Under the pieces are notes generated by a model. That model saw only the letters and a list, made by a program, of their open reading frames with translations. It was not told where the DNA came from and did not search any database. From an uncultured Gammaproteobacteria bacterium (lineage in GTDB: Bacteria > Patescibacteriota > Microgenomatia > 2-02-FULL-39-11), in contig CAYIFB010000005.1 of the NCBI GenBank assembly GCA_964362665.1, forward strand, positions 2,556 through 66,555: a stretch of DNA of 64,000 nt, in the 5' to 3' direction. The translations under genes and the position numbers were made by a program. How positions within the stretch are numbered: the stretch's first letter is position 1; the number at the start of each line of letters is the position of its first letter. Below, one piece after another: positions 1-64,000 of the stretch.

Positions 1-1046
1 TGGGAGCGATAGCCTTGTCTTTCATCTTCAAACTTTGGCTGGGATGGCCGTCTTATCTTGATGCAAATAATTTATTTTACATGGTGGGTTATATTTTCAT
101 AGTTTGTTTACTCCAGGGGTATTTTGCCGTCTCCGGGCACCAGATACTCAAAAAACTGCAATGGATCGCCACCATTTTTTTTATCCTGCTTGGTTTGTAC
201 CAGACTTATATAGTTTTCAGCCATTGGGGAGTAAATTCGCTTTTATCCTGGAGGCCAGACAAAATATTAACTGCAGCAGTTGGACCATTTAATTACAAAA
301 TTACTTTCGCACTACTGGTTGATTTACTGATTGCCTACAACTGGACGTGGGAATTTATAGGTGATTTTTCGCGCTTTGCCAAAGACAAGAAAGCCGGTAC
401 CTGGGGGCCTTTTTGGGGAGCAAACATCGCCCAGTACTGGTGGTTTTTAGTAGGGGCTTTGGCTGTGGTTTATCTGTCGGTGACGACAGGCCAGTATTCT
501 CCCTTACTGGCTGATCCTAGCTCCACCACTGTTTCTTTGGGTTTAGGGTGGCTGGCGGCGATCATAGTACTTCTGGCAACCGTTACTACCAATGCTGCCA
601 ACATCTACGCGTCGGCACTGGGCTTTTCCAATATTCTGATTGAGAAAAAAATTTCTTTTAACTCTCTTCTCAAGTTTTCAGCCTGGCTGGTGGTGCCTTT
701 ATCGTTAATACCACTTCTTTCCGCGAGTTTTGTAGGTTTTTATATCTTTTTTCTGGATTTTATAGGGGCAATTGTCGTGCCTCTCTGGACTATAACACTG
801 GTTGATTATTTCCTCATTCATAAAAGAAATTACACCGATGATATGTTTGAAAAGAATAAAGGCAGATATTGGTACCAAAACGGCTGGAACTTGCCGGCGG
901 TAATTTCACTGATTGCAGGGACCATCATTTACTGGTTATTTGCTTACGTCTTTATTAACATCCGCCAATCAGTAACTGCCACAATTCCGACAATCATCAT
1001 TGTGACAATTATTTATCTTAAATTAAAATATGCCTCTAAAGTATAA
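1..1046 (+). CDS. NCS1-family nucleobase (cytosine/purine-type) permease, probably 5'-truncated by the window edge
   Basis: Polytopic membrane ORF with many hydrophobic helices. Has a Trp-rich segment and a 'GDFSRFAKD' motif resembling the NCS1 'DY(S/T)RY' signature. No upstream non-coding sequence is visible before the first Met. Confidence 0.5.
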   Translation, partial: GAIALSFIFKLWLGWPSYLDANNLFYMVGYIFIVCLLQGYFAVSGHQILKKLQWIATIFFILLGLYQTYIVFSHWGVNSLLSWRPDKILTAAVGPFNYKITFALLVDLLIAYNWTWEFIGDFSRFAKDKKAGTWGPFWGANIAQYWWFLVGALAVVYLSVTTGQYSPLLADPSSTTVSLGLGWLAAIIVLLATVTTNAANIYASALGFSNILIEKKISFNSLLKFSAWLVVPLSLIPLLSASFVGFYIFFLDFIGAIVVPLWTITLVDYFLIHKRNYTDDMFEKNKGRYWYQNGWNLPAVISLIAGTIIYWLFAYVFINIRQSVTATIPTIIIVTIIYLKLKYASKV

Positions 1047-1728
1047 CTTACAATTTCTTGATTGGCTGGCGGAGTGGAAGAATAGCTTGCCGAGTATTGT
1101 CTTGTCCAAACTTCTGATTAATCCTGATCGGACAGCGCTGGTATCGATAGACATGGTCAACGGTTTTTGCCATCAGGGAAGTCTGGCAAGTGAAAAGGTA
1201 AAATCCATCATTCCGGAAGCGGTAACTCTTATGAAAAAGCTAAACGACTCCGGCGTAACTAAATTTCTTCTGTTTCAGGATACCCATGATGCCAAAGCAG
1301 AGGAATTTCAAGCTTATCCGCCTCATTGTGTTAAAGGTAGTCTGGAATCCCAAACCATCCCTGAGTTTCTCAATCTTCCTTTTGCTGACAAGTTTGAGGT
1401 GTTTGAAAAAAATTCAATCAGCGCTTTCCAAAATACCCATTTTTCAGATTGGCTGGCCAAAAACAAACAAATTAATACCTTTATAATGGTCGGCAACTGC
1501 ACTGATATTTGCATTTATCAGGCTGTCTTAGAATTAAAAACAGAGGCTAATAGTCGAAATATAACGCGCAGTATAATAGTTCCGGAGAATTGTGTAGCTA
1601 CTTTTGAGACGTCTCTTGAAACCTCCAGGAAAATTGGCGCCATGCCGCATGACAGTACATTGCTGCATGATATCTTTTTATATTCCATGAAGCTCAATGG
1701 AGCAGAAGTTGTTAAAAGCGCTTCCTAA
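1030..1728 (+). CDS. isochorismatase-family cysteine hydrolase (nicotinamidase / RutB-like amidohydrolase)
   Basis: 'ALVSIDMVNGF' matches the isochorismatase 'xLLVIDMQNDF' N-terminal motif. 'MVGNCTDICI' matches the catalytic 'G..TD.CV' cysteine motif. Overlaps the upstream permease by 17 nt, so likely operonic. Confidence 0.7.
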   Translation: MPLKYNLQFLDWLAEWKNSLPSIVLSKLLINPDRTALVSIDMVNGFCHQGSLASEKVKSIIPEAVTLMKKLNDSGVTKFLLFQDTHDAKAEEFQAYPPHCVKGSLESQTIPEFLNLPFADKFEVFEKNSISAFQNTHFSDWLAKNKQINTFIMVGNCTDICIYQAVLELKTEANSRNITRSIIVPENCVATFETSLETSRKIGAMPHDSTLLHDIFLYSMKLNGAEVVKSAS

Positions 1729-1883
1729 GACATTTTCAAGCCTCAAAACTTGTGTTTTATAAGTTGGTGTGATACTATTCTCCACAGGTAACAAGTAAGT
1801 TCCACGGTATCCTCAAGGCTATAAACTCCTTAGGCATCCTGGAATCAATTGGACCAATGAACATGAGAGGAGGTGAAACTAGG

Positions 1884-2177
1884 ATGCAAGCATCAAATTT
1901 TAGCGATCAGACATTAGTATGTCGTGATTGCGGAAATCAATTTACATGGACCGCAGGTGAACAAGAATTCTATAAGCAAAAAGGCTTTGATAATTCTCCC
2001 ACCCGTTGTCCGGATTGTAGAACAAAAAGAAAAGCCGAGAGGATGTCTCAAAGAACCATGTCAAAAATAGTTTGTAGCAAATGTGGCAAGGAAGATGAAG
2101 TGCCTTTTGTACCCCGCAAGGGAACAGGAGTACTTTGTCGAGCTTGTTTTGCTGAACAGAGACAGAACCGAGTTTAA
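1884..2177 (+). CDS. zinc-ribbon protein (zf-trcl-like, two CxxC pairs repeated twice)
   Basis: 'VCRDCGNQFTWTAGEQEFYKQKGFDNSPTRCPDCR' and a second CxxC...CxxC unit. A GGAGGTG Shine-Dalgarno-like sequence sits about 10 nt upstream of the ATG at 1884. An earlier in-frame Met at 1857 is less likely. Confidence 0.55.
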   Translation: MQASNFSDQTLVCRDCGNQFTWTAGEQEFYKQKGFDNSPTRCPDCRTKRKAERMSQRTMSKIVCSKCGKEDEVPFVPRKGTGVLCRACFAEQRQNRV

Positions 2178-2205
2178 GATTTGTAATTAATTTTATAAAC
2201 TTTAA

Positions 2206-2299
2206 GGGCGTACTCCAAAATAACGTTGACATTTTGGATACGCCACATAGGGCCGTAATCCTAAATAATCGTAAGGATTATTTAGGAACGAGCCCTAAG
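2206..2299 (+). repeat. 95-bp palindromic repeat, family B copy 1 (intergenic)
   Basis: Reverse complement of 41156-41249 with a single mismatch. Contains a 12-bp stem tcctaaataatc/gattatttagga and a second imperfect stem ggcgtatccaaaat/attttggagtacgcc. Confidence 0.75.
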
Positions 2300-2334
2300 A
2301 AGTCCCGCAGTTGGCGGGACTTCTTTTATTTTAA
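2299..2334 (+). terminator. rho-independent terminator (plus-strand orientation)
   Basis: Perfect 9-bp stem aagtcccgc-agtt-gcgggactt followed by cttttatttt. It overlaps the stop codon of the minus-strand gene ending at 2326. Confidence 0.5.
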
Positions 2335-4698
2335 CCACTTTAAAAACTTTATAGATTTAATTTTCTTTCTGAAGACTACTAGAAGTACCAGTCCGGCTAT
2401 CTCTAACCATAAAAGAATTACTTTGAGTGTATTCGGCTGATAAGTGAACTCTACTTCATGAACTCCAGGACCAGCCTGCAGGGCCAGATAGAAAGGAAAT
2501 ACGGCAAAGGTCGGCACTTTTTGTCCGTCAAGCGTCGCTTTCCAGTTGGGATGATAATTCATTTTTAAAAGGATAGTACACTGTTTGCAATTTTGAGGAA
2601 CTTCTACAGTCGCTTTATAAGACTGTTTCACGACGCTTTCTTTGAGGATTTTTCCGGAGACTGTTGCCTCCGGAAAAGTAAAAGGAAAATCGGCAAAGAT
2701 ATTGTTTTTTTTACCGTTTTCCGTGTAAGTTACTTCGTCCTGCATGGAGAGGGTTCTTTTCATGCCATCCGGAACTTGGGGATTTTTTTCAAGACTAATA
2801 AACGGGTATGACTTCCAAACCCGGGGATAGGATTTTTGCCAGAGATGGACGATATTGAGAAAGTTTGTTTTGTCAGATTTAACAAACATATCACTCGTAA
2901 CCACGTCAAACCAGCCGCTTGTTGGTACTTCATAAACTTTGAAAGGGCCGAAAGTCTTGGTGAGTTTTGCCTGCGGGGTAAATCCTTCGTCTTTGGTGGC
3001 AACGATAAAGTGAATGTTAAAAAGATCATAGTCAGCCTCAACCCTTTCGTCGAAATTCTGTTCGGTTTCAGATAAAGGCGACCAGGTTTCCGGCAGAAAT
3101 TGGCTCATATCAAAGCCGTTAACCCCAAGAAGCATATACATTTCCGTGGAGCCCAGCCTCATTTGTTTTCCCCAATTGCCGGGGCGACCTGCATAAATTC
3201 GGGCGTTAGGTTGGGATTTCAGGTAATTAATTAGATCCAGAAAATTATGATAATCATATTGATAAGCAATATTCGCTTCACCGATCCAGCGGTTGTTAAA
3301 GCTGGCATAATCTATTGTTTGTTTGACAAGGGTTACGCAGATCACTGAAACGAAAGTTAATACAAGGATATAATATATAATATTTTGATATAGAGATTTA
3401 GTTTTATCATCAAGAGACAATACTCTGGTAATTTCTTCTCCCTGACCTCTTATATATTTTTGTAATAAAAATTTTAATAAATTAATTATCCGCTCAAATG
3501 CCCATTCAATCATTTTTCTGAAAGAGCCAAAAATAGAGGAGTAGGCTACAGGCAGGAGAAACAGAGAGGTGATCTGAATACCTACAATAAATCTATGCAG
3601 GTGAAATTCAGACAATCCCGGAATAAGATTTATAAGTCCTCCCCAAGTCGTTCTGCCGAAGTACATAATAACCCACAGTAAAAACATCAAGGCAAAGATA
3701 AACAGTTTTTGGTCAAGAAGAATGGTGAAAAAACCAATACCGACAAGGTAGGTTGTTACTGCAGGTCTTTTCCAGTCAAAAATTTCACCCTGAAAAAATT
3801 GCCGCACCACTTCATACCAGCCGTATGAATCAAATTTCCAGATCGGATCCCAAAAAGATATCATGTGGTAATTGGTATATAAGAGAACTGGAACAATCCA
3901 GTATGACAGGATGAAGACAATGACAAGGTAAATTAAAACAAGTCTTTTCAGCCTTAAAAGAATAAGTTTCGGATTCAGATCCAAAAAGATAAAGATCCCA
4001 CCGGAAATCAGAGAAATCATGCCAATCCCAAGGTGTCCGCTGATTGTTAAAACCAGAAAAAGAATCGCCAGGAAAATAGGTAGCGGTTTGCTGTAATTTT
4101 TTAAAGATAAATATAGGAAAGATAAGCCAAGAGGCATGAAAAATATGGCATAAAGCTGGGAAGTTAGGCCATAACCCCGCCAGAGGAAACTGGGAGGATC
4201 AATGCCGTAATATCCGTCAGTTGAGAAGTTAGCGGCCGTGAATGCCGTGAGGGCGCAGGTGAAAGGGGAGAAACCAAGTATCCGCAGGGAGAGAAAAATC
4301 GGCAGTGGAAAGAGGATCAGGAGTAGGAATTTGGTCAGATTGTAATACTGGTAAAGCGTGAAATTGCTTTGAAAAAGGCTTGTAACAGGTTGGATTATAA
4401 GATGGTATGAAGACACAAGAACAATTTGCGGCAGATGTGTGTAGTAAAAGGGCAGAGAATACCCTTCTGCCCAGGCAGTAACCAGATGATCCATCAAGTT
4501 GGGAAGGCAGTTTAAAGACAGCGGGCATCCGTAATTTTCCCAAACCCAGTTAGTACGATAGACCAGAGAATACTGGAAGATATTATCGTTGGGGTCTGCC
4601 AGAATTTTCGTCTCCGGAAAATACAGCCAAAAGTTAAACCCGATGGTAAATATCAGTATCAGATAACCCAATACAGACGTAATTTTTTTCATATTCAC
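2326..4698 (-). CDS. YfhO-like polytopic membrane glycosyltransferase (GT-C fold)
   Basis: About 14 predicted TM helices in the N-terminal two thirds and a large C-terminal extracytoplasmic domain. The C-terminal 'NYHPNWKATLDGQKVPTF...HEVEFTYQP' resembles the YfhO/GT-C C-terminal 'NYdkGWKAyVDGkev...Hkvef.Y' signature. Shares a 4-nt overlap with the next gene. Confidence 0.6.
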   Translation of the reverse strand: MNMKKITSVLGYLILIFTIGFNFWLYFPETKILADPNDNIFQYSLVYRTNWVWENYGCPLSLNCLPNLMDHLVTAWAEGYSLPFYYTHLPQIVLVSSYHLIIQPVTSLFQSNFTLYQYYNLTKFLLLILFPLPIFLSLRILGFSPFTCALTAFTAANFSTDGYYGIDPPSFLWRGYGLTSQLYAIFFMPLGLSFLYLSLKNYSKPLPIFLAILFLVLTISGHLGIGMISLISGGIFIFLDLNPKLILLRLKRLVLIYLVIVFILSYWIVPVLLYTNYHMISFWDPIWKFDSYGWYEVVRQFFQGEIFDWKRPAVTTYLVGIGFFTILLDQKLFIFALMFLLWVIMYFGRTTWGGLINLIPGLSEFHLHRFIVGIQITSLFLLPVAYSSIFGSFRKMIEWAFERIINLLKFLLQKYIRGQGEEITRVLSLDDKTKSLYQNIIYYILVLTFVSVICVTLVKQTIDYASFNNRWIGEANIAYQYDYHNFLDLINYLKSQPNARIYAGRPGNWGKQMRLGSTEMYMLLGVNGFDMSQFLPETWSPLSETEQNFDERVEADYDLFNIHFIVATKDEGFTPQAKLTKTFGPFKVYEVPTSGWFDVVTSDMFVKSDKTNFLNIVHLWQKSYPRVWKSYPFISLEKNPQVPDGMKRTLSMQDEVTYTENGKKNNIFADFPFTFPEATVSGKILKESVVKQSYKATVEVPQNCKQCTILLKMNYHPNWKATLDGQKVPTFAVFPFYLALQAGPGVHEVEFTYQPNTLKVILLWLEIAGLVLLVVFRKKIKSIKFLKWLK

Positions 4699-6527
4699 GG
4701 ATAAAGTATAGGACTGAGCCAGTCGGCATGGTCGTTATTGTTTCCGTCACCTCCGTCATCCACAATGAGCGCCAAATTTTTAACTCCGCTGACATCAACT
4801 TCAGCGTGTTTGGGAAAATCAAATCTGCCCATTTTACCACTATCAAAAAGCTTTTTGCCGTCACCCAAAATTTGAAAAACCACTGTAGCCTGAGTGCCTG
4901 CCTCGTTATCAATGCCCATATCTGTAGAAAATCTTTTGAACTTTTTATTAATATCAAAGACCAGATTTGATTTGGCATGGGCCCCAAAACCCTTTCGATA
5001 ATAAAAGTAATTATTAGAGAGTCTATTCCAGGATTTCCAGCCGGAGAAGGAATTAACGCTTTTATTTACCTGAAGAATACTAAAATCCTGAGAGGCTATA
5101 ATAGGCTTAAAGGATGTTAAAGAAACTTTTTGACGGAGCAGGAGGGATGAATTAGTGAGAGTTAGGCCAATGGCAGTAAGTATAAAAGGGACTGTCAGAA
5201 TAAATGGGGAAATCTGTGAGAAGACAAAAGGCAATAAAGCAAAAAAAAGCAGGATATGAAGATAAGCACTGGCTATTGTAAGTTGCGGTGTAGTGATTTT
5301 TGAGAGAAGTCCCCAGCCATTTTGAGGATAATTATAAATCAAACCAAAATGAATATTAAAAAAGATTAGAATGCTGGCCAAAATATATAAAATCCAGAAA
5401 TAGTTGGCGCTTCTGAATAAATTTTTCAGATAGCTTTTTAAATTAATGAACCGTATCATGAATTTACCGTATTCCAGATTCAAAAAAGGATATAAAAACA
5501 ACATCAGGACGACCACAGGATAACTGTATCTTTCGTGGCTTTCAGTGGTAAAAAGGAAAAAAGCCAAGATGCCGATAATGAGAGACAGGAAAAAATTCCG
5601 GGCGTTAGTTTTTAAATACAACAAAAGACAGCTCAAGAAGTAAAAAGAGGAAAAGATGATTAGGCCAACTGTTTTAGCATTAGTCATTCCTAAAACCGTA
5701 ATTTTATCGATGACATTAAGTCCCTTCGCATTGGAGACAATCCACCAGAGATTATGGGCATTAAGAGAGAGCCAGGGAAAATAATCGCTGTTTAAGGTCA
5801 TCAAAAATAGGACCTGATTCAAATCGCCTGCTAAAACAAAAGGAAGACAGATCACGACAAAAGTTATTGCTGAAACAAACATAGATTTTATTAGAGTTTT
5901 TGAGCCAAAACTGCGATAAATGAAGATAAAGTAGATCGGCAGATAAATAATATTCTGGAGTTTCATGAGTGTGCCCGTAATAAAAATGAAGGTTGCCAGG
6001 TATGGTTTTCTATAAAAAAGAAGAATGATGGCAAGAAGTGAAAACATAATCCCGAAAGATTCTACCTGTCCCCATAACGCCGAGTCGATGATCACAACCG
6101 GGTTAAGGTAAAAAACGGCCGAGAGAATCAAGGGTAAATTAGGAGATAAGGGAAGAGTAACCCCAAGTTTTTTCAGGCGTTCTTTTTGCGAGAAAAAAAA
6201 ATAAATTAACCAGGCAATAAAAACATCGGCGGCAATTGCGATGGATTTGGAGACGAATAAAAAAGCAAAATTATTTTCACGCCAGAAAGAGTTGAAGTCA
6301 TGCGGATTTCCAAAAAATGAATATAGTTTACCCATAATCCACAATACATAAATAAATCCCGGCGGATAATTGATGTTTGTATTATGGGAAGTCCAAACGA
6401 TTCCATGGTCGATGGCCGCCAGTCCCCAGGATTTCCAGAACGAAACATCAGCCAGAAAACCTGTGTTGCCGATAAGAAGAAGTCTAATAACAAGTCCAAC
6501 TACGATCAGAATGGGAAAGGCAGACAT
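4695..6527 (-). CDS. polytopic membrane glycosyltransferase-like protein (GT-C/PMT-like) with a C-terminal NPCBM/NEW2-like carbohydrate-binding domain
   Basis: N-terminal multi-TM region with 'LLIGNTGFLADVSFWKSW' in the first loop. The C-terminus 'ATVVFQILGDGKKLFDSG...VDVSGVKNLALIVDDGGDGNNNDHADWLSP' matches the NPCBM-type 'vDGdgk...DHADWadA' pattern. Confidence 0.5.
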   Translation of the reverse strand: MSAFPILIVVGLVIRLLLIGNTGFLADVSFWKSWGLAAIDHGIVWTSHNTNINYPPGFIYVLWIMGKLYSFFGNPHDFNSFWRENNFAFLFVSKSIAIAADVFIAWLIYFFFSQKERLKKLGVTLPLSPNLPLILSAVFYLNPVVIIDSALWGQVESFGIMFSLLAIILLFYRKPYLATFIFITGTLMKLQNIIYLPIYFIFIYRSFGSKTLIKSMFVSAITFVVICLPFVLAGDLNQVLFLMTLNSDYFPWLSLNAHNLWWIVSNAKGLNVIDKITVLGMTNAKTVGLIIFSSFYFLSCLLLYLKTNARNFFLSLIIGILAFFLFTTESHERYSYPVVVLMLFLYPFLNLEYGKFMIRFINLKSYLKNLFRSANYFWILYILASILIFFNIHFGLIYNYPQNGWGLLSKITTPQLTIASAYLHILLFFALLPFVFSQISPFILTVPFILTAIGLTLTNSSLLLRQKVSLTSFKPIIASQDFSILQVNKSVNSFSGWKSWNRLSNNYFYYRKGFGAHAKSNLVFDINKKFKRFSTDMGIDNEAGTQATVVFQILGDGKKLFDSGKMGRFDFPKHAEVDVSGVKNLALIVDDGGDGNNNDHADWLSPILYP

Positions 6528-6613
6528 AAGTCTGGGGTCATTTTAACAAAAAAGTTTACTATTTGTAATATACCTTTTTAATTAATGAGGACAATATGGC
6601 GCTTATTGGATGC

Positions 6614-6859
6614 TTATATTTTACTGACTACTTTTCTCCGGTTTCTCTTGTTTTCCTCTTTGCGGAGAAGTGAGCTGGCATGAATTGCGTCAAGATGGTC
6701 ATTTCTAACTTTCATTTCTTTATCTATTAGCTTTTGACAAGCAGGATCAGGACAAATATTAGTTGTATAGGTCAGGAGAGACTTGCCAACTAGTTCTTTC
6801 CAGCTTTTGGCAACAATTCGCTCCTTACCGCAACGGATACAGGGATTTGACTGTGACAT
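6614..6859 (-). CDS. small zinc-finger protein (CxxC ... CPDPAC), hypothetical
   Basis: 81-aa ORF with paired cysteines and a basic C-terminus. Co-directional and adjacent to the RRM protein gene. Confidence 0.35.
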   Translation of the reverse strand: MSQSNPCIRCGKERIVAKSWKELVGKSLLTYTTNICPDPACQKLIDKEMKVRNDHLDAIHASSLLRKEENKRNRRKVVSKI

Positions 6860-6888
6860 AGTCTATTTATCCTCCCTAAATGTTAAGT

Positions 6889-7224
6889 TTAATATCGTCT
6901 AGCGCCACCGCGACTTGATCCACCACCGAATCCGCCTCTTCGTCCTGCTCCACTGCCCCGGCCATCAGTATAGGTGGGTTTTGGAAGGGCTTCTTTGACG
7001 ATGATTTTTCGGCCTTCGAGTTCATGGCCGTTTAACTTTTCAATAGCGTTTTTGGCATCTTCTTCGGTAGCCATTTCAACAAAGGCAAACCCTCGGCTGG
7101 AGCCTGAAAATTTATCCTTGATAATATTTACAGATTGGACTTGTCCGACCCCTGCAAAAAGCTGTCCAAGAGCATCATCTCCAACGGTGAAAGGAAGGCT
7201 TCCGACAAATAGATTTTTTACCAT
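6889..7224 (-). CDS. glycine-rich RNA-binding protein with a single RRM domain
   Basis: RNP-2 'LFVGSL' and RNP-1 'RGFAFVEM' motifs. Gly/Arg-rich tail 'GRGSGAGRRGGFGGGSSRGGARR'. Confidence 0.85.
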   Translation of the reverse strand: MVKNLFVGSLPFTVGDDALGQLFAGVGQVQSVNIIKDKFSGSSRGFAFVEMATEEDAKNAIEKLNGHELEGRKIIVKEALPKPTYTDGRGSGAGRRGGFGGGSSRGGARRY

Positions 7225-7418
7225 TATTAACTCCTTGAGATGCTTATATTCTAATAAAAAGCAATTTTATTAAACAAATTAACCTGCTTAAATGAGAAGT
7301 TGACTTAAAAAGCGGAAAAGATGGGTGTCTAAATCTGATTTAAACAGATTAATTTATTCAAATCTGTCTAAAAGAATAGTATCACGTAACCCTTAAATTA
7401 GCAAGGTCTTCTACGATG

Positions 7419-8096
7419 TTATTTATTGGGAGTCCAATCGACACTGTCAACAATTCTGTCAAAAATAGAGGGATCCAGATTTCCATTGGCCAAATGGATG
7501 ATGAGATTGTTATTGCCAGGAATCTCGAAAAAAACATCGACATTGGGGGTTTGGTCGACATTATTGATATAAACTGCCCGATAACCTTTGAGGTTATTTA
7601 TATTTTGAAAGGCGTCAATCTTATCAACTCCTTTCAAGCCGGAAAAGTACTTGTACCAGTTTTTCACATAATCAATAACCGGTTTTCCGGTAAGCAGGGG
7701 ATCACGGTCGGATATTTTTTCAATATTGAGGATTATATTTACTTTGGGATCGACATTTTCGAAACTGAAAGCGACGCTGTCTAATTTATCCTTGGGAAAA
7801 ACCACCAGTTTGAGAGATTCGGGATAGTTAAAAGAATACGGATAAATTATCCCTCGAAATTTAATCCATTTGTCATTCTCGGATGCAGTAAATAATTTTC
7901 GGGGTTTGAGAGTGAGTGTTGGTAAAATTGGTTTTACGGTCGAAGACGGACCAAGATAGGTGACTCCGCCGGGCAAAATAATGCTACTCGACTGGAGAAG
8001 GGAATACCGGTAAGTGATGTAAAGCGCTCCGATAGTAAGACATATGGTAAAGATGAAAAAAATTAACTTCTGCTGGTTTACCTTTTTAACTAACAT
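7419..8096 (-). CDS. hypothetical N-terminally anchored secreted protein
   Basis: Single N-terminal TM/signal-anchor ('LIFFIFTICLTIGALYI'). The rest is hydrophilic. No recognisable motif. Confidence 0.35.
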   Translation of the reverse strand: MLVKKVNQQKLIFFIFTICLTIGALYITYRYSLLQSSSIILPGGVTYLGPSSTVKPILPTLTLKPRKLFTASENDKWIKFRGIIYPYSFNYPESLKLVVFPKDKLDSVAFSFENVDPKVNIILNIEKISDRDPLLTGKPVIDYVKNWYKYFSGLKGVDKIDAFQNINNLKGYRAVYINNVDQTPNVDVFFEIPGNNNLIIHLANGNLDPSIFDRIVDSVDWTPNK

Positions 8097-8107
8097 ATGT
8101 TTATTCT

Positions 8108-9841
8108 GTGATAGAATTGTATCACCAATCAGTTGATCATAAAACAGCCTGCATGAAAAATAATCCTAAAAAAACAAAGTTAATCTTGATTTTTTTAAGC
8201 ATTCTATTTGTCTTCTTTTCCTTTTCACCCAGCCTCTACGAAATCGAACAAAAATCTTTGCTACCTCCCGAAAGATCTTTTGAGCTGGTGCACAATTACA
8301 TGTTTGATTATAACTTTTATCTGTCGAGAATCAGAGAAGGGTATGAAAACAGATGGCTCGTAACGGAGAAGTACTATAATCAACCGCATAACGGATCTTT
8401 AATCCAGGTCTTATATCTGTATCTGGGCAGATTTGGCAATCTCTTGAAAGTTGATCCTTCTACGGTTTATCACGCCGCCAGAATTATCTTCGGTTTGGCT
8501 TTTTTACTCCTTACTGCCTTTTATTGTTATAGATTATTCCCGTCAAAATGGTCTATTTTAAGTTTTATCTTTACGGTTTCTGCCGGAAGCTGGCCTGTTC
8601 TTGTCCGGGCAGGCAATTTCTGGCGGTTTGCGACATACATGGGTTGGTGGTCGGTAATTGATAGTCTGCAGAGGATTACCTTCATCCCGCATATTTTATA
8701 CGGTCAGCTGATTCTTCTTTGTTTAATTATGAGAATTACCCGGATTGAAGGTGGACGAAATATTCTTAATTTATTACTTTGGGGGCTGATTGGATTTTCA
8801 GCCGGTATAGTTTTTCCTCCGGCGCTCCTTATTTTGTTTACTTTTTTTGTGGTGTACAACCTATTGGAATTTTTTTCATCCAATTTCAGTTCGTCTCCTG
8901 CCAAAAAATGGCTAAAAGTGGAAATATTGCCTAAGCTCATTATTCTTTTTCTGTCTAGCTTATCTTTAGCGGTGATGAGCTGGCAATTAAGAGAATATCC
9001 CTGGAAAGCGCTGGCAGAATTTGACATCAACCACAGATTTATCATGCCCTATTTAGAATATATTTTAGCCTACGGCCCATTCCTGATATTTGCCCTGTTC
9101 GGACTGATTCAGGCAATCAGAAAAGTCGAGAGAAAGCTGTTTGGGGTTGTTGCCTGGATTATGGCCTTAATCATCCTTTTTGCCGTCTTTGAGTTTATTC
9201 CTCAGCAGTCCGCTCTTCGCTTCACCGAAGGGGCAATTCATATACCGATTGGTATTCTGGCCGGATATTTCGTCATGGAAGTTTGGAAGTATTCCGGAAA
9301 ACTTATTGGCAATAGGAGAGTGATTACCCGTGCTGTAATTATAAGCGTTGTCGGATTGTCGATATTAATGGAACTTGGGGTAATGACTTCGATGAGTTTA
9401 TGGCTGAAAGACCAAGCAGATTCTAAAAGATCGGGAACATTCAGAGTGCCGACAGGCGCCCAGCTTATTTATCCCCTCAAAGATTTTATGGACGCGATTT
9501 TCTATCTGAAATCAAATTCAGAGATTCGTGATGTAGTATTGGCAGGTGAGACTGCAGGAAATTATATCCCAGCCTACTCAGGAAATTTTGTATATGTCGG
9601 CCATGCCAATACACCTCATGAAGCAGAAAAAGCGCAAAAGGTCGAACAATTTTATGCGGGAAAAATGGAATTAAAAGATTCCCTGCAGTTTTTGAGGCGA
9701 GAAAATATCGCCTTTGTTTATTATGGTCCGCAGGAGAAAGATATGGGCAACCTTAACGGATTAAATATAAAATATCCGTTCCTTATAGCAGTCTATAAAA
9801 ATCCTCAGGTGATTATCTACAGGCTTAATTTAGGGCTTTAA
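8108..9841 (+). CDS. GT-C-like polytopic membrane glycosyltransferase, paralog family member 1 (alternative start at 8153)
   Basis: Shares with ORFs 9830-11509, 39824-41635 and 45273-47018 an acidic first-loop motif ('HNYMFDYNFYLS...G'), an 'RITFIPHIL' motif and a conserved C-terminal 'AGETAGNYIPAYSGNFVYVGH...FYAGKM' segment. Confidence 0.6.
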   Translation: MIELYHQSVDHKTACMKNNPKKTKLILIFLSILFVFFSFSPSLYEIEQKSLLPPERSFELVHNYMFDYNFYLSRIREGYENRWLVTEKYYNQPHNGSLIQVLYLYLGRFGNLLKVDPSTVYHAARIIFGLAFLLLTAFYCYRLFPSKWSILSFIFTVSAGSWPVLVRAGNFWRFATYMGWWSVIDSLQRITFIPHILYGQLILLCLIMRITRIEGGRNILNLLLWGLIGFSAGIVFPPALLILFTFFVVYNLLEFFSSNFSSSPAKKWLKVEILPKLIILFLSSLSLAVMSWQLREYPWKALAEFDINHRFIMPYLEYILAYGPFLIFALFGLIQAIRKVERKLFGVVAWIMALIILFAVFEFIPQQSALRFTEGAIHIPIGILAGYFVMEVWKYSGKLIGNRRVITRAVIISVVGLSILMELGVMTSMSLWLKDQADSKRSGTFRVPTGAQLIYPLKDFMDAIFYLKSNSEIRDVVLAGETAGNYIPAYSGNFVYVGHANTPHEAEKAQKVEQFYAGKMELKDSLQFLRRENIAFVYYGPQEKDMGNLNGLNIKYPFLIAVYKNPQVIIYRLNLGL

Positions 9842-11509
9842 AATATAGAGAGTGACATCGTTCTGATCATAGATTGGTTGAAGAAGATTCGGATATAGAT
9901 AAGAATTGTATATAGGCTTTTCTTCCGGGCCTTGGAAAATAAGAGTAACTTTATTGTTCTTAATAAGATTTTTAACCTCTTCCATCGGCATTTTTCCAGT
10001 AAAGAATTTTTCGGTAAGTTTTCTTTTATCTTCCATATTATATGTATAGCCGTCATGGCCTATAAAACTGGTAGTGTGGGTGAAGGCGGGCAGGTAGTTG
10101 CCGGTATAAAAGGTAGATAGAGTAATAGTTTTTGACGGAAAGTTATTATTGATAAAGTCAAAGACATTATTCAGTCTGTTATCCAGATAAACATTGCCGA
10201 ATATTGGCCAGTATTCCTGAATTTGGGATTTTATACTCCAAGCAAGAGTTGGATAGGTAAAAATAATAAAAATAACACACACACAAATCCTGACTATAGG
10301 AAAGTTAAAATTAATTTTTTTACTGCCGGCTGATTTAATAATGGTGGGTATGATCTTAGATGAAGAGATTAAATTCTCAAGAAAAATTATGCCATAACTT
10401 CCCAATATGGCTAAAGTTAGATATGGAATACCCTGAATCAACCGGACATTGGAGATGCCCATTTGACGGGCAAAGGGAATCAAAAGCAGGGGAAAAATAA
10501 ACCAGGAAACAAGAAACGTGTCTCTAAACTTATTATTACGAAGGAGCTTCACAATTCCCAACAGAGCTAGAGGCAGCAGCATACCGAAGGCAAAGGGGAG
10601 TTCTTGTATGAGCGGAAATTGCTGTCCCTTTTCCCAGTTAAAGGGTTTGCTCCAAATTACGGAACTGTTGCCCTGTGAGGCGATGACATAAACCAAGATG
10701 ATATTTATCACCCAAAAAAGCATGAGATATAAAAACATTTGATAATTATTTTTAAAGAAGTCGCCCTTGATCTTTTTATAGTTTTGCAGAAAAAAAACTA
10801 TTCCGGACGCTGGCAGGGTAATAAGTAATATCAGCATGCTGGGCGGATGTACCAGCGTCAGTGGTATAGAGAGAAGCATAGCTAAAAATACCAGATACGG
10901 TTTCTGGTTTTTTATAAAATTCAGAAGAAGCAGAATTATCATGATTAAAAGTATCCCGGCCAACATATGGTGGGGAAGGTAAGCTGCTCTTCTTATGGGA
11001 TCAACCGCCGTCCACCAGTACATGTATGGCGTTGTGATGAATTTAGCCCCGTCCGGTATTTTGTGCATTAAAGGCGCAGCAAAAAGAAAAAAGAAATAAG
11101 TAAGTTTAGGATATGGGGCTTTAATAAAATATAAAAAATAAAAAATTAAAGATAAAAATATTATGCTTAATAAGATTCTTAATACTTGATAAGTGACAGC
11201 GAAAGAAAGATGCAACAGACTGCTCAATTTTCCCAGCCAGACGAAATAAGCAAAGATGACGGTTGGAGGATGAAATTCCGAGGTGTAGGGATTACTTGTT
11301 AGCCAAGCGCCCTGAGCTCCTTCATTCATCAGCGACTGGTAGAAATAGAAATCCTGGACGTTGTTATGGATAAGGCCAAAGGTACGACCGGCAGGCGCAT
11401 GTTTAATCTGTAAAATTAAAGGAGTGAGATTCAGTCCTAAAATAACAACTGTCGTGACAGTAAAAAATAATATGTCTTTAATTTTTAATTTTAAATTTTC
11501 AATTTTCAT
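9830..11509 (-). CDS. GT-C-like polytopic membrane glycosyltransferase, paralog family member 2
   Basis: Same family motifs: 'HNNVQDFYFYQS', 'RAAYLPHHML' and C-terminal 'GNYLPAFTHTTSFIGH...FFTGKMP'. Convergent 12-nt overlap with the previous gene. Confidence 0.6.
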   Translation of the reverse strand: MKIENLKLKIKDILFFTVTTVVILGLNLTPLILQIKHAPAGRTFGLIHNNVQDFYFYQSLMNEGAQGAWLTSNPYTSEFHPPTVIFAYFVWLGKLSSLLHLSFAVTYQVLRILLSIIFLSLIFYFLYFIKAPYPKLTYFFFLFAAPLMHKIPDGAKFITTPYMYWWTAVDPIRRAAYLPHHMLAGILLIMIILLLLNFIKNQKPYLVFLAMLLSIPLTLVHPPSMLILLITLPASGIVFFLQNYKKIKGDFFKNNYQMFLYLMLFWVINIILVYVIASQGNSSVIWSKPFNWEKGQQFPLIQELPFAFGMLLPLALLGIVKLLRNNKFRDTFLVSWFIFPLLLIPFARQMGISNVRLIQGIPYLTLAILGSYGIIFLENLISSSKIIPTIIKSAGSKKINFNFPIVRICVCVIFIIFTYPTLAWSIKSQIQEYWPIFGNVYLDNRLNNVFDFINNNFPSKTITLSTFYTGNYLPAFTHTTSFIGHDGYTYNMEDKRKLTEKFFTGKMPMEEVKNLIKNNKVTLIFQGPEEKPIYNSYLYPNLLQPIYDQNDVTLYILKP

Positions 11510-11575
11510 CGAATTTTCAATAATTAAATAGAAATTAAGAATTAGAAATTAGATATTAATTTAATAATTACTATC

Positions 11576-11604
11576 TTACAATAATTTTTAAAATTTGCTA
11601 TGAT
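11576..11604 (+). promoter_or_regulatory. candidate sigma70-type promoter for the GT2 gene at 11617
   Basis: TTACAA, a 17-nt AT-rich spacer, then TATGAT, ending 12 nt before the ATG. It lies in a roughly 100-nt AT-rich divergent intergenic region. Confidence 0.35.
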
Positions 11605-11616
11605 CACGATCGAAAT

Positions 11617-12399
11617 ATGACCTTAAAAAAACCCTCGATCTCTATTTTTTTCCCCTTTCTCAACGATTGGGGGACGGTAGGCAGTCTGATAGGTTTAACA
11701 ATTGATACAGTTCAAAAGTATACAGATAACTGGGAAGTGTTAATTATAAATGACGGAAGCAGAAAAGAAGACAGGGAAGCGTTAGAGATGATTATTAATT
11801 CCTTTACGAGGTTGCACCTCGTACGAGGTGCAACCTCTCGGGAAAGAATAAGAATAATTGATCACAAAGAAAACAGAGGATATGGCGGGGCTTTAATCAG
11901 CGGATTTAAGGAAGCTAAAAAGGAACTTATTTTTTATACCGACTGTGACGCTCAATACGACCCAAGGGAATTATCCCGACTTCTGCAAAAACTAGATAAT
12001 AGCACGGGAATGGTCAACGGATATAAGATTAAAAGAAACGATCCGTGGTTTAGAATTATAGCCGGAAGGGTTTATCATTATCTAGTCAAGTTTGCCTTTC
12101 AATTGCCGATTCGTGATACAGATTGCGATTTCAGACTCATCCGCAAAAGTGTTTTTAATCCTTCGGCCAGCTCAGGACGCACCGGCGTGCGGCTCTATGA
12201 AAATTCAGGTACGATCTGTGTAGAACTCGTCAAAAAAATAGATCATTTTGGCTATAAAATTAAAGAAGTGCCGGTACACCATTTCTGGCGGACATCCGGC
12301 AAAAGCCAGTTTTTTAATGTTGCACGACTCTACAAAACAGGTGTAAATCTTTTGAAGCTCTGGTGGAAACTAATAATAAAAAAAGAGTATTATTCATGA
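11617..12399 (+). CDS. GT2 family glycosyltransferase, dolichyl/polyprenyl-phosphate sugar synthase (DPM1-like)
   Basis: 'LIINDGSRKED', 'ENRGYGGAL', 'FYTDCDAQYDP' (DxD region). Size and motif order are typical of DPM1/GtrB-like GT2 enzymes. Confidence 0.75.
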   Translation: MTLKKPSISIFFPFLNDWGTVGSLIGLTIDTVQKYTDNWEVLIINDGSRKEDREALEMIINSFTRLHLVRGATSRERIRIIDHKENRGYGGALISGFKEAKKELIFYTDCDAQYDPRELSRLLQKLDNSTGMVNGYKIKRNDPWFRIIAGRVYHYLVKFAFQLPIRDTDCDFRLIRKSVFNPSASSGRTGVRLYENSGTICVELVKKIDHFGYKIKEVPVHHFWRTSGKSQFFNVARLYKTGVNLLKLWWKLIIKKEYYS

Positions 12400-13571
12400 G
12401 TATATTTTCAAAGAAAAAACTTAAATATTTTTCCTTCATAGTCATACTAATACTTCTTTTCTCAGAATTACTGGTGAGATTTTTCAAGCCTCAAATTACT
12501 TATACCGACGCTTTCAAATTTGCCATGAATTGTTTAACAAAAGACGACCTGCTCCCTTTTTCTTTAATACCGGGATTCAAAAATTGCAGCATGGTGAATC
12601 AGGACGGCGATTTTTCTACAACCGCAAATATAAACAGCCTGGGATACCGGGGGAAAGATTTTTTGGAAAAAAAGGTTGCGGGAAGCAAAAGAATTCTAGT
12701 ATTAGGCGATTCTATCACTTTCGGAATTGGCGTCCCCGATGATAAAACGTATCCGTATCTTCTTGAAGAAAAGCTCAAAAGTGAGAAAAAAGTGGAAGTC
12801 ATTAACGCAGGATACACCGATGGGTTTTCACCTGACAGTTATTACGTTTACCTGAAGAATATGGGAGAAAAACTTAAACCGGATATCATTATTCTTGGTT
12901 TTTTCGTCTGGAATGATATAAGCGATATATCAGAAACAGTTTGGGAAAAAACCGATCCGCTAGGCCTTCCGGAAAAAGTGATTTCCTGCTGTCGCCGGAT
13001 AGTCGACGGCTATCTGCAGCGCAACAATATCAACTTCAAATATCAATTACCGATTCTGCGGCAATCGCATCTTTATTTGACGGTAATTGAAGAGTTACCA
13101 AAAAAATTTAATTTATTTCAGGAAAAACAAGGTTCAGTTCCTAAAAGAGATTTACTGCAAGGGTGCGTTCTCAACCCAAGCTGTATCGATAATTTTCATG
13201 ACGAAGAAGAAAAGACCTACAAATTGCTTGAAGCCATCGATAAATATGCTTCGTGGATCGGGAGTAAATTCTTATTGGTTATTTTTCCGGTCGACCTGCA
13301 ATATTATCCGGATCGGGCCGGCAAATACGTATCAACCTGGTTTCCTGATCCGAAGGAGAGAGATTTTATCCAAAACAGAATGAAGAAAAGACTGAACAGT
13401 TTGGGAATTAAGTATCTTGATTTATATGATGTCTTCGATAAAGAAAAAGATAAAATTAACCCTTTTTTCATCCATGATGCACATCTCAATATTCAGGGAC
13501 ATGAAATTGCTGCGCGGGAAATTGCCAATTACCTGCAATCTTATAAATTATTGGATCCTGATAAACAATAA
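12396..13571 (+). CDS. SGNH/GDSL-family hydrolase with N-terminal membrane anchor
   Basis: 'ILVLGDSITFGIGV' (GDS(L) block I) and C-terminal 'FIHDAHLNIQGHEI' (DxxH block V). ATGA start/stop overlap with the upstream GT2 gene. An earlier Met at 12363 is possible. Confidence 0.65.
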   Translation: MSIFSKKKLKYFSFIVILILLFSELLVRFFKPQITYTDAFKFAMNCLTKDDLLPFSLIPGFKNCSMVNQDGDFSTTANINSLGYRGKDFLEKKVAGSKRILVLGDSITFGIGVPDDKTYPYLLEEKLKSEKKVEVINAGYTDGFSPDSYYVYLKNMGEKLKPDIIILGFFVWNDISDISETVWEKTDPLGLPEKVISCCRRIVDGYLQRNNINFKYQLPILRQSHLYLTVIEELPKKFNLFQEKQGSVPKRDLLQGCVLNPSCIDNFHDEEEKTYKLLEAIDKYASWIGSKFLLVIFPVDLQYYPDRAGKYVSTWFPDPKERDFIQNRMKKRLNSLGIKYLDLYDVFDKEKDKINPFFIHDAHLNIQGHEIAAREIANYLQSYKLLDPDKQ

Positions 13572-13591
13572 ACGGCACACTGCAAATAATA

Positions 13592-15676
13592 TCAAATCCT
13601 GCTTTTCTCCCAGACATCTAAAAAGCCATAAGTACCTGATCTTCTGTAGTTTTTCTGTAAGTAATCAAAGATTAAGGGGAAAAATTTATCTTTTGCTGCA
13701 CTATTTGCTTCATAAGAGATATAAGCGAGCGCGTCAGTATCTGTATAAACGGTTTGAGGGTTGAGTTTTTTTAAATTCTGAAGAAGATTGACATCCTGAG
13801 AGATAGTGAGTACAAGCTGGGAATTACTAAGGGGCAAGGCGTTGGTTTTACCGGATTTTATCAGAATTATCGCATCATAATAAGACAAGACAGTCACTTT
13901 ATTGTTTGACGTTTCTCTTTTCTTAATATATGCGGAAGCATCATTGATGCCGTTAAATATTTTTTCCGAAGCATACCGGTCAGCTTCAATACTTGGCCAG
14001 TATTGATGTTCGTGATTTACGATAATCCGGAAAAAGTAAACGGTGATACTGAAGGTTACAATACTGCATAAAATTAAGTAGGGAGCAAAAATTGTGAGTC
14101 TCGATAGGGAAAATGCATGCGAATCCCTGTTTTTTAATGAGAAATGAAACAGTTCCTGAAAAAGATTCACCATTAATATGATTGCAGGAATAGAGACAAT
14201 GGCTAAATTAAGAATATAAGGACTTTTGACGTAATACATGTATATCATCAGGCCGTAGACGGCAAAACTTATTTTCCACAATGCATTGTTCTCATTCCAT
14301 TTATAAATATACGAAAGACATGATTTTATCAAAACGATTAAGTAGATGGCCAAAGTTATGAGGTGTAATCCGATTACAGGTGGCGGATCACCTCCGGCAA
14401 AGCCTTTACTGAAAATACGAATATAAAACATGAGGGAAGACCAGTCCGGATATTTACCGGACACAAATTTTGCATAAAGACTATAGAGAAAACCTAGAAT
14501 AATAATATAAATAATTATCGTCAAAACTGATTTGAATATATTAAATCCTTTAACAATTAAGCTATTATCTTTACCTAGCCAAAAATCGTGAAGTGATTTA
14601 TAAACCAGATAACTGATGATGATAGAAGTTCCGGCTTCCAAATTATAGAAAAAAGCTACTGCCGCCAAAAAAGGAAGGAAATACCCCAGCCATTTTTTTG
14701 GGGTATTATCATAAAGAAGAAGCAGAAAAAAGAAGGGAAGATCCATGAGGTATCTGAGGGGAAAAACCTGTGGACGGGTATAGCGGTCAAATGTTGAGTA
14801 AAAATGAAGCGTAAACATAACTATAAGACCTATTAACGCCCAGACGTTGCTTTTGGTAAAAATCTTAAGTTCCAAATAGGCAAAAACGTAGTATATAATT
14901 CCGACAACCACCATCAGATAAAAGAAATTCGGGATGGAAAGGGGAATTAACTTGAATATCCAGGCAAAGAAATAAGGAAGAAGTAGGCCGTATTGTGAAT
15001 AAGCGTCTACTAATATAACTTTTCCCATGAGAATATCATTGATTGATCCTATGAACGGTGCTGTATGCAAATAAGCCCCGGGATATCCGGTAAAATAATA
15101 TTTTTCATCTATAATTCTGTCAAAAAGAGTAATGACGATCAGGATGATTGAAACGAGCGGAAGATAATTATAGATAGTTCGAAGTGCCGACGATAAAATG
15201 GGATGTAACCGGCGATTGAAATATAAAGATATAAAGAAAAAAGTCCCGATTAAAAATGCGGTGATTTGAAGCGGATGAAAGATGATGGGATCAAGTTTAA
15301 AAATGTAATAATACTCATTTATTATGGCACGGCCATAATATAAAATAAGATAATAGCTCATCGAAAGGATTTCTATACTCAAGAGAGAAAGCGGAATTAA
15401 AAAAAAACGCTTTAATCTGATGATTTTCTGAATCAACCTGCGGGAGGAAATAAACAGTAAGATTGTGATGAAAGGAATTCCAACTGCAACGATAGAATAG
15501 TAAACCAGTTTATAGCTTTGAGGGATGAAGTTTGTTCTATAAGCAGGCACAATATCTTCAAGTCCGGAAACGGGAGCAGGATTTATATGCAATTGACTAA
15601 AAATTAGTATGGTAAATACCACTGCGATGAGAAAGCTGTAAAAAAATCTAAGATAGTAGTAGAAAAACTTGCCCAT
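13592..15676 (-). CDS. large polytopic membrane protein, possible glycan polymerase or GT-C-like enzyme
   Basis: 694 aa with more than 15 hydrophobic helices. No soluble domain recognised. Confidence 0.4.
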   Translation of the reverse strand: MGKFFYYYLRFFYSFLIAVVFTILIFSQLHINPAPVSGLEDIVPAYRTNFIPQSYKLVYYSIVAVGIPFITILLFISSRRLIQKIIRLKRFFLIPLSLLSIEILSMSYYLILYYGRAIINEYYYIFKLDPIIFHPLQITAFLIGTFFFISLYFNRRLHPILSSALRTIYNYLPLVSIILIVITLFDRIIDEKYYFTGYPGAYLHTAPFIGSINDILMGKVILVDAYSQYGLLLPYFFAWIFKLIPLSIPNFFYLMVVVGIIYYVFAYLELKIFTKSNVWALIGLIVMFTLHFYSTFDRYTRPQVFPLRYLMDLPFFFLLLLYDNTPKKWLGYFLPFLAAVAFFYNLEAGTSIIISYLVYKSLHDFWLGKDNSLIVKGFNIFKSVLTIIIYIIILGFLYSLYAKFVSGKYPDWSSLMFYIRIFSKGFAGGDPPPVIGLHLITLAIYLIVLIKSCLSYIYKWNENNALWKISFAVYGLMIYMYYVKSPYILNLAIVSIPAIILMVNLFQELFHFSLKNRDSHAFSLSRLTIFAPYLILCSIVTFSITVYFFRIIVNHEHQYWPSIEADRYASEKIFNGINDASAYIKKRETSNNKVTVLSYYDAIILIKSGKTNALPLSNSQLVLTISQDVNLLQNLKKLNPQTVYTDTDALAYISYEANSAAKDKFFPLIFDYLQKNYRRSGTYGFLDVWEKSRI

Positions 15677-15715
15677 GAGATTTATTTTACTTTATTCCAG
15701 GTCAAGAAAAAATAT

Positions 15716-16978
15716 ATGAATTTAATAATTTTCTTTGCTGCCGGGATTTTGTACCGTTTATGGTTAATTCATCTCGTTCCTCAGCCGTTTGTCTATGATC
15801 AGAACCAATATTTATCAGTTGCCTGGGGCATCCTGCAATACGGGTTGTATGCGGATTATTCAAGGCTGTATGGTTATGGACTCTTAATTGCGCCTTTCAT
15901 CAAAATCTTTGGTTTATCAAATCCATTTCCCTGGCAGTTGTTTCAGGCAATTCTTGACACCCTTAGCGCTTTTTTGGTTTATTATATCGGTAAGAAGATT
16001 TTTAAGACGGAAAGAGCAGCTTTTTGGGGATTTATACTTTATCTGTTTAATCCTTTTACTTCTGCCTACGTAGGAGTGATGCTGACAGAGATAGCTGCAA
16101 TATTTTTCATGGTACTGGTGTTTTTTATTTATTTACGTTTTTTAGAAACCAGAAAAATATCTCTGCTTTTGCTCCTCGGTTTCATACTTGGATATTTCGT
16201 CCAGGTGAGGCCAAGTTTTTTGTATTTTACGATTTTTTTTCTAATATGGCTTATATTTCTGATTTTTAAAATTATAAAACCGAATAAACATAAGGCTTTA
16301 CTTTGTATTATTTTACCCATAATTTATTTAATACCTTTTTCATACAATATTGCGGCAAATTATAAAACTTTTCATCAATTTGCAATGTTGTCTGTTGACA
16401 AGTTTTTCTTTCGGGATGTCTATGTCAGCTTAATAGTTGACAGGGTACCACGCACATCCAGCGATCCTTATTATTTTTGGTCGGGAGAAGCATTGTATGT
16501 TTGGGGTGTGTTTTCGACGCCAAAAACTGTAATCGAAAGGCAAAATATGGCAGATAAGTATTTTCAACTTGGAATGGCAATCATAAAGAAAGACCCCATA
16601 AAATTTATCGTTTCAAGGGCCAAAAAAATGCAATATGTCTGGGAGAAGCATTATCTCTTTCCATATAAAATGGAATCTACAAATCCCATTATTAATTTTC
16701 TCGTGTATTGGATTAACGTCTGCTTTTTAGTTTTGACTCTATTTGGACTCATTATGTTTTTCAGGAAAAGAAAAAATGAAAAATCTTGGGCGGAAAAGCA
16801 GTCGATATATATAGTTATTTTTATCTTGATGTATATTACATTTGCCCATATGTTTAGCACCGGTGAAGAAAGGTTTTCACTGCCGGCTTACACTTTTGTT
16901 TTTATGTTTGCGGGTTTTGGATTATATACATTGCAAAATCGGTGGTTGGGTAGATATAATATACTTCTTTTATTATAA
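15716..16978 (+). CDS. GT-C-like (PMT/ArnT-type) membrane glycosyltransferase
   Basis: N-terminal 'RLWLIHLVPQPFVYDQNQYLSVAWG' resembles the first-loop acidic motif of the PMT_2/ArnT family. Multi-TM throughout. Confidence 0.5.
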   Translation: MNLIIFFAAGILYRLWLIHLVPQPFVYDQNQYLSVAWGILQYGLYADYSRLYGYGLLIAPFIKIFGLSNPFPWQLFQAILDTLSAFLVYYIGKKIFKTERAAFWGFILYLFNPFTSAYVGVMLTEIAAIFFMVLVFFIYLRFLETRKISLLLLLGFILGYFVQVRPSFLYFTIFFLIWLIFLIFKIIKPNKHKALLCIILPIIYLIPFSYNIAANYKTFHQFAMLSVDKFFFRDVYVSLIVDRVPRTSSDPYYFWSGEALYVWGVFSTPKTVIERQNMADKYFQLGMAIIKKDPIKFIVSRAKKMQYVWEKHYLFPYKMESTNPIINFLVYWINVCFLVLTLFGLIMFFRKRKNEKSWAEKQSIYIVIFILMYITFAHMFSTGEERFSLPAYTFVFMFAGFGLYTLQNRWLGRYNILLLL

Positions 16979-17046
16979 TTTGGAATCAGCATATACTCTT
17001 CTAAACTGTCCCTCGCTATCGCTCGGGATCGAGTAAGAAGAGTATA
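16961..17046 (+). repeat. family C repeat (~86 bp) copy 1, overlapping the last codons of the upstream gene and the 5' leader of 17059
   Basis: atacttcttttattataatttggaatcagcatatactcttctaaactgtccctcgctatcgctcgggatcgagtaagaagagtata. Near-identical to 17727-17812 and to the reverse complement of 29346-29432. Has terminal inverted repeats atacttctt / aagaagagtat. Confidence 0.65.
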
Positions 17047-17058
17047 ATTAAAAATTTT

Positions 17059-17715
17059 ATGGCAGAAGTAAACCTTCTTAAAAACTATCCGAGCGTCAAA
17101 AGAAATATTTCCCAGAGAGCAATAAATAAAACTGAGAGTATCCGGGCAGTTGCCCGAAAATTCGGTAAAGAATATTTTGACGGGGAGAGGAAATATGGCT
17201 ATGGCGGATTTAATTATCACCCGCGTTTCTGGCAGGGAGTGGCGCAGGATTTTCAAGAATATTATCACTTAACTGCAAAAAGCAGTATTTTGGATGTGGG
17301 TTGCGCTAAAGGCTTCATGATGCATGATTTTGCGGGTTTGTTTCCGGGAATTCAGATTACAGGCATCGATATTTCAGAGTATGCCGTGCGTCATGCGCTT
17401 GAAGATATGAAATCCCGTATAAGAGTGGGGAACGCTAAAAAATTACCCTACCAGGATAAATCATTTGATTTGGTCATCTCCATAAATACAATTCATAATC
17501 TTGCGCTTGATGAATGCAAACAAGCGCTTCGTGAGATACAAAGGGTGAAAAAAAAGCACAGCTTTATCACGGTTGATGCATACCGAAACAGTGAAGAGAA
17601 AAAAAGACTGGAAGCATGGAATTTGACAGCCTTAACTTATATGTCTGTACCAGAATGGGTCAAGCTATTTCATGAAGTCGGATATACCGGCGACTATTGG
17701 TGGTTTATTCCATAA
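17059..17715 (+). CDS. class I SAM-dependent methyltransferase
   Basis: Motif I 'ILDVGCAKGFMM'. Motif post-I acidic residue 'ITGIDIS'. Confidence 0.75.
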   Translation: MAEVNLLKNYPSVKRNISQRAINKTESIRAVARKFGKEYFDGERKYGYGGFNYHPRFWQGVAQDFQEYYHLTAKSSILDVGCAKGFMMHDFAGLFPGIQITGIDISEYAVRHALEDMKSRIRVGNAKKLPYQDKSFDLVISINTIHNLALDECKQALREIQRVKKKHSFITVDAYRNSEEKKRLEAWNLTALTYMSVPEWVKLFHEVGYTGDYWWFIP

Positions 17716-17726
17716 ATATTCATGAT

Positions 17727-17812
17727 ATACTTCTTTAATTATAATTTGGAATCAGTATTTACTCTTCTAGACCGTCCCTCGTTATCACTCGGGATCTAGT
17801 AAGAAGGGTATA
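17727..17812 (+). repeat. family C repeat copy 2 (5' leader of 17814)
   Basis: atacttctttaattataatttggaatcagtatttactcttctagaccgtccctcgttatcactcgggatctagtaagaagggtata. Confidence 0.65.
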
Positions 17813-17813
17813 T

Positions 17814-18488
17814 ATGAAGAAAAAATTAAAACAAACAGATGCTTACCGTTTAGGAACAGAGTACCAATTTATCAACCCCATCCCGATGGGACCATGGACT
17901 TCATACAGTCTTCTGAATGATCCTATCCATATGTCATTTGTCCTGGCCCGCTATAAATTTTGTGCCAGAATGCTTAGCGGTAAAAAGATGGTTTTGGAAG
18001 TTGGGTGCGGAGACGCTCCCGGGACGCCAATTGTGGCAGAATTTACCGGTAAAGTTATTGCAGTTGATGTTGAAAAAAGGCTAATTGACTCTGACAGAAA
18101 GCGGCTGCGGGATGTCAAAAATATAGAGTTCAGGGTGCATGATATCTGTAAGGATGCACCCTATGAGAGATTTGATGCAGTATATTCGATCGACGTCATC
18201 GAACATCTAGACACAAAGCTAAATATCCCTTTTATGGAAAATTCCGTTAAAAGCCTGCAAAAGCACGGAATTTGTATTATAGGTACACCAAATATTAAAG
18301 CAAACCAATATGCCTCTGAAAGAAGCAGAGTACAGCATATTAATCTTTTCAGCCATAAGTCTTTACATGACCACCTCTCCCGTTACTTTAATAATGTCTT
18401 CATGTTTTCGATGAGTGATGAAGTAATACATACAGGGTATGGAAATATGGCGCATTATTTATTCGGTATGGGCGTCGGGGTAAAATGA
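17814..18488 (+). CDS. class I SAM-dependent methyltransferase
   Basis: 'MVLEVGCGDAPGT' motif I. 'VIAVDVE' motif II. Confidence 0.7.
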   Translation: MKKKLKQTDAYRLGTEYQFINPIPMGPWTSYSLLNDPIHMSFVLARYKFCARMLSGKKMVLEVGCGDAPGTPIVAEFTGKVIAVDVEKRLIDSDRKRLRDVKNIEFRVHDICKDAPYERFDAVYSIDVIEHLDTKLNIPFMENSVKSLQKHGICIIGTPNIKANQYASERSRVQHINLFSHKSLHDHLSRYFNNVFMFSMSDEVIHTGYGNMAHYLFGMGVGVK

Positions 18489-20254
18489 AACTTGCAGATT
18501 ATGTAGCCGAATATTTAGTTTCTCAGGGCATAAAACACGTTTTTGTTGTCTCGGGCGGAGCGGCAATACACATGATTGATTCCGTCGCCCGAAACCCAAA
18601 AATTGACTATATTTGTTCCCAGCACGAACAGCACTCAGGGGCCGAAGCGGATGGATATAGCCGCATAAGCAATAATTTGGGTGCGGTGATAGTCACCAGC
18701 GGCCCGGGTGGAACTAATCTGGCAACGAGTATTGCTAATGCATATTATGACTCAATCCCCATAATTTTTTTATGCGGTCAGGTATCAACCTTCAGGTTAA
18801 AGAAAAACCCGGGACTTCGCCAAAAAGGATTTCAGGAGACAGATATTGTCGGGATGTTTAAACCTATCACCAAGTATGCCTCACAATTATTGGATTCTTC
18901 AGATATAGGATATGAACTGGAAAAAGCCACATACTTTGCCCGTGAGGGAAGGCCGGGACCTGTGGTTTTGGACATTCCGGATGATTTATCCAGAAGCGAA
19001 ATTGACCCTAAAAAGATAAAACACTTCCACCCTCCAAAAACTAAAAAAATAATAAAGAGTAATTTAATTACCCAAATAAAAGATTTAGACAGGTTAATTC
19101 AGGCTTCTTCTCGTCCTGTTTTGATTGTAGGAGCCGGTGTTGGAATTGCTGATTCCCGCCGGGAGGCTATAAGATTCGCAGAGTTTTACCATTTGCCTTG
19201 TGCCCATACCTTTGGGGGAGCGGATATTATGCCGTCTTCTCATAAATTAAATATAGGTACGATCGGAGTCTGTGGTCCAAGATCCGGAAATTTTGCCCTG
19301 CAGACATCAGATTTAATTATTGCAATCGGTACCCGACTTTCTCCGATGGTGACAGGCGGTAAGCCGAATCTATTTGCGCCGCACGCTAAAAAGGTAATGA
19401 TTGATATTGACCCTGAGGAGTTTATTAAATTTACCAAGCAGGAGTTTATACTGGATCTGGCAATCCGGACCGATGCAAAGAATTTTTTTGCAGTTTGGGA
19501 AAAACAGTTTAATAAAAAAATAAAGAATAAATTATTTGATAAATGGTTGAATAAAATTAAGATTTGGGAAGATAAATATCCGATTTGCCCAGCCTCCTAT
19601 TTTGCCAGTAAAAAGCAGATACAGCCTCACGTATTCATTAAAGAACTTGCCAAACTGGCTAAACAGGGCGACGTGATAGTAGGCGATACCGGAGCTAATT
19701 TATGCTGGTTGCTTCAAGCTTGGGAGACAAAAAAGGATCAGAGAATCATATCAGCCTGGAGTCACACTCCAATGGGTTATGCTCTTCCGGCCTCGATTGG
19801 GGCTGCTTTTACAACACATAAAAACATTCTTTGTCTTATTGGAGACGGCGGGCTTATGATGTGTCTTCAGGAATTGGCCACAGTGATTCGCTACCATATC
19901 CCGATTAAAATATTTATTTTCAATAATCACGGACATAGTATTCAGAAACAGACGCTTGAAACCTGGCTCAAAGGGCGATTTTCGGCAGTAGACGTTCCCA
20001 GCGGTTTATCTTTCCCGGATTTTCAGAAAGTCGCAAAGGCCTTCGGGATATCTACTCTGACTCTTGACCGTCATCAAGATCTTAGTAAAAAACTGTTACG
20101 GATTTTATCCATGAGAGGTCCAGTGCTTGTGAACGTGGAGATTGATCCTGACGCGAGAATTGTACCTATGCTGAAATTTGGCGCCGGACTTGAAAACATG
20201 GATCCAAAACTTCCAGAAGAAGAACTCTCATCACTAATGGGTGTTTTAAACTGA
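18485..20254 (+). CDS. ThDP-dependent enzyme of the acetolactate-synthase large-subunit family (YerE-like sugar branching enzyme candidate)
   Basis: N-terminal Pyr domain ('HVFVVSGGAAIHMIDS...GPGGTNLATSIANAY') and C-terminal PP domain with 'GDGGLMM...NN' ThDP-binding motif. The ATGA overlap with the upstream methyltransferase suggests operonic arrangement. Confidence 0.8.
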   Translation: MKLADYVAEYLVSQGIKHVFVVSGGAAIHMIDSVARNPKIDYICSQHEQHSGAEADGYSRISNNLGAVIVTSGPGGTNLATSIANAYYDSIPIIFLCGQVSTFRLKKNPGLRQKGFQETDIVGMFKPITKYASQLLDSSDIGYELEKATYFAREGRPGPVVLDIPDDLSRSEIDPKKIKHFHPPKTKKIIKSNLITQIKDLDRLIQASSRPVLIVGAGVGIADSRREAIRFAEFYHLPCAHTFGGADIMPSSHKLNIGTIGVCGPRSGNFALQTSDLIIAIGTRLSPMVTGGKPNLFAPHAKKVMIDIDPEEFIKFTKQEFILDLAIRTDAKNFFAVWEKQFNKKIKNKLFDKWLNKIKIWEDKYPICPASYFASKKQIQPHVFIKELAKLAKQGDVIVGDTGANLCWLLQAWETKKDQRIISAWSHTPMGYALPASIGAAFTTHKNILCLIGDGGLMMCLQELATVIRYHIPIKIFIFNNHGHSIQKQTLETWLKGRFSAVDVPSGLSFPDFQKVAKAFGISTLTLDRHQDLSKKLLRILSMRGPVLVNVEIDPDARIVPMLKFGAGLENMDPKLPEEELSSLMGVLN

Positions 20255-20258
20255 TCAT

Positions 20259-21110
20259 ATGACAAGGAAGGTACGTGAAGGTTTCGACTCAAAAAGAAAA
20301 ACAGTCATTATACTCTCAATAAGTAGTGATATTGGTAAAGATTTAGGCAGAAGATTCCTCCGGGATGGCGTTAACCTCATTGGTACTTATAGAAAATACG
20401 GTGAAATGGATGATCTTGATAAAAACACCAAATGCCGTTTACTCAAATGCGATATCTCACAAAAAAAGAGTATAAATAATTTTTTACAGCAATTTAAAAA
20501 ACTCAAATTAAAATGGGATATTATCCTGTCCTGTGTCGGTGATCTCCTGCCTCTGAATAGTTTTTTTGAATGCAATTTCGAAGGTTGGCAATCCTCGATG
20601 CAGGTTAATTCCATCGACCAACTGCGTGTTATACATGGACTTTACCCATATAGAAATACAAAAGGCGCAAAAGTGATATTTTTTGCCGGGGGAGGAGTAA
20701 ATAACGCAGTGGTTGATGCTTCTGCTTATACCGCAGCAAAAATAATGTTGATTAAGATGTGTGAGTTTTTGGATGCTGAAAATAAAGACATAAGTTTTTT
20801 TTCAATCGGACCCGGTTTTCTTAAAACCAAAATTCACAGTGTCGTATATCTGGATAAAAACGTCTCGAGAAAAAAAGTTATTGAAACGGATAATTTTATC
20901 AAGACAAAAAAAGAGGTAAAAATGGCATACCTTTATGAAAGTTTAAAGTGGTTATGCCAGCAGCCTAAAGAAGTGGTTGGCGGCCGAAATTTTTCGCTGA
21001 AAGGCGATCCGTTCAGCGGAAAAAATCGTAATTTATTGGCGGCGGAACTTATTAAAGATAAGGCTATGTATAAGTTGAGAAGACATAAAAATGATTTTCT
21101 GAGAATCTAG
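20259..21110 (+). CDS. short-chain dehydrogenase/reductase-like protein
   Basis: Rossmann-like 'VIILSISSDIGKDLG'. 'YTAAKIM' fits the YxxxK pattern. The start position is uncertain. Confidence 0.45.
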   Translation: MTRKVREGFDSKRKTVIILSISSDIGKDLGRRFLRDGVNLIGTYRKYGEMDDLDKNTKCRLLKCDISQKKSINNFLQQFKKLKLKWDIILSCVGDLLPLNSFFECNFEGWQSSMQVNSIDQLRVIHGLYPYRNTKGAKVIFFAGGGVNNAVVDASAYTAAKIMLIKMCEFLDAENKDISFFSIGPGFLKTKIHSVVYLDKNVSRKKVIETDNFIKTKKEVKMAYLYESLKWLCQQPKEVVGGRNFSLKGDPFSGKNRNLLAAELIKDKAMYKLRRHKNDFLRI

Positions 21111-21118
21111 TTACTGAT

Positions 21119-22126
21119 ATGAAAACAAAAGCTGCAATTTTATTTAAAACCGGGGAACCACTTCGTATCGAAGAGATCGAAATCCCCAAGTTAAGGCCGG
21201 GCCAAGTGTTAGTTCGAATGCTAGTGAGCGGGATATGCAGGGCGCAGTTAAATGAAGTTCGGGGATGGAAAGGCGAAGATAAATATCTTCCTCATTTATT
21301 AGGCCACGAAGGAGCAGGAGTCGTGGAGGAAACTGGTACCGGCGTCAGCAAAGTTAAACAGGGGGATTATGTTGTCACGTCATGGATAAAGGGGAAAGGA
21401 CTTGATGGAGGGGGAGCTCAATATAAATTAGGTAAAATTACCGTTAATTCCGGTTCAATAACCACTTTCGGAAGTAGAAGCGTCATCTCGGAAAACCGTC
21501 TGGTAAAAGTGCCTTCTCAAGTCCCGCCGCACATCGCTGCTCTTCTTGGTTGTGCGGTGCCAACCGGAGCCGGGATTATTTTCCACACTTTAAATGTTAA
21601 GAAAGGTTCATCAATTGCGATTTTTGGAATAGGTGGAGTAGGAGCAAGTGCAATTTTGGCGGCAAAAATGAGAGGCTGTAAAGTCATTTTAGCTGTCGAT
21701 ATATCAGAGGAAAAATTACAATTTGCCAGATTGCTTGGAGCTACGGATGTTTCATTATTTGATAACCTGAAGCCTCTATCTGTAGATTATAGTATTGAGG
21801 CAAGCGGTAATAAAAAGGCAATGGAAAAAGCCATTGAAGCAGTTTGCGATCATGGACAGGTGGTAATTGCAGGAAATTTAAAAAGGGGTGAAAAAATCAG
21901 CCTTGATCCATTTGAACTTATAAAGGGTAAAAAGATTATGGGCACCTGGGGAGGGGAGACAGACATTGACCGCGATATCCCGTTCTACGCAGAAGCTTAT
22001 CTTGAGGGTAAAATGAAGATTGATGGATTATTCTCTAAAAGAATTAAACTCCAAAAAGTTAATGAAGAATTAGACATAATGGAGAAAAATCAATTATTGG
22101 GAAGGGTTGTGATTGATTTTAAATAA
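21119..22126 (+). CDS. zinc-dependent alcohol dehydrogenase (MDR family)
   Basis: 'GHEGAGVVEETG' zinc-ADH signature. 'GIGGVGASAI' NAD(P)-binding glycine motif. Confidence 0.8.
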   Translation: MKTKAAILFKTGEPLRIEEIEIPKLRPGQVLVRMLVSGICRAQLNEVRGWKGEDKYLPHLLGHEGAGVVEETGTGVSKVKQGDYVVTSWIKGKGLDGGGAQYKLGKITVNSGSITTFGSRSVISENRLVKVPSQVPPHIAALLGCAVPTGAGIIFHTLNVKKGSSIAIFGIGGVGASAILAAKMRGCKVILAVDISEEKLQFARLLGATDVSLFDNLKPLSVDYSIEASGNKKAMEKAIEAVCDHGQVVIAGNLKRGEKISLDPFELIKGKKIMGTWGGETDIDRDIPFYAEAYLEGKMKIDGLFSKRIKLQKVNEELDIMEKNQLLGRVVIDFK

Positions 22127-22165
22127 ACATGGAGTTCATATAATTAATCAAGTCTTTCTCACGCA

Positions 22166-22240
22166 GGGCCTGCCGCTCGTCACCCTATTGCTGTGCCGGG
22201 TTAAACGTCACATCAACAGGGTACCTGACTCGCGTCACCC
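22166..22240 (+). repeat. family A GC-rich repeat, copy 1
   Basis: Starts gggcctgccgctcgtcaccc and ends cctgactcgcgtcaccc. Contains the gggttaaacg core shared with copy 2. Confidence 0.6.
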
Positions 22241-22256
22241 GCTTGCTGTATGACTT

Positions 22257-23246
22257 ATGTTAACTAAAACAGTAGTTATCGGAAGTAATTCTTTCTCAGG
22301 AAGTGATTTTATTGATCTAATCCTCGAAAAAAAACTTTTTAATGTTATCGGCATAAGCCGTTCGCCGGAAAAGAGTGAAATCTTTCTTCCTTATAAAAGA
22401 CACGGGGTTTCCCGGTTTAAGTTTTTTCAAATGGATCTTAATCAAGATCTCAAAAAAATATGCAGATTACTGGATGATTTCAAACCCCAATATGTAGTTA
22501 ATTTTGCAGCCCAAAGTGAAGTTGCTCCTTCCTGGGAACATCCCGAGCATTGGTTTCAGACAAATACCGTGGCTTTGGCCGGTCTTATCAACTATTTAAG
22601 GTCAGCCGATTATTTGAAAAGATACTTGCATATTTCCAGTCCTGAAGTTTACGGCAGTTGTGAGGGAACTGTGACAGAGAAAGCGCCGCTCAATCCAAGT
22701 ACGCCCTACGCAGCTTCCAAAGCTGCTGCCGATCTGCTACTTCTGACATTCGTCAAAAATTTTAATTTTCCTCTTATTACGATCCGCTCAACAAACGTTT
22801 ACGGAGCTCACCAACAACTTTTTAAAATTATTCCCCGGTCGATCATTAATATCCGTAAGGGAATAAAAATTCATCTTCACGGGGGAGGCAAAGCCGTAAA
22901 GTCTTACATTCATATTCGGGATATTTCCCGGGGAGAACTTCTGGCTTTACAAAAAGGAAAAATCGGCGAGATTTACCATTTATCACCCGAGAGGGGAATC
23001 AGCGTTAAAAATGCAGTTAAATTAATCTGCGATAAAATGAAAGTGGATTTTGCCAAAGCCACGATTTCAGTTGGCGAAAGGCTAGGGCAGGACAGAGCCT
23101 ACGTCATTGATTCCTCTAAAATACGCCGCCTCGGTTGGAGCGAGCAGGTATCTTTAGATCAGGGTCTTAAAGATGCAATATCCTGGATTGATAAAAATTG
23201 GAAGGTGATTAAAAAGATGCCCTCAGATTATAAACATAGACCCTAA
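22257..23246 (+). CDS. NDP-hexose 4,6-dehydratase (CDP/dTDP-glucose 4,6-dehydratase family, extended SDR)
   Basis: 'VIGSNSFSGSDF' Rossmann motif, 'NFAAQSEV', 'SSPEVYG', 'YAASKAAAD' (YxxxK). Confidence 0.65.
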   Translation: MLTKTVVIGSNSFSGSDFIDLILEKKLFNVIGISRSPEKSEIFLPYKRHGVSRFKFFQMDLNQDLKKICRLLDDFKPQYVVNFAAQSEVAPSWEHPEHWFQTNTVALAGLINYLRSADYLKRYLHISSPEVYGSCEGTVTEKAPLNPSTPYAASKAAADLLLLTFVKNFNFPLITIRSTNVYGAHQQLFKIIPRSIINIRKGIKIHLHGGGKAVKSYIHIRDISRGELLALQKGKIGEIYHLSPERGISVKNAVKLICDKMKVDFAKATISVGERLGQDRAYVIDSSKIRRLGWSEQVSLDQGLKDAISWIDKNWKVIKKMPSDYKHRP

Positions 23247-23250
23247 AGAA

Positions 23251-23757
23251 ATGGCCTATTTAGCACTAAATCTATTTATTTTCATTATTTGTGGTATTTT
23301 ACATATTATAATTCACCGCTTTTTCGCCAAAAGAGGGATTTTGACTCTCAAAACTGCTTTAATATTTTTACCCGGATTATTTATTAGTATATATATTTCA
23401 GGTGTTTTACCCCGATCAGAAATCTGGTGGAATGTGTCGATTCCTTATTCAGGGGTGATTTTTTATATTCTGATGGTCGGTATACTTATCATATTTTATA
23501 CTACGCCATCTTTTTCAAGCATCAGCCCGTCAACCATGATCTTAAGACTGCTGAAAAAAAATGGGAAGATGTCATTCCGGAAATTAAAGGGATATTTTTC
23601 TGATGAGTCACTGATCGTCTTTCGATTGAAAGATCTTCTTCGGGACGGACTGATCTTTTTGAAAAAGGATAAATTCAGGGTAACCCCAAAGGGCAACAGG
23701 ATAATAAAAGTGATTGATATTTATAGAAAGATATTCGGCTGGAGGACAGGCGGATAA
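23251..23757 (+). CDS. small membrane protein with C-terminal winged-helix-like domain (paralog 1)
   Basis: Three to four N-terminal TM helices. C-terminal 'MSFRKLKGYFSDESLIVFRLKDLLRDGLIFLKKDKFRVTPKGNRII' looks like a winged helix-turn-helix. Confidence 0.4.
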   Translation: MAYLALNLFIFIICGILHIIIHRFFAKRGILTLKTALIFLPGLFISIYISGVLPRSEIWWNVSIPYSGVIFYILMVGILIIFYTTPSFSSISPSTMILRLLKKNGKMSFRKLKGYFSDESLIVFRLKDLLRDGLIFLKKDKFRVTPKGNRIIKVIDIYRKIFGWRTGG

Positions 23758-24257
23758 TGGATAATTTTATCATTATAAATACTTTAATCTCTATAACGGC
23801 CTACTTTATCTTACATATAATTATTCTGCGGAAAATTAATCAGAATGATATTTTTAAATGGCTGGTCTATGTCTATCTTCTGGCGGGATTTTTTCCTTTT
23901 CTTATCGGGTGGTGGGGAGGATTCATTTTCGGGTCACTAATCTCATGGATGTTTTATACTTTATTGGTTTTAATTTATGTGTTGGCTATACTTGGGGTTA
24001 TGGAGTCGTCAATAAGAATAAGACTATTAAAAGAGATTTACGATGCCAAAGACCACGGAATTGATCTGAAGCAAATATTAAAAAAATATAATAAAGATGT
24101 TATATTACACAAAAGACTGCAAAGATTTTTGTCTGCAGGAGAAATAAGCTTTTGTGAGGGAAAATATCAGCTGGAAAAAAAGTTTACGGCTTATACATTA
24201 CCGGATTTTGCAATCAGGATGATTTGGAAGTTATATACTTCTCAAACTAAAGTTTGA
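23757..24257 (+). CDS. small membrane protein with C-terminal winged-helix-like domain (paralog 2)
   Basis: Same architecture: TM helices, then 'IRIRLLKEIYDAKDHGIDLKQILKKY...RLQRFLSAGEISFCEGKYQL'. Start overlaps the previous stop. Confidence 0.4.
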   Translation: MDNFIIINTLISITAYFILHIIILRKINQNDIFKWLVYVYLLAGFFPFLIGWWGGFIFGSLISWMFYTLLVLIYVLAILGVMESSIRIRLLKEIYDAKDHGIDLKQILKKYNKDVILHKRLQRFLSAGEISFCEGKYQLEKKFTAYTLPDFAIRMIWKLYTSQTKV

Positions 24258-24976
24258 ATCAGTATAAATACAGGAGAAAAACTATGAACAATAAAGGCGT
24301 CAGCATCATTATCCCGGCTTATGATGAAGAGAAGAATATCCAGTCGGCAATTAAAAGCGCAGACAAGGCGGTGAGAGGCATATGTTCGAAATATGAGATT
24401 TTAGTCATTAATGATGGCAGTCATGATAGAACATGCCAAAAAGCAGAACTTGAAACCAAATCAAATAAATCGGTCAGAGTGATAAATTTAGTTCGTCACG
24501 AAGGTTATGGAGTGGCCATTAAAAAAGGTATAGAAGAAGCCAAAATGGAATATTTGACAGTTTTTCCGGGAGATAATGATATGGATTTAAATTCTCTCTC
24601 TGACCTTCTCAAAGCCATGGGGAGCGAGGATTTAGTCATTTCATATCTCGGTAAAAGCGATACGAGGAGGCTTTGGAGACGCATAGCATCCCTCACCTAT
24701 ATCGCGCTTCTTAGTACGCTTTTTAAACTGAAACTTGAGTACTATAACGGGCCGTTTATCTGCAGGAGCAAACTATTAAAAAATCTCCGTTTAATCTCAA
24801 CCGGCTTTACCGTTTGTGCAGAATTGAAAATAAGACTCATAAAAAAAGGATTTTCTTATAAAGAGATCCCCTTTGTGCACATAGGCCGGTTGTACGGAAA
24901 ATCTAAAGCTTTAACATTCCGATCCATAGCAAATGCATTGATTGTAACTTTAATAATGTGGAAAGATATTAAATAA
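24254..24976 (+). CDS. GT2 family glycosyltransferase (DPM1/GtrB-like polyprenyl-phosphate sugar synthase)
   Basis: 'VSIIIPAYDEEKNI', 'VINDGSHDRT', 'HEGYGVAIKKG', 'FPGDND'. Confidence 0.75.
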   Translation: MNQYKYRRKTMNNKGVSIIIPAYDEEKNIQSAIKSADKAVRGICSKYEILVINDGSHDRTCQKAELETKSNKSVRVINLVRHEGYGVAIKKGIEEAKMEYLTVFPGDNDMDLNSLSDLLKAMGSEDLVISYLGKSDTRRLWRRIASLTYIALLSTLFKLKLEYYNGPFICRSKLLKNLRLISTGFTVCAELKIRLIKKGFSYKEIPFVHIGRLYGKSKALTFRSIANALIVTLIMWKDIK

Positions 24977-25965
24977 TGAGAACTCTTGTGACAGGGGGAG
25001 CGGGCTTCATCGGCAGTCATTTGGTGGAAAGATTGCTTGCGGCCTGTCATGAAGTGGTGGTTTTAGATGATCTTTCAACCGGAAGGCTTGATAACTTAAC
25101 TTCGGTTAAAAACAATTCTTTATTAAAAATCCGGAAAATAAATATAACTGATCCGAAGATTGATTTAGACAACTATTTTAAGGGGGTTGATTTTGTATTT
25201 CATCTGGCCGCCCGAGCGGACGTGGTGCCTTCGATCGAAAAGCCTTTTGAGTATCACAATGTGAATGTGAACGGTACCGTGAAAGTTCTGGAAGCCGCGC
25301 GGCATGCAGGCGTAAAAAAATTCATATATACCGCTTCATCTTCATGTTATGGAATTCCAGAGAGCTATCCAACGAATGAATCAGCTAAAATTGATCCCCG
25401 ATACCCTTATGCATTGACAAAATTCCTGGCTGAACAATATGTGCTGCATTGGGGGAAGATTTATAAACTGCCGGTTGTCAGCCTTCGTTTATTCAATGTC
25501 TTTGGTCCGCGTAGCCGAACTAGCGGCACATATGGCGCAGTTTTTGGCGTATTTTTGGCTCAAAAGCTGGCAGGCAAGCCGTTTACGGTGGTGGGTGACG
25601 GAAGACAGAGCCGGGATTTTACTTATGTATCTGACACGGTAGACGCATTGGTTACAGCGGCGCAGTCACAATTAGCTGGTGAGATTTTCAATGTGGGATC
25701 GGGAAAACCACAAAGCGTTAACAGACTGGTGGGATTAATTGGCGGATCTGTAATTTATATTCCGAAGCGTCCCGGAGAGCCTGATTGCACCTGGGCTGAT
25801 ATTTCTAAAATTAAAAAAAAGCTTGAATGGCGCCCAAAAGTCAGTTTTGAGAAAGGGGTTGAAATACTTCTTCAACACATTGATTACTGGAAAAAAGCAC
25901 CCGTCTGGACACCGCGATCAATTGAGAAATCAACCAAGGAATGGTTTAAATATATGAGTGTCTAA
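24976..25965 (+). CDS. NAD-dependent nucleotide-sugar epimerase/dehydratase (GalE/WbpP-like)
   Basis: 'TGGAGFIGSHLVERLL', 'YALTK' catalytic YxxxK, 'DGRQSRDFTYVSD'. Confidence 0.8.
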   Translation: MRTLVTGGAGFIGSHLVERLLAACHEVVVLDDLSTGRLDNLTSVKNNSLLKIRKINITDPKIDLDNYFKGVDFVFHLAARADVVPSIEKPFEYHNVNVNGTVKVLEAARHAGVKKFIYTASSSCYGIPESYPTNESAKIDPRYPYALTKFLAEQYVLHWGKIYKLPVVSLRLFNVFGPRSRTSGTYGAVFGVFLAQKLAGKPFTVVGDGRQSRDFTYVSDTVDALVTAAQSQLAGEIFNVGSGKPQSVNRLVGLIGGSVIYIPKRPGEPDCTWADISKIKKKLEWRPKVSFEKGVEILLQHIDYWKKAPVWTPRSIEKSTKEWFKYMSV

Positions 25966-25973
25966 TATGACTA

Positions 25974-26106
25974 GAGTTTCGCGTTATTATATAGTTATTC
26001 CCAGAGGGTCCTGCCGCTCGTCACCCTGCTGTTGCGTCGGGTTAAACGCCGACAACAGCATGGCACCTGACTCGCGTCACCCACTCGATTTCTGTTAACG
26101 CGAGAC
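25974..26106 (+). repeat. family A repeat copy 2 with flanking terminal inverted repeats (MITE-like, fills the intergenic region)
   Basis: Core gggtcctgccgctcgtcaccc...cctgactcgcgtcaccc (26006-26082). Flanked by gagtttcgcgtta (25974-25986) and taacgcgagact (26095-26106), which are inverted repeats. Confidence 0.7.
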
Positions 26107-26113
26107 TTGTGAA

Positions 26114-27733
26114 ATGATAAAAAAAAGATTATTGATACTTTTTATCGGCCTTATCAGTCTTTCAGTGCTGGAATTTCAGTATTTTAATTTGTCTTTCCAC
26201 ACTCCGCCGGATTCAATCTATCTGGGTACCGTGCATTATCCTCCTGACTATTTTTCATACCTGTCATATATTGTTCAGGGAAAAGATCATCTTCTTTCCT
26301 CGACTGCGCTTTATAATTCCGAAAAAACACCCCTAGTTTTAGTCAGATGGCAGTTTGTCCTGTGGGGTAAAATATTATCCTTTTTTCCATTAAATACGGG
26401 TCAAATGTATCAAATAGGCGTGATAATTTTTACCATTGGTTTCATGATCAGCGCATATTTATTAATTTCACTCTTACTGGCAAAATACGAAGAGAAATTG
26501 CTGGCGTTCGTATTTTTTGTCAGCTCGACTGCCTGGCCAATAATAACGGTTATTGAAGGTAAACTAAGTTTTTCATACCACTCTTACTGGTATAATACGG
26601 GAGATTTCTTTACCCGTTTTAGTCCGACTCCAAACCATCTTTTGGGAAGTATACTTCTAATTTCAGGTTTTATTCTGATTTTACGCTGGTGCCGGAATAT
26701 TGATTCCAAAAGGAAAATATCACGCTTCATCAATAATATTGCTTTTACTTTTATCGGACTTACTTTAGCCAGTTTGTCACCGATGCATTGGATTCTATAT
26801 TTGGGTAGTTTGACAGGACTGATGGTGATTTTATCCATGCGGGAACTCATCATAGATAAAAAGCCTGTTTTGTATATACTCAAATATCTTCAACCTATTT
26901 TATTTTCGCTGGCCGGAGGACTTCCTGCGATACTATATATCCTCTCAGTCTATAAAACGTTTCCTTACAACATCGGTAATTCATGGGAGGCTATAAATCA
27001 GGTATTTATGGATTTTCCGAATCTTTTTTACGGAAGCGGATTGGTACTGCTTTTTGCGGCAGGAGGATGCTATTCATATTTTCGGCATAAATTTTTTACA
27101 CCTGAAAAACTGGTCACTTTATTTTTTATCGCGATCAGCCTGATCTTTTTTTTCACTGATCTGCCATGGAAACTGGGAACCTCAAATGTCAGGTACTGGC
27201 CTGAAGGAATATATGTTTTTCTCGCGGTTTTAGCCTCCCATGGGGTATTTTTTCTTGCAGGAATGGCAAAAAGAGCAAAGCGTTTAGTACTTTTTGTTTT
27301 TATTTTATTATATTTTGTGACAACCGTACCATCCATTTTCGCCGGGATTAAAGAAAGGTCGGATGTCGTCATAAGTAATACTAATTACCTCCCTCTTAGC
27401 ATTTACGAAATTTATGAATTTTCCTCAAAGACAATAAAAAGACCGAGCGTTTTTCTTATTCCCTGGCCCTTTGATAATTCATTTCCTGCTTTCACCGGCC
27501 AAAAATCCTTTACCGGCCATCCGCTTTCTCAGATGACTATTGACGCAGATAAGAAATATGCTCTTTCTGCACAGTTTTTTAGCGGGACGCTCGATGAAGA
27601 AAAAGCCCGCGCGATTTTGCTACAAAACGGAATTCAATATGTCTTATTGCCTTACAGGTCAGCAATTGCAAAATACAGCTTTCTCAAAAATCTGTACAGC
27701 CGCGGAGATGCAGCTGTTTTTGAGGTGAAGTAA
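26114..27733 (+). CDS. GT-C-like polytopic membrane protein, divergent fifth member of the paralog family
   Basis: 'LGTVHYPPDYFSYLSYIVQGKDH' parallels the 'HN..D(Y/F)..YLS...G' loop motif of the other four paralogs. Multi-TM. Confidence 0.5.
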   Translation: MIKKRLLILFIGLISLSVLEFQYFNLSFHTPPDSIYLGTVHYPPDYFSYLSYIVQGKDHLLSSTALYNSEKTPLVLVRWQFVLWGKILSFFPLNTGQMYQIGVIIFTIGFMISAYLLISLLLAKYEEKLLAFVFFVSSTAWPIITVIEGKLSFSYHSYWYNTGDFFTRFSPTPNHLLGSILLISGFILILRWCRNIDSKRKISRFINNIAFTFIGLTLASLSPMHWILYLGSLTGLMVILSMRELIIDKKPVLYILKYLQPILFSLAGGLPAILYILSVYKTFPYNIGNSWEAINQVFMDFPNLFYGSGLVLLFAAGGCYSYFRHKFFTPEKLVTLFFIAISLIFFFTDLPWKLGTSNVRYWPEGIYVFLAVLASHGVFFLAGMAKRAKRLVLFVFILLYFVTTVPSIFAGIKERSDVVISNTNYLPLSIYEIYEFSSKTIKRPSVFLIPWPFDNSFPAFTGQKSFTGHPLSQMTIDADKKYALSAQFFSGTLDEEKARAILLQNGIQYVLLPYRSAIAKYSFLKNLYSRGDAAVFEVK

Positions 27734-27816
27734 CCGGCTCAATTGATTTATTTTCCTGCATTTATTAAGATACATAAGTTAAATATTCCCTTTACAAAAG
27801 TAAAACTATCTTTTAC

Positions 27817-29343
27817 ATGCAAAAACAAGTCAAACTTTCAGAGCTCATAAAGATAATAAATATAGCCAGATCAGAAGGTAAAAAGATTGTTCAGTGCCAC
27901 GGAGTCTTTGATTTACTTCATCCGGGTCACATCAGGCATTTTGCCAGCGCTAAAAAATACGGTGATATTCTTATAGTGACTATAACCGCTGATAAATTTG
28001 TGAAAAAAGGCCCCGGAAGACCGGTTTTTAATGAGAATTTGAGAGCAGAATCTCTGGCTGCAATAGAATATATCGATTATATTGTCATTGTCTCCTCTGA
28101 CTCCAGTAAAGACAGTATTTTAAAGATAAAACCGGACTTTTATATTAAAGGCCCGGATTATAAAAAAAGAAAAATCAGTCCTTACATCTCCCAAAAACTG
28201 GTGGCGGAAGAAAAAGCAGTTGTCGAGTCAGGAGGCAAATTAATTATAACCGAGGATCAGGTGGTGTTCAGCTCTTCCAAACTGATCAATGAGTATCTGG
28301 AAGTTTATCCGGCTACTACAAAGAAATATCTGGACAGCTTAAAATTGAAATATACGCAGGATTATCTCTTGGAGAAATTAGATCTTATAAGAAACATCAA
28401 GGTGTTGATAATAGGTGATGCAATCATCGATCAGTATAATTTCTGCGCTCCCATAGGTAAATCTTCTAAAGAGCCGGTAATCGTGCATAAATTCATCTCT
28501 TCCGAGTCGTATTTGGGAGGAGTTTTGGCAACAGCTAATCATACCTCTTCTGTCTGTAATGAGGTGGGTCTCGTCACTCTTTTGGGAAAGAAAAAATCAT
28601 ATGAAAAATTTATCAGGAAGCATCTGAAAAATAATATCTCGGAAAAATTTTTTTTCCGGTCAGACTCAAGCACAATTATTAAGTCCAGATTTATCGATGG
28701 AGTTCTTTATCAAAAACTATTTCAGGTGAGTTTCATGAAGGATGAGATTATCAGTGATGACTTATCTCAAAAAATAAGCCAATATCTTCGCTCTGAAATC
28801 AAAAAATACGATATGGTTATCGTCAATGATTATGGACACGGAATGTTGACCAAAAGGATAATCCAAACAATCTGTCACAATGCAAAATATCTGGCGCTGA
28901 ATGTTCAGGCCAATAGCGCAAATTATGGATTCAACGTCATCACTAAATACCCGAGGGCTGATTTTATCTGTATTGACGATCAGGAATTAAGACTTGCCGC
29001 CCAGGACAGATATTCTGACCTGATTAAACTTATCAACAAGATTTATAAGAAAATGAAGTGTCAGGATATGATAGTTACCAAAGGATCGCAGGGATCAATC
29101 AGTCTATCGAGCGATAAAAAAATTATTGAAACTCCGGCCTTGAACCAAAAAATCGTGGATCGGGTGGGAGCGGGAGATGCGTTTTTTGCCATATCTGCGC
29201 CCTGCGCTTATTCAGGTATGGACAAGGATTTAGTCTCATTCATGGGGAATGTTGCCGGGGGATTAAAAGTCCAGACGATCGGCAACAGAAAGCAAATCGA
29301 TTTCACCGAGATGATCAAATTTATTACCAGCTTATTGAAATAA
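27817..29343 (+). CDS. bifunctional heptose-1-phosphate nucleotidyltransferase / sugar kinase, HldE-like but with the domain order swapped (nucleotidyltransferase N-terminal, pfkB kinase C-terminal)
   Basis: N-terminus 'IVQCHGVFDLLHPGHIRHFASAKKYGDILIVTITAD...GPGRPVFNE...LAAIEYIDYIVIV...IKGPDY' matches the HldE domain-II cytidylyltransferase fold (HxGH). C-terminus 'VLIIGDAIIDQY' and 'DRVGAGDAFFA' are pfkB/ribokinase signatures (HldE domain I). Confidence 0.7.
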   Translation: MQKQVKLSELIKIINIARSEGKKIVQCHGVFDLLHPGHIRHFASAKKYGDILIVTITADKFVKKGPGRPVFNENLRAESLAAIEYIDYIVIVSSDSSKDSILKIKPDFYIKGPDYKKRKISPYISQKLVAEEKAVVESGGKLIITEDQVVFSSSKLINEYLEVYPATTKKYLDSLKLKYTQDYLLEKLDLIRNIKVLIIGDAIIDQYNFCAPIGKSSKEPVIVHKFISSESYLGGVLATANHTSSVCNEVGLVTLLGKKKSYEKFIRKHLKNNISEKFFFRSDSSTIIKSRFIDGVLYQKLFQVSFMKDEIISDDLSQKISQYLRSEIKKYDMVIVNDYGHGMLTKRIIQTICHNAKYLALNVQANSANYGFNVITKYPRADFICIDDQELRLAAQDRYSDLIKLINKIYKKMKCQDMIVTKGSQGSISLSSDKKIIETPALNQKIVDRVGAGDAFFAISAPCAYSGMDKDLVSFMGNVAGGLKVQTIGNRKQIDFTEMIKFITSLLK

Positions 29344-29345
29344 AT

Positions 29346-29432
29346 ATATACCCTTCTTGCTCGATCCCGAGCTATAACGAGGGATAGTCTAGAAGGGTTT
29401 ATACTGATTCCAAATTGCAGTAAAAGAAGTAT
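29346..29432 (-). repeat. family C repeat copy 3 (inverted), overlapping the start codon of 29431
   Basis: Reverse complement reads atacttcttttactgcaatttggaatcagtataaacccttctagactatccctcgttatagctcgggatcgagcaagaagggtata. Confidence 0.65.
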
Positions 29433-30438
29433 GAAGAAAGTATTAGTAACAGGAGGAGCCGGATATGTGGGAGGTGTCCTTGTGCCGAAGCTACTTAAAG
29501 CAGGATACGGGGTAATCGTACTCGATTGGTTTTTATACCGCGAGAAAATATTTAAAAAACACAATGCTTTACAGCAAGTTAAAGGCGACATCAGAGATGA
29601 AAAATTGATTAAACGCTTATTAGTAGGATGTGACTTCGTCATACATCTTGCATGTATTTCCAATGACCCAAGTTTTGAACTGGACAGGAAGTTATCCAAA
29701 GAGATCAACAATGACGCCAATAAAAATCTGGTGAAATTATCCAAAAGAGCAAAGATTAAAAGATTTATCTATGTATCGAGTTCCAGCGTCTATGGCATCA
29801 GACGTGAGCCAAACGTAACAGAAGATTTAATTTGCGCTCCCTTGACCGACTATTCACGGTATAAACTTGAAGGGGAGAAGTATGCCTTGTCGGAAAGATC
29901 TGACAGTTTTGTCGTTTGTGTGGTTCGTCCGGCAACAATTTGCGGCTATTCTCCGCGATTAAGGCTTGATTTGACCGTGAACATGCTGACCTTACAAGGA
30001 CTAGTGAATAAAAAGATTACGGTTTATGGGGGAGAGCAGAAACGGCCAAATATCCATATTGAAGACATTACCGATTTATATGTGCAGTCTTTGGAGTTTG
30101 CCTCCGAAAAAATAAATGGAGAAATTTTCAATGTAGGCTATGACAATATGTCTGTTTTAAAAATAGCAGAATTAGTGAAAAGCACCCTCAATGACAGGAG
30201 TATAAAAATTGAAGTGTCCAAAACTGACGACTTAAGAAGCTATCATATTTCCAGTAAAAAAATTAGAGAGGCGCTTGGTTTTATACCAAAAAAGAGCATA
30301 AAAGATGCCATCTTAGATTTAAAAGAAGCATTTTTAGCCGGAAAAATTCTAGATCCATTGACTGACGAAAAATATTACAACATAAAGACCATGAAATCGT
30401 TTACTCCTAAATATTCCTATGAAAAAACAAAAAAATAA
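29431..30438 (+). CDS. NAD-dependent nucleotide-sugar epimerase/dehydratase (extended SDR; HldD-like or CDP/ADP-sugar epimerase candidate)
   Basis: 'VTGGAGYVGGVLVPKLL'. 'YSRYK' fits YxxxK. Confidence 0.7.
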   Translation: MKKVLVTGGAGYVGGVLVPKLLKAGYGVIVLDWFLYREKIFKKHNALQQVKGDIRDEKLIKRLLVGCDFVIHLACISNDPSFELDRKLSKEINNDANKNLVKLSKRAKIKRFIYVSSSSVYGIRREPNVTEDLICAPLTDYSRYKLEGEKYALSERSDSFVVCVVRPATICGYSPRLRLDLTVNMLTLQGLVNKKITVYGGEQKRPNIHIEDITDLYVQSLEFASEKINGEIFNVGYDNMSVLKIAELVKSTLNDRSIKIEVSKTDDLRSYHISSKKIREALGFIPKKSIKDAILDLKEAFLAGKILDPLTDEKYYNIKTMKSFTPKYSYEKTKK

Positions 30439-31039
30439 TACAGAGGATTTAAAACAATTTGTAGAAGATTATCAAAGAGAGTTAAGCCGGGCACTGCAAC
30501 TATTGGATATCGTGCAAATAAATAAAATATTAGAAATATTACTTGATGCATATCAGCGTGGAAGAAAAGTATTCATAATGGGGAATGGAGGAAGCGCCAG
30601 TAATGCATCTCATTTTGCCTGTGATATAGGAAAAGGTACGCTGAAGAGGGTTTATGACAGGAACGAAAAACGTTTTAAAGTGTATTCACTGACTGATAAT
30701 GTAGCTCAAATAACAGCCTTTGCAAATGATCTGAACTATGATGATATTTTTGTCCAGCAACTGCAGAATTTGGTGGAGAAGGGTGATGTGGTTATTGCTT
30801 TATCGGGCAGCGGAAACAGCCGGAATATTATAAAAGCCCTGCAATACGCACGGAGTCAACAGGTAAAAACTATTGGAATACTGGGTTTTACGAATGGAGG
30901 AAAAGCTGCCAAACTGGTAGATCTAGCAATCATCATCAAAAGTAATAAATACGGAATCTGTGAAGATATCCAGCTTATTCTAAACCACATCATAATATCC
31001 TGGATGTCGCTTGTGAAAGACAATAAAGAAAACAGATAA
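30419..31039 (+). CDS. gmhA: phosphoheptose (sedoheptulose-7-phosphate) isomerase, SIS domain
   Basis: 'VFIMGNGGSASNASHFACDIGKG' resembles GmhA 'GNGGSA.DAQHFAAEL'. A second SIS block 'DVVIALSGSGNS' is present. Confidence 0.65.
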   Translation: MKKQKNNTEDLKQFVEDYQRELSRALQLLDIVQINKILEILLDAYQRGRKVFIMGNGGSASNASHFACDIGKGTLKRVYDRNEKRFKVYSLTDNVAQITAFANDLNYDDIFVQQLQNLVEKGDVVIALSGSGNSRNIIKALQYARSQQVKTIGILGFTNGGKAAKLVDLAIIIKSNKYGICEDIQLILNHIIISWMSLVKDNKENR

Positions 31040-31049
31040 ATAGAATAGA

Positions 31050-32009
31050 ATGACGAAACATAATTTATTAGTACTTTATCATAATCTTCTGAGGATCCGC
31101 TTAGTTGAAGAGGAAATTGCCCGAAAATACAAAGAGCAGGAAATGCGCTGTCCCGTGCATTTGTGTATCGGTCAGGAGGCAGTAGCTGCAGGAGTCAGTT
31201 TTTTACTTCATAAAGAGGATATTGTTTTTTCCGGACACCGGTCTCACGGCCATTATCTGGCTAAGGGAGGCAGTCTTCGCAGGATGATCGCAGAAATTTA
31301 TGGCAAACAAACGGGTTGTTCACTGGGTCGCGGCGGCTCACAGCATTTGATTGATCTTCAGGCAAACTTTTACGGGGCAAATCCGATTGTGGCCGAAACT
31401 ATACCTGTCGCAGTAGGAACCGGCTTAGCGCAAATTTACCAAAAGACAGGAAATATCGTCACAGTCTACTTTGGAGACGCAGCTACAGAAGAAGGAGCGA
31501 CCTATGAAAGTTTGAATTACGCCTCCTTAAAAAATTTACCTGTGTTATTTATTTGCGAAAATAATCTATATTCAATCTCGACTCATATCCGGGAGCGCCA
31601 ACCCAAACGTAATATTTATATAATTGCAGAGGCCGCAGGGATAAAAGCTTATTCTGGAGACGGCATGGATATTTTAAAGGTTTTGGAGTTAACTAAAAAA
31701 GCGCTGAGTTACATGCGAAAGACTCAAAAGCCGGTTTTTATCGAATTTTCAACCTACAGATTTTTGGAGCACGTCGGTCCGAATCCTGATCCTACCGGAT
31801 CCCGTCCTGAAAAAGAAAAGAACTATTGGCGAAAAAAATGTCCGGTAAAACAATTTGAAAAATACTTGTTGGAACAAAAAATACTCAATCTCGATTTAAA
31901 AGCTAAAATCTTCACCGAAATAAATGACGAAATAAAAGATGCCTTTCGCTTCGCCAAAGAAAGTCCATATCCGGAGGGGAATTTAGAGGAGAAACAAGCT
32001 TATGGTTAA
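31050..32009 (+). CDS. ThDP-dependent 2-oxoacid/acetoin dehydrogenase E1 component, alpha subunit
   Basis: 'HLCIGQEAVAAG', 'GHRSHGHYLAKGG', 'GRGGSQHL', 'GDAATEEG'. Confidence 0.8.
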   Translation: MTKHNLLVLYHNLLRIRLVEEEIARKYKEQEMRCPVHLCIGQEAVAAGVSFLLHKEDIVFSGHRSHGHYLAKGGSLRRMIAEIYGKQTGCSLGRGGSQHLIDLQANFYGANPIVAETIPVAVGTGLAQIYQKTGNIVTVYFGDAATEEGATYESLNYASLKNLPVLFICENNLYSISTHIRERQPKRNIYIIAEAAGIKAYSGDGMDILKVLELTKKALSYMRKTQKPVFIEFSTYRFLEHVGPNPDPTGSRPEKEKNYWRKKCPVKQFEKYLLEQKILNLDLKAKIFTEINDEIKDAFRFAKESPYPEGNLEEKQAYG

Positions 32010-33090
32010 TCATTCGAAAAAAAGGATTATTCCCTATGCGCAGGCGATTAACGAGGCGCTTCGACAATGCCTTGATAAATATCCGGAAGTTTTTCTTGTA
32101 GGTGAAGGGGTGCCGGATCCGAGTGGTATTTTTGGCACCACACTTAATCTTCAAGATAAATACGGCAGAGAACGGGTGATGGATATGCCTGTCTCAGAAA
32201 ATGGACTGACCGGAATCTGTATTGGCGCAGCCATATCGGGATTAAGGCCGATAATGACCCATCAGAGAATTGATTTTTCGCTTCTATCTTTTGACCAGAT
32301 AGTCAATTGCGCAGCTAAATGGTTTTATATGTTCGGGGGGAAGAGGTCTGTGCCTCTGGTGATCCGGATGATTATCGGACGCGGTTGGGGACAGGGAGCA
32401 CAACACTCACAAAGCCTGCAATCATTATATGCCCATATACCGGGACTTAAAGTCGTCATGCCCACATTTCCCGTAGACGCTAAGGGTATGCTGATTAGTG
32501 CAGTCAAAGATAATAATCCGGTGATTTTTATCGAACACAGATGGCTCCACCCGCTGACGGGCGATGTGCCGGAAGGGTATTATGAGGCAGACTTAAATCA
32601 AGCCGCGGTTATAAAACGAGGCAGTGATGTGACAATAATTTGCGTCTCTTACATGACGATTGAGGGATTGAAAGCAGCCCGGATTTTAAAAAAAGAAAAT
32701 ATCAATGCGGAAATCATAGATTTACGATCACTTAAGCCAATTGATATGAAAACCATTATTAAATCCCTTAAAAAAACAGGCAGAGTTGTTATTGCCGATA
32801 CAGGGGTAAAGTATCTCGGGATTGGAGCCGAAATATTGGCAGAGATTCTGGAGTATGATAGAAATATATTAAAGGCGGGTCCAATTCGCTTATCTTTGCC
32901 TGATTTGCCGACTCCAACCAGTTTTCGGCTGGCGGAGAATTATTATCCGACTTATAAAACCATCGTTTCGAAAATTATGAAGATGTTTGGCAAAAGCGAT
33001 GGGCATACTAATAAAATAATTAGTAGTTTAAAATCAAAAGAAGAAGTATTTTCTGATGTTCCCGATAAAAGCTTTACCGGACCTTTTTAA
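32002..33090 (+). CDS. ThDP-dependent dehydrogenase E1 component, beta subunit (transketolase-like Pyr and C-terminal domains)
   Basis: 'VFLVGEGV...DKYGRERVMDMPVSENGLTGICIGAAISGLRPI'. Overlaps the alpha-subunit gene by 8 nt. Confidence 0.8.
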   Translation: MVNHSKKRIIPYAQAINEALRQCLDKYPEVFLVGEGVPDPSGIFGTTLNLQDKYGRERVMDMPVSENGLTGICIGAAISGLRPIMTHQRIDFSLLSFDQIVNCAAKWFYMFGGKRSVPLVIRMIIGRGWGQGAQHSQSLQSLYAHIPGLKVVMPTFPVDAKGMLISAVKDNNPVIFIEHRWLHPLTGDVPEGYYEADLNQAAVIKRGSDVTIICVSYMTIEGLKAARILKKENINAEIIDLRSLKPIDMKTIIKSLKKTGRVVIADTGVKYLGIGAEILAEILEYDRNILKAGPIRLSLPDLPTPTSFRLAENYYPTYKTIVSKIMKMFGKSDGHTNKIISSLKSKEEVFSDVPDKSFTGPF

Positions 33091-33096
33091 TAAAAA

Positions 33097-34104
33097 ATGA
33101 CATCATTTTACCAAAATAAAAATATTCTGATTACAGGAGGCTTAGGATTTATCGGCAGCAATCTGGCGATTGCACTCGCAGCAAAAAAAGCCAACGTTCT
33201 GATTATTGACGCCTTGATAAATGGTTATGGCGGAAATTTATTTAACATAGAACCGGTGAAAAAGAACATTAAGGTAGAAATTGTTGATATCAGAGAGACC
33301 AAAAGAATGGATAAATTAGTTTGTCATCAGGATATTATATTTAATCTGGCCGGTACTCTGTCTCATGTTGACAGTATGAAAGATCCTTTGACTGATCTTG
33401 ATATCAATTGCCGGGCACAATTGTCACTTCTTGAGTCTGTCCGCAAATATAATCCAAATACGAAAATTATTTTTGCCGGTACCCGTAATCAGTATGGAAA
33501 AGCTAAATATCTTCCTGTTGATGAAGGTCATCCGCAGGAGCCAACTGACATAAATGGAATAAACTGCATTGCTGCTGAGAAATACCACCTGATGTATACC
33601 AAGGTATATGGCATTAAGACGATGTCACTGCGCATGACTAACACATTCGGCCCGCGTCATCAGATGAAACACAGCCGGCAGGGAGTCTTGAATTGGTTTA
33701 TCCGAAAAATTATAGAAGGAGAAGAGGTGGTGCTATATGGCAAAGGTAAACAGATAAGAGATGTCAATTATGTGGACGATGTAGTTTCAGCATTATTAAA
33801 GGCCGGCCAAAGCAGCAAGGGGTGGGGAGAGGCATATAACTTGGGCGGAACACCTGTTTCTCTCTTGGATTTCGTGAAGAAAACTATCGAGATTGTTAAA
33901 TCGCTCCAAAACGAGGTGCAACCTCGTATGCGGATTGTTATGAAGCAATTTCCAGCTGACAGAAAACAGATTGAGGTGGGAGATTATATTGCCTCAACTG
34001 AAAAGATAAAGAGAGTTTTCGGCTGGCGCCCTATGATATCTCTGGAAGAAGGCATCAAAAGGACTTTGGATTATTATAAAAAATACAAAGAAATTTACTT
34101 TTGA
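33097..34104 (+). CDS. NAD-dependent nucleotide-sugar epimerase/dehydratase
   Basis: 'ITGGLGFIGSNLAIAL'. 'YHLMYTK' fits YxxxK. Confidence 0.75.
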   Translation: MTSFYQNKNILITGGLGFIGSNLAIALAAKKANVLIIDALINGYGGNLFNIEPVKKNIKVEIVDIRETKRMDKLVCHQDIIFNLAGTLSHVDSMKDPLTDLDINCRAQLSLLESVRKYNPNTKIIFAGTRNQYGKAKYLPVDEGHPQEPTDINGINCIAAEKYHLMYTKVYGIKTMSLRMTNTFGPRHQMKHSRQGVLNWFIRKIIEGEEVVLYGKGKQIRDVNYVDDVVSALLKAGQSSKGWGEAYNLGGTPVSLLDFVKKTIEIVKSLQNEVQPRMRIVMKQFPADRKQIEVGDYIASTEKIKRVFGWRPMISLEEGIKRTLDYYKKYKEIYF

Positions 34105-34122
34105 ACAAATGGGAATCTATTA

Positions 34123-34276
34123 GAAGTTTCGCGTTATTCAATTTCGGGTCCTGCCGTTCGCGTATCCCAAGATTCGTTTCTGAACGCTTGAGAAATAGAA
34201 TTAAAGCTAATAGAAACTCATCTTGGGAGCCTTCACTCGCGTCACCCGTTAATGATTAAGGAATACGCGAAACTCG
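34123..34276 (+). repeat. family A repeat copy 3 with terminal inverted repeats; its right TIR supplies the last codons of the minus-strand gene 34256-35626
   Basis: gaagtttcgcgtta (34123-34136) ... gggtcctgccgttcg ... cactcgcgtcaccc ... tacgcgaaactc (34265-34276). The internal segment differs from copies 1 and 2. Confidence 0.6.
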
Positions 34277-35626
34277 TAAGTATGTCCAAATTTGCCCGCA
34301 TGAATAGAAAATAAATAAATACAATAGAGGTTGAACTACTACAATAAGTCTTCCAAACTCTTCATAAGAAAAGAACACTGATAAGACTATTTGATAAAAA
34401 GAGATCATTCCGGCAAGAAAAAAGACCGCAAACTTGAGATTATTTCTCTTCTTAAAAAATAAAAATATACTCACAATGAAGATAGGAATGAAAATAAGCG
34501 TCAGATATTGAACTGTTTTGTAAATTTCATAAAGATAGCGGTAAACAAAATTAGCCAGTCCGACCGGGGGAATAACAGTTTTGATAAATTCACTCTTTTC
34601 CAGCATGGCAGACGGAATTTGACTGATAGAGCGGGTGAAAAAGCCGGTCAAATTAGAGGAAATGACCTTTGCGTTAAATCCTGAAAGACTATTTAATTTT
34701 TCGGTGTGACTATAAATCAGCGGATCATAATACTCTAAAAATGTATAAGGCATCGGAGGAAATTTTTTTTGCCGATAATCGGAAAGAGTTTCGTAAAAAT
34801 ACCGGAATTTTTTGGCATTTGTGATGGGTAAATTAAATTGCATTATTTTCCCGAGTAAATTTATATCAGTAATATGATTTATTCCCAGATATTTTCGCTG
34901 CACGAAGTTATATCTGACATAAGCCAATGGTAAAACAAGATATATTATCAGGAAAATAATAGCGAAACGAATTTTAGCCCGTTGATATTTATGGAGACAA
35001 TATATTAATAGAATTAGAAAAGGTAAACCTAAATAGATTGGTTTTAAGAGAATAAGCAGCGCCGAACAGAGAATAAGCAATAATTTATACGGAAAAGTTT
35101 TATAGGTTAACAGATTGACAGAAATATAAAAAATTAAAATCAGCAAGAATATCGTCAAGGATTCCGTGAGTAGAATTTTTTCCCAGGAAAAAATCATAAT
35201 ATTGCCGGATAAGAAAAGAGAACAAAGCAAAGCTTTTTGAGGATTAACTTTTATCTTTATCAGCGTAAAATAGATTAATAGAATGCTTAAAATGCCAAAA
35301 ATAGTTTGGAGAGAGGTAACAAGATAAGCACCGTTGTAAAATTCCGCTGATTTATATATAGGATTAAAATTTCCAGACAAGCTCATACCAAAATGTAAAT
35401 ATATAAGATAAAGCGGTGTCCTCTCGTCATTGAAGACCATGTTCAATATTTTGCCGTCAGTAAGTTTTCTTTCCAGTTTGTAATATCCGTCAGTATCGGC
35501 AGTTGTCACAGCTGAATGCGCGAAGAATAATGGTAAACGGATTACAAGAGATGCTAAAATAATAATCAAAAGATGATGGGTGAATTTCACTCCTTTTGGC
35601 ATTTTTTGAAATATTGTAAGATACAC
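34256..35626 (-). CDS. GT-C-like polytopic membrane glycosyltransferase (GTG start at 35626; alternative ATG at 35602)
   Basis: Multi-TM. N-terminal loop 'AHSAVTTADTDGYYKLERKL...FNDERTPLY' has an acidic motif. The last 7 codons (RVSRIP) lie in the repeat TIR. Confidence 0.5.
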   Translation of the reverse strand: MYLTIFQKMPKGVKFTHHLLIIILASLVIRLPLFFAHSAVTTADTDGYYKLERKLTDGKILNMVFNDERTPLYLIYLHFGMSLSGNFNPIYKSAEFYNGAYLVTSLQTIFGILSILLIYFTLIKIKVNPQKALLCSLFLSGNIMIFSWEKILLTESLTIFLLILIFYISVNLLTYKTFPYKLLLILCSALLILLKPIYLGLPFLILLIYCLHKYQRAKIRFAIIFLIIYLVLPLAYVRYNFVQRKYLGINHITDINLLGKIMQFNLPITNAKKFRYFYETLSDYRQKKFPPMPYTFLEYYDPLIYSHTEKLNSLSGFNAKVISSNLTGFFTRSISQIPSAMLEKSEFIKTVIPPVGLANFVYRYLYEIYKTVQYLTLIFIPIFIVSIFLFFKKRNNLKFAVFFLAGMISFYQIVLSVFFSYEEFGRLIVVVQPLLYLFIFYSCGQIWTYLRVSRIP

Positions 35627-35647
35627 TCATTCTAACAATGATTTAAT

Positions 35648-36802
35648 ATGATTCCAAGTTTTGATATTAAAAGACAAAATAAAACATTAAACCGTGAATT
35701 AAACAGGTCTATTCAAGAAGTATTAGACCGGGGTATCTTTATTTTAGGAGAGAAGGTGGAAGAATTTGAAGACAATTTTGCCTCATATCTCGGGGTAAAA
35801 TATGCAGTCGGGGTAGGGAGTGGGACTGATGCCCTGTCTTTAGCTCTTATTGCAATTGGAATTAAACCGGGAGATGAAGTGATTATGCCGGTAAATGCTT
35901 ACCCCACGGCTTTTGCAGTTACCGCGATTGGTGCCCTCCCCGTCCTTATCGATATTGATCCAGCTACCTTTAACATTAATCCTGATCTCATTGAACAGGC
36001 AATCACCAAGAGAACTCGTGCCATTCTCCCAGTCCACCTCTACGGACTCCCTTGTGATATGAATTCCATCATGAGGATTGCCAAAAAGCACAATCTGAAA
36101 GTCATAGAAGACTGTGCACAGGCACATGGGGCCACGCTGAGCGTGGCTATACCCGCGCTGAGCGCGGGGGCAGAGATTCGTTCACTTTCAACTGGTACTG
36201 ATTTAAATTGGAAAAAAGTGGGCAGCATTGGCGACGCGGGGTGTTTTTCGTTTTATCCGACAAAAAACTTGGGATGTTTTGGTGACGGGGGAATGGTGGT
36301 GACGAATAATAAAGAAATTTACGATAAAGTAAAGCTGCTCAGGATGTATGGGGAAAAGACACGATATAAAAGCGTAATACTCGGGCGAAACAGCAGACTG
36401 GACGAATTGCAGGCGGCAATCTTGTTGGTTAAACTTAAATATTTGGATAAATGGAATAAAAGGAGAAGGGAAATAGCTGAGTTGTATTTATCTCATATAG
36501 CCGGCCCCGCCGAGTCTACTGCCGTAGACTCTTTCTTTCACGTTTATCACTTATTTGTTATCCGGACAAAGAAACGAGACCAATTAAAAAAGCATCTGGA
36601 GGAAAAAGGAATACAAACCGCGGTTCATTACCCAACCCCAGTTCATCTGCAGGAGTCTTTCCGGTTTTTAGGATACAAAAAAGGAGATTTTCCTGTGGCA
36701 GAAAAGTTGGCCGATGAGATTTTGTCCATACCCATGTTTCCTGAATTAACCGAGTCGGAACTTATGGCGGTAGTTTCAGGAATAAATTCTTTCTTCGTAT
36801 GA
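35648..36802 (+). CDS. DegT/DnrJ/EryC1-family PLP-dependent sugar aminotransferase, carrying a roughly 25-aa in-frame insertion
   Basis: 'GVGSGTDALSLAL', 'AQAHGA ... VGSIGDAGCFSFYPTKNLG' (PLP-lysine region). The insertion 'TLSVAIPALSAGAEIRSLSTGTDLNWKK' sits between HGA and VGS, where family members normally have about 5 residues. Confidence 0.8.
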   Translation: MIPSFDIKRQNKTLNRELNRSIQEVLDRGIFILGEKVEEFEDNFASYLGVKYAVGVGSGTDALSLALIAIGIKPGDEVIMPVNAYPTAFAVTAIGALPVLIDIDPATFNINPDLIEQAITKRTRAILPVHLYGLPCDMNSIMRIAKKHNLKVIEDCAQAHGATLSVAIPALSAGAEIRSLSTGTDLNWKKVGSIGDAGCFSFYPTKNLGCFGDGGMVVTNNKEIYDKVKLLRMYGEKTRYKSVILGRNSRLDELQAAILLVKLKYLDKWNKRRREIAELYLSHIAGPAESTAVDSFFHVYHLFVIRTKKRDQLKKHLEEKGIQTAVHYPTPVHLQESFRFLGYKKGDFPVAEKLADEILSIPMFPELTESELMAVVSGINSFFV

Positions 36803-37389
36803 TCAGAGAGTTGCAAGCTGAAGACATAAAACAAGTGGTACAAATACATCTAAGTCAACTGCCGGGTTTTTTATCCCTGCTTGGTAAAGAGCTTTTAACC
36901 AGGTATTATCAGGTAAGTTTAGATACCCCGGAGATGTTTACTCTAGTCGAAAAACAGGATGAACAAATACATGGGTTTACTACCGGAGCGGTGAAGCTGA
37001 AGGGTTTGACAATCAGAATATTATTTAAGGATGTATTAGGTTTCGTTCGCATATTTATGAACATTTTATTTACTCACCCAATTTTACTTTTAGGATCCGT
37101 AAAAACTCTGACTTACCCGGGCTTTAGTCAAGACGTCCCAGAGTTATTAACTATAGCGGTCCAAAAGAATTTTCAAAATAGAGGAATCGGTAAAAAATTA
37201 TTTCAGGCAATCAAAAATAAATTTCAGAAAAGGGGTATCAAATATTTTCAGGTCAGCATGTATGCCAAATTATCTGCAGGCAAATTTTATGAAAAAATGG
37301 GATGCCGTTTAACAAAAAATTTTTCTTTTCAGGGGCAAATCATGAGTTATTATATGTGTAAGGTAAATGAGCGAGGATTAAATAATTAA
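36799..37389 (+). CDS. GNAT-family N-acetyltransferase
   Basis: 'VQKNFQNRGIGKKLFQAI' (motif A Q/RxxGxG/A). Confidence 0.7.
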   Translation: MIRELQAEDIKQVVQIHLSQLPGFLSLLGKELLTRYYQVSLDTPEMFTLVEKQDEQIHGFTTGAVKLKGLTIRILFKDVLGFVRIFMNILFTHPILLLGSVKTLTYPGFSQDVPELLTIAVQKNFQNRGIGKKLFQAIKNKFQKRGIKYFQVSMYAKLSAGKFYEKMGCRLTKNFSFQGQIMSYYMCKVNERGLNN

Positions 37390-37428
37390 CACGCTCATCC
37401 TGAGCGATCGTAGAGAGTCGAAGGATTA

Positions 37429-39171
37429 ATGATTAAAAAAATAAGCACCCATAAATTAACTCTTACTTTATACACAGTTCTTCTGATAATTTTAGCCTAC
37501 CTTCTGAATTGGCATTTTAGGCTGGCACTGACAAGATATTTTGACGTTGATGAATTTGCTCATTTGCACTGGGGTTACAATCTTTGGTCGGGAAAGTATC
37601 CATTCAGAGATTTTTTCTATATATTCCCCCCGTTTTTTTTATATACCATAGCCGCGATTATACAATTTTTCGGCCGAAGCGTGGCTTCACTTATTATGGC
37701 CAGAGTGGTGATTTTTATGGCTTTTTGCGCAATCGCTTTGATGACGTTTTTCATAGCCCGTAAATTAAGCAATACTTTGACAGCCCTCATTTCTGTCATT
37801 ATTTTAAGCATACTTCCGATTCCCGGGGATAAAATGCTGGAAATCCGGCCGGATAATATTGCTTTGTTTCTTTCTCTCTCAGCATTTTATGTCTTTATTC
37901 TGGCTCATGAAAAAAAGTCCCGGATCATGTTTTTTCTGTCCGGCTTATTTTTCAGTGTAAGTCTTGGTTTTGTTCCAAAGACAATATTCTTTCTCATTCC
38001 TCCGGTGGTAATTTTGATTTATGATTTTTTAACACTATCAGGAAACCATAATTTTAACGATTTGAAGCACTATTTTCTGCCATTTTTTACAGGGATAATC
38101 ATACCGGCAATTGCGGTTATTTTGCTTTTTATTTATTATCAGAAACCCATCTTAGCCATTCAGAGCATCACGAGTATTTCAGCTGCAATTACTACCTTAC
38201 TTGGGGTTAAATTTTATATGAGACCGGATATTTTTTTATATCCGAATGACACCTATTATGGATTAAACGGATATAGTTCCGGTTATCTCCTTAATCTTCT
38301 CTTATATTTTTCAGCCAGCATCTTTGCCGTTTTTTTTACACTGTCATCTTTGAGCCACAAAACCCATGAGAAATGCGTGAGAGAGTTTATGACAGGGGCA
38401 ACTTTTTTTCTTAGCCTTTATGCGTTTGTCTATATCTTTCCTTTAAAACATGCCCAATATCTTATTCCGCTTACTCCTTTTATCTCCATCTTTTTCGCAA
38501 TGTTTTTTACCAAACTTATACAGCATAGATATTTGATCAGATATAAGTCTTGGATAATTATGGCAGTCTTAATCTATTTTTGTCTGATTGCCAAAGACAT
38601 GTTTATACCTAAATCGAGATGGACGAATCAGGCGACTTTAGATGAAGTAGAGAATGTCCTGACTGCAATTCCCAAAAATGAAAAGATTTTCGATCTAACC
38701 GGCGAGAGCGTATTTTTTCCGGATGGTTATTACTTCTGTTGTCTGCCTTACGGACAGTATGATGAAGGAATTCCTTTTCAGCTGCCAAGTTTGGAAAAAT
38801 CCTTAAGGGACAATCAAGTGCATTTTGTACACGTTGGGGAAGAAAACAGGCTGGGCGTAATACCTATTTATCAGCAAAAAATTGTTGAGACCTATTATGT
38901 GAAGGATAAATTGGGGATGATGATAGCCGGAAAAAAACTGGATTTTGAACAGGGAAACATCAGCCACAACTTTGAGATAATCGCCGGCGGAAACTATACA
39001 ATTTTTTGGAATGGCGCTCTGAAAGTTAATGGAACGGATACAGTGGTGAGATTGGATGAAAAGGAAGTAAATTCCGAAAATGTATATTTATCATCAGGTA
39101 AGCACAAAATTACAGCGTCTCAAAAGGGTGAATTGATTTTAAAATATATATTTTTCCGCCAAGGCCTCTAA
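37429..39171 (+). CDS. GT-C-like (PMT/ArnT-type) membrane glycosyltransferase with a C-terminal extracytoplasmic domain
   Basis: 'RYFDVDEFAHLHWG' DE motif in the first loop. 11 or more TM helices, then a roughly 200-aa soluble C-terminal domain. Confidence 0.55.
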   Translation: MIKKISTHKLTLTLYTVLLIILAYLLNWHFRLALTRYFDVDEFAHLHWGYNLWSGKYPFRDFFYIFPPFFLYTIAAIIQFFGRSVASLIMARVVIFMAFCAIALMTFFIARKLSNTLTALISVIILSILPIPGDKMLEIRPDNIALFLSLSAFYVFILAHEKKSRIMFFLSGLFFSVSLGFVPKTIFFLIPPVVILIYDFLTLSGNHNFNDLKHYFLPFFTGIIIPAIAVILLFIYYQKPILAIQSITSISAAITTLLGVKFYMRPDIFLYPNDTYYGLNGYSSGYLLNLLLYFSASIFAVFFTLSSLSHKTHEKCVREFMTGATFFLSLYAFVYIFPLKHAQYLIPLTPFISIFFAMFFTKLIQHRYLIRYKSWIIMAVLIYFCLIAKDMFIPKSRWTNQATLDEVENVLTAIPKNEKIFDLTGESVFFPDGYYFCCLPYGQYDEGIPFQLPSLEKSLRDNQVHFVHVGEENRLGVIPIYQQKIVETYYVKDKLGMMIAGKKLDFEQGNISHNFEIIAGGNYTIFWNGALKVNGTDTVVRLDEKEVNSENVYLSSGKHKITASQKGELILKYIFFRQGL

Positions 39172-39837
39172 AATATATTTAATTCCTTCAATCAGGATAT
39201 TGAATTTCGACCTGCGGGTTGTACCGGTATACCGGACGGGGACAGAGGTAATTTTCAGATGTCTATTCATGCTCCATATTGCCAGCTGTGTCTGGAAAAA
39301 AATACTTTGGGCGTTACACGAGGCGAGTAATGGTAAAATTTTAGCCCGCTTCATAAAGATTGTTCCCTGGGTGTCTGAAATAGTGAGCCCAAAAAATATT
39401 TTTGTAAGGTATGAGTGAAGGTAAGTTGCAGTTTTACGGAATAAACCGATTTGATAATGGGATTTTGAGTGTGTTTTTGAGCCGTAGATAAGATCAAATT
39501 CAGAGGAAAGTGCGAGCATTTGTTTCAAATCTTCAAAGCGGAAGGGATTATCAAGCCCGTTGAGATAAACATACGGAAATTTGGCTTTTTGAATCCCTTT
39601 TTTTAAAGCTGTACCGATATTGGTGGAATTTAGATAAGTAATTTGGGAGAATTTTCTGCACAACTTTTGGCAAAGTAAAAGAGTATTATCAGAACTTCCA
39701 TTTTCGCAAAGGATAATTTCAAAACTCCTGATATTATTTTCACGAGACAAATAATCGAGAAATTGCAGAATGGCTTTTTCCAGCAGTGACTCTTCATTTT
39801 TTACAGGTATGACAAGAGACAAATCAATTTTTCTCAT
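39139..39837 (-). CDS. GT2 family glycosyltransferase (DPM1-like)
   Basis: 'LSLVIPVKNEE', 'ILCENGSSDNT', 'IGTALKKG'. The start overlaps the end of the upstream GT-C gene by 14 nt. Confidence 0.7.
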   Translation of the reverse strand: MRKIDLSLVIPVKNEESLLEKAILQFLDYLSRENNIRSFEIILCENGSSDNTLLLCQKLCRKFSQITYLNSTNIGTALKKGIQKAKFPYVYLNGLDNPFRFEDLKQMLALSSEFDLIYGSKTHSKSHYQIGLFRKTATYLHSYLTKIFFGLTISDTQGTIFMKRAKILPLLASCNAQSIFFQTQLAIWSMNRHLKITSVPVRYTGTTRRSKFNILIEGIKYILEALAEKYIF

Positions 39838-41635
39838 AAATGAAAGTGGTGGGCGAGCTGTAAACTTGCTTTAATTTCCATTTAGTTATCAGTTCAGGTT
39901 TTGGCATATTTGTATCACGACTGTACAAAACATAGGACACGTTGTATTTTTTAAAAATTGCCGGTGCATCGGTATCATTTTTGGGTGAGAAAACCAGATA
40001 GGCATCCTCCTTTTTTTTGGTAGAAGCATAGGTATTTGCGGGATGACCATAGACAACTTTGTCATGGGTAAAAGCCGGAATCAGATTGCCTATAAAGCCT
40101 CCGGCAAGAACAACTGACTTATCAGGGGAGTTTTTGTCGAGCCACTTGAAAGCCTTCATGATGTCGTTGGGAACGTAAATATTATAAAAGTTTTTGGTAA
40201 ACTGCAAAGGTTCATTGGTCAGGGAAAAATAAAAGGGAACAAGAGAATACAGGAGTATGGCGACTAAAATTAAAGTGGAAATTATTTTCTGATGTTTGGT
40301 AAAAATTGTTTCCAGATACATGGCTCCAAATCCTGCTAAAATACCGATGGGAATATAGGTGGCAGTTTCCAGAAAATAAACATCACCCAACTGGGGCAGA
40401 AAAAATCTGAATAAGGGAATTCCCAGAATGGGAAAAATAGCCCATCCCAAGAGTATTAAGGAAAGAAAAGTTAATTTCTTGAACATCACTTTCAGTCCGA
40501 TTACCATAAGTATAAAAAATGGACCAAGTGATAAAAGATACTCCCATAATTTGAAAGAAAAAGTGAATTTTACGGCTACTTTATTGTATCCCGACCAGGG
40601 AAAGCCGGAGCGGGAAATGTAAAAAATATATACAAGAGACAATCCGGCTAGCGCGACGTAGACTGCGATGAGCATTAACTTATTTAAGAATAGCGGGTCC
40701 TGTCTCAATATTCGCGGGTCCTGCCGCAAGTTTCTCTCCCGCCAGTACTCGCCTCCGATTGTCGGTTGCGTGCTGTCGGGATCCCTTCTTCTTGCGTCAC
40801 CCGCTCTGATAAAATTTATTATCTGATTAATTAGAACTATCAAAACTGCCGTACCCAGTCCGCCTAAGAGGCTAAGCATGGTGGCAAAATACACAAAACC
40901 CGCCAAAAACCCCAACAAACCTGCCAAGAGACAATAACGGAGTAAATTTTTTTCGAGAGCAATAACAAGAAAATAAACAGACCAAACAGCCAGAATCGTA
41001 CTCAAAAGATGATGGGGAATATAGGTAATTCTCATGATGGGATCAAGTCTGGTCCAGAAAGAGAGAAACTGTTGAAACTCATATTGTCCGTTATTAAACT
41101 TTAAAAACCAGAAGCTATTATTGATTAGAAGAAATAAACAAGTCCAGACGAAATACTTAGGGCTCGTTCCTGAATAATCCTTACGATTATTTAGGATTAC
41201 GGCCCTATGTGGCGTATCCAAAATGTCAACGTTATTTTGGAGTACGCCCTTTTTACTGCCAAAGATTTTATGGGCCAGAAAAAAAGAAGACAAAATCAGG
41301 ACGAACCCGAGAATAATTCTTGAGAAAAAGTAAACGTTGACAAGGGACAGATGAAACCATTTCGCCAGGTGTCCTGTGAACGCGTAGAAAGTATGGACAA
41401 AGGCAGGGGTAAAGCTTTCAGGGGTCATGTAGGTTGTCAAAAGCCAGTGTCCGTCAAACCCCTGGCGCATCAGGGAAAGGTAATAAAAATAATCATCAGG
41501 ATGGTTATGCACCAAAGGAAATACGGTTCCGGCAGGGGTATGTTTCAACCGGGTAAGGTCGGGAATGATGGAAAGTAAAACAAAAGAAGCAGCTAGCAGG
41601 GCCAAAAGAAAGACTGGATTTTTTACTCTTTTCAT
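39824..41635 (-). CDS. GT-C-like membrane glycosyltransferase, paralog family member 3, containing two in-frame repeat-element insertions
   Basis: Family motifs 'HNHPDDYFYYLSLMRQG', 'RITYIPHHLL' and C-terminal 'GNLIPAFTHDKVVYGH'. Contains the family A repeat (40716-40802, translated RAGDARRRDPDSTQPTIGGEYWRERNLRQDP) and the family B repeat (41156-41249, translated DTPHRAVILNNRKDYSGTSPK). Confidence 0.6.
   Translation of the reverse strand: MKRVKNPVFLLALLAASFVLLSIIPDLTRLKHTPAGTVFPLVHNHPDDYFYYLSLMRQGFDGHWLLTTYMTPESFTPAFVHTFYAFTGHLAKWFHLSLVNVYFFSRIILGFVLILSSFFLAHKIFGSKKGVLQNNVDILDTPHRAVILNNRKDYSGTSPKYFVWTCLFLLINNSFWFLKFNNGQYEFQQFLSFWTRLDPIMRITYIPHHLLSTILAVWSVYFLVIALEKNLLRYCLLAGLLGFLAGFVYFATMLSLLGGLGTAVLIVLINQIINFIRAGDARRRDPDSTQPTIGGEYWRERNLRQDPRILRQDPLFLNKLMLIAVYVALAGLSLVYIFYISRSGFPWSGYNKVAVKFTFSFKLWEYLLSLGPFFILMVIGLKVMFKKLTFLSLILLGWAIFPILGIPLFRFFLPQLGDVYFLETATYIPIGILAGFGAMYLETIFTKHQKIISTLILVAILLYSLVPFYFSLTNEPLQFTKNFYNIYVPNDIMKAFKWLDKNSPDKSVVLAGGFIGNLIPAFTHDKVVYGHPANTYASTKKKEDAYLVFSPKNDTDAPAIFKKYNVSYVLYSRDTNMPKPELITKWKLKQVYSSPTTFIYEKN
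40716..40802 (-). repeat. family A repeat copy 4, inserted in-frame inside CDS 39824-41635; a partial duplicate lies at 40693-40706
   Basis: gggtcctgccgcaagtttctctcccgccagtactcgcctccgattgtcggttgcgtgctgtcgggatcccttcttcttgcgtcaccc. About 90% identical to 50148-50234. Confidence 0.65.
41156..41249 (-). repeat. family B 95-bp palindromic repeat copy 2, inserted in-frame inside CDS 39824-41635
   Basis: Reverse complement of 2206-2299 with one mismatch. Confidence 0.75.
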
Positions 41636-41669
41636 GTATTATGTACTTGATTATTTTGAATTATATTAT

Positions 41670-42677
41670 ATGAATAATTCTAAAGTTTTGAAAGTCGCAG
41701 TCATAGGGGTCGGAGCCATGGGTAGAAATCACGCCCGAAGTTATTCCTCTATAAAAGGCGCCTCTTTAGTCGGAGTTGCGGATGTGAACGAAAGCCTGGG
41801 TCGAAAAATTGCCAAGACGTATCACACCAAGTTTTATGCGAGTTATTTAGATTTAATCAGTAATGAAAAACCCCAGGCCGTTAGCATAGTTGTGCCGACG
41901 TCGTTGCATTTTAAAGTTGCCATGGACTGCATCAACCACGGAATTTCAGTTCTGGTGGAAAAACCCCTCACCTCAACAGTTGAGGAAGCGGAAAAGCTAG
42001 TCAGAGAAGCCAAAAAAAGAAAAGTTGTCATACTGGCAGGACATATTGAGCGGTATAATCCGGTTATTGTAAAACTGCAGAAATTGATTAACTCAGGGAA
42101 ATTTGGCGATATTTTATCCATTGTAGTAAAAAGAGTCGGACTTTATCCGCCCAGGGTCAGGGACGTCAATGTGGTGACTGATTTGGCTGTGCATGATTTG
42201 GACATTATCTGTTCACTTCTTGGCCAAACGCCCACGCGGGTTTATGCCAGGGGAGGAAGAAGTTTAAACAATCAGAGGATAGACCACGCCGAAATTTTCC
42301 TCGACTTCGACCGCTCCAGCTGTTTTATTCAGGTCAATTGGATTACACCAATTAAAATAAGAACTCTGTCTATTACCGGAAAAAAAGGATTTGCAGAAAT
42401 CGATTATGTAGCTCAAAAGTTGGATATTTATAAATCAAATAACAACACCGGACTGCCTGCAGGCTTTCAGGAATTTCTTTCCAAATTCGGCGCTCCGCAA
42501 AAAGAGCAAATCAGACTTAAAGGGGAAGAACCCTTACGTCTCGAGCTTGAAGATTTTATACAGGCCGCCAGATTAAACAGATCCACTCTGGTTACTCCGG
42601 AGGAAGGAGTCCGGGCAGTAATGCTTTCCCAGGCAGTTCTTAAAAGCATCGAGCAAAATAAACCTGTTAAAATATGA
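41670..42677 (+). CDS. Gfo/Idh/MocA-family NAD(P)-dependent oxidoreductase (WbpB-like nucleotide-sugar 3-dehydrogenase candidate)
   Basis: 'LKVAVIGVGAMGRNHARSY' Rossmann motif. 'EKPLTSTVEEAEKL' EKP motif. Start set at the Met preceding NNSKVLK, because the longer ORF would overlap the convergent gene. Confidence 0.7.
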   Translation: MNNSKVLKVAVIGVGAMGRNHARSYSSIKGASLVGVADVNESLGRKIAKTYHTKFYASYLDLISNEKPQAVSIVVPTSLHFKVAMDCINHGISVLVEKPLTSTVEEAEKLVREAKKRKVVILAGHIERYNPVIVKLQKLINSGKFGDILSIVVKRVGLYPPRVRDVNVVTDLAVHDLDIICSLLGQTPTRVYARGGRSLNNQRIDHAEIFLDFDRSSCFIQVNWITPIKIRTLSITGKKGFAEIDYVAQKLDIYKSNNNTGLPAGFQEFLSKFGAPQKEQIRLKGEEPLRLELEDFIQAARLNRSTLVTPEEGVRAVMLSQAVLKSIEQNKPVKI

Positions 42678-43405
42678 AAAAAGTTTTTATCAGCGGATCT
42701 ACCCGCGGAATTGGGCGGGAAACCGCGCTAGAATTTGCAAGGAACGGCTATTGTGTGATTCTTAATGGACGACGTAAAAATCAAAAATCAGAGCAGATAC
42801 TTGCGGATATTAAAAAAATTTCCCCTGACTGCGAAATTTACTATTTTGATGTGTCAGATAAGAATAAAGTCAAACAAAACTGCCAAAAGATAGTTAAAAA
42901 ACACGGCTCTCTCGATGTTCTGGTGAATAATGCAGGTATAATCAAAGACAGTTCGTTCATTAAAATGAGTAACGAAGATTGGGATAAAGTTATTAAGACG
43001 AACCTTTATGGTCCTTATAATCTTATCAAAAACTTTTTGCCGGCAATGATCAAAAGACACTACGGGCGAATAATAAATATTTCATCTGTGGTGGCTTTGA
43101 CAGGTAACTTCGGGCAAACAAATTATGCTGCTTCCAAAGCAGGACTTTTGGGATTGACGAAGTCACTTTCCAAGGAAACGGCCAGATATAATATTACAGT
43201 CAACGCAGTTTGTCCCGGTTTTACTAAAACAGAGATGACAGCTTCAATTCCCAAAGATATATTAGAGAAAAAAATCCTGCCTAAAATTCCTGCCGGAAGG
43301 CTGTGTGATCCGAGAGAAGTCGCCAAATTAATCCTGTTTCTTTCCTCCGAGGAGAGCGGTTACATTAATGGAGAATGCATCAATATTAATGGAGGAATGT
43401 TTTAA
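42674..43405 (+). CDS. short-chain dehydrogenase/reductase (FabG-like 3-oxoacyl reductase family)
   Basis: 'ISGSTRGIGRETA', 'NNAGI', 'YAASKAGLLGLTKSL'. Confidence 0.8.
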   Translation: MKKVFISGSTRGIGRETALEFARNGYCVILNGRRKNQKSEQILADIKKISPDCEIYYFDVSDKNKVKQNCQKIVKKHGSLDVLVNNAGIIKDSSFIKMSNEDWDKVIKTNLYGPYNLIKNFLPAMIKRHYGRIINISSVVALTGNFGQTNYAASKAGLLGLTKSLSKETARYNITVNAVCPGFTKTEMTASIPKDILEKKILPKIPAGRLCDPREVAKLILFLSSEESGYINGECININGGMF

Positions 43406-43406
43406 A

Positions 43407-44081
43407 ATGAATGATTGTTTTATCGGTAAATTCGTCAAAATAGGGAGAGGCATAAAAATGGGCCACAACGTGGTTATCCATGACCATGTAACCATCGGAA
43501 AAAACGTACAAATTCACGACAACGCAGTGATAGGACAAAAGCCTTTTTCTTCTAAAATTTTAACCAGAAAATCTACGGCCGGGGCAAAAACTGTCATTTC
43601 TGACGGTAGTATTATAGGTGCAAATGTCGTGCTTTATGCCGGTTGCCAGATCGGGAAAAATACCATTATCTCGGATTTGGCAGCCATCCGCGAAAACTGC
43701 CGGATTGGAAATCAATGTACAATCGGAACCGGAGTGACCATAAATTTAGGAGCGGTAATCAAAAACAAGGTGAGAATCATGAATTCATCGCACATAACTT
43801 CCGATACTTTAATTGAAGATAATGTCTTTATCAGCGTGCATGTCACTTCCACCAATGATAATAAAATGGGCAGGTCAAAATTTAAAATGAAAGGCGTACA
43901 TATAAAAAAAGGCGCCTCAATAGGAGCTGGCGTAGTTTTCCTGCCGGGGGTGACTGTAGGAAGGCAGGCGGTAGTTGGCGCAGGAGCTGTCGTGACCCAT
44001 GACATTCCTGACAACAAAATGGTCTTCGGAATTCCTGCCAGAATTGTCAAAGATACGCCTGAAGATATGAAAAGCAAGTAA
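43407..44081 (+). CDS. hexapeptide-repeat (left-handed beta-helix) acyl/acetyltransferase, WbpD-like
   Basis: Repeated [LIV]GxxxxI hexads ('IGKNVQIHDNAVIGQ', 'IGANVVLYAGCQIGKNTII'). ATG at 43407 lies 1 nt after the upstream stop. Confidence 0.7.
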   Translation: MNDCFIGKFVKIGRGIKMGHNVVIHDHVTIGKNVQIHDNAVIGQKPFSSKILTRKSTAGAKTVISDGSIIGANVVLYAGCQIGKNTIISDLAAIRENCRIGNQCTIGTGVTINLGAVIKNKVRIMNSSHITSDTLIEDNVFISVHVTSTNDNKMGRSKFKMKGVHIKKGASIGAGVVFLPGVTVGRQAVVGAGAVVTHDIPDNKMVFGIPARIVKDTPEDMKSK

Positions 44082-44086
44082 TAATT

Positions 44087-45289
44087 ATGGAAATAAAAAT
44101 TTCTAATCCCTTTATCGGCAAAGAGGAAATAAACGCCGTTATCAAAGTGTTAAAAAGCGGAAATTTAGCCAGCGGAAACGTGGTTTCCGAGTTTGAAAGA
44201 GAATTTAAAGAGTATATCGGCGTCAAACATGTTGTTGCAGTATCAAGCGGTACTTCAGCATTACTTATTTCATTACTCGCCCTCGGAATTGGCCCGGGTG
44301 ATGAGGTGATTACTACTGCTTTTACTTTCCGGGCTACGATTGAAACCATTATTTTTTGCGGTGCCCTCCCCAAACTTGTTGATATTGATCCTTCTACCTA
44401 TAACATTAATCCTGATCTCATTGAACAGGCAATTACCAAGAGAACCCGTGCCATTCTCCCAGTCCACCTCTACGGACTCCCTTGTGATATGAATTCCATC
44501 ATGAGAATTGCCAAAAAGCACAATCTGAAAGTCATAGAAGACTGTGCACAGGCGCATGGAGCGTCTATCGCAGCCTCTGAGGTCGGTATGACTTTTTTGC
44601 GCACCTCCCAAACTCCCCCGATGCTATATCGGGGTCGAGGCCGTGGGCGTGCTCAAAAAGCATACCTCCCCGCGGCTGCTGAAGTTTTGCAAAAAGTAGG
44701 CAGTATAGGCGACGCGGGGTGTTTTTCGTTTTACGCTACCAAAAATATGACGACAGGTGAGGGGGGAATGATTACCACCAATAATGATGAATTATTTCAA
44801 AATATACTTCGTATCATAAAACATGAGGGGAAATTAAATATTGATTTATTAGATATACATTTCAGGATGACCGATATCCAGGCAGCGTTAGGACGGGTGC
44901 AATTAAAAAGATTAGACAGACTAAACAGGATAAGAATTAAAAATGCCAATTTTTATAAGCAAAAATTAAGTACGGTGAAAGGTTTGATCTGCCCGAAGGT
45001 GCCGGAAGGCAAAAAACATGTTTTTCATCAGTATACGGTGAAAATCAATGATAATTATTCTCTCTCCCGAGAGATGCTGTTAAAGAAATTAGAACAAGCT
45101 GGAATTCAAGCGAGAATCTATTATCCTCAGCCAATTCATAAATTATCATTATTTACAGGGTTATTCACCGGAAAAAATTTATCCCGGTCAGAACAAGTGG
45201 CCAAAGAGGTTTTATCACTTCCCATACATCCCAAACTTAATATAAAACAATTAAAGTCGATCGTTAACTGCCTTAAAAACGATAAATAA
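44087..45289 (+). CDS. DegT/DnrJ/EryC1-family sugar aminotransferase (WbpE-like), carrying a roughly 45-aa in-frame insertion
   Basis: 'AVSSGTSALLISL', 'AQAHGA ... VGSIGDAGCFSFYATKNMTTGEGG'. Insertion 'SIAASEVGMTFLRTSQTPPMLYRGRGRGRAQKAYLPAAAEVLQK'. A 160-nt block at 44401-44561 is near-identical to 35971-36131. Confidence 0.8.
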   Translation: MEIKISNPFIGKEEINAVIKVLKSGNLASGNVVSEFEREFKEYIGVKHVVAVSSGTSALLISLLALGIGPGDEVITTAFTFRATIETIIFCGALPKLVDIDPSTYNINPDLIEQAITKRTRAILPVHLYGLPCDMNSIMRIAKKHNLKVIEDCAQAHGASIAASEVGMTFLRTSQTPPMLYRGRGRGRAQKAYLPAAAEVLQKVGSIGDAGCFSFYATKNMTTGEGGMITTNNDELFQNILRIIKHEGKLNIDLLDIHFRMTDIQAALGRVQLKRLDRLNRIRIKNANFYKQKLSTVKGLICPKVPEGKKHVFHQYTVKINDNYSLSREMLLKKLEQAGIQARIYYPQPIHKLSLFTGLFTGKNLSRSEQVAKEVLSLPIHPKLNIKQLKSIVNCLKNDK

Positions 45290-47018
45290 CTGCCTGAGGA
45301 TTATTGTAGACAGGTTTTAAAAAGGGATAGACCATCTCTAAGCTCTTTCCTTTGGATTTTTCTTTTTCCTGGACGCTGACGAAGATATATTTGACACGGT
45401 TATTTTTCAGGAAGATTTCCGCTTCCCGTACCGGCATTTTGCCTGTATAAAATCTATCAACCAGACGCTGTTTTTCCTCATAATTGACGGTATTTGATTG
45501 GCCAAAGAAGACGGTATTGCCGGAGTAGGCGGGAATAAAATTGCCGGCGGTGATTTCAGCCAAAACCACATCACTGCGAATTGTGTTATTTTTCAGCCAG
45601 CGTATGCCATCCATCCAGGTTCTCAGAGGATACATGGTTTGGGGAGGATAGGGGACAGCCGGAATATTGGCCCGTACTCTTTGGGTAATGAAATTGGTCT
45701 GCCAGGATATACTAACTTTCATCATAAAGAAATTTAATGCAAGATAACAAATAACAAATAACAGATAACAGAAACAGAAAAAATGCTTTACCGACAAATC
45801 TTTATATTTGAAACTCACGATAAATTCCCAAACTTGTTGGAAAAAGTAAACAGCCAGAAGTCCTAAAGGAATGAAAAGCCCGGTTTGGGTGAAGCGGAGC
45901 GGGCTTTGCTCTTTGATATAGGTAAAAAGTATGGCAAAAAGAAAAGTCATCAAAATCCAAAAAGTGAGAGGATGAAATTTGCTGTCTCTTTTGACAAGTG
46001 AGATGAAAATACCAAAAAGAGCCAGAAAAAAGACAGGACCGGTTCCCAAAAGATATTCCCAAAAAGGAATGAGCATAGGATGGGTCTGGTGGAAAATTAC
46101 CAGAGATGACCAGGGAGGTACGCGGGTGATAAAAAATAAGTAAATTAAAGATGGTGCACTAAGAATTATGAATAATATCAGCTTGCTGAGGTCGGGTAAG
46201 AAATTTGTCGTATCTGCAAGTCGTTCGTCTCGATTGAATAGGGACTCACTCTCCCTTCGGTGCAGATAACGCCAAATTTTTACCCTCCCCGCAAGCTTAA
46301 TGAAGATGATTGTCATAATGATTCCGTAAAGAGTCATTAAACTTGGAGGAAACACTAAGCCTACGGCATTGCCTAAAATTATTAGCGGTATCAATTGTTT
46401 CAATGATAAATTGTTAATTTTTTTTATTACCAACCAATACAGCAGGAAAAACGATCCGACCTGGCCGAATAAGATGTGGGGGATGAAGGTGATTCTTTGC
46501 ACCGCGTCGATATTCGACCACCATTCCATGAACCGGCCGACCTGAAACGCTCCATTATTTTCCATGATCAGCCTGGGAAAACTGCCTGATGAAAGAATTA
46601 TTAAAAAGGCTAAAACCTGCCAGAAAAACTTTTTAAAATATACTTTGGTCAGGAAACAAATCATAATTAAAAGTAGAGGAGACAGAATAATCCTGCCCAA
46701 CTGATAAGCTGAATTAGGACTTAGTCCCATCGTTTTACCAAGTAGTCCTAAAACGACATAAAATTCCTGAATGAGTGATCCCTGGTGTGGTTCGCTCGTG
46801 AAACGCTCCAGGGCAGTCAGGCGTCCTTCAGTGCCCTGTCTGATTTTGGAGAGGTAAAGATTATAATCAGGCCAGTAGAAATTATGTTCCAGAATAAATT
46901 CACGGTTAGGGTCTCCCAGGCTTTTGGACTTCGATAATTCAAAAATCGTGGGATAAAAAGAGATTGCCAAAAAAACGATTATTAGAGAAGTAAAAATGAT
47001 AGTTTTTACTGAATTCAT
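45273..47018 (-). CDS. GT-C-like membrane glycosyltransferase, paralog family member 4
   Basis: 'EHNFYWPDYNLYLSKIRQG', 'RITFIPHILFGQ', C-terminal 'GNFIPAYSGNTVFFGQ...FYTGKMP'. Start set at MNSVKT, because the upstream 28 codons of the longer ORF are a repeat element. A GC-rich segment at 46200-46290 may be another in-frame insertion. Confidence 0.6.
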   Translation of the reverse strand: MNSVKTIIFTSLIIVFLAISFYPTIFELSKSKSLGDPNREFILEHNFYWPDYNLYLSKIRQGTEGRLTALERFTSEPHQGSLIQEFYVVLGLLGKTMGLSPNSAYQLGRIILSPLLLIMICFLTKVYFKKFFWQVLAFLIILSSGSFPRLIMENNGAFQVGRFMEWWSNIDAVQRITFIPHILFGQVGSFFLLYWLVIKKINNLSLKQLIPLIILGNAVGLVFPPSLMTLYGIIMTIIFIKLAGRVKIWRYLHRRESESLFNRDERLADTTNFLPDLSKLILFIILSAPSLIYLFFITRVPPWSSLVIFHQTHPMLIPFWEYLLGTGPVFFLALFGIFISLVKRDSKFHPLTFWILMTFLFAILFTYIKEQSPLRFTQTGLFIPLGLLAVYFFQQVWEFIVSFKYKDLSVKHFFCFCYLLFVICYLALNFFMMKVSISWQTNFITQRVRANIPAVPYPPQTMYPLRTWMDGIRWLKNNTIRSDVVLAEITAGNFIPAYSGNTVFFGQSNTVNYEEKQRLVDRFYTGKMPVREAEIFLKNNRVKYIFVSVQEKEKSKGKSLEMVYPFLKPVYNNPQAVIYRF

Positions 47019-47144
47019 ACGAGATCCTTCGACGCGTTTCGGGACGTACCGTATGGAACATCCCTTCGCTTGCTCAGGATGACATCGCCTTCGGCGAGTC
47101 ACTTGACCATGATAATATTATAGCTTAACATAAGGCACGAATAT

Positions 47145-48179
47145 ATGACTTTTCTTTCAATCATCATACCTGTTTACAATTCTCAAAATTCGATCACCCC
47201 TCTTTTAAATTCCCTGATTTCCGCCAGGAAGGTGAACTTTAAGGAAATTGAACTGATCCTGGTGGACGACGCGTCACAGGATAATTCTTTGAAACTTATA
47301 GAGAAATGGCTTACCTTAAAGGGTGACACCTTTAAAGGTGTGAAGACTTTGAGTCTGAAGAAAAATTCCGGTCCGGCCAAAGCCCGTAATATCGGAGTCA
47401 AATACGCCAAGGGAAAGGTAGTATTATTTCTAGATTCTGATGTAGAAGTTTATAGTAATACTCTTTTTGAAATAATAAGATCCTTTAAAAATGATCCGGA
47501 TCTTCATGCTTTGACAGGGGTCTGGGATAAAAAGCAGAAAGGACATAAATTATTCCAGAAATTCAAAGCCTTGAGAGACTGGAGCTATTGGATTAATGAA
47601 CGCGATCCCCGCAATTATTATTATTTATTTTCGACCCGCATCGCCGCCATCGACAGGCAGTTATTTTTAAGGCTTGGCGGGTTTGATACGACTTATAAAG
47701 CCGCTCTGGTTGAAGATATCGAACTGACTTATAGAATTGCCAAAAGGTATGCGGTGGTTTTCGACCCGAAAGCCATTGTCCGTCATGAATTTGAGGATTT
47801 TGGACCAATTTTCCGGAAATATTTCTGGAGATCATACTACTGGAGCCGGATTTACCGCGAAAGGAAAAAATTTGATCCTGTCGCAACTACCGGTAAGGAA
47901 GCAGTGACCACAATATCGGCAGGAGGCTTGGTAGCAGTATCGGCATTGATGTTATTTAGTTCTTTAAGTCACTTAAATTATTTACAATACGTATTTCAAA
48001 CTACTTTCTACCTGCTACTGATTATTCATCTCTGGGGGGTACGCAAATTTCTCTGGTTTGTCTTTCAGGAAGAGGGAATTATTTTTGCTTTTTATTCTTT
48101 TTTGACAGGTATTGCTTTATACCTGGCGATTCTTTCCGGGGCTGCTTATTCATTGTTGTGGAACAACCGTCGGAATTAA
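47145..48179 (+). CDS. GT2 family glycosyltransferase with C-terminal membrane helices
   Basis: 'LSIIIPVYNSQNSI', 'LILVDDASQDNS', 'PAKARNIGVKYAKG', 'FLDSDVEV' (DxD). Confidence 0.7.
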   Translation: MTFLSIIIPVYNSQNSITPLLNSLISARKVNFKEIELILVDDASQDNSLKLIEKWLTLKGDTFKGVKTLSLKKNSGPAKARNIGVKYAKGKVVLFLDSDVEVYSNTLFEIIRSFKNDPDLHALTGVWDKKQKGHKLFQKFKALRDWSYWINERDPRNYYYLFSTRIAAIDRQLFLRLGGFDTTYKAALVEDIELTYRIAKRYAVVFDPKAIVRHEFEDFGPIFRKYFWRSYYWSRIYRERKKFDPVATTGKEAVTTISAGGLVAVSALMLFSSLSHLNYLQYVFQTTFYLLLIIHLWGVRKFLWFVFQEEGIIFAFYSFLTGIALYLAILSGAAYSLLWNNRRN

Positions 48180-50147
48180 TTTTTGGGAAGGAAGAAGATT
48201 TAGGGCCGACGGAGATGAGTTTTCCAGATCGAGGGTGGGATTTTCAATTACCTTAACTTTTTTCAACTTCAGACTTCCGGTGGCAGTTATGGCTTCAGGA
48301 AATTGGGAGAGTTCATCTTCAATCTTTTTCATGTCACCCGAATCAAGTGGAATGAGGGATGCGGCGGTTTGAAGCTCTTTATAAGCTTCATCATACTTTT
48401 TTTGAGAGCGAAGCGCGACAGCCAGATCAAAGTGGGCATTAGCCAGGTCGGGTTTGAGATAGATTGCCTGGCGAAAGAGCATTTCCGCATCCGCATATTT
48501 TTTCAGATTAAGGTAAAGTACGCCTAAAGCAATCCTGTTTTTGGGAGACAGTGGATCCAGGGTGATTTTCTGCTGCTGGCTTTGGACGGCGAAGTTATCT
48601 GCGCCTGCTGCGTATCCGATGATATTGGAATAGGTTTTAGTCAGGTTGTCCCAGTTGATAACATTTGTGCGGAAAAGATTGACTGAAACACGGGCTTCAT
48701 CAATTGCCTGCTGGACCAGTCGGGGAATATTTTGTTGATCTTCAGCTGTGGGGTTCTTTTTAGATGCCAGAGCATTGGCCAGGGCCAAATTGGTTTGGGA
48801 GAGGGCATTGTGGTAGCGGTCGATATAGGGGTTAAGTTTTATGGCTTGCCTTTGGTAATTATAGGCAAGTGTTCCCTGATTATTGATCAGAGAATCCAAT
48901 GATTTTTTAAAATTCATTTCGGCGAAGTATGCTTTTCCTCCAAAAAAAATAACTAGAGAAAATATTATCAGAGAGGGTAAAATTAAGAGATATTTTAAAA
49001 ATCCCAGACTGGAAAAGTCTATTTCAAATGACGGTTTTTTACTCCCGGAAACAGCTAAAAGTATGATGGCCGTCGTCAAAAGTACCATACTGGTGGGAAG
49101 GATTATCTGCAGAAAAAGTATGGCGACTGCCATAATTTTGAAGGAATAAAAATTAGCGTTTTCATGATTTTTTATCAGAGCCTCTCCAAACAATTGTTTC
49201 ACTGCTTTAATAATAATTAAGACATACATTAAACCTGCAAATAATCCGTATTCAGTCAAAAGATTCAGAAGAAATGATGAGGAAGAGGTAAAAACTATAT
49301 TCCAGACAGGACTGCTGTTTATCGTCATGGGCTTGGAAAGTGTGAAAGCGGTAATAAAATTTGCAGGGCCAATTCCCAAGGCAAGCGTCCTGATGTTTTT
49401 TAAGGTTTCGAGCATTATAGACCAGCCGAAATTAAGGGGCAGAAGAATAGGCGACTGGTTGGTAGCAAGATGTATGGAAGTGATAATTGTAGCCGTTGTG
49501 ATGAGAAGTGCCGCGCTACCATAAAAAAGATAAAGATAACCCCAGGACCCTGATTGCATTATTTGGTTTTTTTCTTCACCATCTGAAATGAAATATTTTA
49601 AAAGGCAATAGATGGGATGAATCCCTAAAACGGCGAGAAATGTAACAGTTGAGAGGAGGCTTCCGGCCGGCGTTTGGATACTTTTGGGTAAAATTCCCAA
49701 ATAAAGAAAAATAAGATATAAAGATAATAAGACAGCATCAACCAAAAGAATCTGCATAAGGGTCGATTTATCATTTTCATCGACGGCATACGTCAAAAAA
49801 AGATAAAACAAAAAACCTTCAACAATAGTTGTAGTTGCAAGCGGGGTAGTGAGCGAGATAGCAAGATTTGGGGATTGGAAGAGGGTTGAGGCGATGACAA
49901 AGCCGGTGAGAAGCGAAAAGGGATATAAATAAATGTCTTTGATGACCATTAATTTCTGCTCTGTGATTATTCTGACCGACATCAGGATAAAGCCGACTGA
50001 GATAAATAAAGCCAGAAGAGCCATTTTGTTGTACTCATAATATTCAGGCACGATCTGAAGAAAAAATAAGGGGAAGAGAAAAACAAAGAGGAAAGTGGAA
50101 TATTTAATTATTTTTTTGATTGACATATATTTCGCAATGTCTATCAC
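48150..50147 (-). CDS. O-antigen ligase / Wzy_C-domain polytopic membrane protein with C-terminal TPR repeats (PglL/WaaL-like oligosaccharide transferase or polymerase)
   Basis: About 12 TM helices with a large loop of the Wzy_C type. The C-terminal roughly 250 aa hold TPR-like repeats ('YADAEMLFRQAIYLKPDLANAHFDLAVALRSQKKYDEAYKELQTA'). Confidence 0.6.
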   Translation of the reverse strand: MIDIAKYMSIKKIIKYSTFLFVFLFPLFFLQIVPEYYEYNKMALLALFISVGFILMSVRIITEQKLMVIKDIYLYPFSLLTGFVIASTLFQSPNLAISLTTPLATTTIVEGFLFYLFLTYAVDENDKSTLMQILLVDAVLLSLYLIFLYLGILPKSIQTPAGSLLSTVTFLAVLGIHPIYCLLKYFISDGEEKNQIMQSGSWGYLYLFYGSAALLITTATIITSIHLATNQSPILLPLNFGWSIMLETLKNIRTLALGIGPANFITAFTLSKPMTINSSPVWNIVFTSSSSFLLNLLTEYGLFAGLMYVLIIIKAVKQLFGEALIKNHENANFYSFKIMAVAILFLQIILPTSMVLLTTAIILLAVSGSKKPSFEIDFSSLGFLKYLLILPSLIIFSLVIFFGGKAYFAEMNFKKSLDSLINNQGTLAYNYQRQAIKLNPYIDRYHNALSQTNLALANALASKKNPTAEDQQNIPRLVQQAIDEARVSVNLFRTNVINWDNLTKTYSNIIGYAAGADNFAVQSQQQKITLDPLSPKNRIALGVLYLNLKKYADAEMLFRQAIYLKPDLANAHFDLAVALRSQKKYDEAYKELQTAASLIPLDSGDMKKIEDELSQFPEAITATGSLKLKKVKVIENPTLDLENSSPSALNLLPSQKLIPTVVPQQ

Positions 50148-50234
50148 GGGTCCTGCCGCAAGTTTCCCTCCCGCCAGTACTCGACTCGGATTCTCGTTTG
50201 CGTGCTGTCGGGATCCCTTCCTCTTGCGTCACCC
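50148..50234 (+). repeat. family A repeat copy 5, immediately upstream of the start of 48150-50147
   Basis: gggtcctgccgcaagtttccctcccgccagtactcgactcggattctcgtttgcgtgctgtcgggatcccttcctcttgcgtcaccc. Confidence 0.65.
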
Positions 50235-50352
50235 GCTTATCCTTAATTATTATCTAAAACGACGGGATTCTCAAGGAGGGGATTTCAGGTATCAGGTGTC
50301 AGGTATCAGGTGTCAGAACTAAAACCTATAACCTAAAACCTGCAACCTTACA

Positions 50353-51438
50353 TTACTGTTCGAAACAGTAAAGACGAAGCGATGAGTTGCAGGCGCTTGA
50401 GGTAAAATTTGTCCAATCGTTGGTATCAAAGTTGGCATTTTTCCCGACCCTTGATGTCCTGTTGGAAGCATTTGAAGTAAAACTCGTACAGGTAGTAGTG
50501 CCTCCTGTGTTGAGAATATTTCCGGCAATATTGGTGTTTGTCCAGACATTGGAATTTATTGTTGTATTAATCTGGCTTAAATTTATTGGAGCACCTAGAA
50601 CTCCATCTGTCAGGTCAGTCCAGTCGTCAGCGATTTTGGTAGTTTGATTAATTAAAAGATAAGGATCTAAAGAATGGGTCAGTCTGGAAGCAGCGCTCAC
50701 CGTAGTACTTGAAAGCCAGGCTTTCCATGTGCCTCCCAGCGAGGCATTGTCGGCAAGTGTTTGGCACTTGGTATCCGCACCGGATAAACCGCCCAGATTT
50801 CCGTTATAAGTTGTGGAGGAGATAAAGACTCTTTTGGCATGAAGACTACAGGCGCCGTTTCCGTTACAAGCATTGTAACCGCCTCCGCATTCTGAAAAAA
50901 TATCCAGTCCGTCTGCGATATTGACGATATTCCCGTTTGCGCATTGATTACAGGCACCGGAAGGGTTGGTGTTGTCCGGACAATACAGACCGTCATTAAT
51001 ATCCGGAGTAGTAAGAGAGAGCATGACGTTTCTGCGACGGGCATTATCCGGAGGAGAACTGGAAATGATCTGTGTCGTGTTTGATGGTAGTCCGTCTGAA
51101 TCTGAATCTATCATCCAGAGGGGAGTTCCAATATATAATGATCCACCGGTAAAGATAACAATTGATCCACCTGTCTGAATAGATAATTTTCCCATAGCAA
51201 ATTTTTGTGTGACTCCGACTGTCAAGGTGCCTGTTTTACTTACGGCGAGGACAGCGGTATTGGTTGTGTTAGTACCGGCATCCACACCATTGACATTTCC
51301 ACTAAAGGTGCAACTGGTGGAAATAGTCAAATCTCCGGATGGGGCAACATTACTACAATCAGCGGCGAAGACCGATTTAGAACGCGAAGAATAAAGAATA
51401 AAGAATAGTAAAACTATTGAAAGTAATTTCTTTTTCAA
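50353..51438 (-). CDS. secreted cysteine-containing protein, a stand-alone copy of the C-terminal roughly 330-aa module of the 1430-aa protein
   Basis: Signal peptide 'MKKKLLSIVLLFFILYSSRSKSVFA'. Shares an ordered set of motifs with the C-terminus of 55999-60291 ('WMIDSDSDGLP', 'KVF..TT', 'GADT.CQ', 'AWLS.TT', 'RLT', 'WTNT', 'TC', 'L.LYC.(E/Q)Q'). Confidence 0.55.
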   Translation of the reverse strand: MKKKLLSIVLLFFILYSSRSKSVFAADCSNVAPSGDLTISTSCTFSGNVNGVDAGTNTTNTAVLAVSKTGTLTVGVTQKFAMGKLSIQTGGSIVIFTGGSLYIGTPLWMIDSDSDGLPSNTTQIISSSPPDNARRRNVMLSLTTPDINDGLYCPDNTNPSGACNQCANGNIVNIADGLDIFSECGGGYNACNGNGACSLHAKRVFISSTTYNGNLGGLSGADTKCQTLADNASLGGTWKAWLSSTTVSAASRLTHSLDPYLLINQTTKIADDWTDLTDGVLGAPINLSQINTTINSNVWTNTNIAGNILNTGGTTTCTSFTSNASNRTSRVGKNANFDTNDWTNFTSSACNSSLRLYCFEQ

Positions 51439-51443
51439 AGAGG

Positions 51444-52004
51444 TTATCGTAAATTAATTTCTAATTGCGACGTCTGGGTTCCGCTGGCGGCTTCAAAATT
51501 AATTTTATATTTACTGTCCGTCGTATCCGATACCTGCCAAGTGCCTTCCCAAGTGCCGAAAATGTCCGATCCCTGAGTTCTCGACAGGGGAACGGTAGCC
51601 GACTTATTATCAGTAGTTACAACAGCATTAATACTGTTAATGCTTGTATCAAAATAAGCCGTGACGCTTATTTTTTGGGTATCGCCGACAAAGGGTCCGT
51701 AGGGGTCGAGATACCCTCTGGTAAATTTAGGTCCCGGGCGGTTGCCTCCGCCGACGGTGAAGCTTTTCATACTGTGCGGTAAAGGAATAGGAGATGGTGA
51801 CGGAAATAAAATCGGAGTCGAGGTGACGATTGATCGTGAGCTGCGTCGCGGAGAATCCAATCTGACACGGTTAAAATCTTGAATCTGAGGAATTGAGGGA
51901 AACAAAAAACTGAAAGTTTCAGGAATACGGTAAATTATAACTAAAATAATGATTACCGCAATTAATCCAATAACCGTAAATTTCTTTTTTCTCGACGAAA
52001 GCAT
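51444..52004 (-). CDS. small N-terminally anchored protein, paralog of 60310-60870
   Basis: N-terminal TM anchor. Pro-rich linker 'PSPSPIPLP'. C-terminal domain shares 'VTTDNKS...GTWEGTWQV.D....Y..NFEA..G' with the other copy. Confidence 0.45.
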   Translation of the reverse strand: MLSSRKKKFTVIGLIAVIIILVIIYRIPETFSFLFPSIPQIQDFNRVRLDSPRRSSRSIVTSTPILFPSPSPIPLPHSMKSFTVGGGNRPGPKFTRGYLDPYGPFVGDTQKISVTAYFDTSINSINAVVTTDNKSATVPLSRTQGSDIFGTWEGTWQVSDTTDSKYKINFEAASGTQTSQLEINLR

Positions 52005-52054
52005 AATTTACTTATATTGAATCACATTTCTGATAAATTCTCAAGAAAAAAAGA

Positions 52055-55000
52055 TTATTGCAGTACGTCCTGAATTTCCAGAGAGGTTAAATCATTGGTG
52101 TTGGCGCCTGGAACAGGAGAACTGCTGTAAGGAATATAGTTCAAGCTGGAAGAGTCTATTCTGTAATTTGACGAAGTGTTGTTATTGTAGAATTGAACTT
52201 GAATTTTATTGTAATCTTTAAGAGCCGTCACAACTGTATTTTTATTAACCCAGCCGTGGGCTATTTTGGTAAAGTTTTTTGAAGATGTTGTCTTTGTACC
52301 GTCATTATTAAAAAGCGTAATCATCATACCTGTTTTGCCAGCTAAGATGTTTGAGTCAAGATAATTCATGACATTAAAAGTAAGCGTATTACCTGCATGG
52401 CCGGCAAAGACAATAATTTGGGTAATTTTTTCGGAATTGAGTATTGAACTTGACGGAGAAAATTTGAAAGCATACTTACCGTCATAAACTTTTGAGGAAT
52501 CCAGTTTATCTCTGGCATCCAGTTTTTTGGCGGTCCAGAGGTCAGGCAGTAAATTAAAGTCAAGATCGATATCGAATGAAGAATTCAAAATCACCGGAGG
52601 ACTGACAGTTGGAGTCGGTGTTGGAGTCGGGGTAACCGTCGGAGTGGGAGACGGGGTATAAGTTGGAGTAAGAGTTACCGTTGGCGTCGGTGTGTTTGTC
52701 GGGGTTACCGTCAAGGTGACGGTAGGAGTTGGTGTAAAGGTTGGTGTTGGTGTTCGTGTAGGAGTTACAGTGGGCGTACTGGTTGGAGTAGTCGTGGGAG
52801 TAGGCGTATTTGTAGGAGTTGCTGTTGGAGTTATGGTAGGAGTTGGTGTCCTGGTCGGGGTTACCGAAGGAGTTGGCGTACTTGTCGGCGTGGAGGTAGG
52901 AGTTGGTGTAGAGGTTGGAGTTGGTGTCCTGGTCGGGGTTACCGAAGGAGTTGGCGTACTTGTCGGAGTCAATGTTACCGTCGGAGTGATTGTCGGTGTT
53001 ATTGTTGGAGTCGGTGTTCTGGTTGGGGTAACCGTAGGAGAAGGCGTACTAGTTGGCGTTAGAGTCGCCGTCGGAGTAATAGTTGGTGTTAAGGAAGGCG
53101 TTGGTGTTCTGGTTGGCCTAGACGTTGGAGAAGGAGTAGAAGTAATGGTAGGAGAAGGAATAGTCGGGTAAAAATAAAGCCCGCCGTCGGTATAATTTAC
53201 AAAGTTACCAGAAGTGACGATATTTCCCTGTGATATATCCGCAAAAACCTGGTCAAAAGAATTGGCGGAAATCTGGGTTTCTTTATTTATCCCTAGTTCA
53301 AAACTGTAAACATCGTCATTGCCGTTTCTGTAGTCTATCCAAATCATCTGATTGCCCGAAATTCTGGGATTTATCTGGCTGCAGGGGTTGGAGGTGATTT
53401 GAGTTGTGGCTGACGAGTTCAGATCGTACATATAAATATCGGAGTTTGTACCGCCCCAGACACAGGAAGTATTGCCGATATTCCTTTCGTCAGTCCAGAT
53501 TATTTTAGTCCCATCAATCGCCGGAGTGTACTGGTTGGCTGACTCGCTGGTGATTTGCGTTTCGATTCCTGAAGTTAAATTTTTCATATAAATATCAGGG
53601 TTACCGTTGCGGTTATCCTGCCAGACAATATTGTCACCTGAGACTTGAGGATTGGTCTGGTCATGGGATTCAGTTGAAACCTGTTGAATTGGACAATTGC
53701 CGCTTACTGGATCAAAAATACACGTATAGATGTCATTATTACCGCTTGAATTATCCTGCCAGACTATTCGAGTGCCTGAAACTGACGGAAAAAGATTAGA
53801 GTCGGAAGACACCGGAATTTTTTTCTCCGGACACGCTCCTCCAACAGGATCATACAGACAAGCGTAGACATCCCATTTACTGTTCCTGAAATCCTGATAG
53901 GTGATATAGTTTCCGGAAATCCGCGGATAAAGATTGACGGTAGAGCTGTATGCTAACCATCTATTACTACAGATGTTGCCATTACTTATTGTACAAACCT
54001 CCAGTTGTCCACTGGGACTAGGATCATAAGGATCATCGTAAACCCAGACAAAATTAATACCGGAAACTCCAAAATAATACTCGGGTCCCAAGACATCAAA
54101 TATCTGATATGACTGATAGCTTTCAATAGTTACCTGTACCACATCAGTAAAGATATGGTTGGTGTTGTCCGTCGCTTCCAGCTTTAGCAGGTAATCTCCC
54201 GGGGGTAGGGCGTGATAATCCCAGGTAGTTAATTTAGTAAACGTTGATACAGGGGTAAAGACCGGAGAATTTATGGGAGTCCAGACGGAGGGGTTAGTGA
54301 AAGGAGCATAAAAAAGCTGGTACTGTTTAAAATCTGTTCCAAATGCCCAGCCTAAAATATCCGTCTGAAGGTTTTGCAGGCTTAAGCCGAGCCGAAATCC
54401 CGGAAAAAAGAGTGCTGCATCCAAAGCGGAATTCATACTGACTGCCTTAAATGCATTAACTCTTCCCGCTCCGGTCTTCTGGTCAAAACCGGCAATATCT
54501 ACATCATCTGCAGAGGATTTGAGTATCTGCCTGACATTTTCCCCGGAAAGTGCGGGATTATGGGCTTTAACGAGCGCTGCAACACCTGATACATACGCGG
54601 CTGACATTGAGGTACTTCCTAAACGCAAATAATTTGTTCCAACAATCAGATTAGGATCACAGACGCCAATGTAGCAGGTGGATGTTTTTAGGGATAGAAT
54701 GTTATTTTGGGGTAAATAGTTTGGCGGTGGATTTGTTGTGCCGGAGCCTGGCGCACTAAGGTCAAGCTGGACGCCGTAATTGGAAAAAGAGGACAGTTGG
54801 TCATTTTGATCCAGAGACGCAACCACAACCGGTTTTTGCTGACCCCACGAGGCACGCACCTGGTTTTGCGGGGCATAATACCTGACATCATCACTGAAGT
54901 TGCCGGCGGCAAAAACTACCACAGACCCGGCGTTGATGGCATTGGAAATTGCCGTCTGCAGCAAGTTATAGTAATAACAGCGTGAGTTGCAGCTCCAGCT

Positions 55001-55966
55001 GTTATTGATTACTTTAGCGCCTTTAGTGACTGCTCGATTAATGGCGTCTGCCGCCATAGCTAAGGTGCCCGAACCATCATAATCAAATGCTTTAAAAGCT
55101 ATAATTTTCGATTCAGGAGCCACCCCGATAACACCGAGATTATTATTTCCCATGGCCGCAATAATTCCGGCGACGTGCGTACCATGACCATTATCGTCTT
55201 TGACATCACTCGTACCAATAAATAAATTATATCCACCCGGGGCAACTTGAGGACATGTATTGGCATCGACTTGGCTTAGAGTACATCCTCCAAATTCGGG
55301 ATGAGTATAATCGATTCCTGTGTCAATTGTGGCCACCAGTACGCTGTTACCACTTCCATCTTTGCCTTTCGTGATATCCCAGGCCGGTTCCAGATTCATT
55401 TTACTTGTCTTTAGAGCCCAGAGATCGTCGTATCCCTGTCCCCAGCTGTTAGACGAGGAAAAGTAAGGGTCATTGGGGGTAAAAGAAGTTTTTAAAATAT
55501 AGTTTGGCTGGGCATATTCGACGACTCCTGATTTCAGTAAGCTATTGATGATTTCCGGAACAGGCACGTCTGATGAGGAAAAAACAATTTTATAGATTTT
55601 ACTTAAATCAGTACCGGTTGGGGATTTAGTTTTAAAAACATTACCAAATGATTTTATGGGATACCTCTTATGGAGGTTAGAGATGGACGCGGGAATTGAA
55701 TTTGCATCCAAATCTGTCAGGGTGACATTGTCTTTTAGTAAATCTTTGCCAACACTGTCGCTTTTGACCGACAAGCCTTTCTGGTCGTCTTTCAGTTTGA
55801 GGATAACTTCACCGTGGACAAATTCTTCGCTTTTAACTTCTTTATTTTTTTTATTAGTCTGACTGTTTCCTTGGATAATCTGCGGATGGAGGAAAAAAAT
55901 AAAGACGGTTAAGAAAGAGATTATCAGGACGAGGTAACTTCGTAATTTAGTCTTTAACACATTCAA
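52055..55966 (-). CDS. giant secreted subtilisin-family (S8) serine protease with PD40-type beta-propeller repeats, a roughly 210-aa Pro/Thr-rich linker and a C-terminal domain of unknown function
   Basis: Signal peptide. Catalytic-triad blocks '[15 protein letters not shown]' (Asp), '[15 protein letters not shown]' (His), '[16 protein letters not shown]' (Ser). Five repeats of '(S/D)G..I(V/T/I)(W/Y)QD.RNGN.DIY...L' (PD40-like). Linker '[13 protein letters not shown]...' repeated many times. Confidence 0.8.
52600..53160 (-). repeat. tandem low-complexity (ACN-CCN)n coding repeat encoding the Pro/Thr linker
   Basis: Plus strand reads (ggt/agt/tgt...gg(a/t/c)gt)n, giving the antisense VGVGV shadow ORF 52692-53171. 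The sense strand encodes the TPT/PTP repeat. Confidence 0.7.
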
Positions 55967-55998
55967 AAGGCGATTAACGAAAAGGATTATAAACTACT

Positions 55999-58900
55999 TT
56001 ATTGCTGGATACAATAGAGTGCGAGAGTTGCGTTATTACAATAGGCAGATTGAGCTGGAAGTTGAGTCCAAGTCGATGTAGCGCTATCGTTTGTTCCGAT
56101 TTTGCCAGTATTAGAAGATGTCCCGTCTGTCCAATTTTGACAGGTTCCGGCAAGGGTATTATCATTAATTGTTCCGGTTGAGGTTGTATTTGTCCAAATA
56201 TTTTTTTGAGTAGTGATCCCTGCTGCGCTTTTACTGATGGGATTGACCAAACTACCGCTAGAGAATCCCGCAAAACTATTGGCGACTACGGTTCCATCCA
56301 CCAAAGTGTACTTGTAAGGTCCGGGAGTCAATCGGGCAGGAGCAGGAGTTGTAGTATTAGACAACCATGCTCTATAAGTGCCATATAATCCGGCAGCATT
56401 TGCTTGATTTTGGCAGAAAGTATCAGCTCCGCCTACCCCAGCAAAATTTCCATCATGGTTAGTAGTCGTATAAAATACTTTTCTAGGTGTACAGTCTCTA
56501 TTGGCAGTGGCTAAAGCCGGATCGCAGTCCCGTGTAAACCAGCCGTTAGTAGCTAGTTGAGAAGGTTTTTTATAACCGGGCGGAACCGTAATCATGATAG
56601 TTGGCGTCAGGCTATCAGGGTAGTTGTCTCCGTCAGCATCAGGGTAGACAGGATAGCCTTGCTGGATTTTAGAATTAGTAGCGTGAACAATCGATCCATT
56701 GATAATAATTTTTTGGCCAGGTTCCCAGACAAAAGTATAATTGGAAGGCATCGTAAAAGTGGTACCGCTGCCGATAGTAAGATTTCCGCCCGAAACAAAA
56801 TCAATTCCAGTGGCCGGAGTACAACTCCAGGTAAAATTGACATTTCCAGTGCCGGTATTACAGATTCCGGCAGTTCCGGTTGGCATTGGGGTGGTAATAA
56901 TAGAAGGAGCGGGATTCACAGGAAGAGATGTTCCTGTAGAATTTTGGGCTCTGACACGATAATAGTATGTGGTTCCCGGTAGAAGATAATCTACTGCTAC
57001 GGCCATAGTGGGTGCGGGTATAAACATTCCCGGCGGGGTGTTATCAGCTGTTTCTCCAAATGAGGGAATATATTGGTTAAAGGTTGAATCACGGGCAACT
57101 TCCACATAATATCCTGTCGGTCCAGGATTTGAAGACCAGTTTATCTGAAAGTATTTATAGGTGACGTTTGAAGCTGCGTTGAGGGTCGGAGTAGAACTGT
57201 AGGTTGTAACAGTGCCGGGAGATGTATAACTACTAACAGAACCCGCAGAGTTGACAGATGCCACTTTATAGTAATAAGTAGTTCCAGCAGAAACTCCCGT
57301 ATTCACGGAAGCAAAAGCGGTACCAACAGAGCCAGGATTATAGCTTGAGAGGGGTGAGGAAAAATCAGAGTTGTCGTCGACCATGACATTATAGGTTGAG
57401 GCGCCTGTCATAGAATCATATGAAAAGAAAAAACCGCTATCAGCGATGTTGAAAGACTGCAACGAAACATTGGTCGGAGTAGTCGGAGCAGTAAGGACTG
57501 TAACTTTATTGGATAGTGCACTATCACCGCTGGCAAATGTAGCTTTCAGGCAATAATAATATGTAGTATTGGCGCTTAAACCATTGGTGATGGAATATTG
57601 GGTAACATTACCGATATTATAAAGATTGCAGGTTCCTCCACCACAATTAGATGAAGTAATTGGAGATGTACTGCAATCAGAATTGGTCGTGACGCTTAAT
57701 TTATAGCTGGTAGCCCCGGTCACAGCCGCCCAACTACCGGTGAAACTGTTTTCATTGATAGTATTTGGTTTGATGGAAACTGCCGTAAGTGCCCAACCCT
57801 GAGCACCGCTTGAGGGAATAGTCCAAGACATCGTAACAGAATTAGCGCCTGATTGTGTGCTTCCCCTGCCATTCCATGCATTGTCAGAAGAAGTACTCCA
57901 CTGGAGTGTTTGACTAGCGCCTTTAGTCGCATCTGTCGTAGTATTCCAAAAAGTTAAAGCATCGACTACGATTTCTCCCGGGGCGCTTGTAACATTTACC
58001 GAAGCAGAGGTCACCCCAGATCCTCCAAAATTAGAAGCAAAAATTCCTAGAGGAGTTATTTGATTTGCCCCAGTAAAACTTATTGCGCCGGTTTGCATCC
58101 AGTCATTGCCTCCGGGGGTAACCACTATAGTATTTGTTCCGGTAGGAGGATTTACTAAATACCATAATTCCGAGCGAGAAAAATCACCGGATCCAGCCTG
58201 CACCGCCCCGCTTTTGGTTAGTGCAACTCCATTGTATGTCACACTGGTGACAGAGTTATATGATCTTTTACTCACTCCAACTACCAATAAGCGGTTTACT
58301 CCTGATACTGTATGAGACCAACTGAGACTTGCTACATTTGCTCCGGCTGAAGATGAAGTGGTGTCGATTGCCAAAGTTGAGGTTGCAGAATTGGCAACGG
58401 GAGTTGCAAGAGTGGTGACTGTAATTGTGCTAGAGTTTACACCAGTTCCACCACCCACAGAATCGGTTGCCCTTACTCTGTAATAATAGGTAGTGTTGGC
58501 TGATAAACCTGTGACAGAGTAGGTAGTGACATTACCTACAGCCTTAGCGTTACATGACCCTCCTCCACAGCCTGTTGCTACAAACGAGGTAAAGCCGCTG
58601 TCTGTAGCCACATCCAGCGTATACCCATCTGCACCGCTTCCTGACTGGGTATTCCAGTTGGCAGAGAAGCTTGTATCAATTACATTTGTTGCGGCGGTCG
58701 CTGCAACTTGAGCCGGTTGATAAGTGATAGTAAGGAATGGTTTATATGCGGCATTAGTATTATCCGCCGTGGCAAGGTTGATATCTTCACGTCCGGCTGG
58801 AGCAGTGTTATTAGTATCTTTATTGCTACTGAGGCAATAATAAGTAGATCCGCCATAACTGGTATCTTTAGTAATCCATGACGTACTTAAATTAGCGCTT

Positions 58901-60291
58901 GCGTATTGAGTATTGATGACTACATTACTTGAGTTTTTCCAACTATTATCGCTAGTGGCTGCCAGACACCCGTCGTAAGCCGCCTCCATATTTGAGGTAG
59001 TGAGAGGATCATTGGCGTTCCAGTTGTAATCGATTACGTTGGTAGTAAAATCTACAGCGCTGTTATCAGTTATCATTACCATTGTCAGGTTGACCTGATT
59101 TATGACCGCGCTATCAGGAATAGAGCTGGTGGTAAATTCTAAAAAGGATCGAAGGACAGTATAGGTGACTGAAACTAATTTCTGTCCTACAGTTCCCGCT
59201 ACTTGAGTTGTCCCGACAGCATCTGCCGTATTTCTAGCACCGGTATATGTCAAACCACTTCCACTGACGGATCCATCTGCGGTGGTTCCGGCAAAGTCCG
59301 GATCGATCGTCACCGGATAGCTTGTCCCTAACTTTTTCAGCCAACTGACAGGAACAGAAGTATAGAGATACCAAGTATTCCCTTCTTTTATCAAGAATCT
59401 TCTTATGGATGCAGAATTATCTTTAGCGTCATGTCCTTCCGGGAAAGGAAAGATGGTGGTTTTACCGTTGTCTGTTAGGACAAGAGAATCTTTTGTTGTA
59501 AGCTCGTATTTAGCATTATTAGCATTTAGTGATTGGCCATTTAAAGTAAGATTGGAGGTCGTGGAAATCGTAGCCTTTAAAGTGAGGAGATCATCCAGAG
59601 ATGCATTATCAACAAGAGACGGATCTTCCAGGACTAAATCTTCACGAGCTCCAAGGTCATAGGCATTAATGATAAGTTTGACGCGATCACCATCCAAGGT
59701 AAGAAGATTATCAGTCTTATTTACTTTAGGATTATCAAGATTGTTTATCCTTATAAAAGCGTTGTTGATAGGATTATAAATTCCCAGTGTCGGAGCTCCA
59801 CTTTCCAGAAGAGAGTCACCGTTCTTTTGGGTTATTGCTCCATTCTTTGACAAATATAGTCCTACTCCATTTTTGGTCTGGTAGTCGTATCTGGGATCTG
59901 TACTTTTCTCCAGTGAATAATCAATCGGTTGCCAAATACCAGGTGCAACCTCGTAGTTCTGTTTAAAGCCGGTAAAAAGAGCAGTCACAGTACCGTCAGC
60001 ATTTTTAAAATGGGTGGAATAGGCATCTTTTGATACTACCTCTTTATCCCGAAGATCCATCTTGTCTGCCTGAGTATCAATCCAACGCACGCCTGTTTTG
60101 GGGCCGATGGAGTTATTGGCATAGACTTTTTGGGAGGATAATTTTGGCAGTACCAGGTAATAAGCACCAATTAAAAGTCCGCCAATACTGGAGACAAACA
60201 ACAAAGAACAGATAATCCTTCGATAAAACTCAGGACAGGCAGGTAACAGGGAAAATCTTGACTTGAAATTACGCCGGGCAGATTTTTTCAT
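55999..60291 (-). CDS. 1430-aa N-terminally anchored surface protein with four fibronectin type III-like repeats and the C-terminal Cys-containing module shared with 50353-51438
   Basis: N-terminal TM 'LLFVSSIGGLLIGAYYLVL'. Four repeats ending in 'TTYYY(R/C/K)V(R/K)A' with upstream 'W....GA..Y' (FN3 pattern). C-terminal 'RKVFYTTT...GADTFCQ...AWLSNTT...RLT...WTNT...TCQNWT...LALYCIQQ'. Confidence 0.7.
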   Translation of the reverse strand: MKKSARRNFKSRFSLLPACPEFYRRIICSLLFVSSIGGLLIGAYYLVLPKLSSQKVYANNSIGPKTGVRWIDTQADKMDLRDKEVVSKDAYSTHFKNADGTVTALFTGFKQNYEVAPGIWQPIDYSLEKSTDPRYDYQTKNGVGLYLSKNGAITQKNGDSLLESGAPTLGIYNPINNAFIRINNLDNPKVNKTDNLLTLDGDRVKLIINAYDLGAREDLVLEDPSLVDNASLDDLLTLKATISTTSNLTLNGQSLNANNAKYELTTKDSLVLTDNGKTTIFPFPEGHDAKDNSASIRRFLIKEGNTWYLYTSVPVSWLKKLGTSYPVTIDPDFAGTTADGSVSGSGLTYTGARNTADAVGTTQVAGTVGQKLVSVTYTVLRSFLEFTTSSIPDSAVINQVNLTMVMITDNSAVDFTTNVIDYNWNANDPLTTSNMEAAYDGCLAATSDNSWKNSSNVVINTQYASANLSTSWITKDTSYGGSTYYCLSSNKDTNNTAPAGREDINLATADNTNAAYKPFLTITYQPAQVAATAATNVIDTSFSANWNTQSGSGADGYTLDVATDSGFTSFVATGCGGGSCNAKAVGNVTTYSVTGLSANTTYYYRVRATDSVGGGTGVNSSTITVTTLATPVANSATSTLAIDTTSSSAGANVASLSWSHTVSGVNRLLVVGVSKRSYNSVTSVTYNGVALTKSGAVQAGSGDFSRSELWYLVNPPTGTNTIVVTPGGNDWMQTGAISFTGANQITPLGIFASNFGGSGVTSASVNVTSAPGEIVVDALTFWNTTTDATKGASQTLQWSTSSDNAWNGRGSTQSGANSVTMSWTIPSSGAQGWALTAVSIKPNTINENSFTGSWAAVTGATSYKLSVTTNSDCSTSPITSSNCGGGTCNLYNIGNVTQYSITNGLSANTTYYYCLKATFASGDSALSNKVTVLTAPTTPTNVSLQSFNIADSGFFFSYDSMTGASTYNVMVDDNSDFSSPLSSYNPGSVGTAFASVNTGVSAGTTYYYKVASVNSAGSVSSYTSPGTVTTYSSTPTLNAASNVTYKYFQINWSSNPGPTGYYVEVARDSTFNQYIPSFGETADNTPPGMFIPAPTMAVAVDYLLPGTTYYYRVRAQNSTGTSLPVNPAPSIITTPMPTGTAGICNTGTGNVNFTWSCTPATGIDFVSGGNLTIGSGTTFTMPSNYTFVWEPGQKIIINGSIVHATNSKIQQGYPVYPDADGDNYPDSLTPTIMITVPPGYKKPSQLATNGWFTRDCDPALATANRDCTPRKVFYTTTNHDGNFAGVGGADTFCQNQANAAGLYGTYRAWLSNTTTPAPARLTPGPYKYTLVDGTVVANSFAGFSSGSLVNPISKSAAGITTQKNIWTNTTSTGTINDNTLAGTCQNWTDGTSSNTGKIGTNDSATSTWTQLPAQSAYCNNATLALYCIQQ

Positions 60292-60309
60292 TTTTAATTT
60301 TCACGTTTT

Positions 60310-60870
60310 TTATCTGAATATAGGATTTAAGGTTGACTTGGCACCGCTTTCGGCGATTGCTTCTATATTCATTATATATTTAAAATAATTGCCATCATCC
60401 ACAATCCAGGCGCCTTCCCATTTGCCGTTGTTGGCTGTTCCTGAGACCAGTTTCAATTCATGCGGGGTAGATTTATTGTCTGTAACTGTTGTTAGTATGA
60501 CACTTTTGACAGGAGATTTGTAGTCGACCATAAGGCTGACTGTCTGGTTTCCCCCTTTTATGATATCCAGAGGATTGATGGTGAGTTTACTGATAGATGG
60601 ACCGGAGTTATTTCCACTTTGGACTTCAAAAACCTGTATTCCTGTAGGAAGTGGTCTTAAATTGCCGGGAATGACAGTAGGGAAAGGGGTGGGAGTGAGA
60701 GTTATTGTCGGAGCGGGAGATATAGTATTGGCTAATTTCTTGAAAAATGGTTTAAAGCTGGGGGAAAATAAACCAACCAACAAACCGATGATAATGACCG
60801 CGATAAATAAAACCGCGATTCGTAACGAAGAGTTACTACTACTTTTGCTTTTCTTAACCTGGGCAGTCAT
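60310..60870 (-). CDS. small N-terminally anchored protein, paralog of 51444-52004
   Basis: TM anchor 'IAVLFIAVIIIGLLVGLF'. 'PTITLTPTPFPTVIP' linker. C-terminal 'VTDNKSTPHELKLVSGTANNGKWEGAWIVDDGNYFKYIMNIEA'. Confidence 0.45.
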   Translation of the reverse strand: MTAQVKKSKSSSNSSLRIAVLFIAVIIIGLLVGLFSPSFKPFFKKLANTISPAPTITLTPTPFPTVIPGNLRPLPTGIQVFEVQSGNNSGPSISKLTINPLDIIKGGNQTVSLMVDYKSPVKSVILTTVTDNKSTPHELKLVSGTANNGKWEGAWIVDDGNYFKYIMNIEAIAESGAKSTLNPIFR

Positions 60871-60946
60871 AAAAAAGATAATATCTCTTAAATTTTAGTG
60901 TATAAAAATAGATAGAAGTTTGTCAAGCGCATTTAATTTATTATCC

Positions 60947-61015
60947 ACCCCCGGTACTATGCTTACTTTGTTTCGTGGTTTACATCCACGCAAACAAAGA
61001 GCGCAAGTACGGGGC
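60947..61015 (-). promoter_or_regulatory. roughly 69-nt near-perfect nested palindrome between the fibre-like gene stop and the small anchored gene start (terminator, attenuator or protein-binding site)
   Basis: ccccggtact...agtacgggg outer stem enclosing ctttgtttcgtgg / ccacgcaaacaaag inner stem. Sits in a 150-nt intergenic gap within an otherwise co-directional gene block. Confidence 0.4.
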
Positions 61016-61022
61016 AAGCAGT

Positions 61023-64000
61023 TTAATTGATAATCCACCAATTGAATTTCACATCATAAGGAATTGGCGAGTCCAGAGCGACAGTAAAGTATGAACCGGC
61101 CTTTTTATCTGCCACAAAGATGACTTTATTGGCAGTTGGTGAAGCGGGGGTCATATATATTAATGTATGTTCGGTGATTTGACTATTATAAATGATAAGC
61201 TGCTGTGAGCCTGCCGGTATGATATTCTGGCCTGTTGTCCCCTGGGAATCGGCGCTTGGGATATTGATTCCATGCAGGCTTAAGTTCTCTGCAGCTGACA
61301 AAAGACCGGAGACGGAAGATGGCGAAGCTTCTTTATAATTCAAATTCAGCTTATTGAGCGTAAGTTCACCAGATATTGTGGCATTACCCGATGCGTCAAA
61401 AGATGCTGCAGGTTCTGCGCTATTACCTTTAATAATCAGCTTGCCGAAGCTATCCGGATCGGTAGTGTTGCTATTTGAGAGATTTATCGCAAGGTCTTTG
61501 CCAAGCGGGCTGATCTGGTCTGTCACTATTCCTTCACGGGCGATGATCTGCCCAGCCACATCCAGATTGCCGAATTTATCTATAACCAGCCGTCCGCCGA
61601 GGAAGTCTATACTATTCAGTGAGCTAAGATAAAGAGTATTTCCTAAGGAGGCAACTTTATTATTTTCAATGACAATTCCGCCATCGACGATAAGTTGTCC
61701 TGAAATAGTTGTGTCTGCCAGAGAGCTTTGGCCATATACCGTCAGGTCTGAAAGGGTATGCACCTGGTTTTGAGAACTGGTGTCAGTTGGCTGGGTAAGG
61801 ACAATATTGTCAGTCAGAGCCACGTTGTTATCAGGATTGGGGATAGATGTCGGATTGATAAAGGCCGTACTCGTGGCGATAAATTGCTCGACACTTTGAT
61901 TGAGCTGTGAAGATGATGTCAAAAATCCTGTCAGCTGGTCAAGGAGCGTGGCCGAACTTGATGATGTGTCGGCAGATGAAGTGGAAGCATTGAGCGTTGA
62001 TAAATCAATTGTGGGCGTCGGACTTGGCGTGTCAGTCGGACTTGGTGCGATAGTCGGAGTTGGTGCTTCCGTGATACTGGCGGTAATATTTTGATTTTCC
62101 AGAGTGGCAACTCTTCCCAAAAGGTCACCGAAGGAAGACTGAAGATTGTTTATTTGATCAGACTCTATCGTGCCGTTTACTTTAAGTTTATTTACAGACA
62201 ATTCCCCTGAGATAGTGGCTTCACCGGCAGATAATTTACCGGTTTGTGTTTCTTGGGAAGTTATAATTCCGGCAACTGTAGCCTCATTAAATACCGCTTG
62301 ATCAGACTTCAGAGTTCCGGCGAAAGTAGCGTTACCTGAAGCGTCTATTTCCGCAACAGTCTGTCCGTCTTTACCTATAACAGAAATGTTACCAGCGGAA
62401 GTTGATGTATTTTGACTAAGGTCAAATTCAATCTTTCCTTGGTCGGACAAAGGCGCGATTGAGTCAGTCTTCAGCCTTGCTAAATTGGCGGTACCTGTTG
62501 CTGTAAGATCACCGACAGGGGAGAGGATTTGGTTATTACCAAGCTGGGTAAGGTTGCCGACCGTCAGATTTTCAACTTTCAAATTTTTGATGACGGCAGA
62601 ATTGGCAACTATCGTGTCAAAAATTCCCTGTGCTGCATCCACAATTCCGGCTTTAATATTGGCGATTATGGCATTTGAATACGAGGCAAAGTCATAAATG
62701 ACGTCGCCTGATTTAGTACGCAGTTCATAGATGTTATTTTCACTAGGTTGATTCAGGCTGGCACTTTCACTGGAAATAAGTATGTCATAGCCGGAAATTC
62801 CACCTAATGAGTCCTGAGGTAGGTTCCCGTTTTGATCCAAAGTTACTTGATTATCAGGGCTGTTCAGGACGTATCCTAAGCTGTCGGAATATCGGATATT
62901 TTGATAATTTTGTGCATCAAATCTGGGTGCAGTCAGGCGGTAGGCGATACTTGTCGGTCGCCCTGAATAGATTGACAGCTGATTTAGGTTTTTATCAATT
63001 TTATACCAAGTTCTGGTGTTATCAGATGGAGTCAAAAGCACGACCATTTTATCAAGATTATTCGCAATATCAGTGACTTTAGAGAACAGCCACAAATCAG
63101 AACCTTTCAGCGAATTGTTAAAGTCGATAATCTTACGGTATCCGATACCCGGCACCAATTCATCGGTATTAACAAAGCCCGTGGTTTCCTCTTTGACTCC
63201 TGTCATGGCGGGTAGGTAGGTGGCGTATTTTTCACCATTTATTGTATATGGAGGATCAATTAAACCCACATCAATCTTACCGGTACCGGTACCGACTACC
63301 AGAAAGTTATTGGTTGTGCCGTCGCCGACAATATTTACTTTGCCGTTGATGTCAAGCATATAACCATTGGAAGGATTAGTAGTACCTATACCTAAATAGC
63401 CTGTATTGATATATGATTCGTTGGATGAGTTAGCGTCTAGTAGTACTGCGACGGCATTTGACGAATTATAGATGTTCAGCGATGTATTGACAGAATTATT
63501 GCCAAGTCCGATATAGCCGGACGTATCAGCAGCTATGAAAAGCTGGTTATTGACGGACCCTCCCGAGGCTTTAATAGTTACAAGCGAGGTATTTGCCGTA
63601 TCACCGAAAGATATAATAGGTACTCCTTGAGCAAAGGAAAATCTGTGAGGTCCACTTCCTTCAGCTAAGAGTCCTTTGCCGGCTACAGTCGCTGCAGTAC
63701 CGGATGTTGCTGCATAATTGGACATGGCACTTGCTTCCTCAAGTTGTGCACCCCAGGCCCAGACCGTATATCCGCCGCTTAGTACATATCCAATATAAAA
63801 GTTTACACCGGTATCAGCTCCACCTACGGCTTGAGTTATTGAGAACCGTTGCCATCTATTGGTAACTGTTATTGATTGTAATCCTCCGTTAGCATTAGTT
63901 GAGTCTTGAATTGCCAAGCTAATTGTCGTGTCTGACGCAGCTTTCAACCAGACAGATCCGGTAAAAGTTTTAGAGCCAACAGATGCTCCATAAGAATAAG
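61023..64000 (-). CDS. large repetitive fibre-like surface protein (at least 974 aa, N-terminus beyond the window), Asn/Ser/Thr/Gly-rich with a short PT linker
   Basis: Repeated '(I/F)DASGNAT(F/I)(A/S)G.L' units. Gly/Asn-rich beta-rich segments. 'EAPTPTIAPSPTDTPSPTPT' linker. No signal peptide at the first in-window Met, so the ORF probably continues upstream. Confidence 0.55.
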   Translation of the reverse strand, partial: YSYGASVGSKTFTGSVWLKAASDTTISLAIQDSTNANGGLQSITVTNRWQRFSITQAVGGADTGVNFYIGYVLSGGYTVWAWGAQLEEASAMSNYAATSGTAATVAGKGLLAEGSGPHRFSFAQGVPIISFGDTANTSLVTIKASGGSVNNQLFIAADTSGYIGLGNNSVNTSLNIYNSSNAVAVLLDANSSNESYINTGYLGIGTTNPSNGYMLDINGKVNIVGDGTTNNFLVVGTGTGKIDVGLIDPPYTINGEKYATYLPAMTGVKEETTGFVNTDELVPGIGYRKIIDFNNSLKGSDLWLFSKVTDIANNLDKMVVLLTPSDNTRTWYKIDKNLNQLSIYSGRPTSIAYRLTAPRFDAQNYQNIRYSDSLGYVLNSPDNQVTLDQNGNLPQDSLGGISGYDILISSESASLNQPSENNIYELRTKSGDVIYDFASYSNAIIANIKAGIVDAAQGIFDTIVANSAVIKNLKVENLTVGNLTQLGNNQILSPVGDLTATGTANLARLKTDSIAPLSDQGKIEFDLSQNTSTSAGNISVIGKDGQTVAEIDASGNATFAGTLKSDQAVFNEATVAGIITSQETQTGKLSAGEATISGELSVNKLKVNGTIESDQINNLQSSFGDLLGRVATLENQNITASITEAPTPTIAPSPTDTPSPTPTIDLSTLNASTSSADTSSSSATLLDQLTGFLTSSSQLNQSVEQFIATSTAFINPTSIPNPDNNVALTDNIVLTQPTDTSSQNQVHTLSDLTVYGQSSLADTTISGQLIVDGGIVIENNKVASLGNTLYLSSLNSIDFLGGRLVIDKFGNLDVAGQIIAREGIVTDQISPLGKDLAINLSNSNTTDPDSFGKLIIKGNSAEPAASFDASGNATISGELTLNKLNLNYKEASPSSVSGLLSAAENLSLHGINIPSADSQGTTGQNIIPAGSQQLIIYNSQITEHTLIYMTPASPTANKVIFVADKKAGSYFTVALDSPIPYDVKFNWWIIN

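What the first reader, a model, noticed from the sequence alone, without database searches (positions are those of the whole stretch)
2206..41249. Near-identical 95-bp palindromic element present once intergenically and once in-frame inside a GT-C gene, 39 kb apart and inverted
2206-2299 equals the reverse complement of 41156-41249 with a single mismatch. The intergenic copy sits between a zinc-ribbon gene and a terminator. The second copy is translated as DTPHRAVILNNRKDYSGTSPK inside gene 39824-41635, which also hosts a family A repeat. The element contains two hairpins. Such high identity suggests very recent mobilisation, or a template for recombination or inversion between the two loci.
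Basis: seen in the sequence. Interest (0 to 1): 0.6.

Follow-up and report, generated by a model that had tools for sequence, protein, structure and literature searches.

The report
Small mobile hairpin element, translated in-frame
The two near-identical 96-bp sequences are copies of a small mobile DNA element found in groundwater Gottesmanbacteria (CPR bacteria); one copy landed inside a membrane glycosyltransferase-like gene in the only reading frame that stays open, so it is read through as an extra 31-residue protein loop, much like the palindromic elements known from Rickettsia.

Summary
Window 2204-2299 (+) equals the reverse complement of 41156-41251 with 1 mismatch in 96 nt. It is not an assembly artefact: five contigs from other assemblies carry the same junctions. 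It is a mobile element. Both copies have an empty-site counterpart in a related genome, and each shows the same 93-bp gain flanked by an AAG direct repeat. The same genome has a third, 90%-identical copy just outside the window. Sixteen more family members (79-95% identity, plus one distant) lie at unrelated sites in other metagenome contigs. The element is two tandem, related hairpins kept by compensatory substitutions, not one palindrome. Only one of its six frames is open, and the GT-C-fold host gene uses that frame. A second, independent in-frame insertion in the same frame sits in the RsmI methyltransferase of another Gottesmanbacteria genome. In both proteins the insert maps to a low-confidence loop. 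No transposase was found, so the mobilising enzyme is unresolved: a DDE transposase making a 3-bp duplication, or an HUH/IS200-IS605-like enzyme. No inversion junction was seen. It is a new, lineage-specific member of a known kind (MITE, Rickettsia-palindromic-element-like).

The parts
2204..2299 (+). Copy B1 of the element. AAG (2204-2206), 90-nt core (2207-2296), AAG (2297-2299). Hairpin 1 is 2207-2244, the linker CAC(A)T is 2245-2247, and hairpin 2 is 2248-2297.
   Evidence: Empty site in L030: AAACTTT-AAG-AAGTCCCC, against AAACTTT-AAG[GGCG...CCCT-AAG]AAGTCCCG in the window.
41156..41251 (-). Copy B2, inside the GT-C-fold gene, translated in the element's only open frame as a 31-residue insert.
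   Evidence: Empty site in the orthologue L002/L001: GTAAA-AAG-TATTTC, against GTAAA-AAG[GGCG...CCCT-AAG]TATTTC.
39824..41635 (-). Host gene, 603 aa, a multi-pass membrane protein with a GT-C-like fold. The B insert is at residues 129-159 and the family A insert at about 278-308, each directly after a predicted transmembrane segment.
40712..40805 (+). Family A repeat (a different element family), also read in frame in the same host gene. It is absent from the distant homologues P0003 and P0004. The orthologue P0002 carries a different interior between the same termini.
1884..2177 (+). Treble-clef zinc-ribbon gene. B1 sits in its 3' untranslated region, in sense orientation.
2297..2335 (+). Intrinsic-terminator-like hairpin plus T-run directly after B1. 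Its stem includes the element's terminal AAG.
2326..4692 (-). Convergent 788-aa membrane protein gene that bounds the B1 intergenic region.

Best explanation
The two sequences are copies of a roughly 90-nt non-autonomous mobile element (MITE-like) that circulates in Candidatus Gottesmanbacteria and related groundwater bacteria. The element is two tandem, homologous stem-loops. Insertion adds 93 bp (102 bp in a long-loop subfamily) at a (T/A)AG site and leaves that trinucleotide on both sides. It encodes no protein, so a transposase supplied elsewhere in the genome must move it (inferred). The simplest reading is a transposase that makes a 3-bp target-site duplication. The conserved end hairpins keep an HUH, single-strand (IS200/IS605-type) mechanism open. 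Most copies sit between genes. A copy inside a gene survives only if its length is a multiple of three, it lies in the one orientation and frame without stop codons, and it falls in a permissive loop. That is the case for B2 in the GT-C-fold membrane protein and, independently, for a copy in RsmI of another Gottesmanbacteria genome. In both, the element is translated as an extra, probably disordered surface loop of about 31 residues. B1 and B2 come from a comparatively recent transposition within this genome.
For: Shown: (1) Two independent empty/filled site pairs with the identical 93-bp gain and AAG on both sides. (2) A third copy in the same genome, 86/96 identical to B1 and flanked TAG...TAG. 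(3) Sixteen further full-length copies plus one distant member in other metagenome contigs, with unrelated flanks next to ordinary housekeeping genes such as RuvB, a DegT aminotransferase, PMT_2, an AI-2E transporter and a Na/Ca exchanger. (4) Left flank trinucleotide equals the right terminal trinucleotide in 14 of 16 copies, against a chance rate of about 0.02 per copy. (5) Hairpins conserved with compensatory changes: 93% of cells paired, 8 pairs changed on both sides, 0 of 500 shuffles reach the observed score, slid controls 31-44% paired. Hairpin 1, which my search pattern did not constrain, has 4 of its 11 pairs changed on both sides. (6) Only 1 of 6 frames is open, and it is the frame used in both host proteins. 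(7) Homologues lack the insert: GT-C host, and RsmI, where 1 of 120 homologues carries it. (8) The inserts map to low-confidence loops between confident secondary-structure elements. The RsmI model has mean pLDDT 83 with residues 71-91 below 50. In the GT-C host, residues 129-156 are below 50, directly after a transmembrane segment. (9) The same junctions appear in independent assemblies. (10) Three contigs end inside a copy, as expected for repeats. Inferred: mobilisation in trans, the type of transposase, and that the host proteins remain functional.
Against: No autonomous parent element or transposase was found in the window ORFs scanned or between the paired copies in L013. My collection scans could only detect elements carrying a whole hairpin, so a parent that shares only terminal half-sites would have been missed. 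The terminal inverted repeat is weak (about 14-15 of 18-20 positions) and may only reflect that the two hairpins are related. Copy number per genome looks low: 3 in about 66 kb here, and a single exact-pattern hit in each Rifle MAG-derived contig set. Compensatory maintenance of each hairpin is not required by classical DDE MITE biology and is not explained by it. Translation of the insert and activity of the host proteins are not demonstrated. The only close variant, L003, is the same strain over the first 553 codons, so no purifying-selection test was possible.
Confidence: 0.85

Rival explanations
1. Mechanism variant A, which I favour for the mobilisation step: a DDE-type transposase acts in trans, binds the imperfect terminal inverted repeats (5'-GGCGCACTCCAAAATAA / 5'-AGGGCTCGTTCCTAAATAA) and makes a staggered cut at (T/A)AG, giving a 3-bp (possibly 4-bp, TWAG/YTAR-like) target-site duplication. 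This is how classical MITEs work.
For: Flanking 3-nt direct repeats occur in 14 of 16 copies, with variable sequence (TAG x10, AAG x4, TTG x1), and a single copy is present at both empty sites. L009 has AAG flanks but the internal sequence typical of TAG-flanked copies, so flank identity can be independent of the element's interior. Nine of 16 left tetranucleotides fit YTAR, the IS5-type target (that consensus is from my own knowledge). B1, B2 and B3 lie in mixed orientations in a region of uniformly positive GC skew, which is unlike strand-biased single-strand transposition.
Against: Each end forms its own hairpin, which is kept by compensatory substitutions. A double-strand-binding DDE transposase does not need that. 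The TIR is weak. The internal base T54 is associated with AAG flanks (3/3 against 1/13; Fisher p = 0.007, or 0.029 if B1 and B2 are merged), which a purely target-determined duplication does not predict. No parent IS is known.
Confidence: 0.45
2. Mechanism variant B: an ends-only derivative (PATE) of an IS200/IS605-like or REP/RAYT-like element, moved as single-stranded DNA by an HUH tyrosine transposase. The enzyme would recognise the two end hairpins and insert 3' of a short target that matches the element's own 3' end. The flanking repeat is then target plus element terminus, not a duplication.
For: The element has two end hairpins, homologous to each other and maintained by compensatory changes. 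There is no strong TIR. The target trinucleotide is tightly restricted. The last 3-4 nt of the element (T-x-A-G) pair with the linker C-A-x'-A at the 5' foot of hairpin 2, with a central A.A mismatch. In L020 the flanks are TTG, the perfect complement of CAA. T54 associates with AAG. [quoted passage not shown]
Against: There is no spacer between the left junction and the foot of hairpin 1, so there is no room for a left guide sequence as in IS608. L009 breaks the linker/flank complementarity. Orientations are mixed on one replichore. No Y1 transposase or RAYT was found in the window. The covariation rests on very few independent events.
Confidence: 0.28
3. The sequence is primarily a functional structured RNA or cis-regulatory motif (terminator, mRNA stabiliser or sRNA) that was duplicated, not a mobile element.
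For: The fold is strong (z about -8) with compensatory changes. Many copies lie just after stop codons and in sense to the upstream gene, about 8 of 11 intergenic copies. B1 lies in a 3' UTR just before a terminator.
Against: It occurs inside two unrelated coding sequences and in antisense orientation at other sites, for example B3. Clean presence/absence polymorphism with flanking repeats is seen at two sites. There is no Rfam match at or near gathering score. Folding is equally good on both strands. A secondary RNA-level effect of individual copies is not excluded.
Confidence: 0.06
4. The inverted pair marks a 39-kb invertible segment or recombination substrate, or is an assembly artefact (collapsed or chimeric repeat).
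For: Two 99%-identical inverted repeats of 96 bp could in principle support homologous recombination.
Against: L004 spans B2 and L032 spans B1, each with kilobases on both sides. L003, L031 and L033 also carry the parental junctions. L032 differs from the window at about 0.1% of positions, so it is an independent assembly. No recombinase or invertase lies in the window ORFs scanned. The T/C difference between B1 and B2 is stable across assemblies.
Confidence: 0.03

Closest known systems
Rickettsia palindromic elements (RPEs; Ogata et al. 2000, as summarised in PMC10969869)
   Same: Both are short (about 100-150 bp) hairpin-forming dispersed repeats found in intergenic DNA and also inserted in frame in unrelated housekeeping genes. 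Both encode a conserved peptide that is tolerated because it lies at the protein surface. No cognate transposase is known.
   Different: The host lineage is unrelated (CPR/Gottesmanbacteria, free-living groundwater populations, against obligate intracellular alpha-proteobacteria). This element is about 93 bp against about 150 bp. In-frame copies are rare here: 2 of about 20 known copies, against nearly half in some RPE families. Clear flanking 3-nt direct repeats and empty sites are seen here. Sequence similarity to RPEs was not tested.
Bacterial MITEs (Correia/NEMIS, RUP, ERIC, BOX, QMITE and others; review PMC10969869)
   Same: Small, non-coding, multi-copy, AT-rich elements with stable stem-loop transcripts, flanking direct repeats, mostly intergenic location and occasional in-frame fusion with host ORFs.
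   Different: Classical MITEs fold as one long hairpin formed by the two terminal inverted repeats. Here each end is a separate hairpin, the TIR is weak, and no parent IS has been identified.
IS200/IS605-derived PATEs and REP/BIME elements mobilised by Y1 HUH transposases (PMC7290912)
   Same: A hairpin at each end, with the two hairpins related in sequence. A strong short target preference. A terminal tetranucleotide that can pair with bases at the 5' foot of a hairpin. A (T/A)AG directly 5' of each hairpin foot recalls the GTAG-plus-hairpin REP unit (from my own knowledge).
   Different: There is no room for a left-end guide, the left flank equals the right terminus, there is no strand or orientation bias, intragenic copies exist, copy number is low, and no TnpA or RAYT has been found.

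Membership tests
MITE (miniature inverted-repeat transposable element) | Small (under about 300 bp) and without coding capacity for a transposase | tested here: met
   The core is 90-99 nt. The only open frame is a 32-codon read-through.
MITE (miniature inverted-repeat transposable element) | Multiple dispersed copies at non-homologous sites, with presence/absence polymorphism | tested here: met
   There are 3 copies in this genome and at least 16 elsewhere, with two empty sites.
MITE (miniature inverted-repeat transposable element) | Flanking direct repeats (target-site duplication) | tested here: met
   A 3-nt repeat flanks 14 of 16 copies, and a single copy is present at both empty sites. 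It cannot be distinguished from target plus element terminus.
MITE (miniature inverted-repeat transposable element) | Terminal inverted repeats matching a parent IS | tested here: inconclusive
   The TIR is imperfect, about 14-15 of 18-20 positions by inspection of the alignment. No parent IS was found. The scans used could not detect half-site-only parents.
Rickettsia palindromic elements | In-frame insertion in unrelated protein-coding genes, encoding a conserved peptide at permissive surface positions | tested here: met
   A GT-C-fold protein and RsmI carry the same peptide in the same frame, in low-confidence loops.
Rickettsia palindromic elements | Sequence homology to one of the RPE families, and occurrence in Rickettsiales | not tested
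The host is Gottesmanbacteria. I claim analogy only, not membership.
IS200/IS605-derived PATE | A hairpin at each end and no TIR | tested here: met
   There are two end hairpins with compensatory changes, and the TIR is weak.
IS200/IS605-derived PATE | No target-site duplication; insertion 3' of a specific tetra- or pentanucleotide | tested here: inconclusive
   The target (T/A)AG is specific, but the same trinucleotide is found on both sides. That fits either a TSD or a target plus the element's own end.
IS200/IS605-derived PATE | Guide sequence at the 5' foot of each hairpin, complementary to the cleavage or target site | tested here: inconclusive
   The linker CA(A/T)A pairs with T(T/A)AG at the right end, and T54 associates with AAG (p = 0.007). 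L009 is an exception, and the left hairpin has no room for a guide.
IS200/IS605-derived PATE | A cognate Y1 HUH transposase in the genome, and strand-biased insertion | tested here: not met
   The window has no transposase, although it covers only about 64 kb of the genome. B1 is in + orientation and B2 and B3 in - orientation, in a region of uniform GC skew.
REP/BIME (RAYT-mobilised) | Strictly extragenic, high copy number, GTAG tetranucleotide 5' of a GC-rich palindrome, RAYT gene present | tested here: not met
   Two intragenic copies exist, copy number is low, the motif is (T/A)AG rather than GTAG, and no RAYT was seen.
   There is no Pfam or PDB sequence hit. The AF2 model (pTM 0.62, low pLDDT) hits only GT-C enzymes at the top of the list: STT3, DPY19, PglB and AftA, E 4e-7 to 1e-3. 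The catalytic residues were not examined.

The most novel reading that the evidence does not exclude
The family would be an HUH-mobilised, hairpin-ended element whose own linker sequence directs it to (T/A)AG sites. On this reading, translated copies of this and sibling repeat families (family A in the same gene; the other recurrent inserts in the RsmI loop of other Patescibacteria) are a general, so far undescribed source of new surface loops in the small, fast-evolving proteomes of CPR bacteria.
Probability: 0.15. Interest if true: 0.65.

Novelty: new member of a known kind. Interest (0 to 1): 0.42.

Why it matters
It shows that small CPR genomes (Gottesmanbacteria), usually thought poor in mobile DNA, carry several families of miniature hairpin elements. 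It also shows that these can be absorbed into essential or envelope proteins as extra loops, which is the phenomenon that made Rickettsia palindromic elements notable, now in an unrelated and uncultivated lineage. In practice, such elements break metagenome assemblies: three contigs here end inside a copy. They also inflate apparent protein divergence and can be mistaken for lineage-specific protein inserts. The two-hairpin architecture with compensatory evolution and a tightly specified 3-nt target makes this a tractable case for identifying the mobilising enzyme once complete genomes are available.

Tried and rejected
(1) The genome-contig scan with the hairpin-1 pattern TACTCCAAAATN{7,11}ATTTTGGATAC gave only 3 chance hits. 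In hindsight the pattern was specific to the B1/B2 variant (GTACTCC), while most family members have GCACTCC. A chimeric B+A peptide query then found nothing, not even the host protein, so that search was wasted. (3) The exhaustive HMMER scan with the 32-aa peptide gave one real hit, a 44-aa mini-ORF (P0007, 67% identity), and one spurious repetitive protein (P0006). Clustering at 50% identity probably hides insert-bearing proteins behind insert-free representatives. (4) Rfam found nothing at gathering score and nothing near it in a permissive scan, and there are no tRNA or tmRNA genes. (5) Viral contigs, plasmid records and phage records gave no match. (6) I first thought the flank trinucleotide was strictly subfamily-specific and complementary to linker position 54. 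The full table shows L009 as an exception, so I downgraded this to a statistical association. (7) I first took L003 as evidence that B2 predates strain divergence. All differences lie in the last 50 codons, so it is the same strain with a divergent 3' end. (8) The two copies in L013 are not a composite transposon: nothing transposase-like lies between them, and the repeat is a 181-bp segmental duplication that includes the flanks. (9) The element at the end of L030 is not a third in-frame insertion. It lies 17 nt upstream of a shorter gene's start. (10) Literature searches for MITEs in CPR/Patescibacteria found nothing relevant.
Full report
**1. The observation**

Window 2204-2299 (+) and 41156-41251 (-) are reverse complements over 96 nt with a single mismatch. 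Sensitive BLAST and a family profile find no further copy in the window.

- Copy B1 lies 27 nt after the stop codon of a treble-clef zinc-ribbon gene (1884-2177). It sits directly in front of a terminator-like hairpin with T-run (2297-2325).
- Copy B2 lies inside the 603-aa ORF 39824-41635 (-). It is translated as KGVLQNNVDILDTPHRAVILNNRKDYSGTSP.
- The same gene contains the unrelated 'family A' repeat at 40712-40805.

One correction is needed. The element is two tandem stem-loops (2207-2244 and 2248-2297) joined by a 3-nt linker, not one palindrome. It folds equally well on both strands, with z about -7.4 to -8.6.

**2. Not an artefact**

The window comes from a Hainich (Germany) groundwater population. 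Independent assemblies of other replicates and runs carry the same junctions.

- L004 (a 21-kb contig) and L003 carry B2 in the gene.
- L031, L032 and L033 carry B1 between the same flanks.
- L032 is 99.9%, not 100%, identical to the window over 8.7 kb, so it is a separate assembly.

None of these contigs shows an inversion junction.

**3. It is an insertion**

Both copies have an empty-site counterpart.

- B2: the 74%-identical orthologous gene of Candidatus Gottesmanbacteria GCA_001779235.1 (L002; also L001) reads GTAAA-AAG-TATTTC. The window reads GTAAA-AAG[GGCG...GAGCCCT-AAG]TATTTC. At protein level the 65%, 44% and 39% homologues all lack the block.
- B1: contig L030 encodes an identical zinc-ribbon protein and has 96% and 85% identical flanks. 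It reads AAACTTT-AAG-AAGTCCCC(terminator). The window reads AAACTTT-AAG[GGCG...GAGCCCT-AAG]AAGTCCCG.

So the two events are identical: a gain of 93 bp with AAG on both sides.

**4. It is a family**

A metagenome scan with a hairpin-2 pattern returned 22 loci.

- Sixteen hold full-length copies at 79-95% identity. L017 is a distant member with a different hairpin 1. Six are chance AT-rich palindromes.
- A profile search of all held DNA found a third copy, B3, in the same genome about 1.5 kb beyond the left edge of the window. It is at L032:10150-10243, is 86/96 identical to B1 and is flanked TAG...TAG.
- Flanks are unrelated between copies, and the neighbouring genes are ordinary housekeeping genes.
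- One host contig (L028) belongs to a Rifle (Colorado) Gottesmanbacteria genome. The family therefore spans at least two continents and several genomes of 37-51% GC.
- Three contigs end inside a copy, as expected for repeats.
- The element is absent from the plasmid, phage and viral collections and from Rfam.

**5. Anatomy**

The consensus is (T/A)AG | GGCGCAC-TCCAAAAT-loop-ATTTTGGA-TGCGCC | ACA | (A/T)AGGGCCGTAATCCTAAATAAT-loop-ATTATTTAGGAACGAGCCCT(T/A) | AG.

- The 5' arms of the two hairpins are homologous. That also creates a weak terminal inverted repeat, about 14-15 of 18-20 positions.
- On the 15-sequence alignment, 93% of cells are paired, against 31-44% when partners are slid. Eight pairs change on both sides, and no shuffle out of 500 reaches the observed covariation.
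- The loop-proximal core of hairpin 2 was fixed by my search pattern, so its invariance carries no information.
- Hairpin 1 was not constrained by the pattern. Four of its 11 pairs show changes on both sides (for example C-G, A-U and U-A at one position).
- A subfamily has a hairpin-1 loop 9 nt longer, giving a net insertion of 102 bp.

**6. Flanks**

The trinucleotide to the left of the core equals the last three bases on the right in 14 of 16 copies: TAG x10, AAG x4, TTG x1. The chance rate is about 0.02 per copy. One copy of that trinucleotide pre-exists at both empty sites. This is what a 3-bp target-site duplication with a (T/A)AG preference looks like.

The picture is not entirely simple.

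- The first base of the right-hand trinucleotide pairs with linker position 54.
- The three copies with T at position 54 (B1, B2, L028) are all AAG-flanked, against 1 of 13 copies with A54 (Fisher p = 0.007, or 0.029 if B1 and B2 are counted once).
- L020, flanked by TTG, is perfectly complementary to the linker CAA.
- L009 has AAG flanks with A54 and breaks the rule.

The data therefore hint at, but do not establish, element-directed target choice of the IS200/IS605 type. PMC7290912 summarises that family's features.

**7. Why the in-gene copy survives**

- The insertion is 31 codons long.
- Only one of the six frames of the element is free of stop codons, and that is the frame used.
- In the host protein the insert begins directly after a predicted transmembrane segment, as does the family A insert.
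- Both inserts are the lowest-confidence stretches between helices in an otherwise low-confidence AlphaFold model. That model's best structural matches are exclusively GT-C glycosyltransferases.

The same thing has happened independently. The annotated RsmI (16S rRNA C1402 2'-O-methyltransferase) of a Rifle Gottesmanbacteria genome (L028 = P0008) carries KGALQNNVDILDTPHRTVILNNRKDYLGTSP in the same frame. It is the only one of 120 homologues to do so. In a confident model (mean pLDDT 83), the insert is a disordered loop between a helix and the strand that starts the conserved LISYYDE motif.

Translation and retained activity are inferred, not shown. The only close variant of the window's host gene is identical over the first 553 codons, so I could not test for purifying selection.

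**8. Mechanism and classification**

The top-level conclusion is well supported (confidence 0.85). This is a non-autonomous mobile hairpin element that is occasionally fixed as an in-frame protein insert.

The mobilising enzyme is unknown. The window encodes no transposase; it is a cell-envelope glycan biosynthesis region.

- I favour a transposase that generates a 3-bp duplication (about 0.45). This is the simplest account of the flanks, of L009 and of the mixed orientations.
- The self-contained, compensated end hairpins and the T54/AAG association keep an HUH single-strand mechanism at about 0.28.

The closest known phenomenon is the Rickettsia palindromic elements, as reviewed in PMC10969869. 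Membership in that family is not claimed. I found no description of such elements in CPR bacteria in the searchable literature.

**9.

Recent mobilisation is supported in a relative sense. B1 and B2 are 99% identical, against 90% for B3 and at most 95% for any copy elsewhere. B1 is also missing from a close relative. The inversion or recombination idea has no support at contig level and needs reads to exclude.

**10. Verdict**

This is a real and correctly observed feature. It is a new, lineage-specific member of a known kind, and of moderate interest.

Noticed in passing
window 40712-40805, 50144-50237, 22166-22252, 26007-26094: 'Family A' is a distinct GC-rich (about 53-57% GC in a 40% GC window) structured repeat of about 90 nt with conserved termini (GGnCCTGCCGC ... 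GCGTCACCCGC) and two different interiors. A1 is read in frame in the same GT-C-fold gene. The 65% orthologue P0002 has a longer, different interior between the same termini at the same site. In the window a second partial terminus follows A1 (LRQDP-RI-LRQDP), which suggests interior replacement or nested insertion.
   Followed up: partly
window 16956-17046, 17722-17812 (+), 29344-29432 (-): 'Family C' is a third AT-rich structured repeat of about 90 nt (85-89% identity between copies), wedged tightly between genes of the glycan cluster. The stop codon of ORF 15716-16978 lies inside copy C1.
   Followed up: partly
alignment A5 (RsmI homologues P0008-P0127), loop before the KLISYYDE motif: The loop that hosts the B element in P0008 carries other recurrent foreign-looking inserts in other Patescibacteria RsmI proteins: SSSEESSTS(R/G)E...SSRLRSNN in six proteins and GE(E/A)R(N/S)DDSRIKFGFWTSQNDELIKSP in two. 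These may be further translated repeat families using the same permissive site.
   Followed up: no
window 35930-36132 vs 44360-44562, and 36208-36267 vs 44686-44745: Two DegT/DnrJ/EryC1-type aminotransferase genes (35648-36802 and 44087-45289) share a 203-nt stretch at 94% identity and a 60-nt stretch at 85%. This suggests paralogues with a gene-converted or recently duplicated segment.
   Followed up: no
window 52585-53149, inside ORF 52055-55966 (-), 1303 aa: A long run of degenerate 6-, 12- and 18-nt periodic GT-rich repeats lies inside a very large ORF, next to a second giant ORF (55999-60291, 1430 aa). These are probably repetitive cell-surface proteins.
   Followed up: no
L013:503-683 and 2032-2212: A 181-bp segment comprising a B-family copy plus about 48 and 37 nt of its flanks is duplicated in direct orientation 1.5 kb apart (98% identity). 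Only short ORFs lie between the copies. This is a segmental duplication rather than two transpositions.
   Followed up: partly
L003:34-1845 vs window 39824-41635: All 32 differing codons between the two versions of the host gene lie in the last 50 codons, and the first 553 are identical. This points to a recombined 3' end or a chimeric short contig.
   Followed up: no
L030:3873-3899 (contig end): In the relative that lacks B1, another B-family copy sits 17 nt upstream of the start codon of a shorter version of the 788-aa membrane protein gene. That gene's first roughly 190 codons, as seen in the window, are missing or replaced there.
   Followed up: partly

Follow-up and report, generated by a model that had tools for sequence, protein, structure and literature searches.

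Results

GT-C enzymes of the locus

The window analysed here is a 64-kb stretch of DNA assigned to Candidatus Gottesmanbacteria (CPR/Patescibacteria), and the interval considered covers its positions 2326-50147. Open reading frames were found at the positions given in a preliminary description of the region, which had listed ten membrane proteins as GT-C glycosyltransferases and a possible further one at 13592. By fold recognition, the number of predicted GT-C enzymes is eleven, the listed ten plus 13592; the remaining genes of the interval encode nucleotide-sugar enzymes according to Pfam and NCBIfam. The ten first-listed proteins are all polytopic, with 7-12 predicted hydrophobic segments each. 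Structure and HMM analysis, which would have exposed transporters or polymerases, returned GT-C for all eleven, through ties to PMT_2, YfhO, ALG6/GT87 and the Pmt fold and through Foldseek searches with the family described next.

Five of the genes are paralogs and are referred to as family A. The 8108 protein (8108..9841, + strand, 577 aa) has 11 TM segments and an outer-face C-terminal alpha/beta domain; D67 is invariant in the first outer loop (EL1) and D185, R189 and P194 in EL2 (motif WWSxxDxxQR). In an AF2 model with the same 11-TM topology, the residues D67 and D185/R189 as well as the C-terminal domain all face the outside. Its closest paralog, 45273 (45273..47102, - strand, 609 aa; blastp to 8108 3.5e-104), is divergent from the GT2 gene 47145, just as 9830 (9830..11509, - strand, 559 aa; blastp to 8108 5e-33) is divergent from the GT2 gene 11617. 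Membership of 9830 and of 26114 (26114..27733, + strand, 539 aa; blastp to 9830 4e-15, to 8108 4e-13) is also visible in the family alignment A1. The fifth paralog, 39824 (39824..41635, - strand, 603 aa; blastp), is seen in that alignment to be interrupted at two places by short interspersed repeats inserted in frame, with repeat copies at 41156-41251 and 40712-40805.

Family A gave no sequence matches in Pfam, NCBIfam or the PDB. It comprises about 4,000 clusters at 50% identity (E<=1e-10), and the titled matches of a genome scan seeded with its motifs were Gottesman-, Roizman- and Woesebacteria. In Foldseek, 28 of 28 matches at E<=1e-3 were GT-C glycosyltransferases, while transporters and RodA first appeared at E>0.2 (probability <=0.2) and MprF was likewise confined to E>0.2. 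The family resembles in structure the protein-modifying GT-Cs STT3, AglB, PglB and DPY19 and has a C-terminal domain of the AglB/PglB type, but its consensus lacks the WWDYG motif of oligosaccharyltransferases. STT3-type GT-Cs use diphosphate-linked oligosaccharides as donors, and the structural nearness of family A to these enzymes speaks against polyprenyl-phosphate donors.

The other six enzymes are more diverse. The 2326 protein (2326..4698, - strand, 790 aa) is a YfhO-family GT-C with about 9 N-terminal TM segments, an extracytoplasmic domain of about 300 aa and a final TM at 758-776, an architecture like that of Bacillus subtilis YfhO (PMC5836110). A Pfam search with this protein alone gave nothing; PF09586 (YfhO) was matched by 33 of the 49 members of its family, and relatives at 59% identity carry it. 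E29 and D35-P-N-D38-N are invariant after its TM1. The neighbouring 4695 protein (4695..6527, - strand) combines a 10-TM, ALG6/ALG8- and GT87-like GT-C part (Alg6_Alg8 matched by 11/30 family members, GT87 by 9/30; D27 invariant after TM1) with a C-terminal NPCBM/CBM51-like domain at aa 469-606 (Pfam NPCBM 3.3e-34; CBM51 structure 2vmg, 1.2e-21), the presence of which implies a glycan ligand. Its family aligned by hhalign with those of 37429 (79%) and 15716 (70%). Both 15716 (15716..16978, + strand, 420 aa; PMT_2 4.6e-9, PMT 3.9e-5; D28 invariant after TM1) and 37429 (37429..39171, + strand, 580 aa, 12 TM plus a C-terminal domain; PMT_2 4.3e-8; D39-x-D41-E42 invariant after TM1) exceed the Pfam PMT_2 cut-off, the former being of GT39/GT83-like type; a 90%-cluster member of the latter is named 'glycosyltransferase family 39 protein' at NCBI. 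The PMT_2-related 34256 (34256..35626, - strand, 456 aa; D44 conserved after TM1) was recognised by full-length hhalign to the 15716 family (97%, E 1.2e-10, 379 columns). Finally, 13592 (13592..15676, - strand, 694 aa, about 13 TM plus a small C-terminal domain) is an orphan with just 12 relatives among 5.8 billion sequences, nearest to Pmt2 and Pmt4 of the Pmt fold.

An acidic residue directly after TM1 is kept at 100% in seven GT-C families and at 83% in the 13592 family, and an Asp in the predicted EL1 is kept in every GT-C family of the island. The EL1 Asp is a hallmark of catalytic GT-Cs.

GT2 enzymes and their GT-C neighbours

Four GT2s of the DPM1/GtrB type had been proposed. All four are real GT2s (PF00535) but only three, 11617, 24254 and 39139, look like synthases of polyprenyl-phosphate sugars; these match ArnC or DPMS over the catalytic domain, with such enzymes as top PDB matches for 11617 and 24254 only. 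GT2a (11617..12399, + strand, 260 aa; PF00535 1.5e-22) has ArnC as best PDB match (9e-15 over residues 7-235), followed by GtrB and DPMS, and as top NCBIfam match. For GT2b (24254..24976, + strand, 240 aa; 8.6e-20) the best PDB match was Pyrococcus DPMS (3.3e-15 over residues 14-219), with ArnC over 14-219, and the NCBIfam models PpgS and AglJ matched full-length. GT2c (39139..39837, - strand, 232 aa; 3.7e-13), missing a clean DxD motif, is probably also such a synthase, judging from ArnC over residues 6-203 (2.8e-5) and NCBIfam AglJ over residues 6-222; its top PDB match was GalT1, over the N-terminal part of GT2c. GtrB and ArnC carry C-terminal TM helices, whereas these three proteins have none. 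GT2d (47145..48179, + strand, 344 aa, at least 2 C-terminal TM; PF00535 4.5e-29, Glyco_tranf_2_2 1.3e-17, Glyco_transf_21 5.7e-5) is by its matches a generic GT2/GT21-like membrane GT2; no specific relationship to DPM1/GtrB/ArnC emerged for it, since its best PDB and NCBIfam matches are to generic GT2s and cover just the first ~120 residues.

Three adjacent or overlapping GT2/GT-C pairs are present, as previously described: 9830(-) and 11617(+) are divergent with 107 bp between them, 45273(-) and 47145(+) divergent with 42 bp, and on one strand (-) the start of 39139 overlaps the end of 39824 by 14 nt. In addition, the second gene downstream of 24254(+) is 26114(+), a family-A member. What the analogy drawn with gtrAB-gtrC misses is a GtrA-type flippase, none being recognisable in the 64-kb window.

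Accessory and sugar-precursor genes

Between 4695 and 8108 lies a gene for a conserved single-TM protein (7419..8096, - strand, 225 aa) for which family searches gave no match. The gene 12363..13571 (+ strand) encodes an SGNH/GDSL hydrolase-like protein (Lipase_GDSL_2 1.2e-8, ALGX 9.8e-6) that has a TM at its N-terminus and a region resembling AlgX; it may be an O-acyl transferase or esterase acting on glycans. The sugar genes, assigned with Pfam and NCBIfam, are all on the + strand. A sugar-modification block (17059..23246) contains methyltransferases (17059 and 17814), an acetolactate-synthase-like ThDP enzyme (18485; acolac_lg 1.9e-127, below cut-off), an SDR (20259), a Zn-ADH (21119) and a dTDP-glucose 4,6-dehydratase-like enzyme (22257; dTDP_gluc_dehyt 2.4e-62). 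An NAD-dependent sugar epimerase/dehydratase follows GT2b (24976..25965; Epimerase 2.7e-62). A block for heptose and other nucleotide sugars (27817..34104) encodes an HldE-like enzyme whose domains come in the opposite order (27817; HldE 6e-57), an epimerase (29431), GmhA (30419; gmhA 2.8e-33), the alpha (31050) and beta (32002) subunits of a ThDP-dependent E1, and a dehydratase/epimerase (33097). A DegT-type sugar aminotransferase (35648; DegT 2.4e-116) and a GNAT acetyltransferase (36799; GNAT matches) occupy 35648..37389, and a diacetamido-sugar-pathway-like block (41565..45289) comprises a UDP-GlcNAc 3-dehydrogenase (41565; UDP-GlcNAcDh 7.2e-94), an SDR (42674), a NeuD/PglB-type hexapeptide acetyltransferase (43368; NeuD_NnaD 1.8e-29) and a DegT aminotransferase (44087; PseC-like 1.5e-85).

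Two small membrane proteins of 168 and 166 aa (23251..24257, + strand), each predicted to have 3 TM and a soluble tail, are weakly similar paralogs (E 0.011) without a match in family searches. They are translationally coupled to GT2b and are candidate anchor or flippase partners; a homologous tandem trails a family-A gene in sibling locus L064, as does a single copy in L054. The gene 48150..50147 (- strand) encodes a polytopic protein with about 9 TM and with TPR repeats at its C-terminus. It gave TPR matches only, its membrane part being without match in a PDB search, and its synteny with GT2d and the 45273-like GT-C is conserved. Its annotated GTG start falls within a repeat copy. Beyond the interval lies a secreted S8 subtilase of 1303 aa (52055..55966, - strand; Peptidase_S8 1.7e-51), in which a composition scan revealed a Thr/Pro/Ser-rich linker of 218 aa (aa 922-1139, nt ~52550-53203). 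The subtilase also carries the hexanucleotide-periodic repeat D1.

Among all ORFs of at least 150 aa in the 64-kb window, a priming phosphoglycosyltransferase, GT-B enzymes, Wzx/Wzy and an ABC exporter are absent. Flippases of the GtrA, Wzx, MATE or SMR types were not recognisable in the window either, and a scan of the intergenic gaps for small membrane ORFs came up empty. The genome outside the window may hold genes for priming enzymes or flippases.

Conservation in sibling genomes

Eighty related loci holding 76 GT2 genes were compared, and a GT-C gene was found within 400 bp of 34 of these 76. Two multi-gene modules recur. The 7419 homologue always lies between 4695-like and 8108-like genes (L001-L005, L011, L035, L064) and the pairing of a 9830-like gene with GT2a is kept; the TPR-membrane/GT2d/family-A module is kept in L036, L056, L067, L069 and L077. 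Pairing of the 39139/39824 type also occurs in L011. We read 2326/4695/7419/8108/9830/11617 as the conserved core and the other modules as variable additions. The comparison suggested in the preliminary description thus recovered the same modules and pairings; the cluster that it had called unusual is real, but is typical of the lineage rather than peculiar to this genome.

Discussion

With a probability of roughly three in four, we consider the interval to be a cell-surface glycosylation island in which transfer occurs mostly at the outer face of the cytoplasmic membrane. The multi-step extracytoplasmic pathway postulated earlier is supported by fold recognition, by the three ArnC/DPMS-like GT2s and by the GT2/GT-C pairs recurring in siblings. 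The analysis shows directly which families and folds the enzymes belong to, their paralogy, the conserved Asp, the synteny and the lack of cytoplasmic assembly genes in the window. The roles of individual enzymes are suggested by fold and context, and we infer what type of donor is used, that it is flipped, which sugars are involved and how the modules work. About twenty cytoplasmic enzymes would produce several unusual nucleotide sugars, the candidates being a heptose, a 2,3-diacetamido sugar, 4-amino-6-deoxy sugars and perhaps also methylated or C-branched sugars. The small TM-less GT2s 11617, 24254 and 39139 would load single sugars onto polyprenyl phosphate, the lipid-linked sugars would be flipped across the membrane, and the eleven GT-Cs would take these as donors for assembling or decorating a glycoconjugate of the cell surface. 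A GT2 and its neighbouring family-A GT-C could form a donor-synthase/transferase module per sugar or linkage; as there are eleven transferases but no more than three or four synthases to supply donors, a one-pair-one-sugar reading cannot cover all.

As to the product, a wall- or membrane-anchored glycopolymer is a plausible proposal, somewhat short of an even chance. It is modelled on mycobacterial arabinogalactan/LAM, with DPA/PPM as donors and Aft, Emb and PimE as the GT-Cs, where several GT-Cs act in series (PMC11127046) as they might here, and on the extracellular glycosylation of teichoic acids by CsbB/YfhO. The YfhO-family member 2326, the ALG6/GT87-like 4695 with its CBM and the SGNH/AlgX-like 12363, suggestive of polysaccharide O-acylation, agree with it; however, polymer backbone genes (TagF/LtaS-like, GlfT-like, UbiA/DPPR synthase, PGT) are missing from the window, and sequence similarity to AftA and Emb proteins was undetectable. 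That the main job is protein O-glycosylation, as by actinobacterial Pmt/Ppm or Streptococcus mutans Pgf, on Ser/Thr-rich secreted or surface regions, seems to us rather doubtful. The three PMT_2-type GT-Cs, the nearness of 13592 to Pmt2 and Pmt4, the protein-modifying relatives and C-terminal domain of family A and the matches of island GT2s to the NCBIfam PgfS model would fit, as would Pgf itself, in which a GT2 and two YfhO-like proteins glycosylate Thr-rich repeats. Large secreted proteins lie directly downstream, including the subtilase, by its linker a candidate acceptor, but this proximity could be coincidence; moreover, the NPCBM module of 4695 points to a glycan acceptor, family A has no WWDYG motif, and eleven transferases with about five sugar pathways far exceed the needs of known bacterial O-mannosylation.

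It is improbable that many of the GT-C-fold proteins are instead non-catalytic subunits (like PIG-U/GAB1), flippases, polymerases or ligases, inflating the transferase count. No flippase was recognised in the window and there is speculation that YfhO flips its donor itself (PMC5836110), 39824 with its insertions might be decaying, and 48150 has no class assignment; yet the EL1 Asp is kept in every family and the Foldseek matches to transporters, RodA and MprF are poor. Although the contig was metagenome-assembled from Hainich groundwater and interspersed repeats could mislead an assembler, we regard a chimeric contig or binning artefact as extremely improbable: independent contigs, which come from many samples and species, show the same gene orders (L001-L011, L036, L056, L067, L069, L077), 2326 and its left-hand neighbours are reproduced on an independent ENA contig, and GC content is uniform (35-43%) along a base-composition scan.

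Operons joining GT2 and GT-C genes have precedents in Gtr and three-component systems (PMC11127046) and in CsbB/YfhO, YkcC/YkcB and YkoT/YkoS (PMC5836110), Pgf being a further one. The donor/transferase logic is already known, from Gtr, CsbB/YfhO, Pgf and mycobacterial arabinan. Since sibling genomes share its modules, the island is a trait of the lineage, and its novelty lies in its scale and in its GT-C families.

Eleven GT-C genes in a 48-kb interval

Eleven predicted GT-C genes take up 19.3 kb (40%) of the interval 2326-50147, and they represent at least six families, distinct in sequence, within these 48 kb. Ten of them had been listed in the preliminary description (genes are named here by their start in the window), and all ten proved to be polytopic and to have GT-C affinities through PMT_2 hits, hhalign comparisons, family-level matches or fold evidence; the orphan 13592 (-), put forward there as a possible addition, has both the fold and an acidic residue after the first transmembrane helix (TM1), bringing the total to eleven. 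An Asp shortly after TM1 is a hallmark of GT-C enzymes, and every GT-C family of the island retains one within a few residues of TM1, in 100% of the sequences in seven families and in 83% in the 13592 family. The GT-C calls needed independent evidence because only 15716 (+) and 37429 (+) matched a curated GT-C model directly (PF13231, PMT_2; 37.1 bits, 4.6e-9 and 34.0 bits, 4.3e-8, respectively; cut-off 26.1); the membrane domains of 8 of the 10 listed proteins received no Pfam or NCBIfam assignment at permissive thresholds (Pfam E<=10, NCBIfam E<=1).

Family A, a GT-C family with five paralogs

Five of the genes, 8108 (+), 9830 (-), 26114 (+), 39824 (-) and 45273 (-), are paralogs (all-against-all blastp, E 1e-104 to 1e-12), here called family A. 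Their products showed 8-9 hydrophobic segments by Kyte-Doolittle, and 11 TM helices were found in an AlphaFold2 model of 8108 (54-sequence alignment; pLDDT 93.2, pTM 0.92), in which D67 of the first outer loop (EL1), the WWSxxDxxQR motif of the second (EL2) and the C-terminal domain all lie on one side. D67 is invariant in 54 family-A sequences and E80 is 91% conserved, while D185 and R189 in EL2 and P194 are likewise invariant in the family. The possibility that these proteins are transporters or polymerases was checked by Foldseek: all 28 hits at E<=1e-3 were GT-C enzymes, and transporters, RodA and MprF appeared only at E>0.2, with a probability of 0.2 or less. On its modelled fold, TM count and EL1 Asp, family A belongs to the GT-C superfamily, and its adjacency to GT2 synthase-like genes suggests that it uses a lipid-phosphate-linked sugar donor. 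Profiles of 5 and of 54 family-A sequences found no match at E<=10 among PDB sequences, 8if8 included, and none of the five proteins matched PF13231. In hhalign comparisons with the PMT_2-type families, family A, the YfhO-like 2326 (-), 13592 and the membrane-TPR protein 48150 (-) all stayed at a probability of 15% or less, so that the GT-C status of family A, 2326 and 13592 comes from structure or family-level matches.

Family A was also compared with two narrower groups, and membership in the first was rejected. Oligosaccharyltransferases of the STT3/AglB/PglB type (GT66) have 13 TM helices and WWDYG in the C-terminal domain, whereas family A has 11, its only WW motif is WWSxxD in EL2, WWDYG is absent (the 54-sequence consensus has no WWD after the last TM helix), and the PDB profile searches gave no sequence match to any oligosaccharyltransferase; moreover, no gene for lipid-diphosphate oligosaccharide assembly lies near the island. 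An AftA/GT85 (Rv3792-type) identity was not borne out by sequence, the PDB profile searches being empty, and the likeness is one of fold and architecture.

The family is large: when 1.84 billion cluster representatives were searched with its profile, 5,710 members passed E<=1e-3, and 4,036 passed E<=1e-10. NCBI names its members 'hypothetical protein'; UniProt automatically names two relatives 'Glycosyltransferase RgtA/B/C/D-like domain-containing protein', so automatic annotation has already touched on the GT-C relationship, and the family is still without a model of its own. One member, 39824-41635, contains two in-frame copies of GC-rich 94-96-nt repeats (41156-41251 and 40712-40805), which account for two insertions, specific to this paralog, within short loops; a member of its 90%-identity cluster has the same length of 603 aa.

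PMT_2-type, YfhO-like and other membrane proteins

The third PMT_2-type protein, 34256 (-), was joined to this group only through hhalign to the 15716 family (97%, E 1.2e-10, full length). Assignment of 2326 to the YfhO family holds only at the family level: relatives at 59% identity carry PF09586, 33 of the 49 aligned members matched YfhO (best 6.7e-11) and several are named 'YfhO family protein' by NCBI, and 2326 itself had no PF09586 match even at E<=10. Its layout, with a large outer domain ahead of the last TM helix, is YfhO-like (cf. PMC5836110). The neighbouring 4695 (-) matched neither Alg6_Alg8 (PF03155) nor GT87 (PF09594) itself, and its family did in 11 (best 9.2e-7) and 9 (best 3.1e-4) of 30 members, respectively, with hhalign probabilities of 70-79% to the PMT_2-type families; by sequence it would be placeable in the GT-C superfamily and not in any single family. 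Its C-terminus is an NPCBM/CBM51-like domain (NPCBM, 3.3e-34; CBM51 structure 2vmg, 1.2e-21), and this carbohydrate-binding module (CBM) was the sole match in PDB profile searches with the 2326 family, the 4695 family and the membrane part of 48150, which returned no GT-C. For the orphan 13592, the nearest fold is that of Pmt2.

The membrane-TPR protein 48150-50147 (-) is a conserved neighbour of the GT2 gene 47145 (+) and of the 45273-like GT-C gene. Nine relatives gave no Wzy_C or PMT match; its GxGxxNF motif recalls, we suspect without claiming it, an O-antigen-ligase-like protein. Because the listed GTG start falls within a repeat copy, translation probably begins at a Met 7 codons downstream, and the exact 665-aa sequence had no entry in the protein collection searched.

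GT2 enzymes and candidate anchors or flippases

ORFs were present at all four GT2 positions of the preliminary description, 11617 (+), 24254 (+), 39139 (-) and 47145 (+), and all four carry PF00535. They had been described as four DPM1-like synthases; three of them are likely polyprenyl-phosphate sugar synthases and the fourth is left unassigned, since its profile shows no preference for such enzymes. For 11617 the best PDB match was ArnC (9e-15, residues 7-235), followed by GtrB and DPMS, and for 24254 it was the Pyrococcus Dol-P-Man synthase (DPMS; 3.3e-15, residues 14-219), with full-length alignment to the PpgS and AglJ models, so that over the whole domain the closest characterised relatives of both are polyprenyl-phosphate sugar synthases. 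The case is weaker for 39139, whose top match, GalT1, covered the N-terminus only, with ArnC following at 2.8e-5 over residues 6-203 and AglJ over the full length. The 47145 protein has at least two C-terminal TM helices, a GT21 match and EpsD as its best NCBIfam match, and the matches of its family profile, to TarS-type enzymes, chondroitin synthase and GalT1, were confined to the N-terminal ~120 residues; we therefore do not count it among the likely polyprenyl-phosphate sugar synthases. The GT2s match the PgfS model.

C-terminal TM anchors like those of GtrB and ArnC were predicted in none of 11617, 24254 and 39139, which we take to resemble the catalytic subunits DPM1, Ppm1 (D2) and PpgS. 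Pfam and NCBIfam found no GtrA, MATE, SMR or Wzx flippase among window ORFs of at least 150 aa, and the intergenic gaps held no membrane ORF of 60-150 aa. The only candidates in the window for an anchor or flippase role are 23251 and 23757, paralogous small 3-TM membrane proteins translationally coupled to GT2 24254; relatives of theirs lie directly downstream of family-A genes in two related loci (L064, 18025-19019; L054, 7591-8058). The proteins of this pair (23251-24257, +) also have a soluble tail with faint winged-helix matches and no family assignment.

Nucleotide-sugar genes and the missing assembly genes

The remainder of the interval is devoted to nucleotide-sugar chemistry. A heptose route is represented by an HldE-like kinase/adenylyltransferase with reversed domain order and by GmhA, and a 2,3-diacetamido sugar route by a UDP-GlcNAc 3-dehydrogenase (7e-94), a DegT aminotransferase and a NeuD-type acetyltransferase. 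Among the other products are an RmlB-like dehydratase, a GNAT and a second DegT, together with several SDR epimerases and two methyltransferases; E1 alpha/beta subunits and an SGNH/AlgX-like protein are encoded as well. The HldE-like gene (27817-29343, +) has an N-terminal adenylyl/cytidylyltransferase and a C-terminal PfkB kinase, with GmhA downstream; the window has no GmhB phosphatase. An acetolactate-synthase-like ThDP enzyme (18485-20254, +) scored below the equivalog cut-off and, given this score and its context, a sugar-branching role seems more attractive than that of a housekeeping acetolactate synthase. Both this enzyme and the E1 alpha/beta pair (31050-33090, +) lie among sugar genes in a genome with little biosynthesis, and presumably they could add two-carbon branches to sugars in the manner of YerE or AviB. 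Between the DegT genes 35648 (+) and 44087 (+), one stretch of 203 nt is 94% identical and another of 60 nt is 85% identical (35930-36267 versus 44360-44745), the remainder of the proteins being much less alike, which suggests recent gene conversion or partial duplication.

No cytoplasmic GT-A/GT-B elongation enzymes were detected in the window, and none of its ORFs of at least 150 aa was recognised as a priming phosphoglycosyltransferase, GT-B, Wzx, Wzy or ABC exporter. For want of a priming enzyme, Wzx/Wzy and an ABC exporter in the window, the island would not qualify as an O-antigen or capsule cluster.

Conservation in sibling genomes

Almost all close relatives of the window proteins belong to Candidatus Gottesmanbacteria and other Microgenomates (CPR/Patescibacteria). 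The nearest genome was Gottesmanbacteria RIFCSPHIGHO2_02_FULL_40_13 (locus L001; 80% identity for 8108), a Hainich groundwater contig (ENA ERZ1292641) encodes a protein identical to 2326, and the GC content is even across the window (35-43%). A pattern scan seeded on family A, with one genome per species, yielded 80 loci. All informatively titled loci were from Gottesman-, Roizman- or Woesebacteria or unclassified Patescibacteria, and we take the title 'uncultured Gammaproteobacteria' on many TPA records to be a labelling problem. The loci (<=22 kb) contained 1-9 GT-C genes (median 4), densities that are biased upward because the loci were chosen by a family-A seed. The sibling comparison called for in the preliminary description revealed GT2/GT-C pairing, with a GT-C gene within 400 bp of 34 of the 76 GT2 genes, and two recurring modules: YfhO-like / ALG6-GT87-NPCBM / 7419-like / A(8108) / A(9830) / 11617-type GT2, in which the first two genes were adjacent in 42 of the 80 loci, and TPR-membrane / 47145-type GT2 / A(45273) / A(26114) / PMT_2(37429). 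The GT2/GT-C pattern is clearly a trait of the lineage and not an oddity of this contig, and the presence of the same modules in sibling loci argues against an assembly artefact. In the ENA contig from the same groundwater site with the identical 2326 (L081, 2489-4325), which comes from an independent assembly, the 4695 homolog is split into two ORFs of 173 aa and 395 aa, the latter with the NPCBM domain; either the allele carries a frameshift or the assembly is at fault.

Repeats and adjoining surface proteins

MITE-like GC-rich interspersed repeats of 94-96 nt, 93-99% identical, occur at 2204-2299 and 41156-41251 and at 40712-40805 and 50144-50237; folding of the element at 2200-2325 gives three strong hairpins (-65.6 kcal/mol, z -11). 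Intergenic repeats of ~90 nt make up two more families (79-89% identity), located at 16956-17046, 17722-17812 and 29344-29432, and at 22166-22252 and 26007-26094, one of them containing a hairpin (z about -4). A search of the whole window against Rfam gave no match.

A block of large surface proteins adjoins the island. The S8 subtilase (52055-55966, -; 1303 aa) has a Thr/Pro/Ser linker (TPTPTxTPT...) encoded by a hexanucleotide-periodic repeat at nt ~52550-53203, and a neighbouring 974-aa protein (61023-63947) has a shorter Thr/Pro/Ser-rich stretch (aa 619-674); either protein could be a substrate for O-glycosylation. Together with the subtilase, the block comprises two secreted proteins, 50353-51438 (-) and 55999-60291 (-; 1430 aa), which have a C-terminal DUF1554/endostatin-like domain in common, the larger one also having fibronectin-III domains.

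Comparison with known glycosylation systems

Three-component systems rely on a synthase, of GT2 type or another, that produces a polyprenyl-phosphate monosaccharide, and on a GT-C encoded nearby that transfers the sugar outside (Kelly et al. 2024, PMC11127046). The island follows the same synthase/GT-C logic as GtrA/GtrB/GtrC of Shigella and Salmonella and the GT136 pentofuranose systems, and its GT-C 4695 carries a CBM, as does ORF12 of the GT136 system. The gtrAB-gtrC likeness proposed at the outset therefore holds for the donor-transferase logic and breaks down at the GtrA-type flippase: no GtrA/MATE/SMR gene is present, so that by gene content the island would not count as a Gtr system, and its synthase-like GT2s lack TM helices. 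Gtr-type systems have one GT-C, whereas the island has eleven and no nearby Und-PP-linked backbone pathway; and while three-component systems put side branches onto a polymer of cytoplasmic origin, the GT-Cs of the island seem to do most of the work.

GT2 + GT-C operons of Firmicutes are known from the Pgf system and from CsbB/YfhO and GtlA/GtlB, and B. subtilis has three (Rismondo et al. 2018, PMC5836110). The 2326 protein shares the YfhO architecture (TM bundle, large outer loop, last TM helix), but it falls below the Pfam YfhO threshold and its partner is an ALG6/GT87-like GT-C and not a GT2; the island's GT2s are partnered by family-A enzymes, which have no sequence relationship with YfhO or GtlB. 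In scale and reliance on GT-Cs the island recalls the mycobacterial arabinan/LAM system (AftA-D, EmbA-C, PimE; decaprenyl-phosphate donors), but the PDB profile searches gave no sequence likeness to AftA, genes for a UbiA-type DPPR synthase or DprE are absent, the host is a ~1-Mb CPR bacterium and not an actinobacterium, and the donors are probably derived from nucleotide sugars via GT2s. Likeness to Pmt (GT39) and ArnT (GT83) is seen in the PMT_2-type 15716, 37429 and 34256, in the D-x-D-E after TM1 of 37429, which resembles the Pmt DE motif, and in ArnC and Pmt2 as the closest counterparts of GT2 11617 and 13592. Unlike Pmt/Ppm1 O-mannosylation, the island has no MIR domains, its proteins are shorter, and it has several paralogs and multiple sugar pathways in place of a single mannose route.

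Proposed mechanism and acceptor

The interpretation first offered, extracytoplasmic glycosylation, stands. We observed the enzyme classes, the folds, the conserved Asp, the synteny and a window free of cytoplasmic assembly genes. Cytoplasmic enzymes would make several nucleotide sugars, from which TM-less GT2s would load single sugars onto polyprenyl phosphate; a further component would flip the lipid-linked sugars across the membrane, and the GT-Cs would transfer them on the outer side. That GT2 and family-A genes lie side by side repeatedly suggests donor/transferase modules. This module logic is inferred, as are the donor chemistry, the flipping and the identities of the sugars.

A wall- or membrane-anchored glycopolymer is one of two readings of the acceptor, with a probability of about 0.4. 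At least for 4695, the CBM suggests that the acceptor is a glycan, and the AftA-like fold, the YfhO-like 2326 and the many GT-Cs in series, as in mycobacteria, point the same way. Protein O-glycosylation as the acceptor route is possible, if somewhat doubtful; it draws on the three PMT_2-type enzymes, the Pmt2-like orphan 13592, the oligosaccharyltransferase-like features of family A and, just downstream, the secreted S8 subtilase with its 218-aa Thr/Pro linker, and on Pgf machinery, made of GT2 and YfhO-like proteins, which modifies Thr-rich repeats (preprint 10.1101/2022.10.10.511621). The two readings are compatible and not mutually exclusive.

A bolder proposal, which we hold tentatively and consider rather unlikely, is that Microgenomates-type CPR build a complex heteroglycan almost entirely from scratch outside the membrane, using polyprenyl-monophosphate donors and GT-Cs only, with no Und-PP repeat-unit pathway and with family A as the workhorse. 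Lying structurally between AftA and the oligosaccharyltransferases, family A would then merit a new CAZy family, and the TM-less GT2s would be tethered by a GT-C or by 23251/23757-type proteins, as by DPM2/DPM3.

The mechanism class, a donor synthase with an outer-face GT-C, is known. New are the density of GT-Cs, eleven in a 48-kb island of a very small genome, the large GT-C family A, which has five paralogs here and no curated model, the orphan 13592, the TM-less synthase partners of GT-Cs and the apparent absence of a cytoplasmic assembly route from the window; the open-access literature searched yielded no relevant paper on such GT-C machinery in CPR/Patescibacteria, Gottesmanbacteria or Microgenomates. 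Family A, 13592 and the TM-less donor synthases supply testable enzymes, and for glycobiology the island would add a further case of 'outside-the-membrane' assembly to those of mycobacteria and the eukaryotic ER. CPR/Patescibacteria are ultrasmall, mostly uncultured bacteria thought to live attached to other cells, and their surface chemistry is almost unknown; the island could help to predict glycan epitopes by which they might be labelled or enriched. That a genome of the ~1-Mb class gives 48 kb to one island, 40% of it GT-C genes, and that its relatives share the modules, suggests that surface glycans are central to the biology of these bacteria.

Follow-up and report, generated by a model that had tools for sequence, protein, structure and literature searches.

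Bacterial MITEs, as published, are under 200 bp in length and have TIRs, 5'-TA-3' termini, target-site duplication and a capacity for ORF fusion (PMC2229807). The Correia elements (CREE/NEMIS) of Neisseria are non-coding units of 100-155 bp with TIRs and hairpins, present in many copies and often co-transcribed, while the 107-bp RUP of pneumococcus has TIRs and inserts at TA and also into other mobile elements, and an IS630-family transposase acting in trans has been proposed to mobilise it (PMC2229807). CIR repeats of Caulobacter and Brucella have independent 5' and 3' stem-loops and TA termini, and RPE (Rickettsia) and ERIC/YPAL are small palindromic repeats tolerated in, or at the ends of, coding genes (PMC2229807). 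The repeat family described here fits the MITE description because its properties match these published features (PMC2229807). Its three larger repeats and one mini copy in the window (the whole 64,000-nucleotide stretch of DNA that was analysed) are very probably copies of a non-autonomous DNA transposon (MITE) that inserts at TA and is widespread in Microgenomates. This MITE family of uncultured groundwater Microgenomates is previously undescribed: full-text searches turned up no account of dispersed repeats of this kind in CPR/Patescibacteria, and literature searches on the element sequence, and on MITEs or structured RNAs in CPR, gave nothing relevant. At about 1 Mb, the genomes of CPR/Patescibacteria are small, and the general view of them is that they are streamlined and contain little mobile DNA.

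The three larger copies (c1, c2 and c3; Table 1) were 85-89% identical in pairwise comparison over about 87 nt. They lie where the initial annotation had placed them, with family-wide boundaries shifting the unit by one base, to 87 nt, and the end repeats pointed out there (ATACTTCTT / AAGAAGAGTAT) are real; the 33-nt mini copy is a fourth copy absent from its list of three. Copies c1 and c2 run TATAC...GTATA, and the 5' end of c3 reads CATAC instead. A 22-nt hairpin core (TCCCTCGNTATNNCTCGGGATC) had three occurrences relative to 0.01 expected from shuffles, and the hairpin in the 3' half of c1 had a predicted folding energy of -22.7 kcal/mol (z -2.9). Covariance model R1 detected c1, c2 and c3 with scores of 55.9, 46.8 and 50.9 bits (E 9e-11, 1.8e-8 and 1.7e-9), respectively; the window copies are divergent, and the family to which they belong is large.

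Table 1. Element copies and adjoining genes in the window
Feature	Coordinates	Strand	Length	Position and remarks
Copy c1	16960..17046	+	87 nt	TA at both ends (16960-61, 17045-46); at 3' end of GT-C/PMT_2 gene; methyltransferase-1 start 12 nt further on
Copy c1, right-hand hairpin unit	16992-17046			
Copy c2	17726..17812	+	87 nt	Fills methyltransferase 1 / methyltransferase 2 spacer; ends 1 nt short of methyltransferase 2 ATG at 17814
Copy c3	29347..29433	-	87 nt	Inverted relative to operon; between cytidylyltransferase/PfkB kinase gene and epimerase gene
Mini copy	24234..24266	+	33 nt	Left arm only (TATACTTCTCAAACTAAAGTTTGAATCAGTATA); at junction of ORF 23757-24257 and next gene (ATG 24284)
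GT-C/PMT_2 glycosyltransferase gene	15716..16978	+		
NAD-dependent epimerase gene	29431..30438	+		

A pattern scan of metagenomes for the element gave at least 120 loci; as the search pattern fixed 24 positions, the apparent invariance of these 24 columns is partly circular. In the retrieved metagenome DNA, 160 full-length copies were found by nhmmer, and extra copies overlooked by the pattern were detected with model R1, with as many as 4-5 on an 8-kb contig. This density was that of Roizmanbacteria contigs, and corresponds to about one copy per 2 kb, or approximately one copy per intergenic region in some contigs. The contigs carrying family loci were labelled Candidatus Gottesmanbacteria, Roizmanbacteria or Patescibacteria, and neither phage and plasmid collections nor a pattern scan of IMG/VR produced a match to the element. 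Nearly all copies were intergenic or at gene termini. The inner hairpin core was tried and rejected as a family marker, since none of the 27 loci at which it was found in a genome collection had the 87-nt element; it is a separate small hairpin module, common to unrelated repeats in other phyla.

The canonical unit is ~104 nt long and runs TATAC...GTATA, and none of its forms (~104 nt, 87 nt in the window, or the 33-nt mini form) contains an ORF of its own. The unit is bounded by TIRs that are imperfect and about 26 bp long (TATACT..A.AACTCAGGTTTGCAA / TTGCAAACCGGAGTAAGATGGGTATA; the 26-bp pattern of the family is also written TATAC...ACTC.GGTTTGCA), those of the window copies being ~13 bp. 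Reverse-complemented, the right end (TATACCCATCTTACTCcGGTTTGCA) matches the left end (TATACTncnAtAACTcAgGTTTgcAA), and end-to-end matching of the TIRs averaged 16.8 of 28 positions, compared with 7.0 in the control. Because the internal sequence next to each TIR pairs with it, either strand folds into two stem-loops, which are unlike each other and of which the left (TAC...GTA) can also occur alone as an independent mini element. In the consensus structure 88.7% of cells pair, as against 28-51% when the structure is slid; the covariation score was 0.225 (at most 0.056 in slid controls), and changes had occurred on both sides in 24 of 36 pairs. This fold was built from a manual structure and CM-based realignment, RNAalifold having given only a partial fold on the MAFFT alignment because hp1 was out of register. 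Structure prediction and covariation analysis across more copies, both proposed in the initial annotation, thus yielded a conserved fold of two stem-loops, with strong covariation in both across Gottesmanbacteria and Roizmanbacteria. G:U pairs (158) and A:C pairs (136) were about equally frequent, so that neither strand is favoured, as expected of a palindrome at the DNA level. No Rfam family matched the window or 12 canonical loci at gathering thresholds, and nothing relevant appeared at permissive E values of up to 1-5.

Comparison with relatives revealed both empty and filled sites. The c1 site is empty in contigs L034 and L033 (...AGATATAA-TA-AATAAAATATTATGG) and the c3 site in L156, L157 and L158 (stop, 4 nt, ATG RCT ATA AAA AAA), and the mini copy is missing at the orthologous position in L029 (17640-17650; GTTA-TA-CACGGG), the filled site showing a TA duplication. 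Elements also insert into one another, and nesting occurs reciprocally. Empty and filled sites were also compared between L029 and L035. One nested insertion (GCGGAT-TA-GATGG without and GCGGAT-[TATAC...GTATA]-GACGG with the element) has non-periodic flanks, because of which the target-site duplication can be set at exactly TA; the net gain equals the unit minus 2 nt, as TA duplication predicts, and a 4-bp TATA duplication was ruled out, the target of this insertion having only TA. Copies c1 and mini are likewise consistent with TA duplication, as is c3 on its left. On the right of c3, TA reads TG, and ~10 nt of the ancestral spacer are gone on the left, so extra events are needed at this site. 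Formally, TA duplication cannot be told apart from insertion of an asymmetric element without duplication. In the flanks of family copies TA is the only invariant sequence, set in an R-TA-Y context that is symmetric but weak. Copy c2 is a point against the MITE reading, as it is not a clean insertion: L033, L034 and L029 hold only a left-arm-like remnant there (TATACTACCTCAGTAATTTGGTCTGAGGTA...), for which reason the site was probably occupied ancestrally.

The insertions have altered the ends of genes and separated two tightly coupled gene junctions in the window. At c1 the C-terminus of PMT_2 was replaced (RYNILLLL* here, RYNK* in L034), and the element supplies the stop codon, as first annotated, together with the last five codons and not six (GRYNILLLL*). 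The protein of ORF 23757-24257, next to the mini copy, ends in LYTSQTKV* here and in LYTGEKL* in L029. At c3 the start codon of the epimerase gene was rebuilt at the junction: its A is the final base of the element core, its T comes from the duplicated TA, and its third base is G where A would be expected. The protein thus begins with MKKVL here and not with the MAIKKVL or MTIKKVL of relatives. The earlier claim that c3 contributes to this ATG is therefore borne out for part of the codon (G29433 is its G).

Since c1 and c2 precede two class I methyltransferase genes that are paralogous and lie 766 nt apart, they could have arisen purely within this locus, by duplication or by gene conversion from one leader to the other; relatives nevertheless have both methyltransferase genes without c1, and the family has more than 160 copies in unrelated contexts and taxa, by which this explanation, with next to no probability left to it, is refuted. 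It had been reserved in the initial annotation for the case of no copies elsewhere and no conserved structure, and both are clearly present. The second proposal made there was a shared cis-regulatory RNA structure that coordinates the sugar-modification genes, here considered as a riboswitch-like or attenuator leader upstream of them. Copies c1 and c2 indeed lie in sense directly upstream of two methyltransferase genes, the 3' half forms a stable predicted hairpin with an AGAAGGG stretch near start codons, and pairs covary across the family. Copy c3, however, is antisense to the operon, and across the family there is no fixed sense orientation, with 62 downstream genes in the same and 48 in the opposite direction (near random). 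The flanking genes are functionally unrelated (EF-P, MreB, ABC transporters and histidine kinases are among these diverse neighbours), and relatives whose proteins are 84-90% identical lack the element in the orthologous leaders. Together with the lack of an Rfam match and the about equal G:U and A:C counts, this leaves the regulatory leader largely refuted and exceedingly improbable.

The copies are numerous and dispersed, with TIRs and a conserved structure, occupy polymorphic sites with exact TA duplication and insert into one another. TA duplication, empty sites, near-random orientation, diverse neighbours, no Rfam match and no transposase nearby therefore make a MITE the best reading; the initial annotation had likewise preferred a mobile palindromic element, which the empty sites, TA duplication, TIRs and more than 160 copies elsewhere substantiate. 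The element integrates at a TA dinucleotide and duplicates these 2 bp, as do elements mobilised by transposases of the IS630/Tc1-mariner type, and a DDE transposase of that type, with its gene at another place in the genome, would probably mobilise it in trans. About 0.8 Mb of genome fragments yielded neither an autonomous partner nor a transposase with matching TIRs, and only 8 solo TIR-like sites. Clustering of the 545 ORFs from all loci, with Pfam scanning of the recurrent ones, identified no transposase among these neighbours, only housekeeping and glycosylation genes, and none was found between inverted element pairs. A composite transposon was considered for the inverted pairs in L140 and L043 and rejected, the enclosed genes encoding a PEGA-domain protein and an unknown protein.

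That no DDE transposase was found nearby would also suit a hairpin moved as single-stranded DNA by an HUH (Y1) transposase, either as REP/BIME with RAYT or as an IS200/IS605 derivative, and the two conserved stem-loops on one strand covary as a structure-specific recognition site would. We consider this very unlikely, given that TA is symmetric at both ends, one end is an inverted repeat of the other, the two hairpins are dissimilar and the nested insertion gained the unit minus 2 nt. REP/BIME are palindromes of 20-40 nt preceded by GTAG and lacking target-site duplication, and the GTAG motif is absent here; IS200/IS605-derived elements have a one-sided tetra- or pentanucleotide with neither TIR nor target-site duplication, and the flank logos contain no one-sided conserved tetranucleotide.

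Compensatory covariation exceeds the needs of a purely selfish, recently spread MITE, which leaves room for selection on the hairpins. The family might then be a structured RNA or DNA module useful to the host, spread by transposition and retained by selection on its fold, a reading that seems decidedly unlikely, as do its putative variants (operon punctuation, a hairpin that stabilises or processes mRNA, or a protein-binding site). It would accommodate the strong covariation of both stem-loops across Gottesmanbacteria and Roizmanbacteria, the very high density in some contigs and the location of almost all copies between genes or at their ends, and Correia, ERIC and RUP provide precedents for effects at the RNA level (PMC2229807). 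Set against it are the lack of strand asymmetry and flanks in which neither promoter nor terminator signals are conserved. Outward promoters, suggested by the resemblance of the termini to TTGCAA-N16-TATAnn, were also rejected: at position 6 after the terminal TATA, where a -10 box was looked for, 57% of copies have A and 16% have T, and generic scans for promoters and terminators gave no clear excess over shuffled sequence. Moreover, compensatory changes in palindromic DNA can arise without selection, by quasi-palindrome (templated) correction. A related, likewise unlikely version is that of a modular, self-assembling element made of two TAC...GTA mini-palindromes that share a TA and are each mobile alone, their hairpins being under selection after co-option as general operon punctuation. 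Such co-option would explain the strong covariation across candidate phyla and the near one copy per intergenic region and, if true, would mean that streamlined CPR genomes use hairpins for RNA processing, stability, termination or as a protein scaffold.

For a MITE at this locus, the window copies would be co-transcribed within the glycan-biosynthesis operon, which would make their hairpins passengers in its mRNA, and once transcribed these may influence how the message is processed, how stable it is or how translation is coupled. Within a cell-surface glycan locus the insertions have visibly remodelled the ends and start codons of genes, and the family shows a route to variation in the surface-glycosylation operons of ultra-small bacteria; being present or absent between strains, the insertions could mark strain-level variation. 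The family has many copies at the ends of contigs, suggesting that it breaks metagenome assemblies, and it is relevant to both assembly and annotation of MAGs, where gene ends and starts can be miscalled. Covariance model R1 offers a direct means for a census of the family and a hunt for the transposase.

Among the known systems, Correia elements resemble the present family in size class, multicopy state, TIRs, TA duplication and insertion beside or into gene ends. Correia TIRs are about 24-26 bp long, with TA termini reading TATA... and a TA target-site duplication, and the terminus has the consensus TATAG (TATAGYGGATTAA...) in Neisseria; by inspection, the termini here are TATACT/TATACCC as opposed to TATAG. 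The likeness is one of type and not of membership, as the host phylum is unrelated to Microgenomates and similarity in sequence was neither expected nor seen. Correia elements also fold into one long end-to-end hairpin and carry an IHF site and promoters, whereas the present family has two independent stem-loops, with no equivalent of the site or promoters demonstrated. With RUP the family shares TIRs, TA insertion, insertion into other elements and, as inferred here, mobilisation in trans; the partner IS of RUP (IS630-Spn1) is known by TIR similarity, while none was found for the present family, and sequences and hosts are unrelated. Separate 5' and 3' stem-loops in place of an end-to-end hairpin, and TA at the termini, are common to the family and CIR, but CIR has a GANTC motif and is without TIRs or demonstrated target-site duplication, in contrast to the TIRs and TA duplication found here. 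The residue changes at the C-termini at c1 and the mini copy, and at the start codon at c3, are like those made by RPE and ERIC/YPAL; RPE lies in-frame within genes of obligate intracellular bacteria, with uncertain target-site duplication, whereas the present copies are mostly intergenic or terminal.

The three copies of the element were confirmed in the window sequence at the places proposed in the initial annotation (c1, c2 and c3; see the table), with pairwise identities of 85-89% over approximately 87 nt and similarity ending abruptly on both sides. There are exactly three occurrences of the hairpin core TCCCTCGNTATNNCTCGGGATC in the window, relative to 0.01 expected from shuffles. The locus consists of glycan and heptose-type sugar genes (a GT-C/PMT_2 glycosyltransferase, two class I methyltransferases, a TPP enzyme, a cytidylyltransferase+PfkB kinase, an NAD-dependent epimerase and a SIS isomerase), and since all genes around the copies are on the + strand, c1 and c2 are sense and c3 antisense. 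On folding, the 3' half of each copy forms a stable hairpin on either strand (-17 to -26 kcal/mol), and one stem position reads U-A, U-G and C-G across the three. The window derives from Hainich groundwater, and its own proteins are nearest to Gottesmanbacteria.

Orthologous loci were retrieved via methyltransferase-1 homologues, and one of these (L029) contained a diverged relative of the window copies, with the same outer stem and a different inner hairpin. A search pattern made up of the positions common to this relative and the window copies matched at least 120 loci in a metagenome collection. All matches listed had a single architecture of ~104 nt: TATACT, stem-loop 1 (for example TCGATAACTCAGG TTTGCAA CTGAGTTAC), TCAGTATA, a long, irregular stem-loop 2 (TACCCATCT-AA-TCCGCTTT...variable hairpin...AAACCGGA-GTA-AGATGGGTA) and TA. 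The window copies are members of a subfamily with a short left arm, also found in loci L048, L081, L111 (likewise Hainich groundwater), L122, L127 and L149. A covariance model (CM) built for the element, R1, gave scores of 46.8-55.9 bits for the window copies (E 1e-8 to 1e-10) and of 80-117 bits for canonical copies. It also recovered copies not caught by the pattern, including an AT-rich subfamily, and located 4-5 copies within ~8 kb in some contigs. With nhmmer, 160 full-length copies were counted in the fetched DNA, which was chosen for having at least one copy, so that the count is not a density estimate. Further copies, for which the initial annotation had suggested a search, are numerous. 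Many copies are located at contig ends, as expected for an assembly-breaking repeat, and the carrier contigs are labelled Candidatus Gottesmanbacteria, Candidatus Roizmanbacteria or "Patescibacteria group". No Rfam family matched at curated or permissive thresholds, no matches were found in the phage collection, the plasmid collection or IMG/VR, and no description of the element was found in literature full text.

Covariation and structure, which had also been proposed as a check, showed strong covariation and a conserved fold of two stem-loops. In a MAFFT alignment with a manual structure, 87% of cells were paired, relative to 31-50% with partners slid, and covariation was 0.184 (0.03-0.06 when slid). 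The corresponding values in a CM-based alignment of 122 copies, which is biased towards its own structure, were 88.7% (28-51%) and 0.225 (at most 0.056), with both sides changed in 24 of 36 pairs. The search pattern had fixed 24 positions, but most of the covariation is borne by stem-loop 1 and helices P2 and P3, which are free of the pattern constraint. G:U pairs (158) are about as frequent as A:C pairs (136), and this lack of a preferred strand is more in keeping with a DNA-level palindrome than with an RNA made from one strand. The strong compensatory covariation may reflect either selection on the hairpins or palindrome-correcting mutation alone.

Relatives with 86-90% methyltransferase identity have an empty c1 site (...AGATATAATAAATAAAATATTATGG), which in the window is filled (...AGATATAA[TATACTTC...GAGTATA]ATTAAAAATTTTATGG), and a blastn alignment spans the junction of the flanks joined without the element. 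The c3 site in three relatives reads stop, 4 nt, ATG RCT ATA AAA AAA, with the element absent, and the site of a 33-nt left-arm-only copy (the mini copy) reads GTTA-TA-CACGGG in L029 versus GTTA-TA-[TACTTC...CAGTA]-TA-AATACAGG in the window. An AT-rich copy was also found within a canonical copy (target GCGGAT-TA-GATGG, filled GCGGAT-[TATAC...GTATA]-GACGG); because its flanks are non-periodic, the net gain is fixed at the unit minus 2 nt, and therefore TA is duplicated and a TATA duplication is excluded. The reverse nesting, canonical copies within an AT-rich element, occurs at GGGG-TA-TATACTG. Across the flanks of 129 copies TA was the sole invariant part, in a weak symmetric R-TA-Y context. 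The element ends in imperfect inverted repeats (TIRs; mean of 16.8 matching positions over 28 nt versus 7.0 in the control), and the conserved loop bases (ACTC.GGTTTGCA) coincide exactly with conserved TIR positions; binding of a protein to the TIRs would explain their invariance. Two canonical copies lie in tandem in L062, 113 nt start to start, and two head-to-head copies abut in L036, overlapping at the terminal TATAC. The TA terminating an existing copy seems to be a preferred target of the elements, and this preference may be the origin of the two-armed unit.

The effects of the insertions on gene ends can be read directly in the window. Copy c1, directly after a native TATAAT and 12 nt before the ATG of methyltransferase 1, changes the PMT_2 C-terminus from ...RYNK* to ...RYNILLLL*. 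Copy c2 occupies the methyltransferase 1/methyltransferase 2 spacer and stops 1 nt short of the second ATG; as relatives have only a left-arm-like remnant here (TATACTACCTCAG TAATTTGG TCTGAGGTA), the site had probably been filled ancestrally, and c2 is possibly the oldest of the copies. Copy c3 parted the epimerase from its ancestral start. The current ATG (ATA to ATG) takes its A from the last position of the c3 core and its T from the duplicated TA, with G replacing the expected A, giving MKKVL instead of the MAIKKVL or MTIKKVL of relatives; about 10 nt of old spacer and start are gone to the left, which calls for at least one additional event. The mini copy changes the C-terminus of the upstream ORF from ...LYTGEKL* to ...LYTSQTKV* and parts a stop and a start that overlap in L029 (ATGA).

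The initial annotation had also considered a shared cis-regulatory RNA for sugar genes. This was rejected, as orientation is mixed by a crude ORF caller (62 same and 48 opposite for the downstream gene, 41 and 57 for the upstream gene), neighbours are diverse (EF-P, MreB, sortase, ABC transporters, histidine kinases, a Cas2-like protein and many glycosyltransferases), and the orthologous leaders of relatives lack the element. An outward promoter was rejected too: although the termini look like TTGCAA-N16-TATAnn, T is not enriched at position 6 of what would be the -10 box. Symmetric flanks, the presence of TIRs and the absence of GTAG spoke against a REP or IS200/IS605-type element.

Within the window copies, the inner hairpin (TCCCTCG.TAT..CTCGGGATC) constitutes a separate module. 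A scan for this core in species-representative genomes gave 27 loci (L002-L028), relative to ~4 estimated by chance, and the matches in the genome collection were only unrelated repeats having the core in common with the window copies. Some fell within two unrelated multi-copy repeat families (11 copies in MAG CAYRTD01, 5 in CAYHAE01), and the exact c1 22-mer occurred as single copies in six unrelated phyla. The module resembles the widespread CC-TCGC..CGCTC-GG hairpins in intergenic DNA of many MAGs.

Positions of the element copies, affected genes and other repeats
Feature	Sequence	Position	Strand or orientation
c1	window	16960-17046	+
c2	window	17726-17812	+
c3	window	29347-29433	-
Inner hairpins	window	17009-17030, 17775-17796, 29363-29384	
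Mini copy	window	24234-24266	+
PMT_2 gene	window	15716-16978	+
ORF upstream of mini copy	window	23757-24257	
Epimerase gene	window	29431-30438	+
Diverged relative	L029	15299-15402	
Tandem copies	L062	4223-4439	
Abutting copies	L036	2320-2526	head-to-head
~130-nt repeat	L029; L035	9900-9991, 10670-10800; 1-60	opposite orientations
96-nt repeat	window	2204-2299, 41156-41251	inverted
GGGYCCTGCCGC...GCGTCACCCRCT family	window	22166-22252, 26007-26094, 40712-40805, 50144-50237	
GATGCTGAAACAAGTTCAGCATGACA / GTCATCCTGAATTTATTTCAGGATC hairpins	L029; L035; L082 and L041	15420-15445; 6570-6599; flanks	
203-nt repeat	window	35930-36132, 44360-44562	direct
Tandem array	window	52585-53150	
1303-aa ORF	window	52055-55966	-

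Several other repeats were observed. In the Rifle relative, a different repeat of ~130 nt (GAGTTTCGCACCTCTGTCATTCCGAGTGACTCCGATGACCATCGGAGGAGCGTGGGAATC...) lies at the PMT_2/methyltransferase 1 and methyltransferase 1/methyltransferase 2 junctions, lengthening the PMT_2 protein to 508 aa; these junctions look like hot spots used by several families of small repeats. A 96-nt repeat (two copies, 99% identical) with two hairpins, GGGCGTACTCCAAAAT...ATTTTGGATACGCC and TAATCCTAAATAAT...ATTATTTAGGA, probably represents a further small element, mobile or structured. Four intergenic copies with GGGYCCTGCCGC...GCGTCACCCRCT ends, in two length classes, lie between glycan-pathway genes and had no Rfam match at gathering thresholds. 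Short hairpins of the type GATGCTGAAACAAGTTCAGCATGACA / GTCATCCTGAATTTATTTCAGGATC, a further small palindromic repeat class, repeatedly adjoin MITE copies in several contigs of Gottesmanbacteria and Roizmanbacteria. The 203-nt repeat (94% identity), within coding sequence, appears to represent two paralogous genes and not a mobile element; a long degenerate tandem array (GTNGGNGT-like, 6/12/18-nt period) within the 1303-aa ORF presumably encodes a low-complexity repeat protein.

Altogether, empty sites, TA duplication, TIRs and the large family support the mobile-element reading preferred in the initial annotation. No earlier reports of such repeats in this lineage were found; the family is new, although elements of this kind are well known. 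With no transposase found near any copy examined, the mobilising enzyme is inferred solely from the TIRs and the TA footprint, both of which are typical of bacterial MITEs such as Correia and RUP; mobilisation of RUP has been attributed to IS630-Spn1 (PMC2229807).
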